DNA of 64,000 bases from Clostridia bacterium (GTDB lineage Bacteria > Bacillota > Clostridia > Oscillospirales > QAMX01): the NCBI GenBank assembly GCA_017441705.1, contig JAFRWU010000056.1, forward strand, positions 3,768 through 67,767, written 5' to 3'. Positions 1-64,000 of the stretch are shown one piece after another. How positions within the stretch are numbered: position 1 is the stretch's first letter; each line of letters starts with the position of its first letter. The notes below the pieces were generated by a model, which did not search any database, was not told where the DNA came from, and worked only from the letters and a program-made list of their open reading frames with translations. Made by a program: the position numbers and the translations under genes.

Positions 1-73
1 TAATCCATCGGGTTGTCTCCTTTTGCGCCGGAGAAGCACCCGAAAGGCGCTTCTCCGGAAGCGGAATGCGGCG

Positions 74-2701
74 TTATGAAAGCGCCTTCAGAGAGGCGAG
101 AAGACCGTCGCGGGTGGCCTCGGCGCGGCGGAGCTTTTCACGCTCGGCTTCCACCACCGCGGCGGGCGCCTTTTCCACGAAATTGCGGTTGGAAAGCTTC
201 TTTTCCTCAAATGCCACGTCGCTTTCGGCCTTCTCCAGTTCCTTCTGCAGTCTGGCTTTTTCCTTTTCCAGATCCACCAGATCGCTCATGGGCATGTAGA
301 AAGCGGCTTCCGCGGTGACGGCAGATGCCATCTTCTGCGCATCGGCGGGCGCTTCTCCCGCGATTTCCAGAGAGGCGGCGGAGGCCATGCGGGCGAAGAA
401 TTTTTCCGCGTTCCGGAAGAGCGCGGGGCGGGCGGTGACCGCGATGACGTGCGCCTTGCGGGAGGGGGGAACGTTGAGTTCCGCTCTTCTGTTCCGGACG
501 GCGCGGATACCGGCCATGACCGCTTCGGTCTCCTCGGCGGCCTCGGGGAAATCCAGAGCCGGATCGGCCTTCGGCCAGGCGGCGGTGATCAGAAGGCCTT
601 CTTCATGCGGCAGGGAGGAGTAGATCTCCTCGGTGATGAAGGGCATGAAGGGGTGAAGAAGCTTCAGAAGGTTTTCCAGGACGTGGATCAGCACGCGCTG
701 GGCGTTCTCGCCCTCGGGAGTGCCGAGGCGCAGCTTGGAAAACTCGATGAACCAGTCGCAGTACATATCCCAGACGAAATCGTAGATCTTGCCGGCGGCC
801 ACGCCGAGCTCATACCGTTCGATGTTTTCGGTGACCTCGCGGATCAGGGTATTCAGACTCGAAAGGATCCACTTGTCCTCGGCGGCGAGGGCTTCCGGCG
901 CGGGAAGCGCGTCGTCCTCCGCCGTGAGGTTCATCTGCACGTAGCGGGAGGCGTTCCAGAGCTTGTTGGCGAAATTGCGCATGGCCTCCACCTTTTCGGT
1001 GGTGAAGCGGGTGTCGTTGCCCGGGGAAATCCCGCTGACCAGCGCGAAGCGCAGAGCGTCGGCGCCGTACTGATCGATGATTTCCAGAGGATCGACGCCG
1101 TTGCCGAGGGATTTGGACATTTTCCGGCCCAGAGCGTCGCGCACGAGCCCGTGGATAAAGACCGTGCCGAAGGGCTTTTCGCCCATATGCTCCATGCCGG
1201 AGAAGATCATCCGGGCGACCCAGAAGAAAATGATGTCGTATCCGGTGACCAGGACGCTGGTGGGATAGAATTTCTCCAGCGTTTTCGTCTTTTCGGGCCA
1301 GCCCATCGTCTCAAAGGGCCAGAGGGCGCTGGAGAACCAGGTGTCCAGCACGTCGGGGTCCTGGTCGATATGCGTCGATCCGCACCTGGGACAGACCTTC
1401 ACGTCCTCCCGCGCCACGGTCAGCTCGCCGCAGTCGCCGCAGGTGAAGGCCGGGATCCGGTGCCCCCACCAGAGCTGACGGGAGATGCACCAGTCGTGGA
1501 CGTTTTCCATCCAGTTGGTGTAGGTCTTGGTAAAGCGTTCCGGGACGAAGCGGATCTCGCCGTCGCGCACGACCTTCAGCGCCTTTTCGGCCAGCGGCGC
1601 CATCCTCACGAACCATTGATCGGAGGTGATGGGCTCCACCGTGGTGCCGCAGCGGTAGCAGGTCCCCACGTTGTGGGCGTGAGGCTCCGTCTTGACCAGA
1701 TAGCCTCCGGCTTCCAGATCGCGCACGATGGCTTTCCTCGCCTCGTACCGGTCCATGCCCCGGTATTTGCCACCGTTTTCGTTGATCTTCGCCTTGCCGT
1801 CGAGGATCAGGATGTGCGGCAGGTCGTGCCTTGCCGCCACCTCAAAGTCGTTGGGATCGTGGCAGGGGGTGATCTTCACGCAGCCGGTCCCGAAATCCTT
1901 GTCGACGTATTCGTCGGCGATGACGGGGATCTCGCGGTCGCAGAGCGGCAGGATCAAGGTCTTGCCGACGACGTCCTTGTATCTTTCGTCGTCGGGATTC
2001 ACCGCCACGGCGGTATCGCCGAGAAGGGTCTCGGGGCGCGTGGTGGCGATGGTCAGGTATCTGCCCGAACCGTCGGCGAAGGGATAGCGGATGTGCCAGA
2101 AGAAGCCCGGCTGGTCCTCGTAAACGACCTCGGCGTCCGAGAGAGCCGTGGTGCAGGAGGGACACCAGTTGATGATCTTCTCGCCCTTGTAGATCAGGCC
2201 TTTTTCATAAAGCGAGACGAACACCTCGCGCACCGCTTTCGAGCAGCCCTCGTCCATGGTGAACCGTTCCCGGTCCCAGTCGCAGGAGGAACCGATCTTT
2301 TTGAGCTGGGTGATGATGTTGGAGCCGTAAAGCTCCTTCCAGGCCCAGACCTTTTTCAGGAATTCCTCCCGGCCGTAGTCGTAGCGGGTCTTTCCTTCTT
2401 TTTCGCGGATCTCGGCCTCCACCTTGATCTGGGTGGCGATGCCGGCGTGGTCGGTGCCGGGCATCCAGAGCGTCTCGTATCCCTGCATCCTCTTGGTGCG
2501 GATCAGGATATCCTGCAGAGTTTCGTCCAGGGCGTGTCCCATATGAAGCTTGCCGGTGACGTTCGGGGGAGGGATCACGATGGTGAAGGGTTCTTTCGGA
2601 GAATTCTCGTCAGCCCTGAAGCTGCCGGAATCGAGCCAGGTTTGGTAAATCCGGTCTTCCGTGCTTTTCGGATCGTAGATCTTGGGAAGCTCTTTTGCCA
2701 T
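74..2701 (-). CDS. valS: Valine--tRNA ligase
   Basis: HIGH-like [13 protein letters not shown] and KMSKS motifs, C-terminal coiled coil; ATG at 2701 preceded by AAAGGA RBS; T-box upstream. Confidence 0.98.
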
Positions 2702-2723
2702 GTCGGTATTCCTTTCTTTCGAT

Positions 2724-2988
2724 AAAAAATACCTCCCGTCCACACTGGGACGAGAGGAAATTCCTTTCGCGGTACCACCCGGTTTCGCCCTTTCCGGAGA
2801 AAGGACGCGCTTTTCTCGGCACGAAAATGCCAGAGCCCATGATAACGGGGGCGGCCGGAAGAGCTTAATGGAATTCGGCTCTTCTGCTCACAGGCGACTT
2901 CGTGATCTCCCTTCTCCGGTACGCGCGCTTTCAGTCGCGGCGCGCGCTCCCTTTCCCGCGGGGGAAAACTACTCTTCCTGATCACCGC
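2724..2988 (-). ncRNA. T-box riboswitch leader (Val, specifier GUC) with terminator
   Basis: On the minus strand: GCGGTGA...AGTA stem I start, GAA-GTC-GCCTGTGAGC specifier region, CCGTTA element, T-box AACCGGGTGGTACCGCG (2768-2785), then hairpin CCTCTCGTCC...GGACGGGAGG plus U-tract (2724-2757). Confidence 0.93.
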
Positions 2989-3009
2989 ATTTTGCGATAT
3001 AACGGAGAG

Positions 3010-3038
3010 AGTATAGCACTTCGCGCGGGGCTTGTCAA
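3010..3038 (-). promoter_or_regulatory. sigma-A promoter for T-box-valS
   Basis: TTGACA-17 bp-TATACT with extended TG. Confidence 0.85.
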
Positions 3039-3071
3039 GCTCTTTTCCCCGGGAAGAAGAAAAAAAGACGC

Positions 3072-3103
3072 AAAAAACCGGCTCCAGGCGCGCCCGGAGC
3101 CGG
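3072..3103 (-). terminator. Intrinsic terminator of the DUF362 gene
   Basis: CCGGCTCC...GGAGCCGG followed by TTTTTT on the minus strand. Confidence 0.75.
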
Positions 3104-3123
3104 CTGACGAATGAAAAACGGGT

Positions 3124-4212
3124 TTATTTGACGACGACGGTCTCGTATTCCTGGGTCCCGAGGCCCTGCTCGACGAGCTTTTCCAGCTGTACGTAGGGAT
3201 TTTTGCCGTGAAGCTGCTGGAAGAGGTGTCCTTCGCCGGAAAGCTCCATCCCGGCGGGTACGCCGACCGGGATCAGATCCTCCATCTTGATGGCGTCGAG
3301 GCTGGCGCGCTCCACCGCCACGATGTCGTCGGAGGCCATGATGCCGATGTCGGGCACCAGGGACGGGGTGGTCATGCCCCAGCAGTCGCACAGGGCGGTG
3401 ATGCTGGTCAGGACGTTGATGAAATACGTGTTGCCGGGAGCGAAGGTATCCAGGACCGTTTTCGTACAGATCGCCATACCGGTCTGGAAGTCCACGTAAT
3501 CGTGGCTGTCCAGCGTGATGGCGCCCACCGGACAGACCTTCACGCAGTGCTGGCACATGGTGCAGTGATGGTAATTGACCTCGTACTCACCCTCCCCGTT
3601 GAAGGAATTGGCGTAATGGTTGCAGGCTGTGATGCATTTGCCGCAGTGCACGCACTTGTCCGCGTTCCAGACCAGCCCGCCCTCCAGGGCGTGGATCTCG
3701 TGGCGGGTGCGGTCGGTGACGCAGCCCATGGCGATGTTCTTGCAGGCGCCGCCGTAGCCGCAGGCGCCGTGGCCCTTCACGTGGGAGAAATCGAGGAAGA
3801 AATCGGCGTCGTGGATCAGACCGGCCACGTCCACGTGACGGAAGGTCTTGAAGTTCACCGTTTTTTCGTAATAATACTTGCCCAGATGCCCGCAGTCGTC
3901 CAGCACCGGGCAGCCGAGGTTGGATTCGGTGTAGCCCCGCTCCTCGGGATGGCGGTTGTAGACGTAGTGATCGGTGATGAAACAGTCGCCGCCGTTTTCG
4001 TGGATGAAGCTCACCAGCTTGCGCACGAAGACCGGGGGGATGGTGGAATAGGTGACGCCCTGCCCGACGTGCATCTTGATGGCGACCGATTTGCCCTTGA
4101 CCTTTTCGGCGAGGCCGCTTCTTTTCAGAAGACGCGTGAATTTTTCGGGAAGGGTCTGGCTGGCCTCGTAACGGGAATAGGCCATGGGGGCGAAAAGAAC
4201 TCTGGATGCCAT
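3124..4212 (-). CDS. DUF362-family Fe-S protein with 2x[4Fe-4S] ferredoxin domain
   Basis: VAIKMHVG, SHVKGH...GGACKNIAMGC, CxxCxxCxxxC twice, CDC...PDIGI motif; AAGGAGG RBS. Confidence 0.85.
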   Translation of the reverse strand: MASRVLFAPMAYSRYEASQTLPEKFTRLLKRSGLAEKVKGKSVAIKMHVGQGVTYSTIPPVFVRKLVSFIHENGGDCFITDHYVYNRHPEERGYTESNLGCPVLDDCGHLGKYYYEKTVNFKTFRHVDVAGLIHDADFFLDFSHVKGHGACGYGGACKNIAMGCVTDRTRHEIHALEGGLVWNADKCVHCGKCITACNHYANSFNGEGEYEVNYHHCTMCQHCVKVCPVGAITLDSHDYVDFQTGMAICTKTVLDTFAPGNTYFINVLTSITALCDCWGMTTPSLVPDIGIMASDDIVAVERASLDAIKMEDLIPVGVPAGMELSGEGHLFQQLHGKNPYVQLEKLVEQGLGTQEYETVVVK

Positions 4213-4269
4213 GGGTCGTTTCCTCCTTGGTTCAGCTTATTAAAAAACGGCTGAAATCTTTTAAACCCT

Positions 4270-4298
4270 ATTTTACAGCATGAAGGAAGTTTTGTAAA
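4270..4298 (-). promoter_or_regulatory. sigma-A-type promoter for the DUF362 gene
   Basis: TTTACA-17 bp-TAAAAT. Confidence 0.6.
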
Positions 4299-4398
4299 GA
4301 AGGCAAATTCGATCCGGGAAGGGAATTCGCAGCGTTGCGGCAGAAGCGAGACTGAGGGGATAAAAAGCGGTTGAATGTGCTTCCTCAATACACAAGAA

Positions 4399-4476
4399 TC
4401 GATTGAAGCCTGTCAGCCCGTCCATTACGCTGTGCTCTGAAAGCCCGGAGGAGGCGCTTCCCCATGAGGCGCCGCC
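4399..4476 (-). repeat. Dispersed ~79-bp non-coding element, copy A (copy B at 43963-44041, opposite strand)
   Basis: Manual alignment of the reverse complement to 43963-44041: 14 substitutions and 1 indel over 79 columns. Confidence 0.8.
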
Positions 4477-4634
4477 ACGGGACAGACAATTGTTGAGGCG
4501 AGATCTTTGCCGTGGTACAAACGGCCTTTCCTTCGGATTCGATCGGGAATTCCGGATGCTGAAAGTTCGGAAAGCGCTGCGAAGGAACGGGAAAGGGAAA
4601 AGGCGGCGGATATCCGCGCATGTGGAAACATCTC

Positions 4635-4663
4635 TTGCAATTGTCGGCATAATGGGGTAGAAT
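4635..4663 (+). promoter_or_regulatory. sigma-A promoter for aldo/keto reductase-mtnN
   Basis: TTGCAA-17 bp-TAGAAT. Confidence 0.7.
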
Positions 4664-4708
4664 AAAGAAAAAAGAAGCCCCCCTGCGGGGCGGGAAAGGA
4701 CGGCAATT

Positions 4709-5677
4709 ATGCTCGAAACCGGAAAGATCCCCTTTGTGGACAAGCCCGTGTCCCGGCTTTTCGCCGGCACGATGCTGGACACCATGCGCGACGGAAGCGA
4801 CAATTCCGAATACCTGGATCAGGTTTTCGCGCTCGGCATCAACGCCTTTGACTCCGCCAACGTCTACGGCCTTGCGGAGGCTTCCTTCGGTCTGTGGCTG
4901 GAAAAGCGCCGCAACCGGGAGGAGATCGTCGTGCTGACCAAAGGCGCCCATCACGACATGTTCCACAAGCGCGTCACGCCCTACGACATCGAATCCGACG
5001 TGCACACCTCGCTGGCCAGGCTCCGCACCGATTACATCGATATCTATCTTCTCCACCGGGACGACGAGACCAAGGAGGTCGGCCCCATCGTGGAGAAGCT
5101 GAACCAGCTTCTGGAGGAAGGACTGATCCGCTCCTTCGGCGGATCCAACTGGACGCACAAACGCGTGGCGGAAGCCAACGCCTACGCCGAAAGCCACGGG
5201 CTCCGCGGCTTTACGGCCGTCAGCCCCTACTACGGTCTTGCAGTGCAGTATGCGGATCCCTTCGGCGGCGGCTGCATCGGCATCTCCGGCCCGGAAAACG
5301 CCGAAGCGCGCGCGTATTACAAAGAAAACGACATCCCCGTCATCCCGTATTCCTCCATCGGCGCGGGCTTCTTCTCCGGACGAATCAAAAGCGGCGATCC
5401 CGACGGCGCGCGGGAGGTCCTCAGCCGTTCCACAGTGCGCGGCTACTGCTTCCCGGAAAACTTTGAAAGGCTCAGAAGGGCCGAGATCCTGGCATCCGAA
5501 AAGGGATATACGGTGGCGCAGATCGCCATGGCGTTCGTCCTGAATCAGGATCTGCCGATGTTCCCGATCGTCAGCTCGCACCGCATAGAGGCGATGAAGG
5601 AGAACGTGGAAGCCACGAAGATCAAACTGACCAGGGAAGAGCTTGACTGGCTGGATCTTCTGAGAGAGGAAAGATGA
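4709..5677 (+). CDS. Aldo/keto reductase
   Basis: FDSANVYG, SLARLRTDYIDIYLLHRD, GGSNW, AQIAMAFVL motifs. Confidence 0.92.
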   Translation: MLETGKIPFVDKPVSRLFAGTMLDTMRDGSDNSEYLDQVFALGINAFDSANVYGLAEASFGLWLEKRRNREEIVVLTKGAHHDMFHKRVTPYDIESDVHTSLARLRTDYIDIYLLHRDDETKEVGPIVEKLNQLLEEGLIRSFGGSNWTHKRVAEANAYAESHGLRGFTAVSPYYGLAVQYADPFGGGCIGISGPENAEARAYYKENDIPVIPYSSIGAGFFSGRIKSGDPDGAREVLSRSTVRGYCFPENFERLRRAEILASEKGYTVAQIAMAFVLNQDLPMFPIVSSHRIEAMKENVEATKIKLTREELDWLDLLREER

Positions 5678-5680
5678 CTC

Positions 5681-6370
5681 ATGAAAATCGGCATTCTGGG
5701 ACCCAGCGGGGGCGAAGTCGGCAAACTGATCGAGAGCCTGGAGGAAAGACGGGACAAGGTCCGCGGCCAGGTGCGCCTTTATGAAGGAAGGCTGGAAGGC
5801 CTTCCGGTCGTGATCGGCGTCAGCGGCGTATGCAAGGTCAACGCCGCCATCTGCGCGGAGACTCTTCTTCTGGAAGGCGCCGAATGCCTTCTGGTGTGCG
5901 GCGTCGCCGGCGGGATCGACCCGCACCTCCGGATCGGCGACACGGTGATCTGCCGGGAAATCGCCTATCACGACGTGGATATTTCCTTCCTGCGGGACGA
6001 TCCGCCCTATCTGGATTCGCCCTGGTTCCATGCCGACGGGAAGCTTGTTCTCGCCGCGGAAAAGGCGCTGGGGAGCGAGCAGGACGGCAAAAGGATCTAT
6101 TCCGGCAAATGCGTCACCGGCGAGGCCTTCATCGCCGACGAGGGAAGAGAGGAGATCGTAAAGAGATTCGATCCCCTCTGCACCGATATGGAAACCGCCG
6201 CGGCGGCGCACGTGGCGAAGGCGCACGGGATCCCCTTCCTTGCGTTCCGTTCCATCACCGACACCGCCGAAAAAAGCGGTCTTGAGAATTTTCACGAGAA
6301 TTACCTGACGTCCTCCGCGATGGCGCAGAAAGCAGTGACGCTGTTCCTTCGCGAAATTGCCGCGGAATAA
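5681..6370 (+). CDS. mtnN: 5'-methylthioadenosine/S-adenosylhomocysteine nucleosidase
   Basis: SGVCKVNAA, GVAGG, TGEAFI, DMETAAAAHVA, RSITD motifs. Confidence 0.9.
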   Translation: MKIGILGPSGGEVGKLIESLEERRDKVRGQVRLYEGRLEGLPVVIGVSGVCKVNAAICAETLLLEGAECLLVCGVAGGIDPHLRIGDTVICREIAYHDVDISFLRDDPPYLDSPWFHADGKLVLAAEKALGSEQDGKRIYSGKCVTGEAFIADEGREEIVKRFDPLCTDMETAAAAHVAKAHGIPFLAFRSITDTAEKSGLENFHENYLTSSAMAQKAVTLFLREIAAE

Positions 6371-6482
6371 CCGTACCGCAAGCCATATAAGGCGCAAACC
6401 CCGGAAGACGTTCCCCGTGTCTGCGCCTTTTTGATACGCCGGAAACGTGAGGCGATCCACCGGAAGAAAGGATGAACGAAAC

Positions 6483-7361
6483 ATGAAGGTCAGAAAGGCC
6501 GTCATCCCCGCGGCGGGGCTCGGGACCCGTCTTTTGCCCGCGACAAAATCGGTCCCCAAGGAAATGCTGCCCATCGTGGACAAGCCCACTCTGCAGTACG
6601 TGGTGGAGGAAGCGGTGAAGAGCGGGATCGAGGATATCCTGATCCTGACCAACCGGTCCAAATCTTCGATGGAGGATTATTTCGACTATCATCCGGAGCT
6701 GGAAGAGAAACTGCGCGCTTCCGGCCGGGAGGAGGAAGCCGACGCGATCCGCGGGATCGCGGATCTGGCGAATATCGTTTTCATGCGGCAGAAGGAAACG
6801 CTGGGGCTCGGACACGCGGTGTACTGCGCCAGAAGCTTCACCGGAGACGAGCCTTTTGCGGTGCTTCTCGGCGACGACGTCATGGATGGAGAGAAGCCGG
6901 TGACCCTTCAGCTCGTCGAGGCGGCGGAAGAATACGGATGCTCAGCGGTGGGAGCACGGCACGTGGCGCTGGACCAGATCGGGAAATACTGCACGCTCCG
7001 CTATGAGGAGATGCCGGGGGAGGACAAGATCTTCCGCCTTCTGGATGCGATCGAAAAACCGCGTCCCGAGGAGATCTTTTCGGATTTCGCCATTCTCGGC
7101 CGGTACGTATTCACGCCCGGGATCTTCACGGCTCTCGCCGATCAGAAGCCCGGCTACGGCGGCGAGATCCAGCTGACCGACGCCATCGCGCGGCTCGCCA
7201 AACGGGAAACGGTGCTGGCCGTGGATTTCGAAGGAAGGCGCTTTGACACCGGGAACGTTCCGGGGTATCTGGAGACGGTCGTGGAATACGCGCTCAGTTC
7301 GCCGGAATACGGCGGCTGGATGAGGGAATTCATCCTGAAAAAAGCGAGGGAGCTTTCGTGA
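6483..7361 (+). CDS. galU: UTP--glucose-1-phosphate uridylyltransferase
   Basis: KAVIPAAGLGTRLLPATK.PKEMLPIVDKP, LGLGHAV, GEIQLTDAI. Confidence 0.96.
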   Translation: MKVRKAVIPAAGLGTRLLPATKSVPKEMLPIVDKPTLQYVVEEAVKSGIEDILILTNRSKSSMEDYFDYHPELEEKLRASGREEEADAIRGIADLANIVFMRQKETLGLGHAVYCARSFTGDEPFAVLLGDDVMDGEKPVTLQLVEAAEEYGCSAVGARHVALDQIGKYCTLRYEEMPGEDKIFRLLDAIEKPRPEEIFSDFAILGRYVFTPGIFTALADQKPGYGGEIQLTDAIARLAKRETVLAVDFEGRRFDTGNVPGYLETVVEYALSSPEYGGWMREFILKKARELS

Positions 7362-7798
7362 AAGCGCTGGGGATCGATCTCGGCGACGCGCGCACCGGCG
7401 TCGCCTCCACCGAAGGTCTTCTTGCGCGGGGCTTCTGCCTGATCAGGGAGAGCGGACTTCGCAGGACCGCCCGGCGCGTTGCGGATATCGCCCTTGCCGA
7501 AAAAGCGGACACGGTGGTGATTGGCGATCCTCTCAACATGGACGGGAGCGCCGGTGAAAAAAGCGGGAGGGCTCACGCCTTCGGAAAGCTTCTGGAGGGC
7601 CAGCTTTTTGCCCGCGGACTGGAAAACGTCCGGATCGTCTATCAGGACGAAAGGCTCACCAGCGTGGAAGCGCACGCCGTTTTGAAGGAGACGGGGAATA
7701 CCGACGCCGGTCACCGGGAGAAGGTGGACATGCTGGCCGCCGAACTGATCCTGGAGCGTTTTCTGGAGGAGGAAAAGCGGAGAAAACCCGAAGAATAG
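7358..7798 (+). CDS. ruvX: YqgF/RuvX family nuclease
   Basis: LGIDLGDARTGVA, VIGDPLNMDG, QDERLTS, VDMLAA; GTGA overlap with galU stop. Confidence 0.92.
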   Translation: MKALGIDLGDARTGVASTEGLLARGFCLIRESGLRRTARRVADIALAEKADTVVIGDPLNMDGSAGEKSGRAHAFGKLLEGQLFARGLENVRIVYQDERLTSVEAHAVLKETGNTDAGHREKVDMLAAELILERFLEEEKRRKPEE

Positions 7799-7829
7799 CG
7801 AGGATCCCATAAACGGAATCGATCGCGGG

Positions 7830-7863
7830 ACGGACGGGAGCGCGGCTGCGCGCTCCCGTCCGT
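7830..7863. terminator. Perfect 15-bp hairpin after ruvX (terminator or stabiliser)
   Basis: ACGGACGGGAGCGCG-gctg-CGCGCTCCCGTCCGT; no clear U-tract. Confidence 0.5.
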
Positions 7864-7912
7864 ATGCATTCCGGGAACGCACAGCGCTCCGGCGGCATAG
7901 GATGATGCGGGG

Positions 7913-8206
7913 GTGAAGCCTGTGGAGACGTTTCTGGCGCTGACCGCCGCTTTCGGGATCGTGACGGGACTGTGGCTCCTTTTCGGCGCGGTATTTCTTC
8001 GGGCGGCGGCGGGGAGAGTGGTGACTCTGGTGGAATCCCGGACAGACCGGGATCTTTCCAGCCTTCTGGCCGCGTGGATCTCCTCCTTCCTCTCCGGCGT
8101 GGAGGTGATCGTCCTTCCCGACGAGAGGGAAAAGGCCGGAAGGATCGTGGCCGAAATTCTGAAAGAGAGAGGAGCGGAGCCTGCTGAAAAAGCAGGGGAA
8201 GGGTGA
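7913..8206 (+). CDS. Small hypothetical membrane protein (start could be GTG 7922)
   Basis: N-terminal hydrophobic helix; CATAGGAT box upstream and terminator downstream. Confidence 0.55.
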   Translation: MKPVETFLALTAAFGIVTGLWLLFGAVFLRAAAGRVVTLVESRTDRDLSSLLAAWISSFLSGVEVIVLPDEREKAGRIVAEILKERGAEPAEKAGEG

Positions 8207-8254
8207 CGCGGCGTTCCCGGTGGGAAACGTCGCCGGCGGGCCGGCGCAAAAAAC

Positions 8255-8292
8255 GAAAACGCGGCGGGAAAGGACGCGTCCGCCGCGTTTTT
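8255..8292 (+). terminator. Intrinsic terminator
   Basis: AAAACGCGGCGG...CCGCCGCGTTTTT. Confidence 0.6.
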
Positions 8293-8360
8293 GCGCCCGA
8301 ACGGACGCGGAAAAGCCGGGAGAAGCGCCGCAGGGATCGGGCGGAAAAAGAAAGAATCGC

Positions 8361-8389
8361 TTGCTTTTTGCCGCAGTACGTGGTACAAT
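8361..8389 (+). promoter_or_regulatory. sigma-A promoter P1 of the polysaccharide locus
   Basis: TTGCTT-17 bp-TACAAT with TG extension. Confidence 0.65.
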
Positions 8390-8464
8390 GCAAAGGATAA
8401 TTCGTTGGTTGTATTGTACTGCGTTCCCGCCCGGAGAGACGTCTGGATTGGCAGGAATCGCCTG

Positions 8465-8493
8465 TTGCATTTATGCGGCGGATTTGTTATAAT
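8465..8493 (+). promoter_or_regulatory. sigma-A promoter P2 of the polysaccharide locus
   Basis: TTGCAT-17 bp-TATAAT with TG extension. Confidence 0.8.
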
Positions 8494-8595
8494 AAAGTAT
8501 GGTAGGCAGAACTGCTGCCTTTTGCCTGTAACAAGCGGGCAGAATGCTTCCGGCGTACCTGCCGGAAGATTTTGATACATATTAGGTGTGATCGA

Positions 8596-10560
8596 ATGAA
8601 AAAACTCTGGAGCGTTTTCTTGAACGGGAAGATGCGCCGGCTGGTGCTGGTCCTTTTTGACGTCTGCTGCTTTGCGGGAGTCAACGCCGCATATTACTGG
8701 GTCTGTACGGTGGCGGACGGATCCCCCCGATACAACAAAGAGGCGTATATCGTCGATTCGATTCTGCTTCTGGTGGGAATCTTCGGATTCCGGATCGCCC
8801 TGCAGGTCAACCAGAACGTCTGGCGCTATACCAATACGCTCGCTTATTTCGTCATGGTGGCCGCGGACGCGTCCGGCGGCCTTGCCGCCATGCTGATTTC
8901 CCGCACCATCGGATACTATCACGGCGTCTGGCATTTCGTGGTCGTGGCGTCTATGACCGACCTTCTGGCGCTGGTGTCCCGCTTTGCCTATCAGGTGGTC
9001 TACCGCAGACGCAACGCCATGCAGAACCTGTCCCATAAACGCAGCAACGTGGCGATCGTCGGCGCGGGACAGCTCGGATTCCTTCTCGCCAACGACCTTC
9101 TCGGCAACGTGACCTCCCGGTACAGACCGGTCTTCTTTATCGATCGGGACAACGCGAAGATCGGCAGCAGAGTAGCCGGCCTCGAGGTGTTCGGAGAGAA
9201 TATCGACGTTTACGCGATCATCCGGAAATACGACGTCGAGGAGATCTTCATCGCCCTGACCGAGCTCGACAACGAAAAAGCGTCCGCCATCTACGAATTC
9301 TATCGTCCCACCGGCTGCAAAATCAAAATATACGATATGCCTCTGAAGGAGGCGGACGCGAAGAACCGGCAGAAGGCTGCGCTTCGCGATTTCCAGATCG
9401 AGGACCTCCTTTTCCGGAAGCCTTTGACCATCAACAACCTGGAAGCCCGTTATTACTATACGGGAAAGACGGTGCTGGTGACCGGAGGCGGCGGCTCGAT
9501 CGGCAGCGAGCTTTGCCGTCAGGTTGCCGCCTGCCGTCCGGATAAGCTGATCATCTTCGACATTTATGAGAATAACGCTTACGATATCCAGCAGGAGCTT
9601 CTCCGTAAATACGGCGACGATCTGAACTTCAGCGTTGAGATCGGCTCCGTAAGAGACCGGGAGAGGCTTCGCGCCGTGTTTTCCAACTATCGTCCGCAGA
9701 TCGTTTTTCATGCCGCCGCGCACAAGCACGTCCCACTGATGGAACACAGCAGCGCCGAAGCGATCAAGAACAACGTCCTCGGAACGTACAATACGGCCGA
9801 TATGGCGGAGGAATACGGCACCGAAAAATTCATCCTGATTTCCACCGACAAGGCCGTCAACCCCACCAACGTCATGGGCGCCTCCAAAAGAATGTGCGAG
9901 ATGGTGGTCCAGAGCCGCACGGACAGCGCTACGTCCTTTGCGGCGGTGCGCTTCGGCAACGTCCTCGGATCCAACGGATCGGTGATCCCGCTTTTCAAAA
10001 GGCAGATCGCCGCAGGCGGCCCCGTCACCATAACGGACAAGCGTATCATCCGGTATTTTATGACCATCCCGGAGGCAAGCCAGCTGGTGATGCACGCCGG
10101 CGCCATGGCCAAAAAGGGCGAGCTCTTCGTCCTGGATATGGGGAAACCGGTCCGGATCTACGATCTGGCGGTCAATATGATCCGGCTTTCCGGACTGGAA
10201 CCCGAAAGAGACGTGGAGATCCAGGAGATCGGCCTTCGCCCCGGCGAAAAGCTTTACGAGGAGCTCCTGATCAAGACCGAGGATCTGGAAACGACCGAAA
10301 ACAAGATGATTTTCGTGGAAAAGGATACTCCGCTTTCCCGGGCGGAGGTCGACCGCCGCATCGAGATCCTGACGGACGCCGTCAGGAAGTCGGAGGGGGA
10401 GATCTCCTCCTCCGAAATCAAGAAGGCTTTCGCCAGAGTGGTCCCGACCTTCCACGATCCGGACGAGATCAACAGCAAGGCGGCCGAGGCCGAGGAAATG
10501 AAGGAGTTCACGCTCCTTTCCTCCAAAGCGCCGCATAATCCCGGACGAAAGCTTTCCTGA
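8596..10560 (+). CDS. Membrane-bound UDP-GlcNAc 4,6-dehydratase (CapD/PglF/WbpM family)
   Basis: Four N-terminal TM helices, VTGGGGSIGSELCRQ, HAAAHKHVPLME, STDKAVNPTNVMGASK, RFGNVLGSNGSVIP. Confidence 0.95.
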   Translation: MKKLWSVFLNGKMRRLVLVLFDVCCFAGVNAAYYWVCTVADGSPRYNKEAYIVDSILLLVGIFGFRIALQVNQNVWRYTNTLAYFVMVAADASGGLAAMLISRTIGYYHGVWHFVVVASMTDLLALVSRFAYQVVYRRRNAMQNLSHKRSNVAIVGAGQLGFLLANDLLGNVTSRYRPVFFIDRDNAKIGSRVAGLEVFGENIDVYAIIRKYDVEEIFIALTELDNEKASAIYEFYRPTGCKIKIYDMPLKEADAKNRQKAALRDFQIEDLLFRKPLTINNLEARYYYTGKTVLVTGGGGSIGSELCRQVAACRPDKLIIFDIYENNAYDIQQELLRKYGDDLNFSVEIGSVRDRERLRAVFSNYRPQIVFHAAAHKHVPLMEHSSAEAIKNNVLGTYNTADMAEEYGTEKFILISTDKAVNPTNVMGASKRMCEMVVQSRTDSATSFAAVRFGNVLGSNGSVIPLFKRQIAAGGPVTITDKRIIRYFMTIPEASQLVMHAGAMAKKGELFVLDMGKPVRIYDLAVNMIRLSGLEPERDVEIQEIGLRPGEKLYEELLIKTEDLETTENKMIFVEKDTPLSRAEVDRRIEILTDAVRKSEGEISSSEIKKAFARVVPTFHDPDEINSKAAEAEEMKEFTLLSSKAPHNPGRKLS

Positions 10561-10625
10561 AAAAGCGTATTCAAAAAACGCAGTACGGTATTGGCATCAT
10601 GTACTGAGGAGGAGAAAACACGGAT

Positions 10626-11381
10626 ATGGAAACCTATCAGAACGTCAGGACGGTGGATCTGAGGCATCTCATAGTAAGGATCCTTTCAAAGTGGTACTGG
10701 CTTGTCGGCGCGATGGCGTTCGGCGCGATCGCCGCGCCCCTGGTGCGGTTCCTGAAACTGCGGTCTGATTACAACACGCAGATGGAAGCGTTCAAAAGCG
10801 GGACGTCCAACGTGATCGAGCCCGTAGCCCCGTCCTTTCCCTTCCTCTATATCCTGACGGGACTGCTTGCCGGCGCCGTCGCCGCGATCCTGGTGTTCTG
10901 GGTGATCGAGCTTCTGGACAACAAACTGAAAAGCGCCGCGGAGCTGGTCATCCCTGAAGGCGTTCAGGTCCTGGCCGAGGTAAAGATATCCAGAGACGAT
11001 AAAACGACGCGCTTCGCCAAGAAGCTGATGCACATCGATCAGCCGCGTCCGGAAAAGAAGGAAACCGAGCTCCTGTGCGCCAAGCTTGTGGCTGCGTCCC
11101 GCAACAAGGAATACAAGGCGCTTTTGCTGGCGGGCAGGATCGAAGGACGCGCGAACGTGGTCGTCAGGACGGTCATCGACGTTCTGACACAGGCCGGCGT
11201 TTCGATCGAATGGATCGGAGACGTCCTTCAGGATCCGCGCGCGATCCTGAAGCTCAACCCGGATGCGGGCGTCGTGCTGGTGGAAACGGTGGGCAAAACG
11301 ACTTACCAGACGCTGGACGGAGAGCTTGCGGAGTGCCGGAATCAGGGCGCGGAGCTCGTCGGCTTCGTGGCCCTCAGCTGA
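10626..11381 (+). CDS. Compact Wzz/CpsC-like co-polymerase fused to a degenerate CpsD-like domain
   Basis: Wzz-like N-terminus (TVDLRHLIVRILSKWYWL+TM), second TM then LDNKLKS, CpsD-like tail (GVVLVETVGKTT...LVGFV) without Walker A. Confidence 0.65.
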   Translation: METYQNVRTVDLRHLIVRILSKWYWLVGAMAFGAIAAPLVRFLKLRSDYNTQMEAFKSGTSNVIEPVAPSFPFLYILTGLLAGAVAAILVFWVIELLDNKLKSAAELVIPEGVQVLAEVKISRDDKTTRFAKKLMHIDQPRPEKKETELLCAKLVAASRNKEYKALLLAGRIEGRANVVVRTVIDVLTQAGVSIEWIGDVLQDPRAILKLNPDAGVVLVETVGKTTYQTLDGELAECRNQGAELVGFVALS

Positions 11382-11476
11382 CGGCGGATCGCGGCCGCGT
11401 TTCGGTAAATCGAATTGAATTGATTCCGGACGGCAGATACCGCGCGTATCCGTCCGTCTGATCCAAAGGAAAAGAT

Positions 11477-12793
11477 ATGGATAAAGATACCATCAGAAAC
11501 GATCCGAGATTTCGAGGACTGACCCCTTTTTCTTCCCGTATCTGGCTATCCTCCCCGACGATGCACGGCGAGGAACAGAAATGGGTGGACGAAGCGATCC
11601 GGACGAACTGGGTCAGTACCGTCGGAGAAAATATCAACGAAGTCGAGCGACAGATGGCGGAATACGTCGGCTGCAGATATGCGGTGGCGCTGTCCGCCGG
11701 TACTGCCGCTCTGCATCTTGCTACCAGGCTTGCCGGAGAAAAGCTTTACGGCCAGGCGCGGCCCGAACGGGGCACGCTTTCGGGCAGAAAAGTCTTCTGC
11801 TCGGACTGCACCTTCGACGCATCGATCAACCCGGTGGGATATGAAGACGGCGAGGCCGTATTCATCGACACGGAATACGATACGTGGAATATGGATCCCG
11901 TCGCGCTGGAAAAAGCGTTTTCGCTCTATCCGGACGTCCGGCTGGCGGTCGTGGCGCATCTCTACGGGACGCCCGGCAAAATGGACCGGATCAGGGAGAT
12001 CTGCGAGGAGCACGGCGCGCTGATCGTCGAGGATGCGGCCGAAAGCCTCGGGGCGAAATACAGGCTGGGGGACCGGTGGGTAGAAACCGGGACCCTCGGA
12101 CAGTATAACTGCATCAGCTTCAACGGCAACAAGATCATCACCGGCAGCGCGGGCGGCATGTTCCTGACCGATTCCCGCGAGGATGCGGAAAAGGTCCGCA
12201 AATGGTCTACCCAGAGCCGCGAGGCCGCTCCCTGGTATCAGCACGAGGAGATCGGCTACAACTACCGGATGAGCAATATCGTCGCGGGCGTCATTCGCGG
12301 ACAGCTCCCGTACCTTGCGGAGCATATCGCCCAGAAAAGGGCGGTATGGGAACGCTATGAGAAGGGTCTCGCCGATCTGCCGGTCAGGATGAATCCCTGG
12401 GACCGGGAAAAGAGCGTTCCGAATTTCTGGCTGAGCTGCATGATCATCGACCGGGACGCCATGGCGCCGTCGATCAGGGGAGAGCGGGAATATCTCTATC
12501 AAAGCGAAGCCGGAAAAAGCTCGCCGCACGAAATCCTGGACGCATTGGCGGCCTTCGGCGCGGAGGGACGGCCGATCTGGAAGCCCATGCATATGCAGCC
12601 GATCTACCGCTCGAATCCCTTCGTAACGGCGGAGGGAAGCGGACGCGGAAAAAGCAACGCCTACATCGCGGGGACCGGCGTCGACGTCGGCGCGGATATT
12701 TTCCGGCGCGGTCTGTGCCTCCCGTCTGACAACAAGATGACGAAAGAGCAGCAGGACGTCATTATCGAGATCATTCACAGGTGCTTCGAGTAA
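11477..12793 (+). CDS. DegT/DnrJ/PglE-family PLP sugar aminotransferase
   Basis: LSAGTAALHLA, VEDAAESLG, SFNGNKIIT (PLP lysine), GYNYRMSN, GLCLPS. Confidence 0.95.
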   Translation: MDKDTIRNDPRFRGLTPFSSRIWLSSPTMHGEEQKWVDEAIRTNWVSTVGENINEVERQMAEYVGCRYAVALSAGTAALHLATRLAGEKLYGQARPERGTLSGRKVFCSDCTFDASINPVGYEDGEAVFIDTEYDTWNMDPVALEKAFSLYPDVRLAVVAHLYGTPGKMDRIREICEEHGALIVEDAAESLGAKYRLGDRWVETGTLGQYNCISFNGNKIITGSAGGMFLTDSREDAEKVRKWSTQSREAAPWYQHEEIGYNYRMSNIVAGVIRGQLPYLAEHIAQKRAVWERYEKGLADLPVRMNPWDREKSVPNFWLSCMIIDRDAMAPSIRGEREYLYQSEAGKSSPHEILDALAAFGAEGRPIWKPMHMQPIYRSNPFVTAEGSGRGKSNAYIAGTGVDVGADIFRRGLCLPSDNKMTKEQQDVIIEIIHRCFE

Positions 12794-12902
12794 ACGGTTG
12801 AATGCGAATCGGGCGTCGCGCAAGGGGAAACTCCATCGACATATCCTGCGGGAGGAGCGCCCGCGTTTTGAAAAGCAAGTACACGATTGGAGAGAATTGG
12901 CA

Positions 12903-13538
12903 ATGACACACAAGCCCAAAGGGCCCTATGAACGGTTTATAAAGCGTCCGCAGGATTTCCTTCTTGCACTGGCCGCGTTGATTGTACTGAGTCCGGTGTT
13001 GATTGTGACTGCCATTGTCGTACGAATCAAGCACGGCTCTCCGGTTTTGTTCTCTCAGGAAAGGCCGGGGCGGAATGGAAAGCTGTTCAGGATTTACAAA
13101 TTCCGGACCATGAAGGATATCTTTGATGAGAAGGGAAATCCGTTTCCGGATGAGGACAGATTGACCGCTTTCGGACAAAAGCTGCGCAGCACGTCTCTTG
13201 ACGAACTGCCGGAACTGTTCAATATCCTGAAAGGCGATATGAGCATCGTCGGACCGCGCCCTTTGCTTGCGCGATATCTCACCAGATACAATAAACATCA
13301 GGCGCGCCGGCACGAGGTCCGGCCGGGCCTGACGGGATTGGCACAGATTCACGGCAGGAACGCGATCAGCTGGGCAGACAAATTCAACTGGGACGTCAAA
13401 TATGTCGACAACGTTACGTTTCTGGGCGACTGGAGCATCATCCTGAAAACGGTATTGAAGGTTTTCAAACGGGAAGGGATCAGTCTGGAATCGTTTGCGA
13501 CTACCGAAGAATTTATGGGGAATCCAGAAGATGAATGA
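12903..13538 (+). CDS. PglC-like priming phosphoglycosyl transferase
   Basis: KR..D, single TM, KFRTM, SLDELPELFNILKGDMSIVGPRP, RPGLTGLAQ. Confidence 0.95.
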   Translation: MTHKPKGPYERFIKRPQDFLLALAALIVLSPVLIVTAIVVRIKHGSPVLFSQERPGRNGKLFRIYKFRTMKDIFDEKGNPFPDEDRLTAFGQKLRSTSLDELPELFNILKGDMSIVGPRPLLARYLTRYNKHQARRHEVRPGLTGLAQIHGRNAISWADKFNWDVKYVDNVTFLGDWSIILKTVLKVFKREGISLESFATTEEFMGNPEDE

Positions 13539-14193
13539 CGTAAAAAAGATCGTATTGATAGGAGCCGGGGGATTCGGCCGTGAAGTGGCTTCCATGATTG
13601 AAGTACTCAACGAAATAAAGCCGACGTATGAGCTTTTGGGTTTTCTGGACGATGGCAGCCAGTATCACGACGGGGTTGTGATCAATGGGTATCCGTGGCT
13701 CGGGAACCATGATTGGATCGTTGAGCATAAAGCGGAAACGGTTTGCACGTGTTGTATCGCCAATCCGAAGATCAAAAAGAAAATCCAGGAGGAGCTCACA
13801 GAAAAAGGGGTCGTATTTGAAACGATCATTGCGTATAAGGGATTCGGCTACATCGGACCGGGGACCGAGATCGGACCGGGCTGCGTCTTTTACGGAGGCG
13901 TCACCATCTCCGTCGATTGCAAAATTGGCGCCGGAGTCGTGATGAACCAGATGGTGAATATCGGACACGACGTTTCTATCGGGGATTATACGACGATCAT
14001 GCCGTTTACCGGGATCAGCGGAAACTGTAAGGTCGGCGAGACGGTCAATATCGGAGGGCATGCTTTTGTCGTTCCCGGCAGGAAGATCGGCGACGGCGCT
14101 ACGGTGGCTGCAGGAAGCATCGTATTTGCAAACGTGAAGGCCGGCACGACTGTGCTTGGAAATCCCGCAAAGAGGATGAGGGAACTGGAATAA
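13531..14193 (+). CDS. PglD/NeuD-like hexapeptide-repeat N-acyltransferase
   Basis: IGAGGFGRE N-domain, GFLDD, left-handed beta-helix repeats with IGHD, GNPAK end. Confidence 0.92.
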   Translation: MNDVKKIVLIGAGGFGREVASMIEVLNEIKPTYELLGFLDDGSQYHDGVVINGYPWLGNHDWIVEHKAETVCTCCIANPKIKKKIQEELTEKGVVFETIIAYKGFGYIGPGTEIGPGCVFYGGVTISVDCKIGAGVVMNQMVNIGHDVSIGDYTTIMPFTGISGNCKVGETVNIGGHAFVVPGRKIGDGATVAAGSIVFANVKAGTTVLGNPAKRMRELE

Positions 14194-14223
14194 CGATAAG
14201 GACAGGACCGAACGTCAGGTTGA

Positions 14224-15696
14224 ATGATCATGGGTGAAAACAAAGTAAACAACAGGCTTTTGCTGAAAACGAGCTTTTGGTATACGCTGTCCAATTTCCT
14301 CACTCACGGCATATCGTTTATTACCATACCGATTTTCACACGGCTGATGTCAAAGGCCGAATATGGGGATTTTTCGGTTTATTCCAATTGGCAGCAGATA
14401 CTGGCTATCATATGCGGCGTCGAGGTGGCGGCCACCATGAACCGGGCGCGGTTTGATTTCCAGAAGAAGGAGGAATTTGACGCCTATACGACCTCGAGCC
14501 TTTTTTTATCTACGGTCGTTACCAGCTCGTTTTTGATTTTATACTTACTGTTTCCCGATTTTTTTGGCAGCTGGTTCCTGATCAAGCGCGAATACATGAT
14601 GATCATGTTCGCATACCTGTTTACTCTGCCGGCGGTTTCCGTGTTTCTTGTCAGGCAGCGGATCGGGTATAAGTACAAGCTGAGCGCGGCGTATACGATC
14701 ACGGTGACCGTTGTTTCTTCACTTGCCGCTTTGGCGCTGGTTCTGGTCATTCAGTCCGACAGGATACTCGGAAGGATCATAGGGCAGTATACCTTGCCGG
14801 TCATTGCAGGACTCGTTTTTTACATCGCGTATCTCTGCAAAAGCAGAACGATCAGGAAGAAGTATCTCCAATACGCGCTGAGAATGGGACTGCCGCTCGT
14901 ATTCACGTATCTGGCAAGCCGCATTCTGCTGACCTCGGACACCATCGTGCTGAAGCATATGTGTTCTGCCGAAGAGGTCAGCTCCCTGTCGGTGGCGCAT
15001 TCAGCGGCTCAGATCATCATGCTGTTTGTCCAGGCCCTGAATATAGCGTGGGCTCCCTGGCTTTATGATATGCTGAAGATCAAAGAGTACAAGAGTATTA
15101 AAAAACTATACGTTTTGTATCTTTGGGGCGTGACAGCTTTCACGCTTTGCATTCTGCTGGTGGGGCCGGAAGTGATAACGGTTCTGGGGGGCGAAAAATA
15201 TAAAGACGCCTTGTATCTGCTTCCGCCATACATCCTGACCGGCATCTTTACCGCCTTTACGTCCCCGTTCGGATACCTGGAGACGTACAATAAGAAACCG
15301 GAGATATCCGCTGTGCTGACCGGAATCGTGGCGGCTTTGAACGTGGGGCTGGATATTGTCGGCGTTCACTTCTTTGGCTACCAGGCGGTTTGCTATGCGA
15401 CGGTGCTCTGCCAGATCCTGCTCATTGTTCTGCATTACGTGTTTACGAAAAAATACGGTATAAAGGAGATTCTTCAGGTCGGTACGCTGGGAAGCGTGCT
15501 TGCCGCAGCGCTTGCCCTGATCCCGTTCAGCTTTCTGATATATACCAATACCGCGGTCCGGGTAGGAGCAATCATCCTGTTCGCAATCGCCGTGATCACG
15601 GCTGCAGCTTTCAATTTCAAAAGGATAAAGTCTTTTCTCGATAAGCTTCTCCGGTCAAGAAGAAAGGACAAGGATACAACAGGAGGTCAAACATGA
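14224..15696 (+). CDS. wzx: Wzx oligosaccharide flippase
   Basis: ~12-14 TM helices, FITIPIFTRLMSKAEYG N-terminal flippase motif; locus context. Confidence 0.88.
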   Translation: MIMGENKVNNRLLLKTSFWYTLSNFLTHGISFITIPIFTRLMSKAEYGDFSVYSNWQQILAIICGVEVAATMNRARFDFQKKEEFDAYTTSSLFLSTVVTSSFLILYLLFPDFFGSWFLIKREYMMIMFAYLFTLPAVSVFLVRQRIGYKYKLSAAYTITVTVVSSLAALALVLVIQSDRILGRIIGQYTLPVIAGLVFYIAYLCKSRTIRKKYLQYALRMGLPLVFTYLASRILLTSDTIVLKHMCSAEEVSSLSVAHSAAQIIMLFVQALNIAWAPWLYDMLKIKEYKSIKKLYVLYLWGVTAFTLCILLVGPEVITVLGGEKYKDALYLLPPYILTGIFTAFTSPFGYLETYNKKPEISAVLTGIVAALNVGLDIVGVHFFGYQAVCYATVLCQILLIVLHYVFTKKYGIKEILQVGTLGSVLAAALALIPFSFLIYTNTAVRVGAIILFAIAVITAAAFNFKRIKSFLDKLLRSRRKDKDTTGGQT

Positions 15697-16619
15697 AAAT
15701 CGGAGTATTGTTTTCGGGCCAGGGAGCCCAGTATCCCGGCATGATGAAAGATCTTTACGAGTCGGAGCCTGCCGCGAAGGATCTTTTTGACAAAGCAGAT
15801 GCGGCGCTGGGAAGAGAGATCTCCAAGGTATGCTTTGAAGGCACCCAGGAGGAGCTGAATCTTACCCACAATACACAGCCGTGCATGCTGGCCGGGGATC
15901 TTGCGGCTTCTTTGATCCTGAGGGCTCACGGCATTGAAGCCGATGCGGTCGCCGGTTTTTCCCTCGGAGAGTATGCCGCCCTTGCATACGCCGGGGCTAT
16001 TTCCATCGAAGAGGTTTTCCGCATCATCCAGATACGGGCGGACGCCATGCAGGAAGCCGTTGCTCCGGGAGAAGGGGCGATGGCGGCGTTTGTCGGCGCC
16101 TCTGCAAAGCAGGTAGAGGAAATATGCGGCAAGGTCACGAGAGGATATGTCGTGCCCGCCAATTACAACAGTCCGGTACAGACGGTCGTGTCCGGCTCGG
16201 TGAGCGGAGTCGACGAAGCCTGTGAACTTGCGGAGGCTTCCGAACTCCGGTGCGTCAGGCTCGCGGTAAGCGCTCCGTTCCACTGTGCTTTGATGGAGCC
16301 GGCGGCAAAAAGGCTGGAAAAGGAATTCGGGTCGACAAGCTTCCGGAATCCCTCGGTCCCGGTTTATATGAACGTCGACGGAAAGCCGGTCACAGACGGC
16401 GCTCTGATCGCGGAACTGCTTGTAAAACAGGCGATGAGTCCGGTCCGCTGGGTGCAGACGCTTGAGAATATGCAGGCGGATGGGATCGACACCTTTATTG
16501 AGTGCGGCGCGGGGAAGACGCTTTCCGGCCTTGTCAAGAAGACGCTGAAGGACGTAAGGATTCTCCGGGTCGAGAACGTAAAGACCCTGAAGGAAACTCT
16601 GGAGGAACTGACGGCTTGA
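15693..16619 (+). CDS. fabD: Malonyl-CoA:ACP transacylase
   Basis: FSGQGAQ, TQP, GFSLGEY nucleophile elbow, ANYNSP.Q.V, SAPFH, PVRW. Confidence 0.95.
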   Translation: MKIGVLFSGQGAQYPGMMKDLYESEPAAKDLFDKADAALGREISKVCFEGTQEELNLTHNTQPCMLAGDLAASLILRAHGIEADAVAGFSLGEYAALAYAGAISIEEVFRIIQIRADAMQEAVAPGEGAMAAFVGASAKQVEEICGKVTRGYVVPANYNSPVQTVVSGSVSGVDEACELAEASELRCVRLAVSAPFHCALMEPAAKRLEKEFGSTSFRNPSVPVYMNVDGKPVTDGALIAELLVKQAMSPVRWVQTLENMQADGIDTFIECGAGKTLSGLVKKTLKDVRILRVENVKTLKETLEELTA

Positions 16620-17248
16620 TCGGGATAAAAAGGTTTGAGTCGGACCTTTTATCCTCCAATATGTACCTGGTCGTTGAAGGAGAGCATGCGATCGTCATAG
16701 ATCCGTTTGCGGATACGTCCCCGGCGCAGGGCCTGACAGTTGATTATATTTTTCTGACGCATGAGCACTATGACCACATATCCGGCGTAAACGCATGGAA
16801 AAAGGAAAGAAATATTCCTGTCGTCTGCAGCAGGGCGTGTGCAGAAAGGATTCGGGATCCCAAAAAGAATCTGGCGTTCTATTTCAAAGAATTCTGCGAG
16901 ATTCAGACGTGGGTAAAGCTGGAAGAGATTCCGGCCTATGATCCGGACTATTCGTGTCAGGCGGACAAGGTCTTCGAGGATGAAATGGTTATGGAATGGC
17001 TCGGGCATACGTGGCGTCTTTTTGAATTGCCGGGGCATTCAATGGGCAGCATCGGGATCCTTCTGGATAACGGCAGGTTCTTTTCGGGGGACAGCCTTAT
17101 TCAGAACTGCGAGACGGCCTTGAGGCTTCCGGGCGGAAGCCGGAAGAAGTGGAATGACGTAAGCATCCCCAGGCTGAACGCGATCCCGCAGAGTGTTCGT
17201 GTGTACCCGGGACACTTTACGGATTATGACCGGGTTGGTATGGATTGA
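16616..17248 (+). CDS. Metallo-beta-lactamase-fold hydrolase (possible thioesterase)
   Basis: THEHYDH, PGHS, SGD, YPGH; TTG start overlapping fabD stop with GGAGG RBS. Confidence 0.85.
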   Translation: MIGIKRFESDLLSSNMYLVVEGEHAIVIDPFADTSPAQGLTVDYIFLTHEHYDHISGVNAWKKERNIPVVCSRACAERIRDPKKNLAFYFKEFCEIQTWVKLEEIPAYDPDYSCQADKVFEDEMVMEWLGHTWRLFELPGHSMGSIGILLDNGRFFSGDSLIQNCETALRLPGGSRKKWNDVSIPRLNAIPQSVRVYPGHFTDYDRVGMD

Positions 17249-17298
17249 CGGTATCGCAGTTTCGGAAATTGAATCTGACAATGTTTAGGAGGTTCGTT

Positions 17299-18069
17299 AT
17301 GTACGATTACATTCAAATGGAAGGCAAGCACGTCCTGGTCACCGGCGGCGCTTCCGGCATTGGCCGGCAGACCGCCATCACGCTCAGTGAGCTTGGCGCC
17401 AGAGTCTCGATCCTGGACCTTCAGGAAGAGGGATTAAAGGAAACGCTGTCCATGCTGAAGGGCGAGGGCCACACCGTTCATGCCGTGGATTTGTCCAGGA
17501 TCGAGGAGCTTGAGCCCCTGATTGTGGGGATCGTTCAGGAAACGGGTCCGTTTGACGGCTATGTCCAATGCGCGGGCATCGTCAAGAGCCTTCCGCTCAT
17601 CAACTATAAGTTTGAGCGCCTTCATAAGATCATGCTCGTCAACTTCTATTCTTTCTTTGAGATTTGCAGGATCCTCAGCAAGAAGGGACGTTTCAACGAA
17701 GGCATGAGCATCGTCGGTATCTCTTCGATCCACGCCACGCACGGCGCAACCGCCCAGGCGGCTTACAGCGCGTCCAAGGCCGCGATGGACGGGGCGATGC
17801 GCAGTCTGGCCAGGGAGCTCGGTGAGAAAGGCATTCGCGTGAATACCGTCCAGCCTGCGGCGACCACGACGGCGATGTACACCGATTTCATGGCGCTGAA
17901 GGCTACGGCAAAGGAGACCGAGATGAAGGTCAAGGAAAGTCCGCGTCAGTTCCTGGGCATGAACGCACCGTTGGACGTGGCGAATGCGATCATTTTCCTG
18001 CTTTCCCCTGCTTCCCGCACCATCACAGGCGTTCATCTGCCGGTTGACGGCGGATTCGCTGCTTGCTGA
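17299..18069 (+). CDS. SDR ketoreductase, FabG-like (1)
   Basis: TGGASGIG, YSASK, IRVN, ITG..LPVDGG. Confidence 0.9.
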   Translation: MYDYIQMEGKHVLVTGGASGIGRQTAITLSELGARVSILDLQEEGLKETLSMLKGEGHTVHAVDLSRIEELEPLIVGIVQETGPFDGYVQCAGIVKSLPLINYKFERLHKIMLVNFYSFFEICRILSKKGRFNEGMSIVGISSIHATHGATAQAAYSASKAAMDGAMRSLARELGEKGIRVNTVQPAATTTAMYTDFMALKATAKETEMKVKESPRQFLGMNAPLDVANAIIFLLSPASRTITGVHLPVDGGFAAC

Positions 18070-18089
18070 ATTTTTAGGAGGTTGTTGAG

Positions 18090-19175
18090 ATGATTTTTAG
18101 TAAGTTTGACGATGTCAAGATTGCGGCTATTTCCGCTTCCGTTCCGGAAAATATCGTTGATATTGCTGCGAAGCTTGATGATCCGAATGAAGATCCGAAG
18201 TTCATTAAGCATTTTATGAAAAATACCGGAATCAAAGCGAAGCATAAGAGCGGATATGAGCAGACGGCAGCGGATTTTTCGTTTTCTGCCGCCAAGCAAA
18301 TCATGGAAGCTGGATACTATAAGCCTGAAGAGATTGGTATCCTTATCAATATCACACAGACTCCTGACTATCGTACCCCTTCTACTGCTATGACGATTCA
18401 GAAGCGCCTTGGCCTTTCGAAAGACTGTATGGTTTTCGATATCAACCTTGGCTGTTCCGGGTTCGTTTATGGTGTTTCTCTTGCGGCAAGCGTGCTGAAA
18501 ACCTCTTCAGCGACGAAAGGCTTAGTAACCGTAGGGGACACTCTTGCACGCGGCAGAAAGCACATAAAACTGAAAAGATCATCTAACACGGGGCTTCTGT
18601 TCGGAGATGCGAGTGCTGCGATTCTGCTGGAGAAGGATGCAGATCGTGGTTTTTGCTCTGCTTTGATGAGCGATGGCACGGGGCATAAAGCGTTGTCAAT
18701 TCCGTATAATGCATGGAAACATCCTGAAGGCCCGGAGAGTGTTCCAGGAGATGATATTGCTGTCTTCAATTTTACTATCAACGAAGTACCTGCCATCCTT
18801 AACGCATACTTGGAGAAAACTGGTACGATAATTGAGGATTATGATGACCTTGTTCTGCATCAGGCGAATATGATGATTCTTAAGAACGTGGCAAAGCGGG
18901 TAGGGATGCCTATGGATAAAGTGCCTGTTTGTCTTGATCGCTATGGTAACACGAGCGGTTGTTCGGTACCGTTGACTATTGTTGATAAGTACGGAGAGTC
19001 AGATGATGACAAGGAAGTCAATCTGTTGACCAGTTCGTTCGGCGTGGGCCTGTCATGGGGCGTGATAGGCTTTAAGATGAATGTGAAAGATATCCTTCCA
19101 ATAACAATTGGAAAGGATACATACGAAGACGGTTATTCTGACGATGCAGAGATGGATCAGGTAGCAGAGGAATAA
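18090..19175 (+). CDS. Ketoacyl-ACP synthase III family (1)
   Basis: Intact Cys-His-Asn triad: DINLGCSG, LHQAN, YGNTS; FGDA and FGVGLSWG. Confidence 0.93.
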   Translation: MIFSKFDDVKIAAISASVPENIVDIAAKLDDPNEDPKFIKHFMKNTGIKAKHKSGYEQTAADFSFSAAKQIMEAGYYKPEEIGILINITQTPDYRTPSTAMTIQKRLGLSKDCMVFDINLGCSGFVYGVSLAASVLKTSSATKGLVTVGDTLARGRKHIKLKRSSNTGLLFGDASAAILLEKDADRGFCSALMSDGTGHKALSIPYNAWKHPEGPESVPGDDIAVFNFTINEVPAILNAYLEKTGTIIEDYDDLVLHQANMMILKNVAKRVGMPMDKVPVCLDRYGNTSGCSVPLTIVDKYGESDDDKEVNLLTSSFGVGLSWGVIGFKMNVKDILPITIGKDTYEDGYSDDAEMDQVAEE

Positions 19176-19234
19176 ACTGGCTTTTCCAGCACGTGCTGGT
19201 GAGCATATTATACTAATTAAGGGAGGATACCAAT

Positions 19235-19456
19235 ATGACCGAACGCGAAAAGCTGGCGCTGCTCGAAGACATGATGGAGCTGGATGAGGGCGACCTTACC
19301 GTGGACAAGGCTCTCGACGATATCGACGAGTACGATTCCATGGCGAAGCTTTCCCTGATCGTTCTCATGGAGGATGAATTCGGCGTGAAGCTGACCGGCG
19401 ACGTGATCAAGGGCTTTGAGACCGTCGGCGATATCGTGGCCTTGATGAATAAGTAA
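19235..19456 (+). CDS. Acyl carrier protein (copy 1)
   Basis: Acidic 73 aa, YDSM phosphopantetheine serine, EDEFGV...TVGD; GGAGG RBS. Confidence 0.93.
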   Translation: MTEREKLALLEDMMELDEGDLTVDKALDDIDEYDSMAKLSLIVLMEDEFGVKLTGDVIKGFETVGDIVALMNK

Positions 19457-19527
19457 ACAGGTTCAAAGCAGGGGAATCTCAAGAGTATCGAGGTTGTCCG
19501 CAATTGAGGAAAATGGAGGAAAGAAAA

Positions 19528-19749
19528 ATGACCGAACGCGAAAAACTGGCGCTGCTCGAAGACATGATGGAACTGGACGAAGGCGATCTTACCGTGGACA
19601 AGGCTCTCGACGATATCGACGAGTACGATTCCATGGCGAAGCTTTCCCTGATCGTTCTCATGGAGGATGAATTCGGCGTGAAGCTGACCGGCGACGTGAT
19701 CAAGGGTTTTGAGACCGTCGGCGACATCGTGGCTTTGATGAACAAGTAA
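19528..19749 (+). CDS. Acyl carrier protein (copy 2, identical protein)
   Basis: Same 73-aa sequence as copy 1; own GGAGG RBS. Confidence 0.93.
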   Translation: MTEREKLALLEDMMELDEGDLTVDKALDDIDEYDSMAKLSLIVLMEDEFGVKLTGDVIKGFETVGDIVALMNK

Positions 19750-20024
19750 ACGGAATTGCCCGGGACGATCGTCCGGGACCAATGCATATGCAGGCGTCCC
19801 GGGCGATTGCCCCGCGAAAAAAACAAAAGGAACAGGAAAGCGTGAAAGACGGCGCCGTATGAAAACGCGACCGATCCGGATGAGGATTCATGACGGAAAC
19901 GGATGGGGGGAGACGATGCGGCGCCATCGCAGCGAAACGGGACCGAATACGGTCTTATTCGGATCCTGTTATGCGGCATTCTTTGCGTCAGGCATTAAGA
20001 TTTCAGGAAAGGAGGAGTTATACC

Positions 20025-21386
20025 GTGCTGTTGATCACGATCGGGGTCGTTTTTCTGCTGTTCGTCGTCTCTTACCTGATCTTTGACAAGGACTTGCTTG
20101 CCCCGCCGACCGTTGTTGCGTTGACTTTTTTGTTTGGCTGCTTATGCTGCCTCTATAATGAGAATACATGGGGATTGAATTTTTCTCTTGATTCCATGGA
20201 ATTGATTTCAGCGGGGATCGTTGCGACCATGCTCGGCGGTATCGTAGGGGTTATCCTGTCAAACCGCCCCAAATTGACCACGTATTCCTTCTTTCACGGG
20301 ATCAGCAAGCCTGAAGAAATAGAGGTGCATCCCCTCAAAACGTGGATTGTCATCGCTTTCCAGCTGGTGACGGTCGTTCTGGTCTTCAATCATATCTGCA
20401 GGGTGACCGGGTATTCGAGCTGGGGTCTCGCGGTTGCAAAGTACAAGCTTATAACCGGATATCAGGCGGACGTAAACGATACTTCCACGTATATGTCTTT
20501 CCTGACCAGAAATATGAATGAAGCCAGCAGATTGATTGCCTTTGTGTATGCGTATATTATCGGAAACAATCTGGTGGCGTCCAAAAAGAAAATATCGATA
20601 AACTGGATCCCCGTCGTTGTGTACACGATCCTGTCCTTTATGCAGGGGGGGAGAGCGAATCTTGTCCGGTTATGGCTGGTGGTTTTGATCACAGCGTATA
20701 CGGTCCATAAGAGATCGGTTGGATGGGTGAACAACAAGGCGACCAAAAGAGTGATAAGAATAATAGCCTTATCGGTTATTGCGGTAGGGATCCTCTTTTC
20801 GGGAGTAAGAGGAATAGTAGGGAGGACGGCGGATTCAAATCTGCTTGACTACGTGACTTTTTACGCCGGCTCGCCGATTGCGGTACTCAATCAGGTTTGG
20901 GAAGCTCCCGTCACGCAGCCGGCTGTTTTTGGTGAAAGGATACTGTATTATTTCAATCAAACGACGAGAGTGCTGTTCGGCGTCCCGGAACGGTATACGT
21001 TTTATTACAGATATATGCAAAGCCCGAACGGATCTCATATCGGGAATGCGCCGACGGCGTTCAGACCCGCCTTTGTTGAATTTGGCCCCGTGGGCTTCCT
21101 GCTGTTTTTCATTGCGTGCGGCGCTTTCTTTACGTACCTGTATTGCAAGTGCAGACAAAAGAGAGGAAACTCTTCGTTTGATTTCAGGCTTTTGGTCTAT
21201 TCCTATATTTCCTACACCTTCATGATGTATTTTTATTCAACGTTCTTTGACTTTTTATCGCATCTCTTTATCAAGTATCTGATTGAAATGTACCTGATTA
21301 AGTGGTTCCTGGTCGGGTGGCAGATAAAACCCGATATACGCGTATTAGTGAGCAAACGAACAAGAAGCTCGAACCAATTCCTTTAG
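20025..21386 (+). CDS. wzy: Wzy oligosaccharide repeat-unit polymerase
   Basis: ~10-11 TM helices, GGR, Y.GSPI..L and GN..T.F.P...EFG motifs; GTG start with AGGAGG. Confidence 0.82.
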   Translation: MLLITIGVVFLLFVVSYLIFDKDLLAPPTVVALTFLFGCLCCLYNENTWGLNFSLDSMELISAGIVATMLGGIVGVILSNRPKLTTYSFFHGISKPEEIEVHPLKTWIVIAFQLVTVVLVFNHICRVTGYSSWGLAVAKYKLITGYQADVNDTSTYMSFLTRNMNEASRLIAFVYAYIIGNNLVASKKKISINWIPVVVYTILSFMQGGRANLVRLWLVVLITAYTVHKRSVGWVNNKATKRVIRIIALSVIAVGILFSGVRGIVGRTADSNLLDYVTFYAGSPIAVLNQVWEAPVTQPAVFGERILYYFNQTTRVLFGVPERYTFYYRYMQSPNGSHIGNAPTAFRPAFVEFGPVGFLLFFIACGAFFTYLYCKCRQKRGNSSFDFRLLVYSYISYTFMMYFYSTFFDFLSHLFIKYLIEMYLIKWFLVGWQIKPDIRVLVSKRTRSSNQFL

Positions 21387-21431
21387 TGTATTCGATCGGC
21401 TGAATCCAGATATACGGGAGGTATAAACCGA

Positions 21432-22982
21432 ATGGACCAAAAGTGGAAAGACGCTGTTGAAAAGCTGATTCAAAAAAGAGAAACAGTTTTGGCGGCAGGC
21501 GGTTCGGAACGTATCGCAAAACAGCATTCATCGGGTAAGCTGACCGCAAGAGAACGCATGGAAGCTCTTTTTGATGACGGTACGTTTGTGGAAATCGACG
21601 GCATGATTACGTCTCGCGCGGTGGATTTCGGCATGGACAAGAAAAAACGTCCCGGCGACGGCGTGGTCACAGGCTATGGCCGCATCCATGGCAGAGTTGC
21701 ATTTGCATCGTCTCAGGACTTTACTGTCGGAGGCGGATCTTTGGGAGAGGCTCAGGCCATGAGGATCTGCCGGGCCATGGATAAGGCAATGGAGATGAAG
21801 GTGCCGTTCATTTCCATCAATGACAGCGGCGGAGCAAGGATCGAAGAGGGCATTGACGGCTTGTCCGGCTACGCCGATATTTTCTATCGCAATACCATTG
21901 CTTCCGGCGTGATCCCGCAGATTTCGGTTATTCTCGGCCCCTGCGCGGGGGGCGCCTGTTATTCTCCCGCCATTACCGACTATATCTTTATGACGGAAAA
22001 GAACAGCCAGATGTATATTACCGGCCCGGCTGTTGTGAAGTCCGTAACGGGAGAGGTCATTTCAACTTCCGACCTTGGCGGCGCCGGAGTTCACAGTTCT
22101 GTGTCGGGCGTATCTCATTTCGTATATCCTGACGATCTCTCCTGCCTGAATGGAGTGCGTCAGCTTCTTGGTTATCTGCCGCAGAACAACGAAGAGATGC
22201 CGATGACTGTAAAAGGACATGCGATCGACGGAAGCGCGGCTCTGTCCGGGATTGTACCGGTGGATTCCAAAAAGCCGTACGACGTCAGAAGCGTGATCAA
22301 CGCGTTCGTTGATCAGAACAGCTTTTTTGAAGTGCAGCCGGATTTTGCCCGGAATCTTGTGGTGGGTTTCGCAAGACTGGACGGAGATACGGTCGGTATT
22401 GTGGCCAATCAGAGCCAGGTTATGGCAGGCTCGCTTGAAATCAACGCTTCTGACAAAGGCGCGCGGTTTATTCGATTCTGCGATTGCTTTAACATCCCGC
22501 TTCTTACCCTCGTAGATGTTCCGGCTTTCCTGCCCGGCAGTCAGCAGGAGCATGGCGGAATCATCCGGCACGGTGCGAAGCTGCTTTTTGCGTACTCTGA
22601 AGCGACGGTGCCGAAGGTGGGGCTTATTATGCGAAAGGCATATGGCGGCGCCTACATTGCCATGAACAGCAAAGGGACCGGTGCGGACGTGGTATACGCA
22701 TGGCCTATCGCCGAGATAGCGGTTATGGGGGCCAGCGGCGCGGTGTCCATTATCGGGAAAAAGGAAATCGAAAAGGCGGATAATCCGGCGGAGAAGAGGG
22801 AAGAGCTGCTGGATGCTTACAACAATAAGTTCATGAATCCATATATCGCCGCAGAGCGGGGGTATGTGGATGAAGTTATCCTGCCGGAAGAGACAAGAGA
22901 AAAAATAGCGGCTGCTTTCAAAATGCTCAAGACGAAGAAACGGTCGCTTCCGCGTAAAAAACATGGGAATATCCCGCTGTAA
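21432..22982 (+). CDS. Acyl-CoA carboxyltransferase subunit (PccB/MmdA/transcarboxylase 12S-like)
   Basis: GKLTARER, DSGGARIEEG, GPCAGGA.YSPA, IIRHGAKLL, RKAYGGAY, C-terminal KKHGNIPL. Confidence 0.95.
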   Translation: MDQKWKDAVEKLIQKRETVLAAGGSERIAKQHSSGKLTARERMEALFDDGTFVEIDGMITSRAVDFGMDKKKRPGDGVVTGYGRIHGRVAFASSQDFTVGGGSLGEAQAMRICRAMDKAMEMKVPFISINDSGGARIEEGIDGLSGYADIFYRNTIASGVIPQISVILGPCAGGACYSPAITDYIFMTEKNSQMYITGPAVVKSVTGEVISTSDLGGAGVHSSVSGVSHFVYPDDLSCLNGVRQLLGYLPQNNEEMPMTVKGHAIDGSAALSGIVPVDSKKPYDVRSVINAFVDQNSFFEVQPDFARNLVVGFARLDGDTVGIVANQSQVMAGSLEINASDKGARFIRFCDCFNIPLLTLVDVPAFLPGSQQEHGGIIRHGAKLLFAYSEATVPKVGLIMRKAYGGAYIAMNSKGTGADVVYAWPIAEIAVMGASGAVSIIGKKEIEKADNPAEKREELLDAYNNKFMNPYIAAERGYVDEVILPEETREKIAAAFKMLKTKKRSLPRKKHGNIPL

Positions 22983-22996
22983 TGCCGGAGGGGAAC

Positions 22997-23176
22997 ATGG
23001 AGACAGAAAAGATTCTTGCGATGGCCGTCGCTGCAGCGGCGGAAGAAAACGGAGTCGAGCCTAAGAGGATCATTGTCCGGTCCTTTCGGGAGATCCATAA
23101 GAGCAGTCTGGAAAAGTTTATTGCGGACAATCACATCACCTATCACAAATATCAATTGGAGGATTCGAGAGCATGA
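22997..23176 (+). CDS. Small accessory subunit of the carboxyltransferase complex (OadG/MmdD/epsilon-like, no TM anchor)
   Basis: 59 aa, ILAMAVAAAAEE...IIVRSFREI; GGAGGGG RBS; position between CT and biotin carrier; ATGA overlap with next gene. Confidence 0.6.
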   Translation: METEKILAMAVAAAAEENGVEPKRIIVRSFREIHKSSLEKFIADNHITYHKYQLEDSRA

Positions 23177-23565
23177 GTAAGTATCGTATCATAATGGATG
23201 GAAAGACGTACGAAATGGAGATCGAGCTCATCGATGAAAACGGCGCCGAACAGCCCGTAATCAGGAAAGAGCAAAAAGAAATCAAAAGTGCTCCGAAGGC
23301 TCCCGCAGTAACCGCGGCCGCTCCCCTTGAGCAGAAACAGGCCGCGACCGGCACGGGGGCGGTTCTTGCTCCGATGCCCGGAACCGTCATTAAGATTGAG
23401 AAGAATAAAGGAGAGCCCGTAAAGTCCGGAGAAGTTGTCCTGATTCTTGAAGCAATGAAGATGGAAAACGAGATCCTGGCGCCCGCCGACGGTACGATCA
23501 CGGCAATGAACTGTGTTGCCGGCGGGACCGTTGCCGGCGGGGATGTATTGTTCGAGGTCAAGTGA
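23173..23565 (+). CDS. Biotin carboxyl carrier protein (1.3S/MmdC-like)
   Basis: APMPG, EAMKMENEI biotinylation motif, Ala/Pro-rich linker. Confidence 0.95.
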   Translation: MSKYRIIMDGKTYEMEIELIDENGAEQPVIRKEQKEIKSAPKAPAVTAAAPLEQKQAATGTGAVLAPMPGTVIKIEKNKGEPVKSGEVVLILEAMKMENEILAPADGTITAMNCVAGGTVAGGDVLFEVK

Positions 23566-23575
23566 GGATCCTTTG

Positions 23576-24976
23576 ATGAGTGAACTTTTTGAGAGTAAAA
23601 AGCCTCTGCGGATTACGGATACGATATTGCGCGACGCACACCAGTCTCAGGCCGCGACTCGTATGAGGATTGAGGATATGCTCCCTGTCTGCGAGGTGCT
23701 GGACAGCATCGGCTACTGGTCTGTTGAATGCTGGGGAGGGGCGACCTTTGATTCCTGCATGCGTTTTCTTCACGAGGATCCGTGGGAGAGGCTGAGGAAA
23801 CTGAGGAAAGCTTTGCCGAACACAAGGCTTCAGATGCTTCTTCGCGGGCAGAATCTTCTTGGATACCGCCACTATGCGGATGATATGGTGGATGCCTTCT
23901 GCCGGAAATCGATCGAAAACGGTATCGACGTCGTACGTATATTCGACGCTTTGAACGACGTCCGCAATATGGAAGCGTCCATGAAAGCCGTAAAGAAGTA
24001 CGGCGGGATGGTTGAAGCGGCCATGAGCTATACAACCAGTCCTGTCCACAGTGAGGAATACTTTGTGGACAAGGCTGTTGTGCTGGAACAGATGGGTGCG
24101 GATACGATTTGCATCAAGGACATGGCCAACCTTCTTCTGCCGGTAAATGCATACAGCCTGGTGAAAAGGCTGAAAGAGCGAGTGTCTATTCCGATCCACT
24201 TGCATACACACAATACGACGGGCACCGGCTCTATGGTGTATCTCATGGCTGCCATGGCCGGAGTGGATATCATCGACTGTGCTTTGTCGCCCTTCGCCAA
24301 CGGCACTTCTCAACCCGCCACGGAGTCGGTTGTTGCGACTCTGAAAGGAACGGAGAGGGACACCGGCCTTGATCTGATGAGGCTCAACGAGGCGGCCGTT
24401 CATTTCAAAGGCGTAGCTGCCAGGATGGAGAAGGAGGGGACGATCAGTTCCAAGGTTCTCCGGGTCGATCCGAATACTCTTCTCTATCAGGTGCCCGGCG
24501 GGATGCTTTCCAACCTGCTGTCTCAGCTCAAGCAGGCGAAAGCAGAGGAACGGCTGGACGAGGTGCTGGCAGAGGTGCCGCGAGTGAGAGCCGATTTCGG
24601 CTTTCCTCCGTTGGTGACTCCGACAAGTCAGATAGTAGGTACGCAGGCGGTGCTGAATACTCTGATGGGACGCTACAAGAGCTTTACAAAAGAATCGAAA
24701 GCTCTTCTGCGCGGGGAGTATGGCGAGCTGCCGGGTAAGGTGAACGATACGGTCCGGAGGATGGCGATCGGGGACGATACGGTGATCCGCTGCCGCCCCG
24801 CGGATCTTCTGGAACCTGAGTTGGACAAAATAAAAGCACAGTACGGCGATATGGCAAAGACCGAAGAAGATTTGCTGAGTTGTGCTATGTTCCCGCAGGT
24901 CGCGCCGGACTTCATCAAAAAGCGGGACGGCCTGGACGTTCATGAGATTTTTGTGGAATGGGTCGGGAATTCCTGA
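23576..24976 (+). CDS. Pyruvate/oxaloacetate carboxyltransferase (OadA/transcarboxylase 5S-like, no fused biotin domain)
   Basis: LRDAHQS, WGGATFD, QMLLRGQN, IKDMA, HTH metal motif, QVPGGMLSN, PPLVTPTSQIVG. Confidence 0.93.
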   Translation: MSELFESKKPLRITDTILRDAHQSQAATRMRIEDMLPVCEVLDSIGYWSVECWGGATFDSCMRFLHEDPWERLRKLRKALPNTRLQMLLRGQNLLGYRHYADDMVDAFCRKSIENGIDVVRIFDALNDVRNMEASMKAVKKYGGMVEAAMSYTTSPVHSEEYFVDKAVVLEQMGADTICIKDMANLLLPVNAYSLVKRLKERVSIPIHLHTHNTTGTGSMVYLMAAMAGVDIIDCALSPFANGTSQPATESVVATLKGTERDTGLDLMRLNEAAVHFKGVAARMEKEGTISSKVLRVDPNTLLYQVPGGMLSNLLSQLKQAKAEERLDEVLAEVPRVRADFGFPPLVTPTSQIVGTQAVLNTLMGRYKSFTKESKALLRGEYGELPGKVNDTVRRMAIGDDTVIRCRPADLLEPELDKIKAQYGDMAKTEEDLLSCAMFPQVAPDFIKKRDGLDVHEIFVEWVGNS

Positions 24977-24994
24977 CAGAGAAAGGCGATTGCG

Positions 24995-26080
24995 ATGGCT
25001 TTTTTTCATTTCGATTCTGTACGTATTGCCGGAGTAGCCTCTGCTGTTCCTACAAAAAGAGTAAAAGTTGAGAGCTTTACAGAGAGATTCGGACAGGATA
25101 CCGTCGAAAGATTTTCCAAAATGACGGGAGTGAAGGAGTTCAGGCAGACTCTGGAACACCAAACGGCTTCAGATCTTGGTTTCGCGGCAGCGGAGCAGCT
25201 GCTCCGGACAAAGCAGGTCTGCCGGGATGAGATTGGCGCGTTGATTTTTATCGCGCACAGCGTCGATTACCGGAGGCCGGCAACTGCCTGCGTACTGCAT
25301 AAAAGACTTGGACTCTCAAAGGACTGCGCGGCTTTTGATATTGGTCTGGGCTGTTCTGCAACGGTTTACGGTCTGCAGGCAGCAGGTTCGATGATGGCGA
25401 ATTCCGATATATCCAAGGCGTTGCTGATAACGGGAGAAAGCCTGACAAAGATGGTCAATCCCGGCGATAAATCCGTAGCCATGCTGTTCGGCGACGGAGG
25501 ATCGGCGATCCTGCTGGAGAAGCAAAAGGATTCTCCGATGGATATTCTTCTGCGGACCGATGGCAACGGTTATAACGCTATTATTGCACCGGCCGGCGGA
25601 TACAGAAATATGGATGCCCCGCGTCAGGACGCAGTCTGGCCGGACGGCAATATCAGAAACCTGTACAACACCTATATGAACGGGACGGACGTGTTCAGCT
25701 TTACGATCACCGAGGTGCCGGCTGCAATCAGGGACTTCGTTGAAAAAACCGGCGTTGGAATTGATGAATATGATTGCTTTGCTTTTCATCAGGCCAATCA
25801 GTATATCTCGAAGCAGTTAGCCAAGAAATTCAAGATCCCTATGGAGAAGATGCCGTTATGCCTTGACCGTTATGGGAATACGTCGGCTCCGGCCGCGACA
25901 ATGGCACTGTGTGATCGTTACGGAGAGGAAAGCGGTTCAGAGATCAAGACCATGTTTTGCTGTTTTGGCGTAGGCTTGTCCTGGGGGGTTGCTTCTGCTG
26001 CAATCAACACGGAGGACATCCTTCCGATCATTGAAACGGATGAGATCTTTGAAGAAGGGATCATCAACGAACCGTTTTGA
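24995..26080 (+). CDS. Ketoacyl-ACP synthase III family (2)
   Basis: DIGLGCS, FHQAN, YGNTS triad; FGDGG; FGVGLSWG. Confidence 0.93.
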   Translation: MAFFHFDSVRIAGVASAVPTKRVKVESFTERFGQDTVERFSKMTGVKEFRQTLEHQTASDLGFAAAEQLLRTKQVCRDEIGALIFIAHSVDYRRPATACVLHKRLGLSKDCAAFDIGLGCSATVYGLQAAGSMMANSDISKALLITGESLTKMVNPGDKSVAMLFGDGGSAILLEKQKDSPMDILLRTDGNGYNAIIAPAGGYRNMDAPRQDAVWPDGNIRNLYNTYMNGTDVFSFTITEVPAAIRDFVEKTGVGIDEYDCFAFHQANQYISKQLAKKFKIPMEKMPLCLDRYGNTSAPAATMALCDRYGEESGSEIKTMFCCFGVGLSWGVASAAINTEDILPIIETDEIFEEGIINEPF

Positions 26081-26091
26081 GGAGAAGTGGT

Positions 26092-26844
26092 ATGATTCAG
26101 TATAATTTTACCGGAAAGCGGATATTGGTGACGGGAGCGTCGTCCGGGATAGGGGCCGCTGTCACCAGGACCCTCGCCGACGCGGGGGCGGAAGTGATTA
26201 TGGTCGCAAAAAATGCCGAGAAGCTGGCTTCAGCAGCGGAATCGTTGGGCGTTAAGGCGTTTTACCCCATCGACTTATCGGACGTCGCGAGCCTTGGCGC
26301 GCAGGTAGAAGCGATCATAAAAGAGCGCGGCCCTCTTGACGGCTTCGTTCACAGCGCGGGGATCGGAACAGTACGTCCGATTAAAATGTGCACCTATGAT
26401 TATATGAAGCAGATGATGGATATCAATTTCTTCTCTTTCATTGAAATCATCCGGGTGATCACGAAGAAGAAAAACTTCAATGAGGGCATGGGCATCGTCG
26501 GAATCTCTTCCGTGGCCGCAGAGGAGGGGAATCAAAGCAAGACGGGTTACTGCGCTTCAAAAGCCGCGATGAATGGAGCGATCAGATGCCTGGCGAAGGA
26601 ACTGGCGCCCAAGAAGATCCGGGTGAATGCCGTGATGCCGGGAATCACGAGAACGGCAATCTTTGATCAGATCATGGACAACGGCGGAGACTCGGACGAC
26701 CTGAAGGGGATCCTTCAGAGACAGTATCTGGGCGTCTGCGAGCCGGATAATATCGCGAATACAGTGGCGTTTCTTCTGTCAGAGGAATCAAACTTCATCA
26801 CCGGGTCTGCCGTCGCGGTGGATTCGGGAAGGCTGTCGTCCTAA
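26092..26844 (+). CDS. SDR ketoreductase, FabG-like (2)
   Basis: TGASSGIG, HSAG, YCASK, IRVNAVMPG. Confidence 0.9.
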   Translation: MIQYNFTGKRILVTGASSGIGAAVTRTLADAGAEVIMVAKNAEKLASAAESLGVKAFYPIDLSDVASLGAQVEAIIKERGPLDGFVHSAGIGTVRPIKMCTYDYMKQMMDINFFSFIEIIRVITKKKNFNEGMGIVGISSVAAEEGNQSKTGYCASKAAMNGAIRCLAKELAPKKIRVNAVMPGITRTAIFDQIMDNGGDSDDLKGILQRQYLGVCEPDNIANTVAFLLSEESNFITGSAVAVDSGRLSS

Positions 26845-26867
26845 TACGGGGTAACGGGAGAAAAGAC

Positions 26868-28055
26868 ATGGATAAGATCATCACGCTTGCCGAAAAAGAA
26901 CGGTGTACCGGCTGCGGCGCCTGTAAAGAAACCTGTCCCAAAGGGGCGATTTCTTTTTTGCCGGATCAGGAAGGGTTTCCTTCGCCGGTGATCGACGACG
27001 AAAAATGCATTCGGTGCGGAATGTGTGAAAAGGCTTGTCCCGCTTTGCATTTGCCGGAAACGCACGCCATACAGGCGGCCTATGCCGCACAGATCAACGA
27101 TGAAGCTGCCCTCAAGGACAGCACGTCGGGCGGTCTGTTTACCGCTTTCGCGCGCGAAGCGTTCCGCCGCGACGGCGTTGTCTATGGCTGCGTATGGGAC
27201 GACGAGTATCATGCCGTGATCCGCAAAGCGGAGAACGAAGAAGAGATCAAGCCTATGCGCGGTTCCAAGTACGTCTGGAGCTGGGCGGGCGACGCCTTCC
27301 CGGAAATCAAAGCGTATCTGGAGAGCGGACGGACGGTGCTGTTTACCGGACTGCCCTGTCAGGCGGCCGGCCTGAAAAGCTATCTGAAAAAGGATTATGA
27401 TAATCTGCTGCTGGTCGATTGCCTCTGCAGCGGTGCGCCGAGCCCTATGGCGTTGGATTTGTATCTGGATACGATTTGCAAAAAAGAGGATCGAAAAAAT
27501 CTGAACCTGAAGTTCAGAGATAAAGATCCTTACGGCGTCGGCGTGCATATCACGTATACCGGCAAGAAAAAGAGAATCAAAAAGGGAGAACACATCAGGA
27601 ATCCCTACTATTGGAGCTTCTATACGCGGCTGGTAGATCGCGAGTCCTGTTATCAGTGCCCTTACGGTTCCGGCGATCGGGTTTCGGATATCACCATAGG
27701 GGATTTTTGGGGTATTTCAGAGTATCATCAGGAATTCAAGGTGCGGGACGGCGTCAGCGCGCTGTTAGTCAATTCAGACAAGGGAAAACAGTTCCTTGCC
27801 GGGCTTACACCGGGATTAAACCTGTCTGAAACAGACCCAATGAACATAGCCAAAGAAAACAACCTTTTTATCGGAAACAGGAAGAGAAACATTCATAAAC
27901 CCCTTAATCGCGCAGACTTTTTTTCCGTACTCAAGGAAAAGGGCTGGAAAGCTGCGGAACGCAGGTTCCTGTTTACAAAGGGCAGGATGCTCCGGATGGT
28001 TTATACGGCCCTTCCGGCACGCGGTGCAAAATTGATACGAAAAATCGTGCGGTAA
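26868..28055 (+). CDS. FrhB-like (F420 hydrogenase beta C-terminal domain) Fe-S protein with N-terminal 2x[4Fe-4S]
   Basis: CTGCGACKETCP, CIRCGMCEKACP, STSGG, GSKYV, FTGLPCQ, RESCYQC, SDITIGDFWG. Confidence 0.88.
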   Translation: MDKIITLAEKERCTGCGACKETCPKGAISFLPDQEGFPSPVIDDEKCIRCGMCEKACPALHLPETHAIQAAYAAQINDEAALKDSTSGGLFTAFAREAFRRDGVVYGCVWDDEYHAVIRKAENEEEIKPMRGSKYVWSWAGDAFPEIKAYLESGRTVLFTGLPCQAAGLKSYLKKDYDNLLLVDCLCSGAPSPMALDLYLDTICKKEDRKNLNLKFRDKDPYGVGVHITYTGKKKRIKKGEHIRNPYYWSFYTRLVDRESCYQCPYGSGDRVSDITIGDFWGISEYHQEFKVRDGVSALLVNSDKGKQFLAGLTPGLNLSETDPMNIAKENNLFIGNRKRNIHKPLNRADFFSVLKEKGWKAAERRFLFTKGRMLRMVYTALPARGAKLIRKIVR

Positions 28056-28068
28056 AGAGGTGTCGTTC

Positions 28069-29160
28069 ATGTTGCGAGTGTGCGGAATCACATTTGTTCG
28101 TACCACTAATTACGGTACCTGTTTTCAGGCGTATGCTTTGCAAAAGGCAATTGACGGGATAACTGTCGGGAACGGGGTAAAATGCCAATGTGAGTTCGTC
28201 CCGCTTTGGCGCTGCAAAGATCATTTTTCAAACAAACAAAGTACGTTTTTTTACTCGCACTTTTTCCGCTTTTTCAAAAGGTTTCAGGAAGACGGCATCC
28301 GGTATGCCGATTGTAAGAGTATTCGTGAGCTGCCTTCTCTGAATCAGGAATACGATGCTTTTGTATGCGGAAGCGACGTAATCTGGAATCCTGTTTTCAA
28401 TCGACGACTGGGATTGTATTATTTGGATTTCGCAAACAAGTATAAGTTTTCTTACGCGCCAAGCTTCGGCAAGGCGAATATAGAGGATCCTTTTCTGAAT
28501 GAAGCGGGACGATGGATATCGGAGTTGGCAGAGATTAGCGTAAGGGAACCGTCTGCCGTAGAGATAGTAAAAGAATATGCCGGCCGGGAAGCACAGGTGG
28601 TTACCGATCCGGTTCTGCTTTTAGCACCGGACGAATGGAAACGGATCACTGAAATCAGAAGGGATACTGGCCGTTATATTTTTTCCTATACGACTCACAG
28701 TACGTCTGAATATGAACAGTTTCTCCGAAAACTGTCGAAGCAGACCGGACTGAAGGTGATAAGGGCGGTTTGGGTCAGAGGCACGAAAGCCGCGCTTAAG
28801 CAAAAGAGAATCATGATTCAATCACCTGAAAAATGGCTTAGTCAGCTTTGCGGTGCGGAATATGTTGTAACGAACTCATTCCATGCAACCGTCTTTTCAT
28901 CCATGCTGCATAAGAAGTTCTTTACGGTCGTACATGGAGAAAAAGACGAAGGGTCAAACATCAGGATGTATGACTATTTAAAAGCAACGGGCTTGCAGGA
29001 TCGGATGTATTGCTCGATTCCGGAGACGATCGATCTGTCCGACGTCGATTTCTCAGGCTCGGACGATTCGATTCATGAAATGCGCGAGAAGGGGCTTGCC
29101 TTCCTGCGGGAAAACCTGGAAGCCGCCTGGAAAGAAAAGAACCGCGAAAAAACGCCGTGA
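28069..29160 (+). CDS. Polysaccharide pyruvyl transferase family protein (1)
   Basis: NYG..FQAYAL, CGSDVIWN, YAPSFG, ISVRE, DPVLL, TNSFHATVFS. Confidence 0.88.
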   Translation: MLRVCGITFVRTTNYGTCFQAYALQKAIDGITVGNGVKCQCEFVPLWRCKDHFSNKQSTFFYSHFFRFFKRFQEDGIRYADCKSIRELPSLNQEYDAFVCGSDVIWNPVFNRRLGLYYLDFANKYKFSYAPSFGKANIEDPFLNEAGRWISELAEISVREPSAVEIVKEYAGREAQVVTDPVLLLAPDEWKRITEIRRDTGRYIFSYTTHSTSEYEQFLRKLSKQTGLKVIRAVWVRGTKAALKQKRIMIQSPEKWLSQLCGAEYVVTNSFHATVFSSMLHKKFFTVVHGEKDEGSNIRMYDYLKATGLQDRMYCSIPETIDLSDVDFSGSDDSIHEMREKGLAFLRENLEAAWKEKNREKTP

Positions 29161-29323
29161 TGGACGGCGCGCGAAAGCAACGATCTGCGGATCAATGCGT
29201 ACTTCAGCCGGATCATATGCCTTCCCCGCAGCGGCGGACAGGCGATCACATCCTGTGAACGATTCCTGCATGGAGAAGAAACTCTTTTTCCGTGCAGAAT
29301 ATGTTGAAAGACGAGGTAATAGC

Positions 29324-30454
29324 ATGATTAAAGTATGCGGCGTGACCTTTGCAAACGGCGTGAACTACGGCAGCGAGATGCAGCTCTATGCCTTGAGAAC
29401 GGCGATTGACAGGATCACCGTTGAGGGCGAACCCTGCGAATACCATCTTGTGTTTTCGGTCCAGGATTATGTGCGGTATCACAACGCTCTGAAACGGGAA
29501 TTCGCAAAATTTATCAAGAATGTTTTGAGAAGGCCCTTCGCCCGGTTTGAGAAAAAATGGCTGGTTTACGCGCCTGCGAAAAAACCGCAGGATCTGCCGG
29601 CGCTGAACCGTTATTATGACGCATTCGTTTGCGGCAGCGACGTCATATGGAACCCTGATTTCAACAATAAACTGGAGCACTACTATCTGGGCTTTGCGGA
29701 AAAGTACGCGTTTTCCTATGCGGCAAGCTTCGGAAAGCAGAAACTGTCCGATTCGGAAATCGAGTTTGCCCGAAAGCGTCTGAGCAGACTGTCGGCGATA
29801 AGCGTTCGGGAAAAAAGCGGCGCTTTGCTTGTACAGGAAAAGCTGGGTATTCCGGCCGTTATGATGCCGGATCCGGTGCTTCTCTTGAACCGCGAGGAAT
29901 GGGAAAAGACCGCATCCCCGGCCAAACCCAAGGAAAAGTATGCGCTGATTTATTCAACCGCGCCGCAGCTGCCCGGCTTTAAGATCATGAACGAACTGGC
30001 GGCACAAACCGGATGCAAGGTAAAAACCGTCAAGTGGGTCATGGGCGTGGCACAGAAGATCAAGCAGGGCGTGTTTCGCTTCGAAGCGCCGGAGGAATGG
30101 CTGGAGCTTATCCGGGACGCGGAATATGTTTTTACCAACTCCTTCCACGCGACGGTTTTCTCTGTGATCTTCCACAAAAAAGTGTTCGCCATTGTCGAAG
30201 GCAAGAAAACGGATGGCTACAACGTTCGTATTTATGACTTTATGGAGGACGTGGGGTTGGGGGATCGAATCCTTTCCTCCATGCCGGAAACGTTGGATCT
30301 GTCCGAGCCTGATTTCGCCCGGGCCGATCGCGTAATGGAAGCGTGGCGGGAGCAAGGCACGACCTATCTGAAAAACAATCTGGAAGCTGCTTATCGGGAA
30401 AAACAAGCTCTTGAGCAAAAGCTCCGTAAGCAGCCGGAAAAGGATTGTCAGTAA
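29324..30454 (+). CDS. Polysaccharide pyruvyl transferase family protein (2)
   Basis: NYGSEMQLYAL, CGSDVIWN, YAASFG, ISVRE, DPVLL, TNSFHATVFS; GAGGT RBS. Confidence 0.88.
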   Translation: MIKVCGVTFANGVNYGSEMQLYALRTAIDRITVEGEPCEYHLVFSVQDYVRYHNALKREFAKFIKNVLRRPFARFEKKWLVYAPAKKPQDLPALNRYYDAFVCGSDVIWNPDFNNKLEHYYLGFAEKYAFSYAASFGKQKLSDSEIEFARKRLSRLSAISVREKSGALLVQEKLGIPAVMMPDPVLLLNREEWEKTASPAKPKEKYALIYSTAPQLPGFKIMNELAAQTGCKVKTVKWVMGVAQKIKQGVFRFEAPEEWLELIRDAEYVFTNSFHATVFSVIFHKKVFAIVEGKKTDGYNVRIYDFMEDVGLGDRILSSMPETLDLSEPDFARADRVMEAWREQGTTYLKNNLEAAYREKQALEQKLRKQPEKDCQ

Positions 30455-30552
30455 GCGATCGGCACGCAGCTGACAGGGGCGAAAGAGCCGTTCTGCCTTC
30501 GCGAGAATCTTGAAATTGCGTATCATCAGAAACAGGACCTGGAGAAACAGAA

Positions 30553-31134
30553 TTGCTGATTGAATGGGCTCCGATTACCGAATTTATTGCCCCCCCTCCG
30601 TTTGACGGCGACTTGCTGAATCACCTGAAAAAACGGAAAGGGGCGGGTAAAACCGCTTCGTATTCCGCGTGGTGGTTGTTGTATCGGATTTTGAAGAATA
30701 ACGGCATGTCCATAGGAAGGGTTGCCTTCACCGATACAGGAAAACCGTTTTTTGTCGGCGACGCGGTATTCTTCAGTCTTTCTCACAGCAAAGAGCTTTG
30801 CGCCGTGTCCGTTTCCGACCGCCCGGTCGGCGTAGACATGGAGATCTGCCGTGAGGATTATAATCCGCATCTGGTCGAGCGATCTATGACAAAAGGGGAG
30901 CGCGCGGCTTTCGACGGGGATTTCACGCGGCTCTGGTGCAGAAAAGAGAGCGTTGCCAAGTTGACCGGCGAAGGGATCGCGGGATATCCCAACCGGATCG
31001 ACACGCTTTCGCCTCGATACGCCTATATCGAAAGAAAACTGGAATTCAACGGTCATACCTACTGGCTCGTCACAGCCGGGATAAACTCATATCAGGTTCA
31101 GGGAGAGGAGAATGGATATGAAACGGGCAAATAA
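30553..31134 (+). CDS. Sfp-type 4'-phosphopantetheinyl transferase
   Basis: GKP, FSLSHS, VGVDME, WCRKES..K motifs. Confidence 0.88.
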   Translation: MLIEWAPITEFIAPPPFDGDLLNHLKKRKGAGKTASYSAWWLLYRILKNNGMSIGRVAFTDTGKPFFVGDAVFFSLSHSKELCAVSVSDRPVGVDMEICREDYNPHLVERSMTKGERAAFDGDFTRLWCRKESVAKLTGEGIAGYPNRIDTLSPRYAYIERKLEFNGHTYWLVTAGINSYQVQGEENGYETGK

Positions 31135-33631
31135 GTGGTTGGTTGTTTTCCTGGGCATTCTGTTCATCGCCGCGCTCTTGCCGGCTGTTCCTGCAAATGC
31201 AGAGTACACAAGCGGGGACTGGACGTATGAGACCGCAGGCGGAAAAGCAGAGATCATATACTACGACGGGACGTCGTCGTCTCTCTCGATCCCGTCGACG
31301 CTCGGCGGCTGTACGGTGACGTCGATCGGGGAGTTTGCCTTCTCGGGCAATCAAAACCTTGTGACGGTGACGATCCCGAATTCCGTCGTTACGATCGGAT
31401 ATGGGGCGTTTGAAGACTGCGCGAGCCTGAAAACAGTGACTTTCGGGACCGGTTTGAGGACTATCGAGGAGATTGCTTTCCGGGAATGCACGAGCCTGAC
31501 AAACGCCCAGTTGCCGGAGGGACTTCTGACGGTCAAGGATGAAGTCTTCATGGATACCGCGCTTGCGTCTGTGACCATCCCGAAGAGCCTGAAGACCATA
31601 GAAGGCAATCCCTTTTCCGGATGCGCCAAGCTCAAATCTTTCACGGTGACCAGCGGGAACGGCTATTTCGCCGTCAAATCGGGCTCGCTCTATTCCAAGG
31701 ACGGGACGAAGCTCCTTGCGTATCCGGACGGATTGGTCTCGACGTCGTATACCATCCCGAGCGGAACGACCACCGTCGGTTCGGGCGCCTTTTCCGGGGC
31801 GGACAAGTTGACCTCCATAACGATCCCGAGTACCGTCAAAGTCATTGAAAGCTTTGCGTTTGCCTCCTGCTCCGAGCTTACCGGCATTACGCTTCCCTCC
31901 GGGCTTACGACGCTTGGCGGTTATACGTTCAGCTATTGCTACGGACTGTCTGCGCTTTCGATCCCGAAGGCCACGACGAGTATCGGAAACGGGATTGCGG
32001 CGGCCAGCGGAATCAAAAGCTTTACGGTGGCAAGCGGGAATACTGCCTACAGTGCGGAAAACGGTATCCTGTACAACAAAGCGGGAACGAAGATCGTTTC
32101 GTATCCGGCCGGCAAGACTTCCACGTCTTTCACGGCCGACAGCAAGGTGACCTCGACGGGAGACTACGCCTTTGCCGACTGCTGTTATCTGTCTTCCGTT
32201 GCTCTGCCCGGCCTCAAGACCATGGGAGAATGCACCTTTTCCGGGTGCGAGGGGCTGAAATCTTTTTCCTTCCCGTCGGGCATCACGTCGATCCCGGGCG
32301 GCACATTTGAATTCTGCACATCGCTCAAATCGATCACGATTCCTTCCCAGATCACGTCGATCGGAGAGGGAGCCTTTTACGGATGCGAAAGCCTGATCTC
32401 GGTGAAGATCCCGGCGACCGTCAAGACGATCGGGGAGGACGCCTTCGGAAACGGATGCGACTCGCTGAGGATCATCTGCGCCTATAATTCCGCGGCTTAC
32501 AAATACGCCGTGGAGGAAAACATCAGTTACGTCCTTATCCCGACGATCACGGCGCAGCCGAAGGCGGCGACCGTCGCCCTGAACGGGACCGCAAGTTTTT
32601 CGGTGACGGTGAAGGGGACGGAGCTTTCCTACCAGTGGCAGTACTCGGCGGACGGAGGAAAGACCTGGAAGACGCCGAGCTTTACGAGCACTACGCCGAC
32701 GATTACGATGACGGCGACTTCCGCGCGGAACGGACTGCTTTTCCGCTGCACCGTAAAAAACAGCTACGGGACCGCGACGTCAAGCGCGGCCAAGCTGACG
32801 GTGGCGACGAAACCCGTGATCACGGTACAGCCGAAGGCGACGACCGTGGCTCTGAACGGGACGGCGAAATTCTCGGTGACGGCAATCGGCCCGTCGCTCA
32901 CTTATCAATGGCAGTATTCGTCGGACGGAGGGACGACCTGGAAGAAGCCGAGCTTCACGAGCAACACGCCGACGATTTCGATGACGGCGAGCTCGGCGCG
33001 GAACGGGCTTCTTTTCCGCTGCCTGGTCACGAACAGCTACGGGACCACGGCGTCCGCCTCCGCGAAGCTGACGGCCATGGCAAAGCCGGCGATCACAGCG
33101 CAGCCGTCGTCCGTTACCGCTGCAAACGGGAAGACGGCGACCTTTAAGGTAACGGCGACCGGGACGGGTCTTTCCTACCAGTGGCAGTATTCTGCGGACA
33201 ACGGAAAGACCTGGCACAACACGAGCTTTGCCGGCAACGCTGCGACCGTATCGATGGAGGCGATCTCTGCGCGGAACGGGCTGCTTTTCCACTGCGTCGT
33301 GAAAAACGCCGTGGGGAGCGTGACGTCCGCCGCCGCCAGACTGACGGTATCGGGCGTGAAGCCCGCGATCGTCGGTCAGCCGGTATCCGTCACGGTAGGG
33401 AACGGGAAGACGGCGAAATTCTCAGTGACGGCGGCCGGGACGGGGCTTTCCTATCAGTGGCAGTACTCAGCGGACGGAGGGAAGACGTGGAAGAAGCCGA
33501 GCTTCGCGAGCAATACGGCGACGATCACGATGACGGCGAACTCGGCGCGGAACGGGCTTCTCTTCCGCTGCCTCGTCACGAACAGTTACGGGACCACGGC
33601 GTCCGCCTCCGCGAAGCTTACCGTGAGCTGA
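31118..33631 (+). CDS. Secreted BspA-like leucine-rich-repeat (LRR_5) protein with four C-terminal Ig-like repeats (alternative start 31112)
   Basis: Signal peptide ending PANA; repeated IP.SVT.IG..AF..C.SL units; four ~91-aa YQWQYS...RC repeats. Confidence 0.9.
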   Translation: MKRANKWLVVFLGILFIAALLPAVPANAEYTSGDWTYETAGGKAEIIYYDGTSSSLSIPSTLGGCTVTSIGEFAFSGNQNLVTVTIPNSVVTIGYGAFEDCASLKTVTFGTGLRTIEEIAFRECTSLTNAQLPEGLLTVKDEVFMDTALASVTIPKSLKTIEGNPFSGCAKLKSFTVTSGNGYFAVKSGSLYSKDGTKLLAYPDGLVSTSYTIPSGTTTVGSGAFSGADKLTSITIPSTVKVIESFAFASCSELTGITLPSGLTTLGGYTFSYCYGLSALSIPKATTSIGNGIAAASGIKSFTVASGNTAYSAENGILYNKAGTKIVSYPAGKTSTSFTADSKVTSTGDYAFADCCYLSSVALPGLKTMGECTFSGCEGLKSFSFPSGITSIPGGTFEFCTSLKSITIPSQITSIGEGAFYGCESLISVKIPATVKTIGEDAFGNGCDSLRIICAYNSAAYKYAVEENISYVLIPTITAQPKAATVALNGTASFSVTVKGTELSYQWQYSADGGKTWKTPSFTSTTPTITMTATSARNGLLFRCTVKNSYGTATSSAAKLTVATKPVITVQPKATTVALNGTAKFSVTAIGPSLTYQWQYSSDGGTTWKKPSFTSNTPTISMTASSARNGLLFRCLVTNSYGTTASASAKLTAMAKPAITAQPSSVTAANGKTATFKVTATGTGLSYQWQYSADNGKTWHNTSFAGNAATVSMEAISARNGLLFHCVVKNAVGSVTSAAARLTVSGVKPAIVGQPVSVTVGNGKTAKFSVTAAGTGLSYQWQYSADGGKTWKKPSFASNTATITMTANSARNGLLFRCLVTNSYGTTASASAKLTVS
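32540..33628 (+). repeat. Four tandem ~273-bp intragenic Ig-like repeats
   Basis: Units start at 32540, 32813, 33086 and 33362; each reads P.I..QP...YQWQYS.D.G.TW...ARNGLLF.C.V.N..G...S..A.LT. Confidence 0.9.
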
Positions 33632-33647
33632 AGACAACATGAAAAAC

Positions 33648-33680
33648 AAGCCGGAGAAAGCGTACGCTTTCTCCGGCTTT
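33648..33680. terminator. Bidirectional terminator ending the polysaccharide/LRR operon
   Basis: Perfect palindrome AAGCCGGAGAAAGCGTACGCTTTCTCCGGCTT between convergent genes. Confidence 0.8.
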
Positions 33681-33728
33681 GCTGTGAAAAGGCCGTTATT
33701 TGCGGCAGAATAAGGGTAAACGCGCCGG

Positions 33729-35081
33729 TCAGGCCGCCGGATCCAACCGGAACCAGTCGACCGCGATCTTTCCCGTAAGGCGCAGGGTGACGTCGTGTTC
33801 TCCCGCTTCGTTGTTGAGGGGGAAAGCGACCGGTTCAAAATCCGGAAGAGTCCGTGTAAGCGCCGTGCCGCCGGCGATCCGGCCGTCGATCAGAACGTCG
33901 GCGCAGGCTCCCTCCTCGCCCCGGAGAAAAAGCGTCATGCCGGCGTTCTCCGGCATCCCGTAAACGTGAGGGTAGAAAGCGTCGTGAGTCCCGTCGATCT
34001 GGGCGACGGCGAAGCCCAGATGCTTCCCGTTTTCCCGGAGCTCGATCTTCTTCAGGGCAGGGGAGTCGATCGCAAGATACCATTCGGCCTCGATCCGGTC
34101 CCAGGAAGCGGCATACTGCCCGACGCCGGATGAGCGGATCTTTTCGTCGAACATCAGCGTGCCGTCGTCCGCAACGTGGAGATACATGACGAAGGTCTGC
34201 CGGAAGGACCAGTTTTCGATGCCCTGGCAGGTCACGTAGTACCACTGTCCCCGCCATTCGACGAAGGAGCCGTGGTCGATGAAGGCGCGTCCGTCGGGAT
34301 AATGCGGGATATCCGCGCCGATGTTCCCGCGAAAGATATACGGACCGAGGCGATTTTCGGAAACGGCGTACCGGCCTGCCCAGTAGAGATACCAGACGTC
34401 GCCGTACCGGAAGGCCTCCGCCTGATCGGAGCGCAGAACGCCCAGAAGCTCTTCCTTTGTGTTCTCGTCGGGATACACCGGGACCTTCCGCGCGGAACCG
34501 GGTTCCACCTCGGTCATGTTTTTCCGGAGCTCCATCGCCCAGTAATGATCGGTCCAGTCGCTTCCGAAAAGGATCCATGCCCGCGGATCCTCCCCGTCCG
34601 GCAGGATCACGTCCGGGTCGTAGGAATTGGTGGGGGTGATCCCCTTCGGCAGGATCGGCGTTTTGCCGCGCGCGTCGCGGAAGGGACCGTCCGGCCGGTC
34701 GCTGACGGCGACGCCGGTGGACTCCCCGCCGTGGGAATAATAGAGATAATACTTCCCGTCGAAAGGGCTCTGCACCGCGTCGCATGCCCAGCATTCGACG
34801 GAATCGGGCGGCAGATAGGTGTCTCTGCGGTCCAGCGCCTTCTTTACCTGCCAGTGGACCAGATCCTCGCTCCACAGAACGTACCAGTCCCGGAGGACGA
34901 AACGGTCGATCCCCTCGTCGTGACCGGCGTAGATATACATGGCTTCCCGCCCGGTATCCGGATTCCGGAAGATCTTCGCGTGAGGATCGGGAAAACGGTT
35001 GTCCTGCGCACCGGCGGGGCAAAGGGGATTCCCGCGCCGTTCCGTTTCCGCGTCCGCCTGAAGGCGTTTTTTTCGTTCCAT
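33729..35081 (-). CDS. Glycoside hydrolase family 43 with C-terminal CBM6-like module (start may be 35102)
   Basis: FPDPH, WSEDLVHW, WACD, SDRPDGPF, YDP, HGSFVEWRGQWY; IEAE...VDWFRL tail. Confidence 0.82.
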   Translation of the reverse strand: MERKKRLQADAETERRGNPLCPAGAQDNRFPDPHAKIFRNPDTGREAMYIYAGHDEGIDRFVLRDWYVLWSEDLVHWQVKKALDRRDTYLPPDSVECWACDAVQSPFDGKYYLYYSHGGESTGVAVSDRPDGPFRDARGKTPILPKGITPTNSYDPDVILPDGEDPRAWILFGSDWTDHYWAMELRKNMTEVEPGSARKVPVYPDENTKEELLGVLRSDQAEAFRYGDVWYLYWAGRYAVSENRLGPYIFRGNIGADIPHYPDGRAFIDHGSFVEWRGQWYYVTCQGIENWSFRQTFVMYLHVADDGTLMFDEKIRSSGVGQYAASWDRIEAEWYLAIDSPALKKIELRENGKHLGFAVAQIDGTHDAFYPHVYGMPENAGMTLFLRGEEGACADVLIDGRIAGGTALTRTLPDFEPVAFPLNNEAGEHDVTLRLTGKIAVDWFRLDPAA

Positions 35082-35098
35082 ATCGCCGGTTCCCCGCG

Positions 35099-35998
35099 TC
35101 ATTTCCGCTTCCCCTGGTATCCGCGGTATTCCTCGGGACCGGGATAATACGCAACGCCGCCGCGGCAGCGCTTGAGATAGTCCAGAGCGGTGAGCTGCGC
35201 CGTCCATTCCATGTCGTCAAAGTGCACAGGATCGTGATAGCCTTCGATATCGCAGGAGCCGGTGAAGCCCGCGCGGATCAGGATCGTGAAGAAATCGGCC
35301 CAGTTGGAATCGCCGAAGCCCGGAGTGCGGTCGTAGAAGAGATCCGATCCGCCGTCCAGTCCCTTTTCCCGGATCAGGTCCCAGTTTACCGTGCCGTCCT
35401 TGCCGTGGACGTGGGAGACCTTTCCGGCGTATTTCCGGAGCTGCGCGACGGGATCCATCAAACGCGTCACCGCGTGCGCGGGCTCCCATTCCAGCGTCAG
35501 GGCCGGGGAGGGGACGGCGTCGAAGATCAGGTCCCAGGCGGCGGGACAGTAGGCGATATTGGTGCTTCCCCCGTGCCATCCGCCTCCGCAGCCCTCCAGC
35601 GCGAGCTTTACCCCTTCGCTTTCGGCGACGGCGCAGAGCCCGGTGAAGACCTCCCGGAAAAGCGGGATCGTATCGGGAACGCTTTTGGAGGGATCGCCGC
35701 CGGCAAAGGTGGAAACCACCGGCGCGTGATAGAGCTTCGCCTTCGTGATCAGCTTTTTGAGATTTTCCCGGAAATCCGGATCCAGGAGCGGATTTCCGTA
35801 GTATCCGAGCGAGGAGATCACGCTTCCGTCCGCGGCGTTCAGGACCGCCTTTGCGTGTTCCTCCATGCCCTCGAACATCCGGGGGAGCCTGCCGTTGAAA
35901 TCGAGTTCGTAGCTTTCAAAGCCTTTGGGATTCAATTGCGCCATCATCTCCGGGGCCTTGTCCGCCGGGATCACGGTCCCGATTCTGATATCGAACAT
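35099..35998 (-). CDS. Sugar phosphate isomerase/epimerase (xylose isomerase-like TIM barrel)
   Basis: LALEGC, LEWEPAH, HVHGKD, RTPGFGD, DIEG metal ligands; GGAGG RBS. Confidence 0.85.
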   Translation of the reverse strand: MFDIRIGTVIPADKAPEMMAQLNPKGFESYELDFNGRLPRMFEGMEEHAKAVLNAADGSVISSLGYYGNPLLDPDFRENLKKLITKAKLYHAPVVSTFAGGDPSKSVPDTIPLFREVFTGLCAVAESEGVKLALEGCGGGWHGGSTNIAYCPAAWDLIFDAVPSPALTLEWEPAHAVTRLMDPVAQLRKYAGKVSHVHGKDGTVNWDLIREKGLDGGSDLFYDRTPGFGDSNWADFFTILIRAGFTGSCDIEGYHDPVHFDDMEWTAQLTALDYLKRCRGGVAYYPGPEEYRGYQGKRK

Positions 35999-36026
35999 TT
36001 TTATCGCCTCCGCGTGTTTTTCTTTG

Positions 36027-36055
36027 ATTCTACCATCCCGCCGGAGGCAAGTCAA
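36027..36055 (-). promoter_or_regulatory. sigma-A promoter for epimerase-GH43
   Basis: TTGACT-17 bp-TAGAAT with TG extension. Confidence 0.75.
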
Positions 36056-36076
36056 GCGGAAAAGGCAAAGGGGCGC

Positions 36077-36105
36077 TTGCAAAAGCAACAAACCTGTGTT
36101 ATGCT
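36077..36105 (+). promoter_or_regulatory. sigma-A promoter for the LytTR two-component genes
   Basis: TTGCAA-17 bp-TATGCT with TG extension. Confidence 0.7.
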
Positions 36106-36140
36106 GAAAACGGAAATGATTCCGGAAGGAGGGAACGGGA

Positions 36141-36842
36141 TTGCGCCTGAGGATAGCGGTAGTGGACGACGAGACGGCGGAAAGAGAATTTGTCGCGTCT
36201 CTGGCGAATGACTGGGCGGAAAAACGCCGCGTTTTCGTTGAGACGCGATCCTATCCCGATGCGAAGGCGTTCCGGTTTGATTACGAGGATAAACAGGATT
36301 TCGACATCCTTCTTTTGGACGTGGAAATGCCGGGTGAAACCGGGATCGAGCTTGCAAAATGGATAAGGTCTCGCAATAAGACCATGCAAATCGTGTTCAT
36401 CACCGGATACTACGAGTATTTCAGCGCCGGATTCGACGTATCGGCGCTCCATTATCTGATTAAACCGGCAAACGAGGACAGATTGTTCCCGGTATTGGAT
36501 CGCGCGTCGGAAAATCTCAGGACCCGGGACCGGGCGGTGACGGTAAGCGATGGAGAGGGCGTCAGGAAGCTTGCGCTAACCGATCTTCTCTACGCCGAAG
36601 CGGATAACGTCAGGATTCGGATCGTCGGTACCGACGGAGTCTATTCGGTGCGTGCGCCTCTCGGGAAATGGAAGGAGAATCTGGATGATTCTTTTCTGCG
36701 CGTGCACCGTTCCTATATCGTCAATCTGAGACACGTCAAGAGGATCGACCGGCGGGAGATCCTGATGGATAACGGTGACAGAGTACCCATAAAACGCGGA
36801 AGCTACGACGACGTTTATCACGCCTTGATCCGTACGCTTTGA
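36141..36842 (+). CDS. LytTR-family response regulator (AgrA-like)
   Basis: IAVVDDE, LLDVEMP phospho-Asp, YLIKP, FLRVHRSYIVNL LytTR motif. Confidence 0.95.
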   Translation: MRLRIAVVDDETAEREFVASLANDWAEKRRVFVETRSYPDAKAFRFDYEDKQDFDILLLDVEMPGETGIELAKWIRSRNKTMQIVFITGYYEYFSAGFDVSALHYLIKPANEDRLFPVLDRASENLRTRDRAVTVSDGEGVRKLALTDLLYAEADNVRIRIVGTDGVYSVRAPLGKWKENLDDSFLRVHRSYIVNLRHVKRIDRREILMDNGDRVPIKRGSYDDVYHALIRTL

Positions 36843-36854
36843 GGGAGGAGAGGA

Positions 36855-37499
36855 ATGCTGTTTGACCGGCTTGCCGCCAGGCGGATGGCGGCCTTTGAAA
36901 AAGAGATCTCCGCAAAGTATTACGCCGAAGTGGAGAACATGTATAAGAAAATGCGCGGCTGGCGTCACGATTACCGCCACCACATCCAGACCATGAAGGC
37001 CCATGCGAAAAACGGCGAATATCAGGAAATCGACCGCTATCTCGATATGCTGGATCACGATCTGACCACGGTGGAAACGGTGGTCAAAACCGGCAATCCG
37101 ATGACCGACGCCATTCTCAACAGCAAGCTTTCGATGGCGGATGAAAAGAAGATCAAAATCAAGGCCGAAACGAAAATTCCGGTCGAACTCACCATATCCG
37201 AGCTGGATCTGGCGATCATTCTGGGGAATCTCCTGGATAACGCCATCGAAGCGGCGTGCGAGCTTCCGGAAGAGGAACGCCTGATCCGCCTGTATATGGA
37301 AATGAAGGGGAATTTCCTGTATCTGTCTCTGACCAATACGGCGAAAGGAACCAAAAAACGTGATTTCCGTACCGCGAAGGGTGAAGGTCACGGATTTGGC
37401 CTTGCAAGGATCGACGCCGCCGTAAAAAAATGCGGAGGATATCTGACCAGAGCGTCGGAGGACGGCGCTTTCTCCACCGAGATCATGCTTCCGCAATGA
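36855..37499 (+). CDS. AgrC-type (GHKL) histidine kinase lacking a transmembrane sensor
   Basis: RHDYRHH H-box, GNLLDNAIEA N-box, HGFGL G-box; only 214 aa; strong RBS. Confidence 0.9.
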   Translation: MLFDRLAARRMAAFEKEISAKYYAEVENMYKKMRGWRHDYRHHIQTMKAHAKNGEYQEIDRYLDMLDHDLTTVETVVKTGNPMTDAILNSKLSMADEKKIKIKAETKIPVELTISELDLAIILGNLLDNAIEAACELPEEERLIRLYMEMKGNFLYLSLTNTAKGTKKRDFRTAKGEGHGFGLARIDAAVKKCGGYLTRASEDGAFSTEIMLPQ

Positions 37500-37552
37500 A
37501 TCGAAAAGCGGCCCGCAGGAGATCCGGAGGGCCACTTGCCGGAAGAAGCCGT

Positions 37553-40078
37553 TTACTCTTCAAAATCGAAGAGGAGCGAACGGGACGCCGTTGTTTCCGC
37601 AAAGAAGACCGTATCGCCTTCCTGCCGGAAGGGGATCTCCGCTCCGTCGCAGGAAAGCGTACGGAGCTTTTTTCTTCCGCCGAGGGAGACCGAGGAGAGC
37701 TCGAGGCTTCCCGCCCTGATCACGATCTCATCGCGCTTTCCTTTCCGGAGGAAGTCGCCCCAGCCGGTCCCGAGGCTCCAGAAAACGCGGAAGTCGCCGG
37801 GCAGGACCGGGGCGAAGCCCACGCGTTTTCCGGGCAGATCGAAGGAGAAGTCCGCGAAGATCGGAAGCAGCGCGAAGCTCGCCATGGGCCGCGCGTAGTT
37901 GCTGCCGCATTCGATCTCGTTATACGGGTTGCGCTTTTTCCCGTCGTAGCGGTCCCGGATCGCCTTCACCGCACGGATCCCCTCGTCGACGAAGCCCTCG
38001 CCGATCAGGAGGCCCGCGAAGGCGTATTCGAATCCGGTCATGCACTCCTCGCAGTAGGGGATGGGGATGACGGGCTTTTCGGTCCCCACGGGATAGTCGC
38101 AGATCACGCTGCCCGCCTCGTCGTTCAGGGCGAAGACGCGCCACATGTTGGTGAAATCCCGGAGCGTCGGCTTGAAGTTGTTCCGGATCATGGAGCGGAG
38201 GGCGGTCTTTCGCTCCGCGGGATCGAAGATGTCGCCGAGGTGAGAGATGTTCGCGTGCCACTGACCGAGCATCTGGTCCAGCGCCGATCCTGCGGCGATC
38301 TGATACTTCATCTGCCCCTTTTCTTCGTTCCAGTAGGCGGGACAGTCGAATCTCACCGCAGGCGTCTTGTCGCGAATATCGATTTTCTGGATGAAGTATG
38401 AGCCGTTGAAAAGCTCCTCTTTCGTATAGGCGTATCCTTTTTGGAAAAGGTCCTCATATTCCTTCGCCTTTTCCCGCTCACCGAGAGCCGAAGCCATGAG
38501 GCCGGCGGCCTTCAGCGCCGCGAGGTACAGCCCTTCCAGCCACGCAGAGGGGCCGAAGAGCTCCATGTCCAGCGTGTGGTGCTGCCGTCCCTCCAGGACG
38601 CCGTCCTTGTCCCGGTCCCAGGCGTGATCGTTTTCGGGGCTCCACGCGAATTCCAGGATGCGCCTGACGTTCTCCCAGTTTTCCCGGAGCCAGGCCGTAT
38701 TCCCGGTGATCTTCCAATCCCGGTAGATCTTGATCACCGTCGCCATCTGACCGTCCACACAAGGATAGAAATCGTTCCCTTCGCGCCCCAGAGGGAGACG
38801 CGTGCGGAACCGGACGCGTCCGGAAGGAGCCGTGTCATACCGGAATTCGGTGTCGCGCAGGCTCCGCTCCAGCTCCGGGAACAGGAAGCAGAGCGCGTAG
38901 GCGTAGCTCCACACGTGGGTGCAGGTGCCTTCGCAGGAGCCGGCGTTTTCGTGAACGCCCTCCCACCCGTAGAAGGTCCCGTCCTCCAGACGCAGGACGG
39001 TGGGGGATTTCAGGACCGCGAGCGACGCGCTTGCGGCGTCGATCACCGCGGGATCCAGAGTCGATCCGTGAAGCGAACGGGTGAATTCGCGCGTTTCGCG
39101 CGAAAGCCGCGGCCAGCGGGAAAGCGCGTAGCGCGCGGTGTCCGCCGAGGTCCGGAACAGGGTCGCGTAGTAGTTTTTCCAGGTGACGTCCCTGCCGTTC
39201 CCGTCCTTCAGGGGATCCCAGTAGTTAACCTGGTTCGGCTTGTTCCACGCGATCAGGAAACGGAACTTTCCGGACTTTCCGGCGGGAATCGATTTTTGAA
39301 GCCCGACCGTGGCGGTATCGCCCTGCCCGGGCTCGCCGTACCGGCGCGGGGGCAGCTCGCCCGCTTCCAGCTCCCGCCAGAAGGAGGTCGCCTTGTCCTG
39401 CCATCCGCCGCGGTACCAGTATTCCTGGACGATCCCGCCGTCGCCTTTCACGGCGATGGTCATATCGCCGTATTCGGTCTCGTCCTTCCCGTGCGCGGCG
39501 TCCGAAAGAAAGACCGCCGTCGCCCCTCTGACCTGGATTTCCCGGTTCCGGGAAGAGGAGAAGGGGTTGGTCGCCGAAAGCAGGACGGTATACCGCGCGC
39601 CTTCCGCGCAGCTTTTGATCCCGATCTCGAAGAAGGCGGCGGGAAGGCTGGAATCGTCGGCGTTCAGAGGGATGAAGGGATTGAAGGCGCGAAGGGTCAC
39701 ACGCGCGGGGAACCCCGGATCCTCAAAAGTCAGGACCGCCTCGGGAAACTTCCCGTCGAAGGTCACCTTGCGGAAATGCGGATAGCCTGCCATACTGCCG
39801 CTGGCCGGACCGTAGCCGAAGCCGGCGTATTTCGTTTTGGAATAGGTCCCGGAAAGGTCTTTGGTCACGTCTCCCATCAGGACCCGGACGACGCTTTTCC
39901 CGTCCGGGGTCTCGGCCTTGACGGCAAAAAAGCTGTAGGGATTGATGCTGCCCTTGTTCGGCCGGTTGAAGATTTCCCAGTCCACGAAGGCTCCGTTGCC
40001 CGCAAGCCCCAGCGAGCCCGTGCCGATCCCGCCCAGAGGAAAGCTGATCTCCCGCAGATGTTCTCCCGTGTACCGCAT
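37553..40078 (-). CDS. Glycoside hydrolase family 116 (non-lysosomal glucosylceramidase-like)
   Basis: FPLGGIGTG, WEIFN, FNPFIPLNADDSSLP, EGTCTHVW.YA, HHTLDME, NEIECGSNYAR. Confidence 0.88.
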   Translation of the reverse strand: MRYTGEHLREISFPLGGIGTGSLGLAGNGAFVDWEIFNRPNKGSINPYSFFAVKAETPDGKSVVRVLMGDVTKDLSGTYSKTKYAGFGYGPASGSMAGYPHFRKVTFDGKFPEAVLTFEDPGFPARVTLRAFNPFIPLNADDSSLPAAFFEIGIKSCAEGARYTVLLSATNPFSSSRNREIQVRGATAVFLSDAAHGKDETEYGDMTIAVKGDGGIVQEYWYRGGWQDKATSFWRELEAGELPPRRYGEPGQGDTATVGLQKSIPAGKSGKFRFLIAWNKPNQVNYWDPLKDGNGRDVTWKNYYATLFRTSADTARYALSRWPRLSRETREFTRSLHGSTLDPAVIDAASASLAVLKSPTVLRLEDGTFYGWEGVHENAGSCEGTCTHVWSYAYALCFLFPELERSLRDTEFRYDTAPSGRVRFRTRLPLGREGNDFYPCVDGQMATVIKIYRDWKITGNTAWLRENWENVRRILEFAWSPENDHAWDRDKDGVLEGRQHHTLDMELFGPSAWLEGLYLAALKAAGLMASALGEREKAKEYEDLFQKGYAYTKEELFNGSYFIQKIDIRDKTPAVRFDCPAYWNEEKGQMKYQIAAGSALDQMLGQWHANISHLGDIFDPAERKTALRSMIRNNFKPTLRDFTNMWRVFALNDEAGSVICDYPVGTEKPVIPIPYCEECMTGFEYAFAGLLIGEGFVDEGIRAVKAIRDRYDGKKRNPYNEIECGSNYARPMASFALLPIFADFSFDLPGKRVGFAPVLPGDFRVFWSLGTGWGDFLRKGKRDEIVIRAGSLELSSVSLGGRKKLRTLSCDGAEIPFRQEGDTVFFAETTASRSLLFDFEE

Positions 40079-40119
40079 GCTCCATCCTCGCTTCCCGGCG
40101 GATTTCCGCCTTTTTCCGT

Positions 40120-40149
40120 ATTATATCCCCCGCGGATTCGCTCTGTCAA
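40120..40149 (-). promoter_or_regulatory. sigma-A promoter for GH116
   Basis: TTGACA-18 bp-TATAAT. Confidence 0.8.
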
Positions 40150-40177
40150 GATTTCGGGATACGAAGAAAGGAATACG

Positions 40178-40267
40178 GCCGGTTCCATGGGAGCGGCATA
40201 CCGTTCACATCAAAAAAACGACGATTCGCAACAAAACGGTGTTTTTTGTGTAAACAGGTGGTATACT
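40178..40267 (+). promoter_or_regulatory. Putative LytTR-activated promoter: three direct repeats at 21-bp phase plus extended -10
   Basis: GCCGGTTCC (40178), TACCGTTCA (40199), GACGATTCG (40220); TG-g-TATACT at 40259-40267 with no canonical -35. Confidence 0.7.
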
Positions 40268-40286
40268 CGCGGCAGGTGGTGAGAAT

Positions 40287-42119
40287 ATGAAACGGAACGA
40301 CAAGCGCCCTGAGGCGGTGAAGAGGTACAAAAAGGCCGGGAACGTCCTCTGGGCGGCGAAAAAACTCTGGAAGCTGGAACCGAAATTTTACTTCTTCCTT
40401 CTGGCGCTCATACCGGTCACGGTGGCGACGCCGCTCCTGAACGGTATGTTTCTGCGCACGCTGGTGAACGGGATCGGGGAGGGGAAGCGCTTCACCGAAC
40501 TTCTCTTTCCGCTGTTCGCTTTTCTCCTCGGCCTCCTCGCTCTGCGCATTCTGGAAAAAATCCTCACGTCAGAGCGCGACGGACGCACCTACTACCCCAC
40601 AAGCGTGTATCAAGCTGAGCTTGAATGCCTTGAAAAAGACGTGCTGGATTACGAAAGCACCGAAAAGCAGGACTGCCGGGAGCTTTTGGGATATGTACGG
40701 GAGGATGCGAATCAGGGGAATTGCTCGATGGAGTTTTTCTGGAAGGAACTCTCGCAGATCCTTACCGATCTGCTCGGCATCCTGACCTACGCTTCGCTCT
40801 TTGCGGCGCTGCAGCCGGTCCTGCTCCTGGTGATCCTTCTTACGGCTTCGGCTTCCTGGTTCCTTGCCCGGTGGGAGCCGGTCTACACCGAAAAGAATCA
40901 TAAAAACTGGGAAAAAGAGGACAGAAAAAAGAGCTATCTGGAGAGCATTTCCATGGATTTTGCCCTGGCCAAGGAGATCCGGCTTTACGGTATGGAGAAG
41001 TGGATCCTGAAAATGACCCGGGATTTTCAGAGCTTCCGGCTTTTCTGGGCAAGCAAATGCAATCTCCGCGGATTCTGGTCGGCGGTGTTTGCGGCGATCC
41101 TCACCATGCTCCAGAACGGCGCGGCATACTTTTATCTGATCTCGTCGCTTCTCCGGGGAGAGATGAGCGTGGGTGATTTCGTCTTCTATTTCGGGATCGT
41201 CGGAACGCTCGCAGGATATATTGGCGGCGTCGTGACGGATTTCGCGAAACTTGCAAACCGGGCGGACAAGATCGCTTACTGGCGGGCTTTTTACGATTAC
41301 CCGGTCCGGTTTTGCCGGGAAGACGGCGCGCCTCTTCCGGTCTCTCCCGTACGCATCGAATGCAGAAACCTCTCTTACCGCTATCCCGGCGCGGAGGAAG
41401 ACGCGCTGCAATCGATCGATCTGGTAATCGAGCCCGGCGAAAGCCTTGCCCTGGTGGGCCTGAATGGAGCGGGCAAGACCACGCTGGTCAAGCTCCTTTG
41501 CGGTATGTACGCTCCCACAGGAGGAGAGATCCTTGTGAACGGCGTTCCCCTTGACGGTTACGTCCGGGAGGACTATTATTCCATGATCTCGGTGGTCTTT
41601 CAGGAGATCCAGCCGGTGGCCTTCACCATCCGGGAATACGTTTCTTCATTTGATCCGGAACGGGAAAGCGCCGCGGAAGATGCGGAGACAGCCCTGCGAA
41701 AAGCCGGACTCTGGGAAAGGATCTCTTCCCTCCCGAACGGTATGGAGACCCATCTGGTCAAGGGGGTGTACGAGGACGGCGTCGATCTTTCGGGAGGGGA
41801 GATGCAGAAGCTGGTCCTGGCCCGCGCGATCTACAAAGACGGACCGATCCTGATCCTCGACGAGCCGACTTCTGCGCTGGATCCCATTGCGGAGGACGCG
41901 CTCTATCGGGAATACCGGAGCCTGACCCGCGGAAAGACGTCTCTCTATATCTCTCACCGTTTTGCTTCCACCCGCTTCTGTGACCGGATCGTGCTTCTGG
42001 AAAGAGGAAGGATCGTGGAAAGCGGGACGCATGCAAGCCTGATGGCGCAAAAGGGCCGCTATGCCGAGATGTTCGAGGCGCAGAGCAAGTACTATAAGGA
42101 GGGGACCGGAAATGCGTAA
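40287..42119 (+). CDS. ABC transporter, fused permease/ATPase (exporter fold), subunit 1
   Basis: Six TM region, GLNGAGKTT, LSGGEMQK, ILILDEPT, ISHR. Confidence 0.93.
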   Translation: MKRNDKRPEAVKRYKKAGNVLWAAKKLWKLEPKFYFFLLALIPVTVATPLLNGMFLRTLVNGIGEGKRFTELLFPLFAFLLGLLALRILEKILTSERDGRTYYPTSVYQAELECLEKDVLDYESTEKQDCRELLGYVREDANQGNCSMEFFWKELSQILTDLLGILTYASLFAALQPVLLLVILLTASASWFLARWEPVYTEKNHKNWEKEDRKKSYLESISMDFALAKEIRLYGMEKWILKMTRDFQSFRLFWASKCNLRGFWSAVFAAILTMLQNGAAYFYLISSLLRGEMSVGDFVFYFGIVGTLAGYIGGVVTDFAKLANRADKIAYWRAFYDYPVRFCREDGAPLPVSPVRIECRNLSYRYPGAEEDALQSIDLVIEPGESLALVGLNGAGKTTLVKLLCGMYAPTGGEILVNGVPLDGYVREDYYSMISVVFQEIQPVAFTIREYVSSFDPERESAAEDAETALRKAGLWERISSLPNGMETHLVKGVYEDGVDLSGGEMQKLVLARAIYKDGPILILDEPTSALDPIAEDALYREYRSLTRGKTSLYISHRFASTRFCDRIVLLERGRIVESGTHASLMAQKGRYAEMFEAQSKYYKEGTGNA

Positions 42120-43941
42120 AGACGGAAAAAAACACGTGATCGGCCGCGCCGCCCGCCGGTATTACGGCTATAACCGGCGCTATCTCCCCGTAAAGATCCT
42201 GGAGGTCCTTTCAGAGGTGTTTTCTCCGTATTTCAATCTTTGGCTTTCATCGGAGATCGTCACCGCGCTTTACGAAGGGAGGGAGCATAAGGAGATCTGG
42301 CTTCTCGTGGCGATCGCGCTTCTGGGGAATCTCGCGCTGGCAGCGGGCAAAGCGGTGCTTACCCGGGCGGCGTCTCTTGAATGGACAAAGCTGCAAAACG
42401 CCGAAAGAACGGCCTTTACTGAAAAGACGCTGACGCTTGACTATCAGAAAATGGAGGATCCGGAGATTCACGCTCTGCGTACCGGGATCCTGCACGACAG
42501 CTGGATCAACGGCAACGGCACCGGAAAGCTGCAGGTGCAGATCGAGCGGCTCATCCGAAACGGTATGCATGTGCTTCTTTCGCTTTTCTTTTTTGCCGAG
42601 ATGATGGTCAGCCTTCTCCGGGGCGGGATCACGCTTCCTGCCGTTCTGCTGCTCCTCGGGATACTCCTTTCGATCACAGCCGCGATCCTTCTTTCGCGCC
42701 GGTATGCCGCGAGGCAAAGCCAATACTGGGAAGATGCCATGAAGACCATGCTGTGGGAAAACGCGCTCAGCATGGGGACCAAAACGAATGGCGCCGACTG
42801 CCGGCTGTACCGGCAGATCGGGCTTTTGAAGAAGATCTGGGATAAGACAAACCGCCGGCATCTTTTGACGTTCATCGAAGCATTCAGGCGGGAGGTAAAG
42901 GGCTCCGTTCCGATCTATCTGGCAGGGACTCTGTCGGAGCTGTTTTCCTATCTTCTGGTGCTTTATCACGCCGTCAAAGGCGTTTTCCCCGTGGGCGGCG
43001 TCATCAAATACGTGGGATATCTCACCAATTTCACCGGAAGCGTCGGGGAACTGTTTTTTGCCGTCGATGATCTGCGTACCGATATACCGTATCTGGAAAA
43101 CTATCTTGCTTTCTTCGATCTGCCGGACGACACCTATCAGGGAAGCCTTACGGTGGAAAAACGCAGCGACCGGAAATTTGAGATCTCTTTCCGCGACGTG
43201 AGCTTCCGTTACCCGGGAGCGGAAGACGATGCGCTGAAGCACGTGACTCTGGACCTGAAGGTCGGGGAAAAGCTGGCCGTGGTGGGACGGAACGGATCGG
43301 GTAAGACGACTTTCATCAAATTGCTGACCCGCCTTTACGACCCCACCGAAGGCGAGGTGTTCATGAATGATTTCAACGTGAAAAAATACGGGCACCGGGA
43401 GTATCCCTCGCTGTTTTCCGTCGTGTTTCAGGATTTCAAGCTTCTCGCTCTGCCCCTCGGCAACAACGTGGCGGCGTCGGATGTATGGAACGCGGAAAAG
43501 GCCGAGCGCTATCTGGAAGAAGTCGGTTTCGGGGACCGGTACCGGGAAATGCCGAAAGGACTCTCCACGCCGCTCTACAAGAACTTTGACGAGGACGGCG
43601 TGATCGTTTCGGGCGGTGAAGCGCAGAAGATCGCTCTGGCGCGGGCGCTGTATAAGGAGGCGCCGATCGTCGTCCTGGACGAGCCGACTGCCGCTCTCGA
43701 TCCGATCGCGGAGGCCGCGATCTACGAAAGCTTCGATTCCATCGTAGGAGGAAGAACCGCCATATATATCAGTCATCGACTCTCCTCCTGCCGTTTCTGC
43801 GACCGGATCGCGGTATTCGAGGAAGGAAGGCTGTGTCAGCTCGGCACCCACGAGGAGCTTCTGGCCGACGAAGAAGGCGTTTACGCAAAGCTCTGGCACG
43901 CTCAGGCGCAATATTACGCGGAAGAGCGGAAGAAGGCCTGA
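42112..43941 (+). CDS. ABC transporter, fused permease/ATPase (exporter fold), subunit 2
   Basis: TM region, GRNGSGKTT, VSGGEAQK, VVLDEPT, ISHR; overlaps subunit 1 stop. Confidence 0.93.
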   Translation: MRKDGKKHVIGRAARRYYGYNRRYLPVKILEVLSEVFSPYFNLWLSSEIVTALYEGREHKEIWLLVAIALLGNLALAAGKAVLTRAASLEWTKLQNAERTAFTEKTLTLDYQKMEDPEIHALRTGILHDSWINGNGTGKLQVQIERLIRNGMHVLLSLFFFAEMMVSLLRGGITLPAVLLLLGILLSITAAILLSRRYAARQSQYWEDAMKTMLWENALSMGTKTNGADCRLYRQIGLLKKIWDKTNRRHLLTFIEAFRREVKGSVPIYLAGTLSELFSYLLVLYHAVKGVFPVGGVIKYVGYLTNFTGSVGELFFAVDDLRTDIPYLENYLAFFDLPDDTYQGSLTVEKRSDRKFEISFRDVSFRYPGAEDDALKHVTLDLKVGEKLAVVGRNGSGKTTFIKLLTRLYDPTEGEVFMNDFNVKKYGHREYPSLFSVVFQDFKLLALPLGNNVAASDVWNAEKAERYLEEVGFGDRYREMPKGLSTPLYKNFDEDGVIVSGGEAQKIALARALYKEAPIVVLDEPTAALDPIAEAAIYESFDSIVGGRTAIYISHRLSSCRFCDRIAVFEEGRLCQLGTHEELLADEEGVYAKLWHAQAQYYAEERKKA

Positions 43942-43962
43942 ACAGAGACAAAAAGCTCCGGG

Positions 43963-44041
43963 GGAGGCGCTTCGTGAGGAAGCGGCCTCCTTCGGGTTTT
44001 CGGAGCGCAGCACAATGGATGGACTGACAAGCTTCAAACGA
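43963..44041 (+). repeat. Dispersed ~79-bp non-coding element, copy B
   Basis: Matches the reverse complement of 4399-4476 at about 81%; begins with a GGAGGCGCTTC...GAAGCGGCCTCC hairpin. Confidence 0.8.
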
Positions 44042-44066
44042 CTGTATGGCGGATGCGTCTTTTGAG

Positions 44067-44290
44067 CCTTCCCCTTGAGGTGCGCGTCCCCCAATACCTT
44101 CCCCTTGGAGGGCGCGGGTCTCCGCCGGAGACCTTTGAGCGCAAGCTCAAAAGCGCCGACCGAGCCGACAGGCGAGACATGCGGCCCTTCGTACTCCGTC
44201 CCTCGTTCCAAAAGCCTTCCCCTCGGAGGGGAAGGTGGGTCGGCGTCAGCCGAGCCGGATGAGGTGGAACCCACGCGGATGAGGTGGAAA
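44067..44290 (+). repeat. REP-like palindromic repeat cluster
   Basis: CCTTCCCCT(T/C)(G)GAGG at 44067, 44097 and 44215 (last is a full hairpin ...GGGGAAGG); CGGATGAGGTGGAA at 44256 and 44276; inner hairpins GGTCTCC/GGAGACC and TTTGAGC-GCAA-GCTCAAA. Confidence 0.7.
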
Positions 44291-44355
44291 CGATCTCCTG
44301 TCCGCAGCTTTAGCGAGCATGCGGTTTATACACTCCAAACCGCAGCAGACAGGGA

Positions 44356-44390
44356 AAACGGGAGCGACCGCTGCGGTCGCTCCCGTTTTA
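44356..44390. terminator. Bidirectional terminator
   Basis: AAAACGGGAGCGACCGC-T-GCGGTCGCTCCCGTTTT. Confidence 0.8.
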
Positions 44391-44465
44391 TGTTCTTTTC
44401 AGCCGGTCGCCGCCGGAAGCGCCTTTCATACGGAGTGGGCGCCGGCAGGCCTTTTGCGGTTTCGA

Positions 44466-44876
44466 TCAGAAATACTTGTGAATCCGTTCCGGAAGCTCGG
44501 AAGCGTCGGCCGAGATCGTGATGGTGAAGTCGATCTTCAGGTTTTCGCTCTTTTCTTCCAGAAGAGCAAGGAAGTCGGCCATCTTCTCAAAGGAATCCTC
44601 CTGCGAGATCTTGCGCAGGTTGTCGATGAAAACGTGATTCAGATCGTAGTTCTGCGCATAGCAGCCGTAGAGGAATCCGAGCAGGGCGTTGTAGCCGGTG
44701 AGGGGATACTCACCGTAATCGATCAGACGCGCGCCGTAATGCACGTCGAAGGTGAGGGCTTTGCCGCGTTCCAGGCAGAGGACGGTTCCCGCGTTTTCAC
44801 GCGCCGCCTCGTTCACCAGTTCGATGAGCTGCTTGGTTTTTCCGGATCCCTTTTTTCCGACGATGAGTTTGATCAT
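44466..44876 (-). CDS. Conserved small P-loop protein of unknown function
   Basis: GKKGSGKT Walker A at the N-terminus, VFIDN Walker B-like; AAGGAGG RBS. Confidence 0.8.
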   Translation of the reverse strand: MIKLIVGKKGSGKTKQLIELVNEAARENAGTVLCLERGKALTFDVHYGARLIDYGEYPLTGYNALLGFLYGCYAQNYDLNHVFIDNLRKISQEDSFEKMADFLALLEEKSENLKIDFTITISADASELPERIHKYF

Positions 44877-44903
44877 GTCGTACCTCCTTCAGATTTGGTT
44901 GGT

Positions 44904-46241
44904 TTATCTGGCAAGCCGCGCGTCAAGCTCGGCCTTCTTTTCTTCATAGCCCGGTTTGCCGAGAAGAGCAAACATGTTGATTTTGTAGGCTTCCACGCCG
45001 GGTTGGTTGAAGGGGTTGACCTCAAGCAGATACCCGGAAAGCCCACAGGCGTATTCGAAGAAATAGACGAGACTGCCGAAATCGTATGCGCCGTTCGAGG
45101 GGATGGTGACGCCGAGGTTCGGAACGCCGCCGTCCACGTGCGCCAGGACCGTGCCGAGGGATGCGGTTTTGTTGATGGCGTCCAGACCTTTGCCCGCAAG
45201 ATAGTTGAGTCCGTCGGTGTTGGCGGCGTCCGCTTCGACGAGGCGGTCGCATGCCGGGGTTTCAACGGTGACTACGGTCTCGAAGAGATTGCGCAGGCCG
45301 TCCTGAATGTACTGACCCATGGAATGCAGGTCGGCGGTCAGATCCACCGAGGCGGGGAAGATGCCCTTGCCGTCCTTGCCTTCGCTTTCGCCGTAAAGCT
45401 GTTTCCACCATTCGGACATAAAGCGGAAGGAGGGCTCGTAGCAGCCGAGGATCTCGGTGGTGAAGCCCGCGTGATAAAGGGCGTTGCGGGTGGCCGCGTA
45501 GATCCAGGCGGGATTTTCCCTGCCGCCTTCGGCAAGAAGCTTCATCTCGTCCCTGGCGCCTTCCATCATCCTGTCGATATCCACGCCCGATACGGCGATG
45601 GGCAGAAGACCGACGGCGGTCAGGACCGAATACCGGCCGCCCACGTCGTCGGGGATCACGAAGGTCTCGTAGCCTTCGGCGTCGGCGAGCTTTTTCAGCG
45701 CGCCGCGGGCCTTGTCGGTGGTGGCGTAGATGCGCTTCGCGGCCTCCTCCTTGCCGTAACGCTCCTCGCAGAGCTTCTTGAAGATGCGGAAGGCCACGGC
45801 CGGTTCGGTGGTGGTACCGGACTTGGAAATCACGTTGATCGAAAAATCCTTGCCCTCCAGAAGCGAGAGGATCTCGGCGGTATGGACGGGGGACAGGTTG
45901 TTGCCTGCGAAGTAGATGTTCGGGGTGTCTTTCCTGAGCAGGTTATAGTTCGGCGAACGCATGAATTCCACCGCGGCGCGGGCGCCGAGATAGGAACCGC
46001 CGATGCCGATCACGACCAGAGCGTCGCTGTCGCTTCTGATTTTTTCGGCGGCCTTTTTGATGCGGGCGAATTCTTCTTTGTCGTAGTTTTCGGGAAGCGA
46101 GACCCATCCGAGGAAATCGCTCCCCGCGCCGGTCTTGTCCCTAAGCTTCCGCGCGGCGTCGGCAAGAGGAGAAAGATAAGAATCGACGGTTTCCTGAGAG
46201 ACGAACTTCAGGGCGTTTTTGGTGGTGATCTGAATGGACAT
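44904..46241 (-). CDS. pgi: Glucose-6-phosphate isomerase
   Basis: [47 protein letters not shown]. Confidence 0.97.
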
Positions 46242-46281
46242 GACTTCGTGATCCCTTTCCTTGTATTTCAGTTCTGATACT

Positions 46282-46310
46282 ATTCTACCACAAAGCGGGC
46301 CTTTTGTGAA
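46282..46310 (-). promoter_or_regulatory. sigma-A promoter for pgi
   Basis: TTCACA-17 bp-TAGAAT with TG extension. Confidence 0.7.
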
Positions 46311-46412
46311 GAGCAAAGAGCCTGTTTTTTCGGCGGCGGCTCCGATGGCGGCGCGGCCCGGACCCGGGCCGCCGGGCAAAACGTCTCCGGACCCGGAAGA
46401 GACGCGGCGTTT

Positions 46413-48848
46413 TCAAAGCAGGGTGATGAATTTGACGGCGGTTTTCGCCATGAATTTCTTTTCGGTCCCGTCGTCGAACCGGACCGTGACCAGCATATCG
46501 CCGCCCATGGGAAGCGACTGGATGACCTTGCCCGGACCGAATACCGCGTGGGAGATCCGCGCTCCGGCGCGGAGGCTTGCGATCGGGATCGCATCGTCCC
46601 GCTCTTCCCGGATCCCGGCGATCCCCGCCCGGGAAACGCGGCCGCCGTACCGGGGGACGATACGCGCGCTCCGGGACGCGGGAACGGCGAAAAGACCGTC
46701 TTCCCCGGCCTTTGCGCGGAAGGAAGCGGAGGACCCGGCACGGGTCTTCGGAAGCCTTTCCAGAAGGTCGTCAGGGATCTCGTCCAGAAAGCGGGAGGGC
46801 ATGTTGGCGGCGGTGTGTCCGAAGAGCATCCGCCGCCGGGCGCAGAGAAGGGTCAGATGCTTTTTGGCGCGGGTGATGCCCACGTAGGCGAGCCGCCGTT
46901 CTTCCTCCAGATCCTCAGGCTCCGAGGAGGAGCGGTAGGAGGGGAAGATGTCCTCCTCCATGCCGCAGATGTACACGGAGGGGAACTCCAGTCCCTTGGC
47001 GTTGTGAATGGTCATCAGGATCACCGCGTCGGCGGTTTCGTCGTATTTGTCGATGTCCGAAATCAGCGAGACCTCCGAGAGAAAATCCTCCAGGCTCGGA
47101 TCCTCGTGGGACGAGACGTATTCGATCAGGTTGGATTTCATCTCGTCGATGTTTTCCAGGCGGGATTTGGCTTCCTCGTCGTTTTTGATCTCGTACATCT
47201 GCCGGTACCCGGTGGCGTCCAGCATGGCGTCGTAGAGATCCGGGAGCGACGCGGTGAGCGAAAGCTCGGAAAGCTTGTCGATCATTTCAAAGAAGCGCGC
47301 GATCGCCTTGGCCGGGCGGGCGAGCGGGGGATAGAAGGCGGCGTTCCGGAGGACGTCGATCAGGGATACGCCGTTTTCGGCGGCGACGGCGCGGGCCTTG
47401 TCCAGCGTCGCGTCCGAAATGCCCCGGGTGGGCACGTTGACGACGCGGGTCAGGCGCAGCTCGTCCGACGGGTTTGCGATGATCTGCAGATAAGCCAGGA
47501 CGTCCCGGATCTCGGCCCGGTCGTAAAAACGCGTGCCGCCCACCATCCGGTAGGGCACGGCGTTTTCACGGAGCGCGCGCTCCAGGGCGTTGGACTGGGC
47601 GTTCATGCGGTAAAGCACCGCGTGATCGCTCCATTTGCCGTTCTGCAGCCGGGCCTGCAGGATCTTTTCGGCGATATAGCGGGCTTCGCCGTTTTCGTCC
47701 TCGGCGGTATAGAGCGTGACCTTGTCTCCCGGCTTGTCCGCGGTCCAGAGGGATTTTCCCTTGCGGCCCCGGTTATGGGCGATGACGGCGTTGGCGGCGT
47801 TGAGGATGTTGCCGGTGGAACGGTAATTCTGCTCCAGCTTGATCACCCTTGCGCCGGGGTATTCCTTTTCAAAGTCCAGGATGTTCCGGATGGTGGCGCC
47901 GCGGAAACGGTAGATCGACTGATCGTCGTCTCCCACCACGCACAGGTTCTGACTGCCCGAGGCGAGAAGGGAGGTCAGACGGTACTGAGCGTAATTCGTA
48001 TCCTGATACTCATCCACCAGAATGTAGCGGAAGCGCCGCTGATAATAGGAGAGAACGTCGGGGAAATCCTCCAGAAGCCGGACGGTGTTCAGGATCAGAT
48101 CGTCGAAATCCATGGCGCTGGCGCTTTTCAATCTCGCGGCATAAGCGTCGTAAAGCCTTGCGATCACCGAAAGGCGGTAATCGCTTCCCACGCTCTTCCG
48201 GTAAGCCTCGGGGGACAGAAGGCTGTCCTTCGCCCGGGAGATCTCGGAGAGAACGCTCTTGGGAGGAAACTGCGTGGTAGAGATCCCCCGGTCCTTCATG
48301 ATCTCCTTCATGGCGCGGAGCTGGTCGTCGGTGTCGTAGATGGTAAAGGACGACGCGTAGCCGAGTTTTTCCGCGTGTCTTCTGAGGATGCGCACGCAGG
48401 TGGAATGGAAGGTGGCGGCCCAGACGTCGTCGGCCGCAGGACCGACGGCCCGGCGGATGCGCGCTTTCATTTCGGACGCCGCTTTGTTGGTGAAGGTGAT
48501 GGCAAGGACCTGCCACGGCTCGCACTTTTCAACCGAGAAGACCGCCTCGGCGCTCACAGGATCGAGAGACGCGTGAGGATCCTCCATCCCCGAGAGCGTT
48601 TCGACGTCCTCGTCTTTCAGATCGACCGGCGTCAGATCGCTTTCGTAGGCGTTCCCGAACCGGAGCAGATAGGCGATCCGGGCCACCAGAACGGTGGTCT
48701 TTCCGCTTCCGGCTCCCGCCAGGACCAAAAGAGGACCTTCCACGGCAAAGACGGCCTTTTTCTGCATGTCGTTGAGATAACCGTATTCTTCCTCCAGATA
48801 AAGGCGGCGCAGACGGAGGTATTCGCTGACGTTTTCGATCCCCGGCAT
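46413..48848 (-). CDS. pcrA: ATP-dependent DNA helicase PcrA/UvrD (start may be 48863)
   Basis: AGAGSGKT, TFTNKAA, DEYQD, GDDDQSIY, LEQNYRS, TIHNAKGLEF, EERRLAYVGITRA, C-terminal H..FG.G domain. Confidence 0.96.
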   Translation of the reverse strand: MPGIENVSEYLRLRRLYLEEEYGYLNDMQKKAVFAVEGPLLVLAGAGSGKTTVLVARIAYLLRFGNAYESDLTPVDLKDEDVETLSGMEDPHASLDPVSAEAVFSVEKCEPWQVLAITFTNKAASEMKARIRRAVGPAADDVWAATFHSTCVRILRRHAEKLGYASSFTIYDTDDQLRAMKEIMKDRGISTTQFPPKSVLSEISRAKDSLLSPEAYRKSVGSDYRLSVIARLYDAYAARLKSASAMDFDDLILNTVRLLEDFPDVLSYYQRRFRYILVDEYQDTNYAQYRLTSLLASGSQNLCVVGDDDQSIYRFRGATIRNILDFEKEYPGARVIKLEQNYRSTGNILNAANAVIAHNRGRKGKSLWTADKPGDKVTLYTAEDENGEARYIAEKILQARLQNGKWSDHAVLYRMNAQSNALERALRENAVPYRMVGGTRFYDRAEIRDVLAYLQIIANPSDELRLTRVVNVPTRGISDATLDKARAVAAENGVSLIDVLRNAAFYPPLARPAKAIARFFEMIDKLSELSLTASLPDLYDAMLDATGYRQMYEIKNDEEAKSRLENIDEMKSNLIEYVSSHEDPSLEDFLSEVSLISDIDKYDETADAVILMTIHNAKGLEFPSVYICGMEEDIFPSYRSSSEPEDLEEERRLAYVGITRAKKHLTLLCARRRMLFGHTAANMPSRFLDEIPDDLLERLPKTRAGSSASFRAKAGEDGLFAVPASRSARIVPRYGGRVSRAGIAGIREERDDAIPIASLRAGARISHAVFGPGKVIQSLPMGGDMLVTVRFDDGTEKKFMAKTAVKFITLL

Positions 48849-48900
48849 AAGGCTACTTCCCATCGTTTCCCGGCGGCAGAGACGGCCGCTGTTTTTCCCT

Positions 48901-49003
48901 ATTATACAGGAAACGGCTCTCTTTGGCAAGCCGGGGTTTCTTCCTCGCGCCGGCGAACGGCCGCGAAAAAGAGATGGACGGCGGCGGAAAAAGGGTGTAT
49001 AAT
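48901..49003. promoter_or_regulatory. Divergent sigma-A promoters (pcrA and C26 peptidase operon)
   Basis: Minus strand TTGCCA-17-TATAAT (48901-48929); plus strand TGGACG-17-TATAAT (48975-49003). Confidence 0.7.
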
Positions 49004-49058
49004 AACAAAAACGGAAATCCGTCCGGATCTGTTTGCGGACGGGGAAAGGGTGGGATCT

Positions 49059-49757
49059 ATGTCGGCTCGGCCCCTGATCGCGGTCACTGCGACGCCGGAG
49101 GAGGGACGCATGTCGCTTCCCGTCCGGTATTTCGAGGCGCTTTGGGACGCGGGCGCCATGCCCGTCGCGCTCCCGCACGGCGCTGACTGGACACGTATCG
49201 AAGAATACGCCGACCGCTTCGGGGGATTCCTCTTTTCCGGGGGCGGGGACGTCGATCCGAAGTATTACGGGGAGGAGCCTTCCCCGAAGCTCGGAAGCGT
49301 TTCCGAAGAGAGAGACCGGTTTGAATTTGCGCTGTTGTCTTCGGTGATGATCCGGGAAAAGCCCGTCTTCGGCATCTGCCGGGGAGAGCAGCTTCTGAAC
49401 GTCGGCCTCGGCGGGAGCCTGTTCCAGCATATCGAGGGGCACGCCAGGACTTCTCCCGACGGGCCCTGGATCTGGCACCGGGTGACGGTCAGACCGGGAA
49501 ACCTTCTTGCCGACATCGTGGGAGCCGGCCCGCTCCGGGTCAATTCCTCCCATCATCAGGCGGTGAAAGCCGAAGCGAAGCCGCTCCGGATCGCGGCAGA
49601 GAACGAGGAGGGCATCACGGAGGGCTTTGATCTTCCGGGGCATCCTTTCTTCCTGGGAGTACAGTGGCATCCCGAGGTATATTATAAAGAGGACGAGAAG
49701 GCGGCCGCGCTTTTCCGCGCGTTTACGGAGGCGTGCCGCGGAAAGGAAGGGGCATGA
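49059..49757 (+). CDS. Gamma-glutamyl-gamma-aminobutyrate hydrolase family (peptidase C26, class I GATase)
   Basis: SGGGDVDP, ERD.FE, GICRG.Q nucleophile, VNSSHHQ, GVQWHPE. Confidence 0.92.
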   Translation: MSARPLIAVTATPEEGRMSLPVRYFEALWDAGAMPVALPHGADWTRIEEYADRFGGFLFSGGGDVDPKYYGEEPSPKLGSVSEERDRFEFALLSSVMIREKPVFGICRGEQLLNVGLGGSLFQHIEGHARTSPDGPWIWHRVTVRPGNLLADIVGAGPLRVNSSHHQAVKAEAKPLRIAAENEEGITEGFDLPGHPFFLGVQWHPEVYYKEDEKAAALFRAFTEACRGKEGA

Positions 49758-51037
49758 TGGCAAAAACCGTCAGAGAACCCGCCCGGGAGATCCCCGTCGC
49801 GGCCGAGGTCGACGTGCTGGTGATCGGCGCGGGCCCCGCGGGGCTCGGCGCGGCGATCGCCGCCGCCCGCAGCGGCGCAAAGGTCCTGGTCCTGGAACAG
49901 AGCGGCATGCCCGGCGGCGTTTCCACAGCGGGGCTGATGAGCCATTGGACCGGCACCTCCGGCAGCAGGCTTTACCGGGAGGTCCTTCGCCGCTCGGCGG
50001 AGATGAACGAGGGGGAGCTTCACGGCAGACCCGTGATCGAGATCGACCCGGAAAAGCTGAAGCTTCTGTATCTTGAGATGCTGGAGGAAGCCGGGGCTGC
50101 GCTCCGGCTGTATACCTTCGTTTCCGAACCGGTCATGGAAAGGGACAGGATCCTCGGCGTGATCGCCGAAAGCAAATCGGGCCGGGAAGCTTTCCTGGCG
50201 AAGATCGTGATCGACGCCTCGGGCGACGGCGACGTGGCGGCAAAGGCCGGCGTCCCCTACACGCTCGGCCGCGAGGAGGATCACAAAATGCAGCCTGCGA
50301 CCCTGATGTTCAAGGTTGCCGGAGTGGATACCGAAAGAGCCGTGTTCCTGCCGAGCTTTGAATCCACTTACGAGACGCCGAAGGGCGAGCTGCAGGCTCT
50401 GGCGCGGGAAAAGCTGCCGCATCCCGCGGGTCACGTGCTTCTCTACCGCTCGACCCTTCCGGGGATCGTCACCTGCAATATGACCAACTGCACCGGCGTC
50501 GACGGCACGAAGGCGGAGGACCTGACGCGTGCGGAGATCGTCTGCCGCCGGCAGATCTACGCCATCGAGGCGTTTCTCCGGGAATACGTGCCGGGATATG
50601 AAAACTGCTACGTCATTTCGGCGGCGCCGATGGTGGGGATCCGGGAGACCCGGCATTTCGAGGGACGGTATACCCTGACCGGCGAGGATATCCTGGCGGC
50701 CAGGACCTTTGACGACTGGATCGTGCGCGGCGCGCATTTCAATTTCGACGTGCACAATCTGGACGGCGCGGGCCTTGACAGGACCGGCGCCCAGAAGGAA
50801 TTTCCCGAGGTGGGCGGCTATACGATCCCGTACCGGTCTCTGCTGCCGAAAAAGATCAAAGGTCTGATGCTGGCGGGACGGAACATCTCCGGCACGCACA
50901 TGGCGCATTCCAACTTCCGCGTCATGCCCATCTGCCTCGCCATGGGCGAAGGCGCCGGGACCTGCGCGGCTCTGGCGATCCGGGACGGGGTGGATCCCGA
51001 CGGGATCGACGTCCGGGAAGCGCAGGCGCTGCTCTGA
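49754..51037 (+). CDS. FAD-dependent oxidoreductase (FAD_oxidored family)
   Basis: DVLVIGAGPAG, IDASGDGD, GIRETR, IPYRSLLP, AGRNIS, RVMPIC..MGEGAG. Confidence 0.9.
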   Translation: MMAKTVREPAREIPVAAEVDVLVIGAGPAGLGAAIAAARSGAKVLVLEQSGMPGGVSTAGLMSHWTGTSGSRLYREVLRRSAEMNEGELHGRPVIEIDPEKLKLLYLEMLEEAGAALRLYTFVSEPVMERDRILGVIAESKSGREAFLAKIVIDASGDGDVAAKAGVPYTLGREEDHKMQPATLMFKVAGVDTERAVFLPSFESTYETPKGELQALAREKLPHPAGHVLLYRSTLPGIVTCNMTNCTGVDGTKAEDLTRAEIVCRRQIYAIEAFLREYVPGYENCYVISAAPMVGIRETRHFEGRYTLTGEDILAARTFDDWIVRGAHFNFDVHNLDGAGLDRTGAQKEFPEVGGYTIPYRSLLPKKIKGLMLAGRNISGTHMAHSNFRVMPICLAMGEGAGTCAALAIRDGVDPDGIDVREAQALL

Positions 51038-51061
51038 TCAAAGACAAAGGAGGTCCGGAAG

Positions 51062-53371
51062 ATGAAGGACGGCCATTTTCTCTTTTACGATCGCCCTGCC
51101 GGTTACTGGCAGGAGGCCCTGCCGCTCGGGAACGGCAGCCTCGGCGCCATGGTATTCGGCGGCGTCTTTGAAGAAAAGATCTCGCTGAACCACGACACGC
51201 TCTGGAGCGGGCGCCCGGGTCTGGAAAACGGATTCCCGGGAACAAACGACTATTCCGCGTCCCGCGCGGAAATCTACCGGAAGGCGAGAGAACTCTCGCT
51301 CGCCGGGAAAAACGCGGAAGCGGAAAAGCTTCTGGAGGAAAAATTCGAGGGCGAGGACTCCGAGGCCTATCTGCCCCTCGGCGATCTTTTGCTGGACTTC
51401 GGGGAAAGGCAGGATTTTTCGGGTTACCGCCGTACCCTCGATCTTTCCCGCGCCGTGGCGGAAACGGGATTCCGGGCAAACGGGAAGGAAAGGATCCGCC
51501 GCGCCTTCGTTTCACATCCCGACGGCGTCCTGGTCCTCACGATCCGGAGCGAAGAGGCGGAAACATTCCGGCTCTCCTTCTCGTCGCCCCTGAAAAGCGA
51601 AACCGGCTGCCGGGAAGGAGTCCTGCTTCTCACGGGCGAAGCGCCGTCCTATTACGACCGGCGGCACGAGGAACGGGCCCACCGGTATCTGCCCGAAGAG
51701 GAAAACCGCGGGATGCGTTTCGCCGCGGCTCTTTCGGTCCGATCCGACGGGGAGACGGCGGTCACGCAGGACGCGGTATCCGTGAAAAACGCGAAAAACA
51801 GCGTGATCCTGCTCGCCGCCGGAACCAGCTTTCGGGGCTTTGACCGGCATCCGCATCTTGAGGGAAAGGACCCGGTCCCGGATCTCCTGGAAACGCTGAA
51901 AAAGGCGGAGAGGATCCCGGCGGAGGAGCTTCTGGCGCGCCACGAGGCCGATCACCGGGCATTTTACGACCGGGTGGATCTGGATCTCGGGAGCGACGGG
52001 AAGGAGGAGCTTCCTACCGACGAACGGCTGAAGGCCTTTCTGAAAGACAAAAACGACCGCGGTCTTTACACGCTGATCTTCAATTTCGGCCGCTATCTGA
52101 TGATCGCCGGCTCCCGGGCGGGAAGCGAGCCTTTGAATCTGCAGGGGATCTGGAACGATCAGCCGATTCCTCCCTGGAACGCCAACTATACCACCAACAT
52201 CAATACGGAGATGAACTACTGGCCGGCGCTCCCCACGGGCCTTTTCGAGATGACCGAGCCTCTGACCCGCATGATCCGGGAGCTCCGGGTCACCGGACGG
52301 AGGACGGCGGAGCAGTATTACGGCGCGCCGGGCTTTACGGTGCACCACAATTCCGATCTCTGGCGCCATTCGGTCCCGGTGCAGGGCCTGGCGCAGTGGT
52401 CCTTCTGGCCGATGGGATCGGGATGGCTCTGCCGGCATCTTTACGAGTATTATGCCTATACCGGCGACAAGGAATTCCTGAAAAACGAGGCTTATCCCGC
52501 GATGCGGGAGGCGGCGGAATTCTATCTTGCGCTCCTCACGGACGACGGAAAGGGAAGACTGATCCTCGCCCCGTCGACTTCGCCCGAAAACGGCTACCGG
52601 AAGGACGGGAAGAGGATCACGGTGTCGGAAACCACCGCCATGACGGCGGAGATCCTGGCGGATCTCTTCCGGAATCTTCTGGCCTCGGAAAAGGCTCTCG
52701 GCATATCGGAGCTCACTCCGAAGCTGCAGAAGGTCCTGGAAAAGCTCTGGATGCCGGGGATCGGCAGCCGCGGACAACTCAACGAGTGGTATTCCGAGGA
52801 GGAGGACGACGAGCCGCATCACCGCCACGTCTCCCATCTCTACGGGCTTTATCCCGCGGCGCTTTTTACGGAGGACACGCCCTCCTATCTGGAAGCGTGC
52901 AAAAGATCGCTGGAAGAGAGAGGGGACGACGGGACGGGCTGGTCGCTCGGATGGAAGATCAATCTCTGGGCGCGCCTGTCGGACGGAGATCACGCGCTGA
53001 AGCTTCTGGACACGCAGCTCCGCTACAAGGCGCCGGAAGGCACCGGATACAATATGGTCAACGGGGGAGGGACCTACCCCAATCTCTTCGACGCGCATCC
53101 GCCTTTCCAGATCGACGGCAATTTTGCCTGCGTTTCGGGGATCGCCGAAATGCTTCTCCGGTCCGGGGAGGATAAGATCGTGCTTCTGCCGGCGCTGCCG
53201 GCCCGGTGGAAGGACGGCTCGGTCAGAGGGCTTCGCGCGAAGGGAGGGCTGATTTTCTCCTTCGCATGGCGTGAAGGGAAACTCACCGGCCTGAGGATCG
53301 AAGGGAAAACCGGAGAAATGCCGCCGGTCTTTTATCAGGGACGGGAACTCGATCCCGCAAGCGTATCGTAA
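51062..53371 (+). CDS. Glycoside hydrolase family 95 (alpha-L-fucosidase/galactosidase)
   Basis: ALPLGNG, NLQGIWN, YTTNINTEMNYW, HRHVSHL, HPPFQIDGN; no signal peptide. Confidence 0.95.
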   Translation: MKDGHFLFYDRPAGYWQEALPLGNGSLGAMVFGGVFEEKISLNHDTLWSGRPGLENGFPGTNDYSASRAEIYRKARELSLAGKNAEAEKLLEEKFEGEDSEAYLPLGDLLLDFGERQDFSGYRRTLDLSRAVAETGFRANGKERIRRAFVSHPDGVLVLTIRSEEAETFRLSFSSPLKSETGCREGVLLLTGEAPSYYDRRHEERAHRYLPEEENRGMRFAAALSVRSDGETAVTQDAVSVKNAKNSVILLAAGTSFRGFDRHPHLEGKDPVPDLLETLKKAERIPAEELLARHEADHRAFYDRVDLDLGSDGKEELPTDERLKAFLKDKNDRGLYTLIFNFGRYLMIAGSRAGSEPLNLQGIWNDQPIPPWNANYTTNINTEMNYWPALPTGLFEMTEPLTRMIRELRVTGRRTAEQYYGAPGFTVHHNSDLWRHSVPVQGLAQWSFWPMGSGWLCRHLYEYYAYTGDKEFLKNEAYPAMREAAEFYLALLTDDGKGRLILAPSTSPENGYRKDGKRITVSETTAMTAEILADLFRNLLASEKALGISELTPKLQKVLEKLWMPGIGSRGQLNEWYSEEEDDEPHHRHVSHLYGLYPAALFTEDTPSYLEACKRSLEERGDDGTGWSLGWKINLWARLSDGDHALKLLDTQLRYKAPEGTGYNMVNGGGTYPNLFDAHPPFQIDGNFACVSGIAEMLLRSGEDKIVLLPALPARWKDGSVRGLRAKGGLIFSFAWREGKLTGLRIEGKTGEMPPVFYQGRELDPASVS

Positions 53372-53410
53372 TCATGACGGCAACCGTCTGAGAATAAAGG
53401 AGGAAGAATC

Positions 53411-53749
53411 ATGAATCAAGTGCCTTATCAACCGATGCAGCCGCAGACCACCGTCGTTCAGGTCCAGCAGCCGCAGATCCCCGCGGAGTACAAGCCTATC
53501 GGCGCCTGGGCGTTTTTCGGCTGGCAGCTTCTCTTCAATCTGCCGATCGTAGGGACTATTATGATCCTGGTTTTCGCGCTGGGCGGAACGGCGAATATCA
53601 ACCTCAAAAACTTCGCCCGCTCTTACCTGATCGCCTGGCTCATTATCGGCGGGATCGTTCTGCTCACCTTCCTGGTCATTTTGCTCATCGCGCTGATCAC
53701 GGGGGTGGGGATCTCGGCGCTCATCCCGTGGGATGAGATCATGCGGTAG
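53411..53749 (+). CDS. Small hypothetical membrane protein
   Basis: AAAGGAGG RBS, Q/P-rich N-terminus, two to three TM helices, N.NLKNFARSYL motif. Confidence 0.75.
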   Translation: MNQVPYQPMQPQTTVVQVQQPQIPAEYKPIGAWAFFGWQLLFNLPIVGTIMILVFALGGTANINLKNFARSYLIAWLIIGGIVLLTFLVILLIALITGVGISALIPWDEIMR

Positions 53750-53775
53750 GTTCGCTAAAAAAACCGCGGCGCCTC

Positions 53776-53805
53776 TTGCACACAGGATCGCCGGTGTGGT
53801 ATAAT
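53776..53805 (+). promoter_or_regulatory. sigma-A promoter for the dehydratase gene
   Basis: TTGCAC-18 bp-TATAAT with TG extension. Confidence 0.7.
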
Positions 53806-53862
53806 ACTTACGGCCATACCGACAAATGCGGCTCACGCCGCCGAAAAGAAAGGAAGTCAAAA

Positions 53863-55059
53863 ATGAGCAACGTAACCATTCGTGACGTGCGCGCCATCTG
53901 CACCGCACCGGAGCGGATCAACCTCATCGTCGTAAAGGTCGAAACCAGCGAACCGGGTCTCTACGGCCTCGGCTGCGCGACCTTCGCCTACAGACACGAG
54001 CTGGTTGCCGACTTCGTCGACAAGTACCTCAAGCCCCTCCTGGTCGGCCGCGACGTCTCCAATATCGAAGACCTTTGGCAGATGATGATGCACAATTCCT
54101 ACTGGCGCAACGGGCCCATCACCAACAACGCGATTTCCGGCGTCGATATGGCGCTCTGGGACATCAAGGGCAAGATGGCCAATATGCCGGTGTACGATCT
54201 GCTCGGCGGCAAGTGCCGCGAAGCGGCGCCGATCTACCGTCACGCCGACGGCAGGACCAAGGAAGACGTCATCGAAAGAGCGCGCCAGTTCATCGACGAC
54301 GGCATCTCCCACGTCCGCATCCAGTGGGGCGGCTACGGCGGGAACAAGCAGGTCAAGGAAGGCCCGTCTCTCAGCGGCCTGTACAGCGATCCCGACGCCT
54401 ATATCCGCAACACCGTCGAAATCTTCGAATATGCCCGCAAGGAGCTGGGCGACGCCGTCGAGCTCTGCCACGACGTCCATGAAAGGATCACCCCGTCCGA
54501 CGCGGTCCGCCTCGCCAAGAGACTCGAACCCTACCGCCTGTTCTTCCTGGAGGACGCGCTCGCTCCCGAACAGTGCGATTATTTCCGCAACATCCGCGCC
54601 GTCACCTCCACTCCTCTCGCCATGGGCGAGCTCTTCAACAACCCCAAGGAGTGGGATTATCTGATCGCCAACCGTCTGATCGACTTCATCCGCTGCCATA
54701 TCAGCCAGATCGGCGGCATCACGCCGGCCAAGAAGCTCGCGGTCTTCTGCGAAGCCTTCGGCATCCGCACCGCCTGGCACGGCCCCGGCGACGTCTCCCC
54801 GGTGGGACACGCTGCCAACGTGCATCTTGACCTGTGCAGCTGGAACTTCGGTATCCAGGAATGGGGCATCCGCGAAGGCATCCTCAATGAAGTCTTCCCG
54901 GGCACCCCGGTGGCGAAGAACGGCTACGTTACCGTCAGCGACAAGCCGGGCCTCGGCGTCGATCTCGACGAGGAGCTCGCCAAGAAGTATCCCGCGGTCA
55001 ATACGGTCACCTTCTGGACCCAGAACCGCCTGCCCGACGGGACCTTCCAGCGTCCGTAA
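53863..55059 (+). CDS. Enolase-superfamily acid-sugar dehydratase (ManD/RspA subgroup)
   Basis: YWRNGP, SGVDMALWDIKGK, HDVHE, FLED, MGE, WHGPGD, IQE; strongly biased codon usage. Confidence 0.92.
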   Translation: MSNVTIRDVRAICTAPERINLIVVKVETSEPGLYGLGCATFAYRHELVADFVDKYLKPLLVGRDVSNIEDLWQMMMHNSYWRNGPITNNAISGVDMALWDIKGKMANMPVYDLLGGKCREAAPIYRHADGRTKEDVIERARQFIDDGISHVRIQWGGYGGNKQVKEGPSLSGLYSDPDAYIRNTVEIFEYARKELGDAVELCHDVHERITPSDAVRLAKRLEPYRLFFLEDALAPEQCDYFRNIRAVTSTPLAMGELFNNPKEWDYLIANRLIDFIRCHISQIGGITPAKKLAVFCEAFGIRTAWHGPGDVSPVGHAANVHLDLCSWNFGIQEWGIREGILNEVFPGTPVAKNGYVTVSDKPGLGVDLDEELAKKYPAVNTVTFWTQNRLPDGTFQRP

Positions 55060-55080
55060 CCTGTCTCCATACCGAACGCA

Positions 55081-55114
55081 AAAGGGGAGAGGCAGCCTTC
55101 TGCCTCTCCCTTTT
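55081..55114 (+). terminator. Intrinsic terminator
   Basis: GGGAGAGGCAG-cctt-CTGCCTCTCCC-TTTT. Confidence 0.85.
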
Positions 55115-55153
55115 CACTTTCCCCGCGCCGCGGGGAGAAAGCGAGGAAAAACT

Positions 55154-55873
55154 GTGTTCAGACTTACCTGGCTCGGGCAGGGGGGCTTCCTTCTGGAATG
55201 CGGATCGGGGACCCTTGCCATCGATCCGTATCTATCCGATCTGGTGGAGATTTCCGACGGCCTGAAAAGGCTGGTACCGGCGGCTTTCCCCATGGAAAGC
55301 TTCGCTCCCGACTTTATCTTTCTCACCCACGAGCATATCGACCATCTGGACAGCATTTACGTGGATCGCATGCCGAAGGGGAAAACGGTTTTTCTCTGCC
55401 CGGAGGCATGCCGGAAGATCCTTCTTGCCCACGGCGTGTCCGACGAGCGGATCCGCGTCCTGAAGGAAAACGATGAAATCACAGCGGCGGGCTTTGCGCT
55501 CCGCGCGGTTTATGCGGAGCATACCGAGGGAAGTCTCGGCGCCGTCGTCGGAAAAGACGGGCTTTCTGTCTACTTTACCGGGGATACGGTCTGGTCGGAA
55601 AGGCTCGCAGAAGGGGTAAAGGCCGACGTGATCAATACCTGCATCAACGGCAGATGGGGCAATATGAACCATGAGGAGGCGGCTCTGGTCGCAAAAAAGG
55701 TCGGCGCCCGGCTCGCGATCCCCAATCATTACGGCATGTTCCGGGAAAACACGGCCGACCCGGAGGACTTCCGACGCGCGCTGGAAGGAAGCGGGATCGC
55801 GTATTACGAAATGACCTGGAACCGGCCCTTTGATCTCCGGGAAATCTACGGGAGCCTGGTTTCGGCCGGGTGA
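55154..55873 (+). CDS. MBL-fold hydrolase, UlaG-like (lactonase family)
   Basis: TWLGQGGF, IDPYLSD, THEHIDHLD, YFTGDT, INGRWGNM, PNHYGMF. Confidence 0.85.
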   Translation: MFRLTWLGQGGFLLECGSGTLAIDPYLSDLVEISDGLKRLVPAAFPMESFAPDFIFLTHEHIDHLDSIYVDRMPKGKTVFLCPEACRKILLAHGVSDERIRVLKENDEITAAGFALRAVYAEHTEGSLGAVVGKDGLSVYFTGDTVWSERLAEGVKADVINTCINGRWGNMNHEEAALVAKKVGARLAIPNHYGMFRENTADPEDFRRALEGSGIAYYEMTWNRPFDLREIYGSLVSAG

Positions 55874-55961
55874 GGCCCTGCGTCCCGTGCGCTTCGCCGG
55901 GCAAGGGAACTTATCCGTGCGGGAAACGTCATACGGAAAAAAGACCTCGCAGATTTTCCAC

Positions 55962-55990
55962 TTGTACGGAACCGGCTTTTGTGATATAAT
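55962..55990 (+). promoter_or_regulatory. sigma-A promoter for the LCP gene
   Basis: TTGTAC-17 bp-TATAAT with TG extension. Confidence 0.7.
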
Positions 55991-56047
55991 CAATACCTGA
56001 CTTGCCCGGGCGCGCCGTCATGCCGCCCGATATCACGGGAGGTGCTT

Positions 56048-57187
56048 ATGAACAATCGTATAAACGGAGGGCCCCGGAGACCGAGGAAGATGTCGGCAGG
56101 GAAAAAGGCCGCTTTGGCGGCCGGTCTCGCCGTTTGCATAGTGCTTGTGTTCTTTTCCGCCGTCTACGGCGTTTTCAGCCATTACGTCAGCAAGATGAAC
56201 TTCGTGGATCCGGACAGGGACACCGGCGTGTACCTGGACGAGAAGGACCTGGAGATCAAAGCGGGAGAGGAAGAAACCGAGAATTCGGATACGGAAGCCG
56301 TCAGGATCCTGGAAGAAGAGCTGAAGGAAAATGAAACTGAGGATTACGGCCTGGATTTTGACGACAAGAACGTCTTCAATTTCCTCCTCGTCGGCTCCGA
56401 CACCCGCGGAAGCGACCGCGGCCGCAGCGATACCATGATCATCCTGTCCATCAACAAAGAAACCAAGAAGATCACGATGACCTCCCTGATGCGCGACACC
56501 TATCTGACGGTGCCCGGTCTTTCCAAGGGAAACCGCATCAACGCGGCTTATTCCACCGGCGGCATCAAGCGTCTGTTCGCGACGATCAAGCTCAACTACA
56601 AGATTGATCTTCAAAAGTACGTGGCGATCGATTTCTTCGGGTTCATCGACGTGGTGGATATCCTTGGCGGCGTTACGGTCAACGTGACGAAAGGCGAAAA
56701 GGAAGACATGCTGAACCACATGAAGGAGATCTGCCGGATCAAAGGCGTGAGCTACAGCAAGTATTCCGATTTCGGTACCGGCAACGTTCATCTCAACGGT
56801 CTGCAGGCGCTCTGCTACGCCCGCGTCCGCCATACCGGCAACGGCGAGTATCAGCGTACCGAGAGACAGAGAGAGATCCTGACGATCCTCTTCAACAAAA
56901 TCAAAAAGAAGGGGCTCAGCGCCACCGAGATCGCGGCTCTGGCAGACAAGCTGCTGCCTTACGTGACCACGAACTTCTCACAGGGCGACATCCTGGCGCT
57001 GCTTTCCTCCGCACCGTCCTATCTCAGCGATTACGAACTGGTTTCCTTCCGCATACCGTATAAGGGGACCTACCGCAATATGGGTGTTCGCGGGATGTCC
57101 GTTATCGGGATCAATTTCGAAAAGAATATCAAGAAGTGGCACGACGTCGTATACAACGGCGCGTCGGTGGAAGGTCTGGTCGACTGA
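56048..57187 (+). CDS. LCP (LytR-CpsA-Psr) family glycopolymer transferase
   Basis: N-terminal TM, LLVGSD, RSDTMII, SLMRD, RINAAY, ALCYARVR, RTERQR. Confidence 0.93.
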   Translation: MNNRINGGPRRPRKMSAGKKAALAAGLAVCIVLVFFSAVYGVFSHYVSKMNFVDPDRDTGVYLDEKDLEIKAGEEETENSDTEAVRILEEELKENETEDYGLDFDDKNVFNFLLVGSDTRGSDRGRSDTMIILSINKETKKITMTSLMRDTYLTVPGLSKGNRINAAYSTGGIKRLFATIKLNYKIDLQKYVAIDFFGFIDVVDILGGVTVNVTKGEKEDMLNHMKEICRIKGVSYSKYSDFGTGNVHLNGLQALCYARVRHTGNGEYQRTERQREILTILFNKIKKKGLSATEIAALADKLLPYVTTNFSQGDILALLSSAPSYLSDYELVSFRIPYKGTYRNMGVRGMSVIGINFEKNIKKWHDVVYNGASVEGLVD

Positions 57188-57206
57188 TCCGCCGTCAGGA
57201 CGGAAC

Positions 57207-57249
57207 AACCGCCCTTTCCGGTTTTCGAAGAGCCGGAAAGGGCGGTTTT
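57207..57249. terminator. Bidirectional terminator between LCP and feoB
   Basis: AACCGCCCTTTCCGG...CCGGAAAGGGCGGTTTT. Confidence 0.85.
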
Positions 57250-59222
57250 CATATGGGAAGACGGGCCGCCAGAAAGGTCAGAGCAAGACCGCTCAGGAGC
57301 GGGACCGCCACGGAAAGAATAAGCAGGCGGCAGCTTTTCGTTTCACGCCAGACGGCGAAAAGGGTCGGCGCGCAGGGGAAATGGAACATGGTGAAGATCA
57401 GAAAACAGAGGGCGGTCCTCTCTGTCCAACCGCCTGCGGCAAGAAGCGGGAAGAGGCCGCCGCCCGCTTCCGGCAGGGAGGAGGCGCCGGCGTATCCGGC
57501 GAGGACCAGCGGGAGAACGATCTCTCCGGCGGGGAATCCGAAGAGGAACGCCGCCAGGATCACTCCGTCCATTCCGAAGAAGCGGCCGACGGGATCGAGC
57601 AGGGCCGTCAGGCGGGCGTAAAGCGAAGGCCCCTCGGCGGGGAAATGGGAAAGCAGATAAAGGATCGCGCCGGCAGGGGCGGCCACCGCCGCCGCACGGA
57701 GGAGAGAAGAGAGGACCTTTTCCGTCATGGTGCGCCAAAGGGTCTTTGCGATTTCAGGCTTCCGATACCGCGGGAGCGGCAGAAGGAAGCGCGAGGGGAG
57801 CCCCTTGAAGACGCAGGCGGTCAGAAAACGCGTCGCAAACAAGACCGCGACGCCGCTGCCGAGGAGCAGAATGCCGGTGAAAAGAGCGCCGTTTCCGCTG
57901 CCGAAGGCGAAAAAAGCGCCGGAGACCGCAAGCAGCGCCGGGAATCTTCCGTTGCAGGGCGTCATCGCGTTGGTGACGATACAGGCCGCCCGCTCCCGCG
58001 GGGACGAGATGATCCGGCATCCCGAGACGCCCACCACGTTGCACCCAAGCCCCATGCACATGGTCAGTCCCTGTTTCCCGCACGAACCGGCGGCGGAGAA
58101 AAAGGAATCCAGATTGAACGCGATCCGGGCCAGGTATCCGCTGTCCTCCAAAAGAGAAAACAGGGAAAAAAAGATGACCATCGGCGGAAGCATTACCGCG
58201 ATCACCCTGCCGACCAGACCGAGAACGCCGGTGATCAGAAGCTCCTCCGTCATGGAAAGCGGGGAAAACACGGCGGTCAGCCACGTTTCGATCCCCGAAA
58301 AAGCGCTATCCAGAAGCTTTGAAGGCAGATTGGATGCTGCGGCGGTGAGGAACAGCAGAAAGAGAAGGGCGATCGCCATCAAAGGATACGCCGTGAATCT
58401 GCCGCAGAAAAGCCGGTCGAGCGCCGAATACCGGGGACTCTTCTCTTGAGATGCGGCTCTTTTCAGGACTTCTTCGGAAAAAGCGTAACGGGCGCGGACG
58501 GTCTCCTCCCGGAAATCGCCTCCGGGAGGAAGGAGCCGCGTCACCTCCCGATACAGCGCGGGAGAGGAAAGGTCGACCCCGGTTTTTTCGGTCAGCCTTT
58601 CCAGAAATGGACCGTCGTTGTCCAGAAGCCTCAGCGCCAGATAACGCGGCGGCAGCGGCGAGGCCGGCAGAAGAGGAAGAAGAGCGGAGATCCGCTCTTC
58701 GACGCTTTCCGGAAAGACAAACCTCGGGGCTGCCGCGGGGTTTTCCTCCAGAAGCGCAAGCAGGCGGTCCAATCCGCGCTTCCTGCGGGCGGAGATCAGT
58801 ACCGCGGGGATCCCGGTCAGCTCCCGGATCAAAGCCGCGTCGGGGCAGGGATCGGCTTCGTCGGAGAAATTCAGGGCGAGGATCAGACGCTCGGTGGATT
58901 CGGAGATCGCGAGGGCAAGCGCCAGAGAAGGAAGCGGATCGTTCGCGTCCCCTACGACGAGGATCTGGTCGTATGTGCCGAAGGCCAGAAAATCGCGGGC
59001 GACCTCTTCTTCGTCGCCTTCGCCCGTCAGATCGGAGATCCCGGGCAGATCGATCAGCGTCGCGCGGAAGCGCTTGCTCCGGATCGGCGCGCTGTTCAGG
59101 GAGACCGTCTTTCCGGCCCAGTTTCCGGTGTGTACGCGAAGTCCGGTCAGCCGGTTGAACAGCGTGGATTTTCCCACGTTGGGATTCCCGGCCAGAACGA
59201 TCACACGCGGATCCTGACCCAT
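57249..59222 (-). CDS. feoB: Ferrous iron transporter B
   Basis: GNPNVGKS, GNW.GKT, DLPG, LEDSGYLAR, MGLGCN, PCNGR, FPC..T gate motifs. Confidence 0.9.
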   Translation of the reverse strand: MGQDPRVIVLAGNPNVGKSTLFNRLTGLRVHTGNWAGKTVSLNSAPIRSKRFRATLIDLPGISDLTGEGDEEEVARDFLAFGTYDQILVVGDANDPLPSLALALAISESTERLILALNFSDEADPCPDAALIRELTGIPAVLISARRKRGLDRLLALLEENPAAAPRFVFPESVEERISALLPLLPASPLPPRYLALRLLDNDGPFLERLTEKTGVDLSSPALYREVTRLLPPGGDFREETVRARYAFSEEVLKRAASQEKSPRYSALDRLFCGRFTAYPLMAIALLFLLFLTAAASNLPSKLLDSAFSGIETWLTAVFSPLSMTEELLITGVLGLVGRVIAVMLPPMVIFFSLFSLLEDSGYLARIAFNLDSFFSAAGSCGKQGLTMCMGLGCNVVGVSGCRIISSPRERAACIVTNAMTPCNGRFPALLAVSGAFFAFGSGNGALFTGILLLGSGVAVLFATRFLTACVFKGLPSRFLLPLPRYRKPEIAKTLWRTMTEKVLSSLLRAAAVAAPAGAILYLLSHFPAEGPSLYARLTALLDPVGRFFGMDGVILAAFLFGFPAGEIVLPLVLAGYAGASSLPEAGGGLFPLLAAGGWTERTALCFLIFTMFHFPCAPTLFAVWRETKSCRLLILSVAVPLLSGLALTFLAARLPI

Positions 59223-59425
59223 CTTGCGTCCTTTTTCCGGAGGGCGACGACGGTACCGCCCAGAGCGTAGGCGACGGGATCGCCCGTCGGCGCGGCGAAA
59301 AGCGCCGTGATCCTCGGATGGGAAAGAAATCCCAGCTCCAGAAGCTTGCGGCGCAGGGGAGACGGCATGATCTCCGCCGGCTCGCCGCTTTCCCCCGGCA
59401 AAAGGCGGGAAAGATCGGAAAGCAT
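59201..59425 (-). CDS. feoA: FeoA family protein
   Basis: RRKLLELGF, APTGDPVAY, VALRK; GGAGG RBS; overlaps feoB start. Confidence 0.85.
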   Translation of the reverse strand: MLSDLSRLLPGESGEPAEIMPSPLRRKLLELGFLSHPRITALFAAPTGDPVAYALGGTVVALRKKDARWVRIRV

Positions 59426-59587
59426 GGTCATTACCTCCATGATATCGAATCGGAAAAGAGTTCCTTGTTCAGCGTATGCCGCGGGATCCCTGCGCGTGAA
59501 GGAACCGCGGGAGGAGAAAACGCATAGAATAAAGAAACCGCCCTGCCTGAACGGCGGACGGAACCGAAAGGGAAGGGATGATGGAGG

Positions 59588-60862
59588 TTGCTTCTTTTGA
59601 AAAGAGGGAGCAGAGGATCGGAAACGGCGCTTCTGCAGCTGGGGCTTGTGCGGACGGGAGATCTGAAGGGGGAAATCGACGGCGTTTTCGGACCGCTTAC
59701 CGAAAACGCTCTGCGCGCCTTTCAGAGAAGAGAGGGGATCGCTCAGGACGGGATCGCCGGAGAAGAGAGCTGGAAGAGGATCGCGCCGTTCCTTTGCGGA
59801 TACCGGGTGGTCCGGATCCGGGAAGGAGATACGTATTTCAAAATCGCCGAAGCCTTTCAGACGTCCCGGGAGGCGGTCGAAGGCGCCAATCCCGGGTATG
59901 ACGCGGAGAATCTGCCGGTGGGCGGAGAGCTTGTCGTGCCGCTCGGATTTGAGCTGGTACCGGACGGGGTCCCCATGTCTTCTTCTTTTTCTGCGTTCCT
60001 GACGGCGGGACTTGCCGCCAGATATCCCTTTATCGAATCGAAAAGCGTCGGGAAAAGCGGCGCGGGGCGGCCTCTTATGTGCCTCACGGTGGGAGAGGGA
60101 GGGAAAAAGGTCCATTTCGGCGCGGCGATCCATGCGAACGAGTGGATCACGTCGCTGCTTCTGTTCCGCTTTCTGGAGGAATACGGACGGGCGATTCTGG
60201 CGGACGATCGGATCGAAGGAATACCCGCGCGGTCCCTGTTCCGGGATACGCGGCTGACGGTCACGCCGCTCGAAAACCCTGATGGATGCGATCTGGTCAC
60301 GGGGGCGTTCCCGCCGGGAACGCTCCTGAACGGCGCGCGAAGGATCGCGTCGGCATATCCTTCCATCGCTTTCCCGGCCGGATGGAAGGCCGATATCCAC
60401 GGCGTCGATCTGAATCTGCAGTTCCCGGCGGGATGGGAAGACGCACGGCGGATCAAGTTTGCCGCGGGATTCCGGACGCCGGCGCCGCGGGATTACGTCG
60501 GCCGGGCGCCGCTTGCGGCGCCCGAGGCGGAAGCGCTTGCCGGGCTGACCGAAAAAGAGGCCTTCGACCGGATCCTGAGCTTCCATACCCAGGGCGGGGT
60601 GATCTACTGGCGGTACGGGAACAGGGACCCGGAGGGCGCGCGGGAGCTCGGAGAAAAGCTCTCCGCCGCGTCCGGCTATCCGCTGGCGGAGCCGCCGCTC
60701 GCCTCTTCCTATGCGGGCTACAAGGACTGGTTCATCGACCGGTTCGCGAAACCGGGATACACCTTTGAGGCCGGGAACGGCACCAATCCCCTTCCTCTTG
60801 CGGCCTTCCCCGATCTTTACGCCCGGATCAAACCGGCGCTGGTGACGGCTCTGACGGAGTAG
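59588..60862 (+). CDS. M14 gamma-D-glutamyl-meso-DAP peptidase-like with PG-binding and LysM domains (likely start TTG 59597)
   Basis: LKRGSRG...IDG.FGPLT..A...FQ...DGIAG, LysM (GDTYFKIA...ANP), HANE, FHTQG, GYKDWF, TFE. Confidence 0.88.
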   Translation: MLLLKRGSRGSETALLQLGLVRTGDLKGEIDGVFGPLTENALRAFQRREGIAQDGIAGEESWKRIAPFLCGYRVVRIREGDTYFKIAEAFQTSREAVEGANPGYDAENLPVGGELVVPLGFELVPDGVPMSSSFSAFLTAGLAARYPFIESKSVGKSGAGRPLMCLTVGEGGKKVHFGAAIHANEWITSLLLFRFLEEYGRAILADDRIEGIPARSLFRDTRLTVTPLENPDGCDLVTGAFPPGTLLNGARRIASAYPSIAFPAGWKADIHGVDLNLQFPAGWEDARRIKFAAGFRTPAPRDYVGRAPLAAPEAEALAGLTEKEAFDRILSFHTQGGVIYWRYGNRDPEGARELGEKLSAASGYPLAEPPLASSYAGYKDWFIDRFAKPGYTFEAGNGTNPLPLAAFPDLYARIKPALVTALTE

Positions 60863-60894
60863 AAAGGGATCGTCGGCCGCCGCGTTCCGCAGGA

Positions 60895-60926
60895 AAAAGC
60901 GCCTCCTCCCAAACGGGAGGAGGCGC
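60895..60926. terminator. Terminator between convergent genes
   Basis: AAAAGCGCCTCCTCCC-aaac-GGGAGGAGGCGC; U-tract on the minus strand. Confidence 0.8.
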
Positions 60927-60940
60927 AAAGCTTTTGCGGC

Positions 60941-62269
60941 TCAATCCTTGAAAAGATCGTAGAGGATACGAAGAGTCTTTTCGAAATGCATGGCTTCCAC
61001 ACCGACGATGATGTTGATTTCGTTGGAAGACTGCGAAAGCAGAAGGATATTGATCCCCGCTTTTCCGAGCTGGGTCAGGATCATACCGGCCGTACCGGAG
61101 CGGTTGACCATGTTGCGTCCGGCTACCGCTACCAGCGCGACGTTTTCGCTGTAGCTGATGTAATCGACCTTCAGATCGCGGTTGATGGAGGCGATGATGT
61201 CGCCGATGGCCTCGGGAGTCGCCCTGGCGCTTTCGAAGATGACCGAAAGGGTGTCGATGCCGGTGGGAACGTGCTCGATCGAGATGCCGTGCTTTTCAAA
61301 GAGCGAAAGGATCCGGCGCATAAAGCCGACCTGATTGTTCATGAAGGTCTTTTCGATCAGAAGCACCGAGAAACCGCGTCTGCCTGCAAGCCCGGTCACC
61401 GTACGGCCCGAGGCCGAGGGGGGCGCTTCCGCCACGATCATGGTGCCGGGGGCCGAAACGTCGTTGGTATTGCGCACGTTGATGGGGATGCCGAGCTGCT
61501 TGACCGGGAAGACGGCGTCCTCCTGCAGGACCTGCGTGCCCATATAGGAAAGCTCGCGCAGCTCGCGATACGTCAGAACGTCGATGCATTTCGCGTCGGG
61601 AATGATTTTGGGATCGGCCATCAGAACGCCCGAAACGTCGGTCCAGTTCTCGTAAAGATGCGCTTCGACCCCGCGGGCGATGACCGAACCGGTGATATCC
61701 GATCCGCCGCGGGGGAAGGTATTGATGCTTCCGTCGGCAAGCGAACCGTAGAAACCGGGGATCACGGCGTTCCTATGCTTTTCCAGGACCTCGCGCACTC
61801 TGGGATAGGTCTTCGCTTCGTCCAGGACGCCCTTGTCGTCAAAGAAAACTAGGTCGGCCGCATCGACGAAATCAAAGCCGAGATAAGCGGACATCAGACG
61901 TGCGGAAAGATACTCGCCCCGGCTGATCAGATAGGAGTAAGTCACGCCTTCCGGAGATTCGACCTTTTCCCGGATGAGATCGATTTCTCCGGCGATATCG
62001 GTGGAAAGAGCAAGATCGCGTTCGATCCCGGTATACCGGTCGGCGATCACGTCGAACGCGGCGGAACGGTCTTCCGGCGTCTTTGCGTTGTAGCAGCGGA
62101 TCAGAAGATCCGTGATCTTGATATCGGAGGAAAAGCGCTTTCCGGGGGCGGAAACCACCGCGTAACGCCGCTTCGGATCGGCCTTGATGATGGAGGCGAC
62201 TTTTTTGAACTGACTTGCGTCCGCGAGAGAGGTGCCGCCGAATTTGACGACCGTGATATTCTGATCCAT
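60941..62269 (-). CDS. Aspartate kinase
   Basis: VVKFGGTS, VVSAPG, SRGE, RGGSD, WTDV.G, two ACT domains. Confidence 0.95.
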   Translation of the reverse strand: MDQNITVVKFGGTSLADASQFKKVASIIKADPKRRYAVVSAPGKRFSSDIKITDLLIRCYNAKTPEDRSAAFDVIADRYTGIERDLALSTDIAGEIDLIREKVESPEGVTYSYLISRGEYLSARLMSAYLGFDFVDAADLVFFDDKGVLDEAKTYPRVREVLEKHRNAVIPGFYGSLADGSINTFPRGGSDITGSVIARGVEAHLYENWTDVSGVLMADPKIIPDAKCIDVLTYRELRELSYMGTQVLQEDAVFPVKQLGIPINVRNTNDVSAPGTMIVAEAPPSASGRTVTGLAGRRGFSVLLIEKTFMNNQVGFMRRILSLFEKHGISIEHVPTGIDTLSVIFESARATPEAIGDIIASINRDLKVDYISYSENVALVAVAGRNMVNRSGTAGMILTQLGKAGINILLLSQSSNEINIIVGVEAMHFEKTLRILYDLFKD

Positions 62270-62306
62270 AAGAATTCCCTGTCTCCTTACTTCTGTATCC
62301 GTCGTA

Positions 62307-63497
62307 TCAGTCGAGAACGCGGAAGGCGTTGACGACGGGGTATTTTTTGCGGAACAGATCCATCCTGCGGTGGAAATCGTGATTCTTCATGGGACCCGTC
62401 ATGAAGGCCGAGGCGGAGATCATATCGAACGCCTCGAAATAGGAAGCGTCCACCGGGACGCTGCTGCGGACGAACCAGCGGGAAACGTGTTCGCTGCCGT
62501 CCGAGATCTCTGCGCCGTCCTCCCACAGCGGGGGAAGCGAGGAGGAGGGAGTCCTGACGGCTTCGATCACGTCGCCGGCGACGGCGGAAGCGGTGGGCAT
62601 CCTGCCCGCGCCGCGGCCGTAAAACATGACGTCCCCCACGGCGTCCGCCCGGAGGATCACGCCATTGAAAACGCCGTTGACGCCGGCAAGGCGGTTGACG
62701 CTGGAAACGAAATGCGGCGCCACGAAAGCGTAAACGCGTTCTTCTTCGTCAAGGAGAGCCCGTCCGATCAGCTTGACGCGGCAGCCGATGCTTTCGGCCA
62801 GGAGAATATCCTCGTGGCTGACGCCGAGGATCCCTTCGGTTTCGACCGATTCCGGATAGACGTGCTTCCCGAAAGCGAGAGAGGCGAGGATGGAGATCTT
62901 GTTTGCCGTATCGCGCCCTTCCACGTCGTTTGCGGGGTTGCGTTCGGCGTATCCGAGATCCTGGGCTTCTCTGAGGCAGACGTCGAATTCGGCGCTGCTT
63001 TCAGCCATGGAGGTGAGGATATAATTGGTGGTGCCGTTGAGAATGCCGTACACCTCGCGGAAACGGTTGGCGCCCAGATCCCGGGACATAGGCCCGAGCA
63101 GGGGGATCCCGCCGCCGACGCTGGCTTCAAAGAGATACCGCACGCCCGACTGCTTCGCAAGCTTCAGAAGCTCGGCTCCGTGCGCAGCCACTAGATCCTT
63201 GTTGGAGGTAACGACGCTCCGCCCTGCGGCCAGGAGCTTTTTTGTGTATTCATAGGCGTAGGTTTTGCCGCCCATGCATTCGCACACGACGCGGATCCCG
63301 GGATCCTCCAGAAGGTCCTCAAACCGATGGGTGATCAGGGAGGAAAAGCGGTCTCCGGGAAACTCCCGAAGATCCAGGATCTTTTTCAGATCTACGGGCG
63401 TCCCTGCGGCGCGCGTGACGCGGGATTTGTTGTCTTCGAGAAGCGCGGCCACACCGGCGCCCACCGTGCCATACCCCATGATGGCGATTGAGATCAT
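62307..63497 (-). CDS. hom: Homoserine dehydrogenase
   Basis: GYGTVG, VVTSNK, FEASVGGGIP, GILNGTTNYIL, GYAE.NP..DVEG, GRGAG..PTASAV. Confidence 0.96.
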   Translation of the reverse strand: MISIAIMGYGTVGAGVAALLEDNKSRVTRAAGTPVDLKKILDLREFPGDRFSSLITHRFEDLLEDPGIRVVCECMGGKTYAYEYTKKLLAAGRSVVTSNKDLVAAHGAELLKLAKQSGVRYLFEASVGGGIPLLGPMSRDLGANRFREVYGILNGTTNYILTSMAESSAEFDVCLREAQDLGYAERNPANDVEGRDTANKISILASLAFGKHVYPESVETEGILGVSHEDILLAESIGCRVKLIGRALLDEEERVYAFVAPHFVSSVNRLAGVNGVFNGVILRADAVGDVMFYGRGAGRMPTASAVAGDVIEAVRTPSSSLPPLWEDGAEISDGSEHVSRWFVRSSVPVDASYFEAFDMISASAFMTGPMKNHDFHRRMDLFRKKYPVVNAFRVLD

Positions 63498-63523
63498 AAA
63501 GGAACCGTCCTTTCGTAACGCTG

Positions 63524-63967
63524 TCAGTTGCCTGCCAGAAGTTCAAACCGGATAACGCCCTGAACGCTGCGGGCGGTTTCGATCACGTCGTTGACCTCCG
63601 GGAGATTGCCGGAGACCTGCGCCGAGATGGTGACCGTCGCTTTGCCGTCGACCGGGATGTTCTGATTCAGGGTCAGAATGTTCAGGCCGGTTTCGGTCAG
63701 GCAATTCAGAAGATGCGAAAGCACGCCAGGGGTATGGGTCAGTTCTGCATAAAAAGTGGCGATGCGATCCGCTTCCTTGTCAAAGAAAGGACGGATGGCG
63801 TCCTTGTATTTGTAGAAGGCGCTGCGCGACAGAAGGGCCATATCGGCCGCTTCGGAGGCGGTGCGGCAGTTTCCCGATTCCAGAAGCCTTTTTGCTTTCA
63901 GAACCTTGTGAAAGATCGACGGCATGACCTTGGCGTCGATCAGATAGTATTTCGGCTCGCCAGACAA
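63524..63967 (-). CDS. ACT-domain transcriptional regulator, ThrR/PheB family
   Basis: KVLKAK.LL, LSRSAFYKYKD HTH, C-terminal ACT (NILTLNQNIP); directly upstream of hom. Confidence 0.88.
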   Translation of the reverse strand: MSGEPKYYLIDAKVMPSIFHKVLKAKRLLESGNCRTASEAADMALLSRSAFYKYKDAIRPFFDKEADRIATFYAELTHTPGVLSHLLNCLTETGLNILTLNQNIPVDGKATVTISAQVSGNLPEVNDVIETARSVQGVIRFELLAGN

Positions 63968-64000
63968 GAAAACAACCTCCCCATGTGTGAAATCGCAACA

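What the first reader, a model, noticed from the sequence alone, without database searches (positions are those of the whole stretch)
8596..31134. Surface-polysaccharide locus with a self-contained mini-polyketide line, predicted to N-acylate a bacillosamine-type sugar
Seen: one co-directional locus interleaves PglF/E/C/D-like genes, wzx and wzy with FabD, two KAS III (both Cys-His-Asn intact), two SDR ketoreductases, two ACPs, an MBL hydrolase and an Sfp PPTase. It has no FabZ/FabA dehydratase, no enoyl reductase and no FabF. Established: PglF+PglE chemistry gives a UDP-4-amino-4,6-dideoxy-HexNAc whose 4-amine is acylated by PglD-like enzymes, and hydroxyacyl-amido sugars (3-hydroxybutyryl, 3,5-dihydroxyhexanoyl) are known in Gram-negative O-antigens. 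Inference: two condensations plus two ketoreductions without dehydration would give a 3,5-dihydroxyacyl chain (dihydroxyhexanoyl with an acetyl primer), loaded from ACP onto the amino sugar. A complete version with its own extender supply and PPTase in a clostridial wall polymer is the best candidate for an undescribed system here.
Basis: partly seen in the sequence, partly recalled or inferred. Interest (0 to 1): 0.82.

Follow-up and report, generated by a model that had tools for sequence, protein, structure and literature searches.

The report
Sugar-acylating mini fatty-acid line in capsule locus
A rumen Clostridium that has lost its own fatty-acid synthesis carries an acquired surface-polysaccharide gene island that brings everything needed to build a short hydroxylated acyl chain, probably to decorate an amino sugar, a kind of system already predicted in a fish pathogen but here in an unusually self-sufficient form.

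Summary
Window 8596-31134 is one co-directional Wzx/Wzy locus. It holds PglF/E/C/D-like genes, FabD, two KAS III (Cys-His-Asn intact), two SDR reductases, two ACP genes, an MBL hydrolase and an Sfp-type PPTase. It has no FabF, dehydratase or enoyl reductase.

No GT-A/GT-B glycosyltransferase is present.

The genome (98.4% complete) lacks FabF, FabZ and biotin carboxylase, as do its congeners. These fab-like genes therefore cannot make membrane lipid. The island is absent from 40 relatives and has lower GC.

It is already in print as a prediction for Flavobacterium psychrophilum wfpC-G, whose O-antigen carries exactly that group.

KAS III/SDR/ACP cassettes beside PglD-like genes occur in 80 fetched loci of Bacillota and Bacteroidota, with 1-4 KAS genes each.

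New here is the self-sufficient version: its own malonyl-CoA supply, FabD, ACP and PPTase in a host without FASII or ACC. The product remains untested.

Verdict: new variant of a known kind; moderate interest.

The parts
8596..10560 (+). PglF/CapD/WbpM-like membrane-anchored UDP-HexNAc 4,6-dehydratase. The ORF opens at TTG 8572; the likely start is ATG 8596.
   Evidence: PF02719 at 404 bits plus CoA_binding_3. Below cut-off matches to PseB and FnlA. Start candidates.
10626..11381 (+). Orphan membrane protein of 251 aa, possibly a Wzz/CpsC-like chain-length regulator. Function not settled.
   Evidence: No Pfam or NCBIfam hit. Only 3 proteins at E<=1e-5, itself included. The Atlas gives 'hypothetical' clusters, with a Wzz lead only at rank 30, score 0.83. 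The AF2 model has pLDDT 49.6 with two long N-terminal helices and an alpha/beta C-terminal part.
11477..12793 (+). DegT/PglE-type sugar 4-aminotransferase.
   Evidence: PF01041 at 228 bits. LegC-family match of 275 bits, below cut-off.
12798..13538 (+). Small PglC-like polyprenyl-phosphate sugar-1-phosphate transferase, the initiating enzyme.
   Evidence: PF02397 at 206 bits. TIGR03025 C-terminal half.
13531..14193 (+). PglD/NeuD/VioB-family left-handed beta-helix N-acyltransferase, the only acyltransferase in the locus. The ORF opens at 13495.
   Evidence: PglD_N + Hexapep. TIGR03570 at 161.2 bits against a cut-off of 160.8. Best PDB relatives are VioB 7txp, 4m9c, 4m98 and PglD 3bss. The GHD His is kept in 37 of 42 cassette homologues.
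14224..15696 (+). Wzx flippase.
   Evidence: PF01943 at 83 bits.
15693..16619 (+). FabD malonyl-CoA:ACP transacylase, the only one in the genome.
   Evidence: TIGR00128 at 281 bits against a cut-off of 260.9. Sole PF00698 hit in the genome. Motif is GFSLGE, with Arg and the SAPFH His present.
16616..17248 (+). MBL-fold hydrolase of glyoxalase-II type, proposed as an editing thioesterase acting on ACP. The ORF opens at 16502.
   Evidence: PF00753 at 70 bits. Nearest PDB entries are 2zwr and hydroxyacylglutathione hydrolases, all weak. Found in 32 of 80 related loci, often directly after the ACP gene.
17299..18069 (+). SDR ketoreductase 1. The ORF opens at 17245.
   Evidence: adh_short_C2 at 171 bits and KR domain. 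FabG-like below cut-off. YxxxK and the Gly-rich motif are present.
18090..19175 (+). KAS III-1, proposed to carry out the second condensation.
   Evidence: ACP_syn_III N and C domains. Cys-His-Asn invariant. Belongs to a separate 14-row clade with 99% local support.
19235..19456 (+). ACP copy 1 (73 aa, DSM Ser35).
   Evidence: PF00550. S35 invariant in 45 cassette ACPs.
19528..19749 (+). ACP copy 2, with an identical 73-aa product. The ORF opens at 19504.
   Evidence: 9 of 222 nt differ from copy 1, all synonymous third positions.
19890..21386 (+). Wzy repeat-unit polymerase.
   Evidence: TIGR04370 at 107.7 bits against a cut-off of 40. PF01901.
21432..22982 (+). 12S-like acyl-CoA carboxyltransferase, the only PF01039-type gene found in the genome by tblastn.
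   Evidence: PF01039 at 617 bits. 605 bits to the P. shermanii 12S structure 1on3. No paralogue in the genome.
22997..23176 (+). Conserved 59-aa ORF between the carboxyltransferase and the biotin carrier.
   Evidence: 48-71% identical ORF at the same place in all 5 loci that carry the set, and in 7 housekeeping-type operons. No Pfam hit.
23173..23565 (+). 1.3S-like biotin carboxyl carrier (EAMKM).
   Evidence: PF00364 at 60 bits. NF005117 below cut-off. Sequence.
23576..24976 (+). 5S-like oxaloacetate/pyruvate carboxyltransferase without a biotinyl domain. The ORF opens at 23513.
   Evidence: HMGL-like + PYC_OADA. Matches positions 2-444 of the 591-position PycB profile.
24995..26080 (+). KAS III-2, proposed as the initiating condensing enzyme.
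   Evidence: ACP_syn_III domains. Cys-His-Asn intact. Belongs to a 75-row clade that includes the single-KAS loci.
26077..26844 (+). SDR ketoreductase 2.
   Evidence: adh_short_C2 at 178 bits. YxxxK present.
26868..28055 (+). FrhB-like Fe-S/flavin protein that travels with the pyruvyl-transferase homologues.
   Evidence: FrhB_FdhB_N and C plus 2x4Fe-4S. Co-occurs with Pyr homologues in L014, L015, L066, L088 and L025.
28060..29160 (+). Polysaccharide pyruvyl-transferase homologue 1.
   Evidence: PF04230 at 97 bits.
29324..30454 (+). Polysaccharide pyruvyl-transferase homologue 2, 44% identical to homologue 1. The ORF opens at 29075.
   Evidence: PF04230 at 112 bits. Paralogy; start.
30553..31134 (+). 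Sfp/AcpT-type 4'-phosphopantetheinyl transferase.
   Evidence: PF01648 at 35.8 bits against a cut-off of 25. AusB and AcpT matches below cut-off. A second PPTase lies elsewhere, on C60.

Best explanation
This is a horizontally acquired Wzx/Wzy-dependent surface-polysaccharide island. Its first sugar is a UDP-4-amino-4,6-dideoxy-HexNAc made by the PglF-like dehydratase and the DegT aminotransferase.

A dedicated carrier-protein line builds a short hydroxyacyl chain:
1. A soluble four-gene transcarboxylase makes malonyl-CoA from acetyl-CoA and oxaloacetate.
2. The Sfp-type PPTase activates the duplicated ACP.
3. FabD loads malonate onto the ACP.
4. KAS III-2 and SDR-2 make 3-hydroxybutyryl-ACP.
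5. KAS III-1 and SDR-1 add and reduce a second C2 unit. With no dehydratase or enoyl reductase, the result is a 3,5-dihydroxyhexanoyl thioester.
6. The PglD-like enzyme transfers this acyl group to the 4-amine.
7. The PglC-like enzyme puts the sugar on undecaprenyl phosphate.
8. The pyruvyl-transferase homologues, perhaps with the FrhB-like protein, modify it.
9. Wzx flips the unit and Wzy polymerises it.
10. The MBL hydrolase probably frees mis-loaded ACP.

Shown: gene content, intact catalytic motifs, absence of FASII and ACC in the host, the accessory nature of the island, and the recurrence of the cassette.

Inferred: every chemical step, the order of the two KAS enzymes, the chain length, the ACP donor and the acceptor.

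My odds: about 0.75 that the line makes an acyl decoration of the amino sugar, and about 0.4 that it is exactly 3,5-dihydroxyhexanoyl.
For: Gene content and motifs.

Not a fatty acid synthase:
- The own genome (98.4% complete) has no PF00109, PF07977 or Biotin_carb_C hit.
- FabF, FabZ, a FabK-like gene, AccB and AccA of a relative's fab cluster find nothing in it by tblastn, while flanking housekeeping genes match at 52-77%.
- PlsX x2, DegV x2 and a housekeeping ACP beside PlsX are present.
- None of the 4 congeners has FabF.

Accessory island:
- A KAS2 homologue above 31% identity occurs in G000 alone among 41 genomes, G000 and its 40 relatives.
- GC is 0.48-0.55 in the locus against 0.57-0.62 in the flanks.
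- Two congeners carry no locus gene after ruvX.

Coupling to the amino sugar, in 80 related loci:
- A PglD-like gene lies within 9 kb in 50 of 80, and ends within 300 bp upstream of a KAS in 33 of 80.
- A DegT gene occurs in 39 of 80 and an ACP in 53 of 80.
- Cassette KAS form a clade apart from 5 housekeeping FabH, with 100% local support, and KAS1 and KAS2 types form separate clades.

Precedent:
- F. psychrophilum wfpC/wfpE (KAS), wfpD (ACP), wfpF (KR) and wfpG (PglD homologue) are predicted to make the NMR-proven 3,5-dihydroxyhexanoyl-Qui2NAc4N (PMC6519341, passages).
- The same sugar is reported in V. cholerae O100 and O3 (PMC12024518 and PMC8074265, passages).

Malonyl-CoA supply:
- The 12S-like, 59-aa, 1.3S-like and 5S-like genes keep their order in 5 of 80 loci.
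- There is no biotin carboxylase in the genome, no beta pump subunit in the locus and no methylmalonyl-CoA mutase.
- Among 260 FabF-positive genomes out of 399 Clostridia genomes, this carboxyltransferase alone occurs in 131, ACC-type biotin carboxylase alone in 77, both in 5 and neither in 47.
- The P. freudenreichii enzyme is stated to interconvert acetyl-CoA + oxaloacetate and malonyl-CoA + pyruvate (PMC12502205, passages).
- A four-gene putative transcarboxylase is used for malonyl-CoA formation in a model of ACC-less C. thermocellum (PMC5414155, passages).

ACP donor, weak only:
- Complex prediction of a PglD-like trimer with ACP gave 'weak support': median score 0.47 (0.56, 0.47, 0.37), best control 0.01.
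- That mark was reached by 58 of 80 solved complexes and 2 of 110 mismatched pairs. At 0.60 or under it was reached by only 7 of those 80, and by both mismatches that passed.
- The runs agree in at least 86% of contacts and the partner's pLDDT is at least 86.
- The pass may reflect likeness to solved complexes of beta-helix acyltransferases with ACP (recalled).

Both ACP copies are under purifying selection: 9 synonymous and 0 non-synonymous differences.

A weak hint of transcription: short contigs from 4 RNA-library runs of 3 studies match 12 locus genes with 0-4 mismatches (0-2 for all but one 81-base piece). The tool warns that DNA can be present in such libraries.
Against: - No chemistry was tested. 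The donor, the acceptor and the chain length are all inferred.
- PglD-family enzymes with solved structures are named as acetyltransferases.
- F. psychrophilum is predicted to make the same C6 chain with one reductase, and L088 has 2 KAS with 1 SDR, so gene numbers do not map simply onto chain length.
- Of 42 loci with at least 6 kb on both sides, 13 have 1 KAS with 2 SDR.
- The order KAS2 then KAS1 rests on single-KAS loci that were retrieved with KAS2-type patterns, so it is biased.
- The carboxyltransferase's nearest characterised relatives act on propionyl- or methylmalonyl-CoA, so a methylmalonyl extender is not excluded.
- The in-locus set also occurs in two genomes that have FabF and AccC (G002, G005). 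Self-sufficiency is therefore not simply a response to FASII loss.
- AccC was found in only 11 of the 32 locus-bearing genomes, with no enrichment either way.
- No glycosyltransferase is in the locus, so the nature of the polymer is unclear.
- Homology to the F. psychrophilum wfp genes themselves was not tested.
- The class-wide counts are not corrected for relatedness.
Confidence: 0.6

Rival explanations
1. The same line makes a different acyl group. It could stop at 3-hydroxybutyryl, with the second KAS/SDR pair redundant or making a second acyl group. Alternatively the KAS III enzymes could iterate and give a longer polyhydroxy chain.
For: - N-(3-hydroxybutanoyl)-QuiN4N is far commoner than the C6 form in known glycans (PMC8074265, passages).
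- V. cholerae O100 carries both acyl groups on two different sugars.
- KAS and SDR numbers vary without a simple rule: 1-4 KAS and 0-4 SDR across the 80 loci.
- L035 has 4 KAS, 3 SDR, 2 ACP and 2 FabD, and may hold two lines.
Against: - The window has only one aminotransferase and one N-acyltransferase, so a single amine is available.
- KAS1 and KAS2 belong to distinct conserved clades rather than being recent duplicates.
- The one published case with two KAS genes has the C6 dihydroxy chain.
Confidence: 0.2
2. The extender is methylmalonyl-CoA made from propionyl-CoA by the transcarboxylase. The product would then be a methyl-branched hydroxyacyl chain.
For: - The best family matches of the carboxyltransferase are methylmalonyl-CoA decarboxylase alpha (768 bits, below cut-off), propionyl-CoA carboxylase beta and the 12S subunit.
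Against: - The acyltransferase passes the FabD equivalog model for malonyl transfer.
- The carboxyltransferase family is almost mutually exclusive with ACC-type biotin carboxylase in FabF-positive Clostridia, which points to malonyl-CoA as its product.
- No methylmalonyl-CoA mutase was found in this genome or in 5 genomes with the closest or next-closest operons: 4 at 75-83% identity and 1 (G096) at 62%.
- The known glycans of this type carry unbranched chains.
Confidence: 0.08
3. The hydroxyacyl chain is not put on the amino sugar. It serves instead as an O-acyl group, a lipid or primer anchor of the polymer, or a separate small molecule. In that case the PglD-like enzyme simply N-acetylates.
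For: - The solved relatives of the PglD-like protein are named acetyltransferases.
- In the window the PglD-like gene is separated from the KAS genes by wzx, fabD, the MBL gene and SDR1.
- An MBL-fold thioesterase could release a free acid.
Against: - No other acyltransferase is present in the locus.
- A PglD-like gene directly precedes a cassette KAS in 33 of 80 loci.
- F. psychrophilum strains that lack the acyl-chain genes carry different pglD homologues.
- There is weak computed support for a PglD-like/ACP contact: 0.47 against a best control of 0.01.
Confidence: 0.07
4. The fab-like genes are a remnant or replacement of housekeeping fatty acid synthesis for membrane lipids.
For: - They are the only FabD and KAS III genes in the genome.
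Against: - The genome has no FabF, FabZ, FabK-like enoyl reductase or ACC.
- Congeners lack both FabF and this locus.
- The genes sit between wzx and wzy in a lower-GC island.
- The cassette KAS form a clade apart from housekeeping FabH.
- A separate housekeeping ACP lies beside plsX and degV.
Confidence: 0.02

Closest known systems
Flavobacterium psychrophilum O-polysaccharide genes wfpB-wfpG (Cisar et al. 2019, PMC6519341)
   Same: Both have pglF/pglE-type genes, a PglC homologue as initiating transferase, two different 3-ketoacyl-ACP synthases, a dedicated ACP, a ketoreductase and a PglD homologue. The PglD homologue is predicted to move the ACP-bound chain onto UDP-Qui2NAc4N.
   Different: The published case is Gram-negative LPS. 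It has one reductase, and the passages read name no FabD, PPTase, MBL or carboxylase in its cluster. It has glycosyltransferases and a trisaccharide repeat. The window has two reductases, duplicated ACP, FabD, MBL, PPTase and a transcarboxylase, has no glycosyltransferase, and sits in a host without FASII. Sequence homology to the wfp genes was not tested, and Supplementary Table S1 was not available.
Campylobacter jejuni PglF/PglE/PglD/PglC pathway to N,N'-diacetylbacillosamine
   Same: The four enzyme families are the same and follow the same logical order. The pathway itself is as summarised in PMC6519341.
   Different: PglD there uses acetyl-CoA. Here the homologue (46 bits to PglD 3bss, 90 bits to VioB 7txp) is proposed to take a hydroxyacyl-ACP. 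The C4 stereochemistry of the window's sugar is unknown.
Type II fatty acid synthase initiation module (FabD, FabH, FabG, ACP)
   Same: The families and catalytic motifs are the same.
   Different: There is no FabF/B, FabZ/A or FabI/K anywhere in the genome. The cassette KAS III form a clade apart from housekeeping FabH. The ACP is a distinct family with an EYDSMAKLSLIVL core.
Propionibacterium 12S/5S/1.3S methylmalonyl-CoA:pyruvate transcarboxylase, and the putative four-gene transcarboxylase Clo1313_1523-1526 of C. thermocellum
   Same: A 12S-like hexamer-type carboxyltransferase (605 bits to 1on3), a 5S-like subunit without a biotinyl domain and a small biotin carrier are present, with no biotin carboxylase. 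The C. thermocellum set also has four genes and is used for malonyl-CoA formation in an ACC-less Clostridium in a metabolic model.
   Different: Here the set lies inside a polysaccharide locus of a host that has no FASII at all. It scores below the curated cut-offs of the named NCBIfam models. Its activity is untested.
LpxA/LpxD acyl-ACP-dependent left-handed beta-helix acyltransferases
   Same: They share the beta-helix fold family and sequence similarity in the hexapeptide region. They are a precedent for acyl-ACP use by this fold (recalled).
   Different: The domain architecture differs: the window protein has a PglD_N domain and lacks the LpxD C-terminal helical ACP-binding part (recalled). 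Only weak computed support exists for ACP binding.

Membership tests
Wzx/Wzy-dependent polysaccharide locus | Initiating polyprenyl-phosphate sugar-phosphate transferase | tested here: met
   PF02397 at 206 bits.
Wzx/Wzy-dependent polysaccharide locus | Wzx flippase and Wzy polymerase | tested here: met
   PF01943 at 83 bits. TIGR04370 at 107.7 bits against a cut-off of 40.
Wzx/Wzy-dependent polysaccharide locus | Glycosyltransferases that build a multi-sugar repeat unit | tested here: not met
   No GT family was found among the 23 ORFs of 8572-33631, nor in the flanking ORFs tested. Either the repeat is a single sugar or the glycosyltransferases lie elsewhere.
PglF/E/D-type 2,4-diamino-2,4,6-trideoxyhexose pathway | 4,6-dehydratase, 4-aminotransferase and PglD_N + hexapeptide N-acyltransferase | tested here: met
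PglF/E/D-type 2,4-diamino-2,4,6-trideoxyhexose pathway | gluco configuration at C4 (bacillosamine proper) | not testable with these tools
   The family models do not separate gluco from galacto products. The best aminotransferase models score below cut-off.
wfpC-G-type hydroxyacyl line of F. psychrophilum | Two different KAS, a dedicated ACP, a ketoreductase and a PglD homologue in one locus | tested here: met
.
wfpC-G-type hydroxyacyl line of F. psychrophilum | Orthology of the proteins to WfpC-G | not tested
   No F. psychrophilum sequence could be fetched. None was among the 80 loci kept, and Supplementary Table S1 is closed.
wfpC-G-type hydroxyacyl line of F. psychrophilum | 3,5-dihydroxyhexanoyl amide on the 4-amine | not testable with these tools
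   This needs NMR or MS of the polymer.
Type II fatty acid synthase | Elongating KAS I/II, 3-hydroxyacyl-ACP dehydratase and enoyl-ACP reductase | tested here: not met
   No PF00109 or PF07977 hit in the 98.4% complete genome. A relative's FabF, FabZ and FabK-like genes find nothing in it.
Biotin-dependent transcarboxylase (12S/5S/1.3S) | Acyl-CoA carboxyltransferase, keto-acid carboxyltransferase without its own biotinyl domain, and a separate small biotin carrier | tested here: met
   The set scores below the curated cut-offs of the named subunit models.
Biotin-dependent transcarboxylase (12S/5S/1.3S) | No biotin carboxylase partner and no membrane decarboxylase beta subunit | tested here: met
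   No Biotin_carb_C hit in the genome. The one OAD_beta gene lies on another contig, C80, not in the locus.
Biotin-dependent transcarboxylase (12S/5S/1.3S) | Carboxyl transfer from oxaloacetate to acetyl-CoA | not testable with these tools
   Supported only by the comparative pattern and by statements in papers.
Sfp-type phosphopantetheinyl transferase | ACPS-superfamily domain in a protein of about 200 aa | tested here: met
   PF01648 at 35.8 bits against a cut-off of 25, in a 193-aa protein. AusB, AcpT and HetI models score below cut-off.

The most novel reading that the evidence does not exclude
KAS III/ketoreductase/ACP cassettes may form a widespread combinatorial system. In it each discrete KAS III adds one C2 unit and no dehydration follows. 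Gene number (1-4) would then set the length of the polyhydroxyacyl N-decoration on capsule and wall amino sugars in gut Bacteroidota and Clostridia.

In this rumen Clostridium, which has lost FASII and ACC, the island would carry the cell's entire malonyl-CoA economy: a soluble four-subunit transcarboxylase, FabD, ACP and PPTase. All of it would serve only to decorate what may be a pyruvylated single-sugar homopolymer.
Probability: 0.3. Interest if true: 0.75.

Novelty: new variant of a known kind. Interest (0 to 1): 0.55.

Why it matters
Hydroxyacyl amides on bacillosamine-type sugars are serotype-defining epitopes in fish and human pathogens. Yet in the open literature searched here their acyl-chain biosynthesis is described only as a prediction.

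This locus and its 80 relatives show three things:
- The same logic is common in gut and rumen commensals of two phyla.
- The cassettes come in graded versions, with 1-4 KAS genes.
- They can be fully self-sufficient.

A host without FASII or ACC is a natural clean background. Malonyl-CoA, FabD and the cassette ACP there would have a single purpose, which makes genetic and labelling tests simple.

The side result matters for lipid metabolism and for modelling of gut anaerobes. The 12S-like carboxyltransferase operon and ACC-type biotin carboxylase are almost mutually exclusive among FabF-positive Clostridia (131 against 77, with 5 having both). This gives comparative support to a transcarboxylase route to malonyl-CoA that has so far only been assumed in a C. 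thermocellum model.

Tried and rejected
Literature searches that found nothing further:
- Terms for 3-hydroxybutanoyl/butyryl, ACP, KAS III, FabH, N-acyl and O-antigen or capsule gene clusters found no second description of such a line.
- A search on transcarboxylase in ACC-less Clostridia found nothing useful.
- A search linking F420-type proteins, pyruvyl transferases and carboxyethyl groups found nothing relevant.

Link between self-sufficiency and loss of host FASII or ACC:
- This was not borne out. Of the 5 fetched genomes with the in-locus carboxylase set, 2 (G001, G004) lack FabF and 3 (G002, G003, G005) have it.
- AccC was found in only 11 of 32 locus-bearing genomes, with no pattern.

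The orphan gene at 10626-11381:
- It has no family hit and 3 proteins at E<=1e-5, itself included.
- The Atlas gave only 'hypothetical' clusters.
- The AF2 model has pLDDT 49.6, too poor for a fold search, so none was run.

Other dead ends:
- Rfam found nothing in 7000-34000.
- The promoter and terminator scan was near shuffle expectation: 17 against 11.1 and 23 against 18.8. It was not used.
- The KAS1 query against 399 Clostridia genomes gave 8 hits at E<=1e-60, with all but G000 at 37-40% identity. Whether KAS1-type enzymes ever stand alone could not be told.
- In read laying, parts of the locus without cover in the RNA-library contigs mean nothing. The joints at 12141 and 17364 rest on single contigs with short sides and were ignored.
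- The housekeeping-FAS reading was considered and rejected (see rivals).
- A carboxyltransferase substrate-specificity residue was not read off, because it would have rested on recalled numbering.

Full report
**What is there**

The + strand from 8572/8596 to 31134 is filled by 23 co-directional genes with short or no gaps. Pfam and NCBIfam name them in this order:

- a PglF/CapD-like membrane 4,6-dehydratase
- an orphan 251-aa membrane protein
- a DegT aminotransferase
- a small Bac_transf initiating transferase
- a PglD_N + hexapeptide acyltransferase (TIGR03570, just above cut-off)
- Wzx
- FabD (equivalog model passed)
- an MBL-fold hydrolase
- SDR-1
- KAS III-1
- two ACPs
- Wzy
- a 12S-like carboxyltransferase
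- a 59-aa ORF
- a 1.3S-like biotin carrier
- a 5S-like subunit lacking a biotinyl domain
- KAS III-2
- SDR-2
- an FrhB-like Fe-S protein
- two PS_pyruv_trans homologues
- a 193-aa ACPS-family PPTase

Both KAS keep Cys-His-Asn. Both SDRs keep YxxxK. FabD keeps its Ser, Arg and His, although the motif reads GFSLGE. The ACP has a DSM serine.

None of these ORFs matches a dehydratase, enoyl-reductase or FabF family.

The two ACPs are a tandem duplicate giving the same 73-aa protein. All nine nucleotide differences are synonymous third positions, so both copies are kept by selection.

No GT-A/GT-B glycosyltransferase is present in the locus. None was found in the tested flanks either. Upstream lie ValRS, DUF362, an aldo-keto reductase, a PNP-family gene, an NTP-transferase and RuvX. 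Downstream lie an LRR/Ig surface protein, GH43, a LytTR regulator, ABC transporters, UvrD and GH95.

**The host has no fatty acid synthase**

The window lies in a 2.8-Mb genome rated 98.4% complete. That genome gives no hit to ketoacyl-synt (FabF/B), FabA/FabZ or Biotin_carb_C. The same searches ring in 14, 9 and 13 of 14 control genomes.

The two KAS III and the FabD of the locus are the only ones in the genome.

As an independent check I took the fab-acc cluster of a relative (L101). Its FabF, FabZ, FabK-like, AccB and AccA proteins find nothing in the genome by tblastn. The ribosomal and other genes beside them match at 52-77%.

The genome does have two PlsX, two DegV/FakB-type proteins, a housekeeping ACP beside plsX, and a second PPTase. 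This is the gene set expected for use of exogenous fatty acids (recalled knowledge).

None of the four other genomes of the genus has FabF. Within the family, 12 of 24 have it. These are the only fab genes, but they cannot make membrane lipid.

**The locus is an acquired island**

Among 40 relatives, none has a KAS2 homologue above 31% identity. The matches they do have, where I checked coordinates, lie a few kb from FabF and so are housekeeping FabH.

GC is 0.48-0.55 inside the locus and 0.57-0.62 outside.

In two congeners whose contigs run past ruvX, no locus gene follows.

The stretch 17245-26844 is held, at half of its words or more, by 15 runs. The 20 runs that hold at least part of it come from 12 studies. 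All are labelled gut, bovine or sheep metagenomes.

Short contigs from four RNA-library runs of three studies match twelve of the genes with 0-4 mismatches (0-2 for all but one 81-base piece). The tool warns that such libraries can contain DNA, so this is only a hint of expression.

**The cassette is a widespread family**

KAS2 has thousands of relatives. At least 3988 proteins score at E<=1e-3 among the 8000 scored, and the top 120 are all 63% identical or more.

A pattern scan of one genome per species found 172 relatives, and the best 80 loci were kept. By record title they come from Bacillota (Ruminococcaceae, Lachnospiraceae, Oscillospiraceae, [Clostridium] symbiosum ATCC 14940) and from Bacteroidota (Bacteroides, Paludibacteraceae, Odoribacter laneus YIT 12061, Chitinophaga, Saprospiraceae). 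A few carry other labels.

I ran tblastn of the window's proteins against these loci.

| Feature | Loci (of 80) |
|---|---|
| 1 KAS III | 51 |
| 2 KAS III | 26 |
| 3 KAS III | 1 |
| 4 KAS III | 2 |
| PglD-like gene within 9 kb | 50 |
| PglD-like gene ending within 300 bp upstream of a KAS | 33 |
| DegT gene | 39 |
| ACP | 53 |
| MBL | 32 |
| FabD | 9 |
| Carboxyltransferase (within 9 kb of the anchor KAS; 10 in the whole loci) | 8 |
| Full carboxylase set (L014, L015, L018, L066, L092) | 5 |

The window's whole double module recurs at 51-99% identity (53-99% for the fab-like genes, wzx 51-55%) in L014-L017 and L066.

A tree of 115 cassette KAS and 5 housekeeping FabH puts the cassette enzymes in one clade (100% local support). 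KAS1-type (14 rows, 99%) and KAS2-type (75 rows) fall in separate clades (FastTree, no bootstrap).

One four-KAS locus (L035) also lacks any dehydratase or enoyl reductase. It holds two ACPs and two FabDs.

Variants in O. laneus and C. symbiosum add AMP-binding ligases, a GNAT and further ACPs.

In an even sample of 399 Clostridia species genomes, only 8 including this one have a KAS1 match at E<=1e-60.

**How it most likely works**

The PglF-like and DegT enzymes would give a UDP-4-amino-4,6-dideoxy-HexNAc. This is established chemistry of the families, as summarised in PMC6519341. The C4 configuration here is unknown.

The carrier line would run as follows:
1. The PPTase makes holo-ACP.
2. 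FabD loads malonate.
3. One KAS III condenses acetyl-CoA with malonyl-ACP, and one SDR reduces the product.
4. The other KAS III and SDR repeat the cycle.

Without dehydration, the result is 3,5-dihydroxyhexanoyl-ACP.

I assign KAS2/SDR2 to the first round because the single-KAS loci carry KAS2/SDR2-type genes. Those loci were retrieved with KAS2-type patterns, so this is a weak inference.

The only enzyme able to make the amide is the PglD-like protein. Its nearest solved relatives are VioB, WeeI-type, PglB-type and PglD acetyltransferases of 4-amino sugars.

A computed test of a PglD-like trimer with the ACP gave 'weak support'. The median score was 0.47 against a best control of 0.01. That mark was reached by 58 of 80 solved complexes and 2 of 110 mismatches. 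At 0.60 or under it was reached by only 7 of the 80, and by both mismatches that passed. The runs agree in at least 86% of contacts, and the partner's pLDDT is at least 86. Solved beta-helix acyltransferase/ACP complexes may have helped this score (recalled).

The MBL protein resembles glyoxalase-II-type thioester hydrolases, though only weakly. In many Bacteroidota loci it follows the ACP gene. I propose an editing thioesterase, with low confidence.

**The extender supply**

The 12S-like protein scores 605 bits against the P. shermanii 12S structure.

The 5S-like protein covers positions 2-444 of a 591-position PycB profile, so it lacks the biotinyl domain. A separate 130-aa carrier has the EAMKM motif.

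A 59-aa ORF between them is conserved in all five loci that carry the set, and in seven housekeeping-type operons.

The genome has no biotin carboxylase and no methylmalonyl-CoA mutase. Its single decarboxylase beta subunit lies on another contig. That leaves carboxyl transfer from oxaloacetate as the likely reaction.

I followed this across 399 Clostridia genomes scored in three searches.

| Group | Carboxyltransferase only | ACC-type biotin carboxylase only | Both | Neither |
|---|---|---|---|---|
| FabF-positive (260) | 131 | 77 | 5 | 47 |

Of the 139 FabF-negative genomes, 6 have the carboxyltransferase (this one included) and 1 has ACC-type biotin carboxylase.

Relatives are not independent, so the Fisher value overstates the case. 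Still, the complementarity is visible family by family in the tool's own tallies.

The closest homologues (75-83% identical) lie in one genus. They keep the same four-gene order, with no cassette gene in the 1.5-kb flanks. Four genomes of that genus, and one genome (G096) of another genus whose operon is 62% identical, lack the mutase.

[quoted passage not shown] It also fits the use of the Propionibacterium enzyme to make malonyl-CoA from acetyl-CoA and oxaloacetate in engineered yeast (PMC12502205, passages).

So the island appears to carry a copy of a Clostridial housekeeping-type malonyl-CoA-forming enzyme.

The set is not confined to FASII-less hosts. G002 and G005 have FabF, AccC and the in-locus set.

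**Comparison with what is known**

The chemistry is known only from Gram-negative bacteria in the papers I saw:
- 3,5-dihydroxyhexanoyl-Qui2NAc4N occurs in F. psychrophilum (PMC6519341) and in V. cholerae O100 and O3 (PMC12024518, PMC8074265).
- 3-hydroxybutanoyl-QuiN4N occurs in many species (PMC8074265).

All of these were read as passages.

The gene-level model is in print for F. psychrophilum as a prediction. I found no biochemical reconstitution in five searches. Subscription journals are not covered by those searches. The V. cholerae O100 cluster paper (Perepelov et al. 2019) was seen only as a reference entry. Supplementary Table S1 of PMC6519341, which lists the wfp annotations, was closed.

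The window's locus works like the wfp system. I could not test orthology.

It differs from the wfp system in these respects:
- two reductases
- duplicated ACP
- its own FabD, PPTase, MBL and transcarboxylase
- pyruvyl-transferase and FrhB-like genes
- no glycosyltransferase
- a Gram-positive host without FASII or ACC

**Verdict**

The mechanism is reasonable and has a solved-structure precedent, but it is neither new as an idea nor tested here.

I rate it a new variant of a known kind, with interest 0.55.

What would raise the interest:
- proof of the glycan
- proof that KAS number sets chain length
- proof of the transcarboxylase route to malonyl-CoA

Noticed in passing
window 21432-24976, and 399 Clostridia genomes: The 12S-like carboxyltransferase operon and ACC-type biotin carboxylase are almost mutually exclusive among FabF-positive Clostridia: 131 genomes have only the former, 77 only the latter, 5 both and 47 neither. 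The carboxyltransferase is rare in FabF-negative genomes (6 of 139). This suggests a transcarboxylase is the usual malonyl-CoA source in about half of FASII-bearing Clostridia species. The counts are not corrected for relatedness.
   Followed up: partly
window 22997-23176: An unannotated 59-aa ORF lies between the carboxyltransferase and the biotin carrier. It is conserved at 48-71% in 5 cassette loci and at 45-65% in 7 housekeeping-type operons, and has no Pfam family. It may be a fourth subunit.
   Followed up: partly
window 19235-19749: There is a tandem ACP duplication with identical products and only synonymous differences (9 of 222 nt). L016 also has two copies, while L014, L015, L017 and L066 have one.
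   Followed up: yes
window 8572-33631 and flanks: No glycosyltransferase gene accompanies wzx, wzy and the initiating transferase. The repeat unit may be a single modified sugar, the glycosyltransferases may lie elsewhere, or the PS_pyruv_trans homologues may do something other than pyruvylation.
   Followed up: partly
window 26868-30454; also L014, L015, L025, L066, L088: FrhB-like Fe-S proteins travel with PS_pyruv_trans homologues; L088 has two of each. One idea, untested, is enolpyruvyl transfer followed by reduction to a lactyl (carboxyethyl) ether, by analogy with MurA/MurB. A literature search found nothing on this.
   Followed up: no
whole genome G000 and genus g1: The genus appears to lack FASII and ACC altogether: FabF in 0 of 5 genomes. 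It keeps PlsX x2, DegV x2 and two non-cassette ACPs, so it is probably a fatty-acid auxotroph.
   Followed up: partly
window 10626-11381: This is an orphan 251-aa membrane protein with only two other relatives in 5.8 billion clustered proteins at E<=1e-5. It sits where a chain-length regulator would be expected.
   Followed up: partly
L070 (Odoribacter laneus YIT 12061) 9357-17319; L086 ([Clostridium] symbiosum ATCC 14940) 8691-17483: Cultured strains carry cassette variants with AMP-binding ligases, a GNAT, extra ACPs and, in L086, a lone carboxyltransferase beside wzy. They would be convenient organisms for experiments.
   Followed up: partly
window 31112-33631; contigs C48, C38 and the C114 start: A BspA-type LRR protein with Ig-like repeats lies directly after the locus. 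It has several paralogues (43-69% identity in the repeats) elsewhere in the genome.
   Followed up: no
window 15693-16619: The FabD active-site motif reads GFSLGE instead of the usual GHSLGE (the usual form is recalled). The Ser, Arg and His are kept.
   Followed up: no
G033:C89 (L119) and G036:C364 (L120): In two congeners, homologues of window 7922-8164 lie beside genes that in the window sit 36-46 kb away. The region after ruvX is therefore rearranged between species, not just interrupted by the island.
   Followed up: partly
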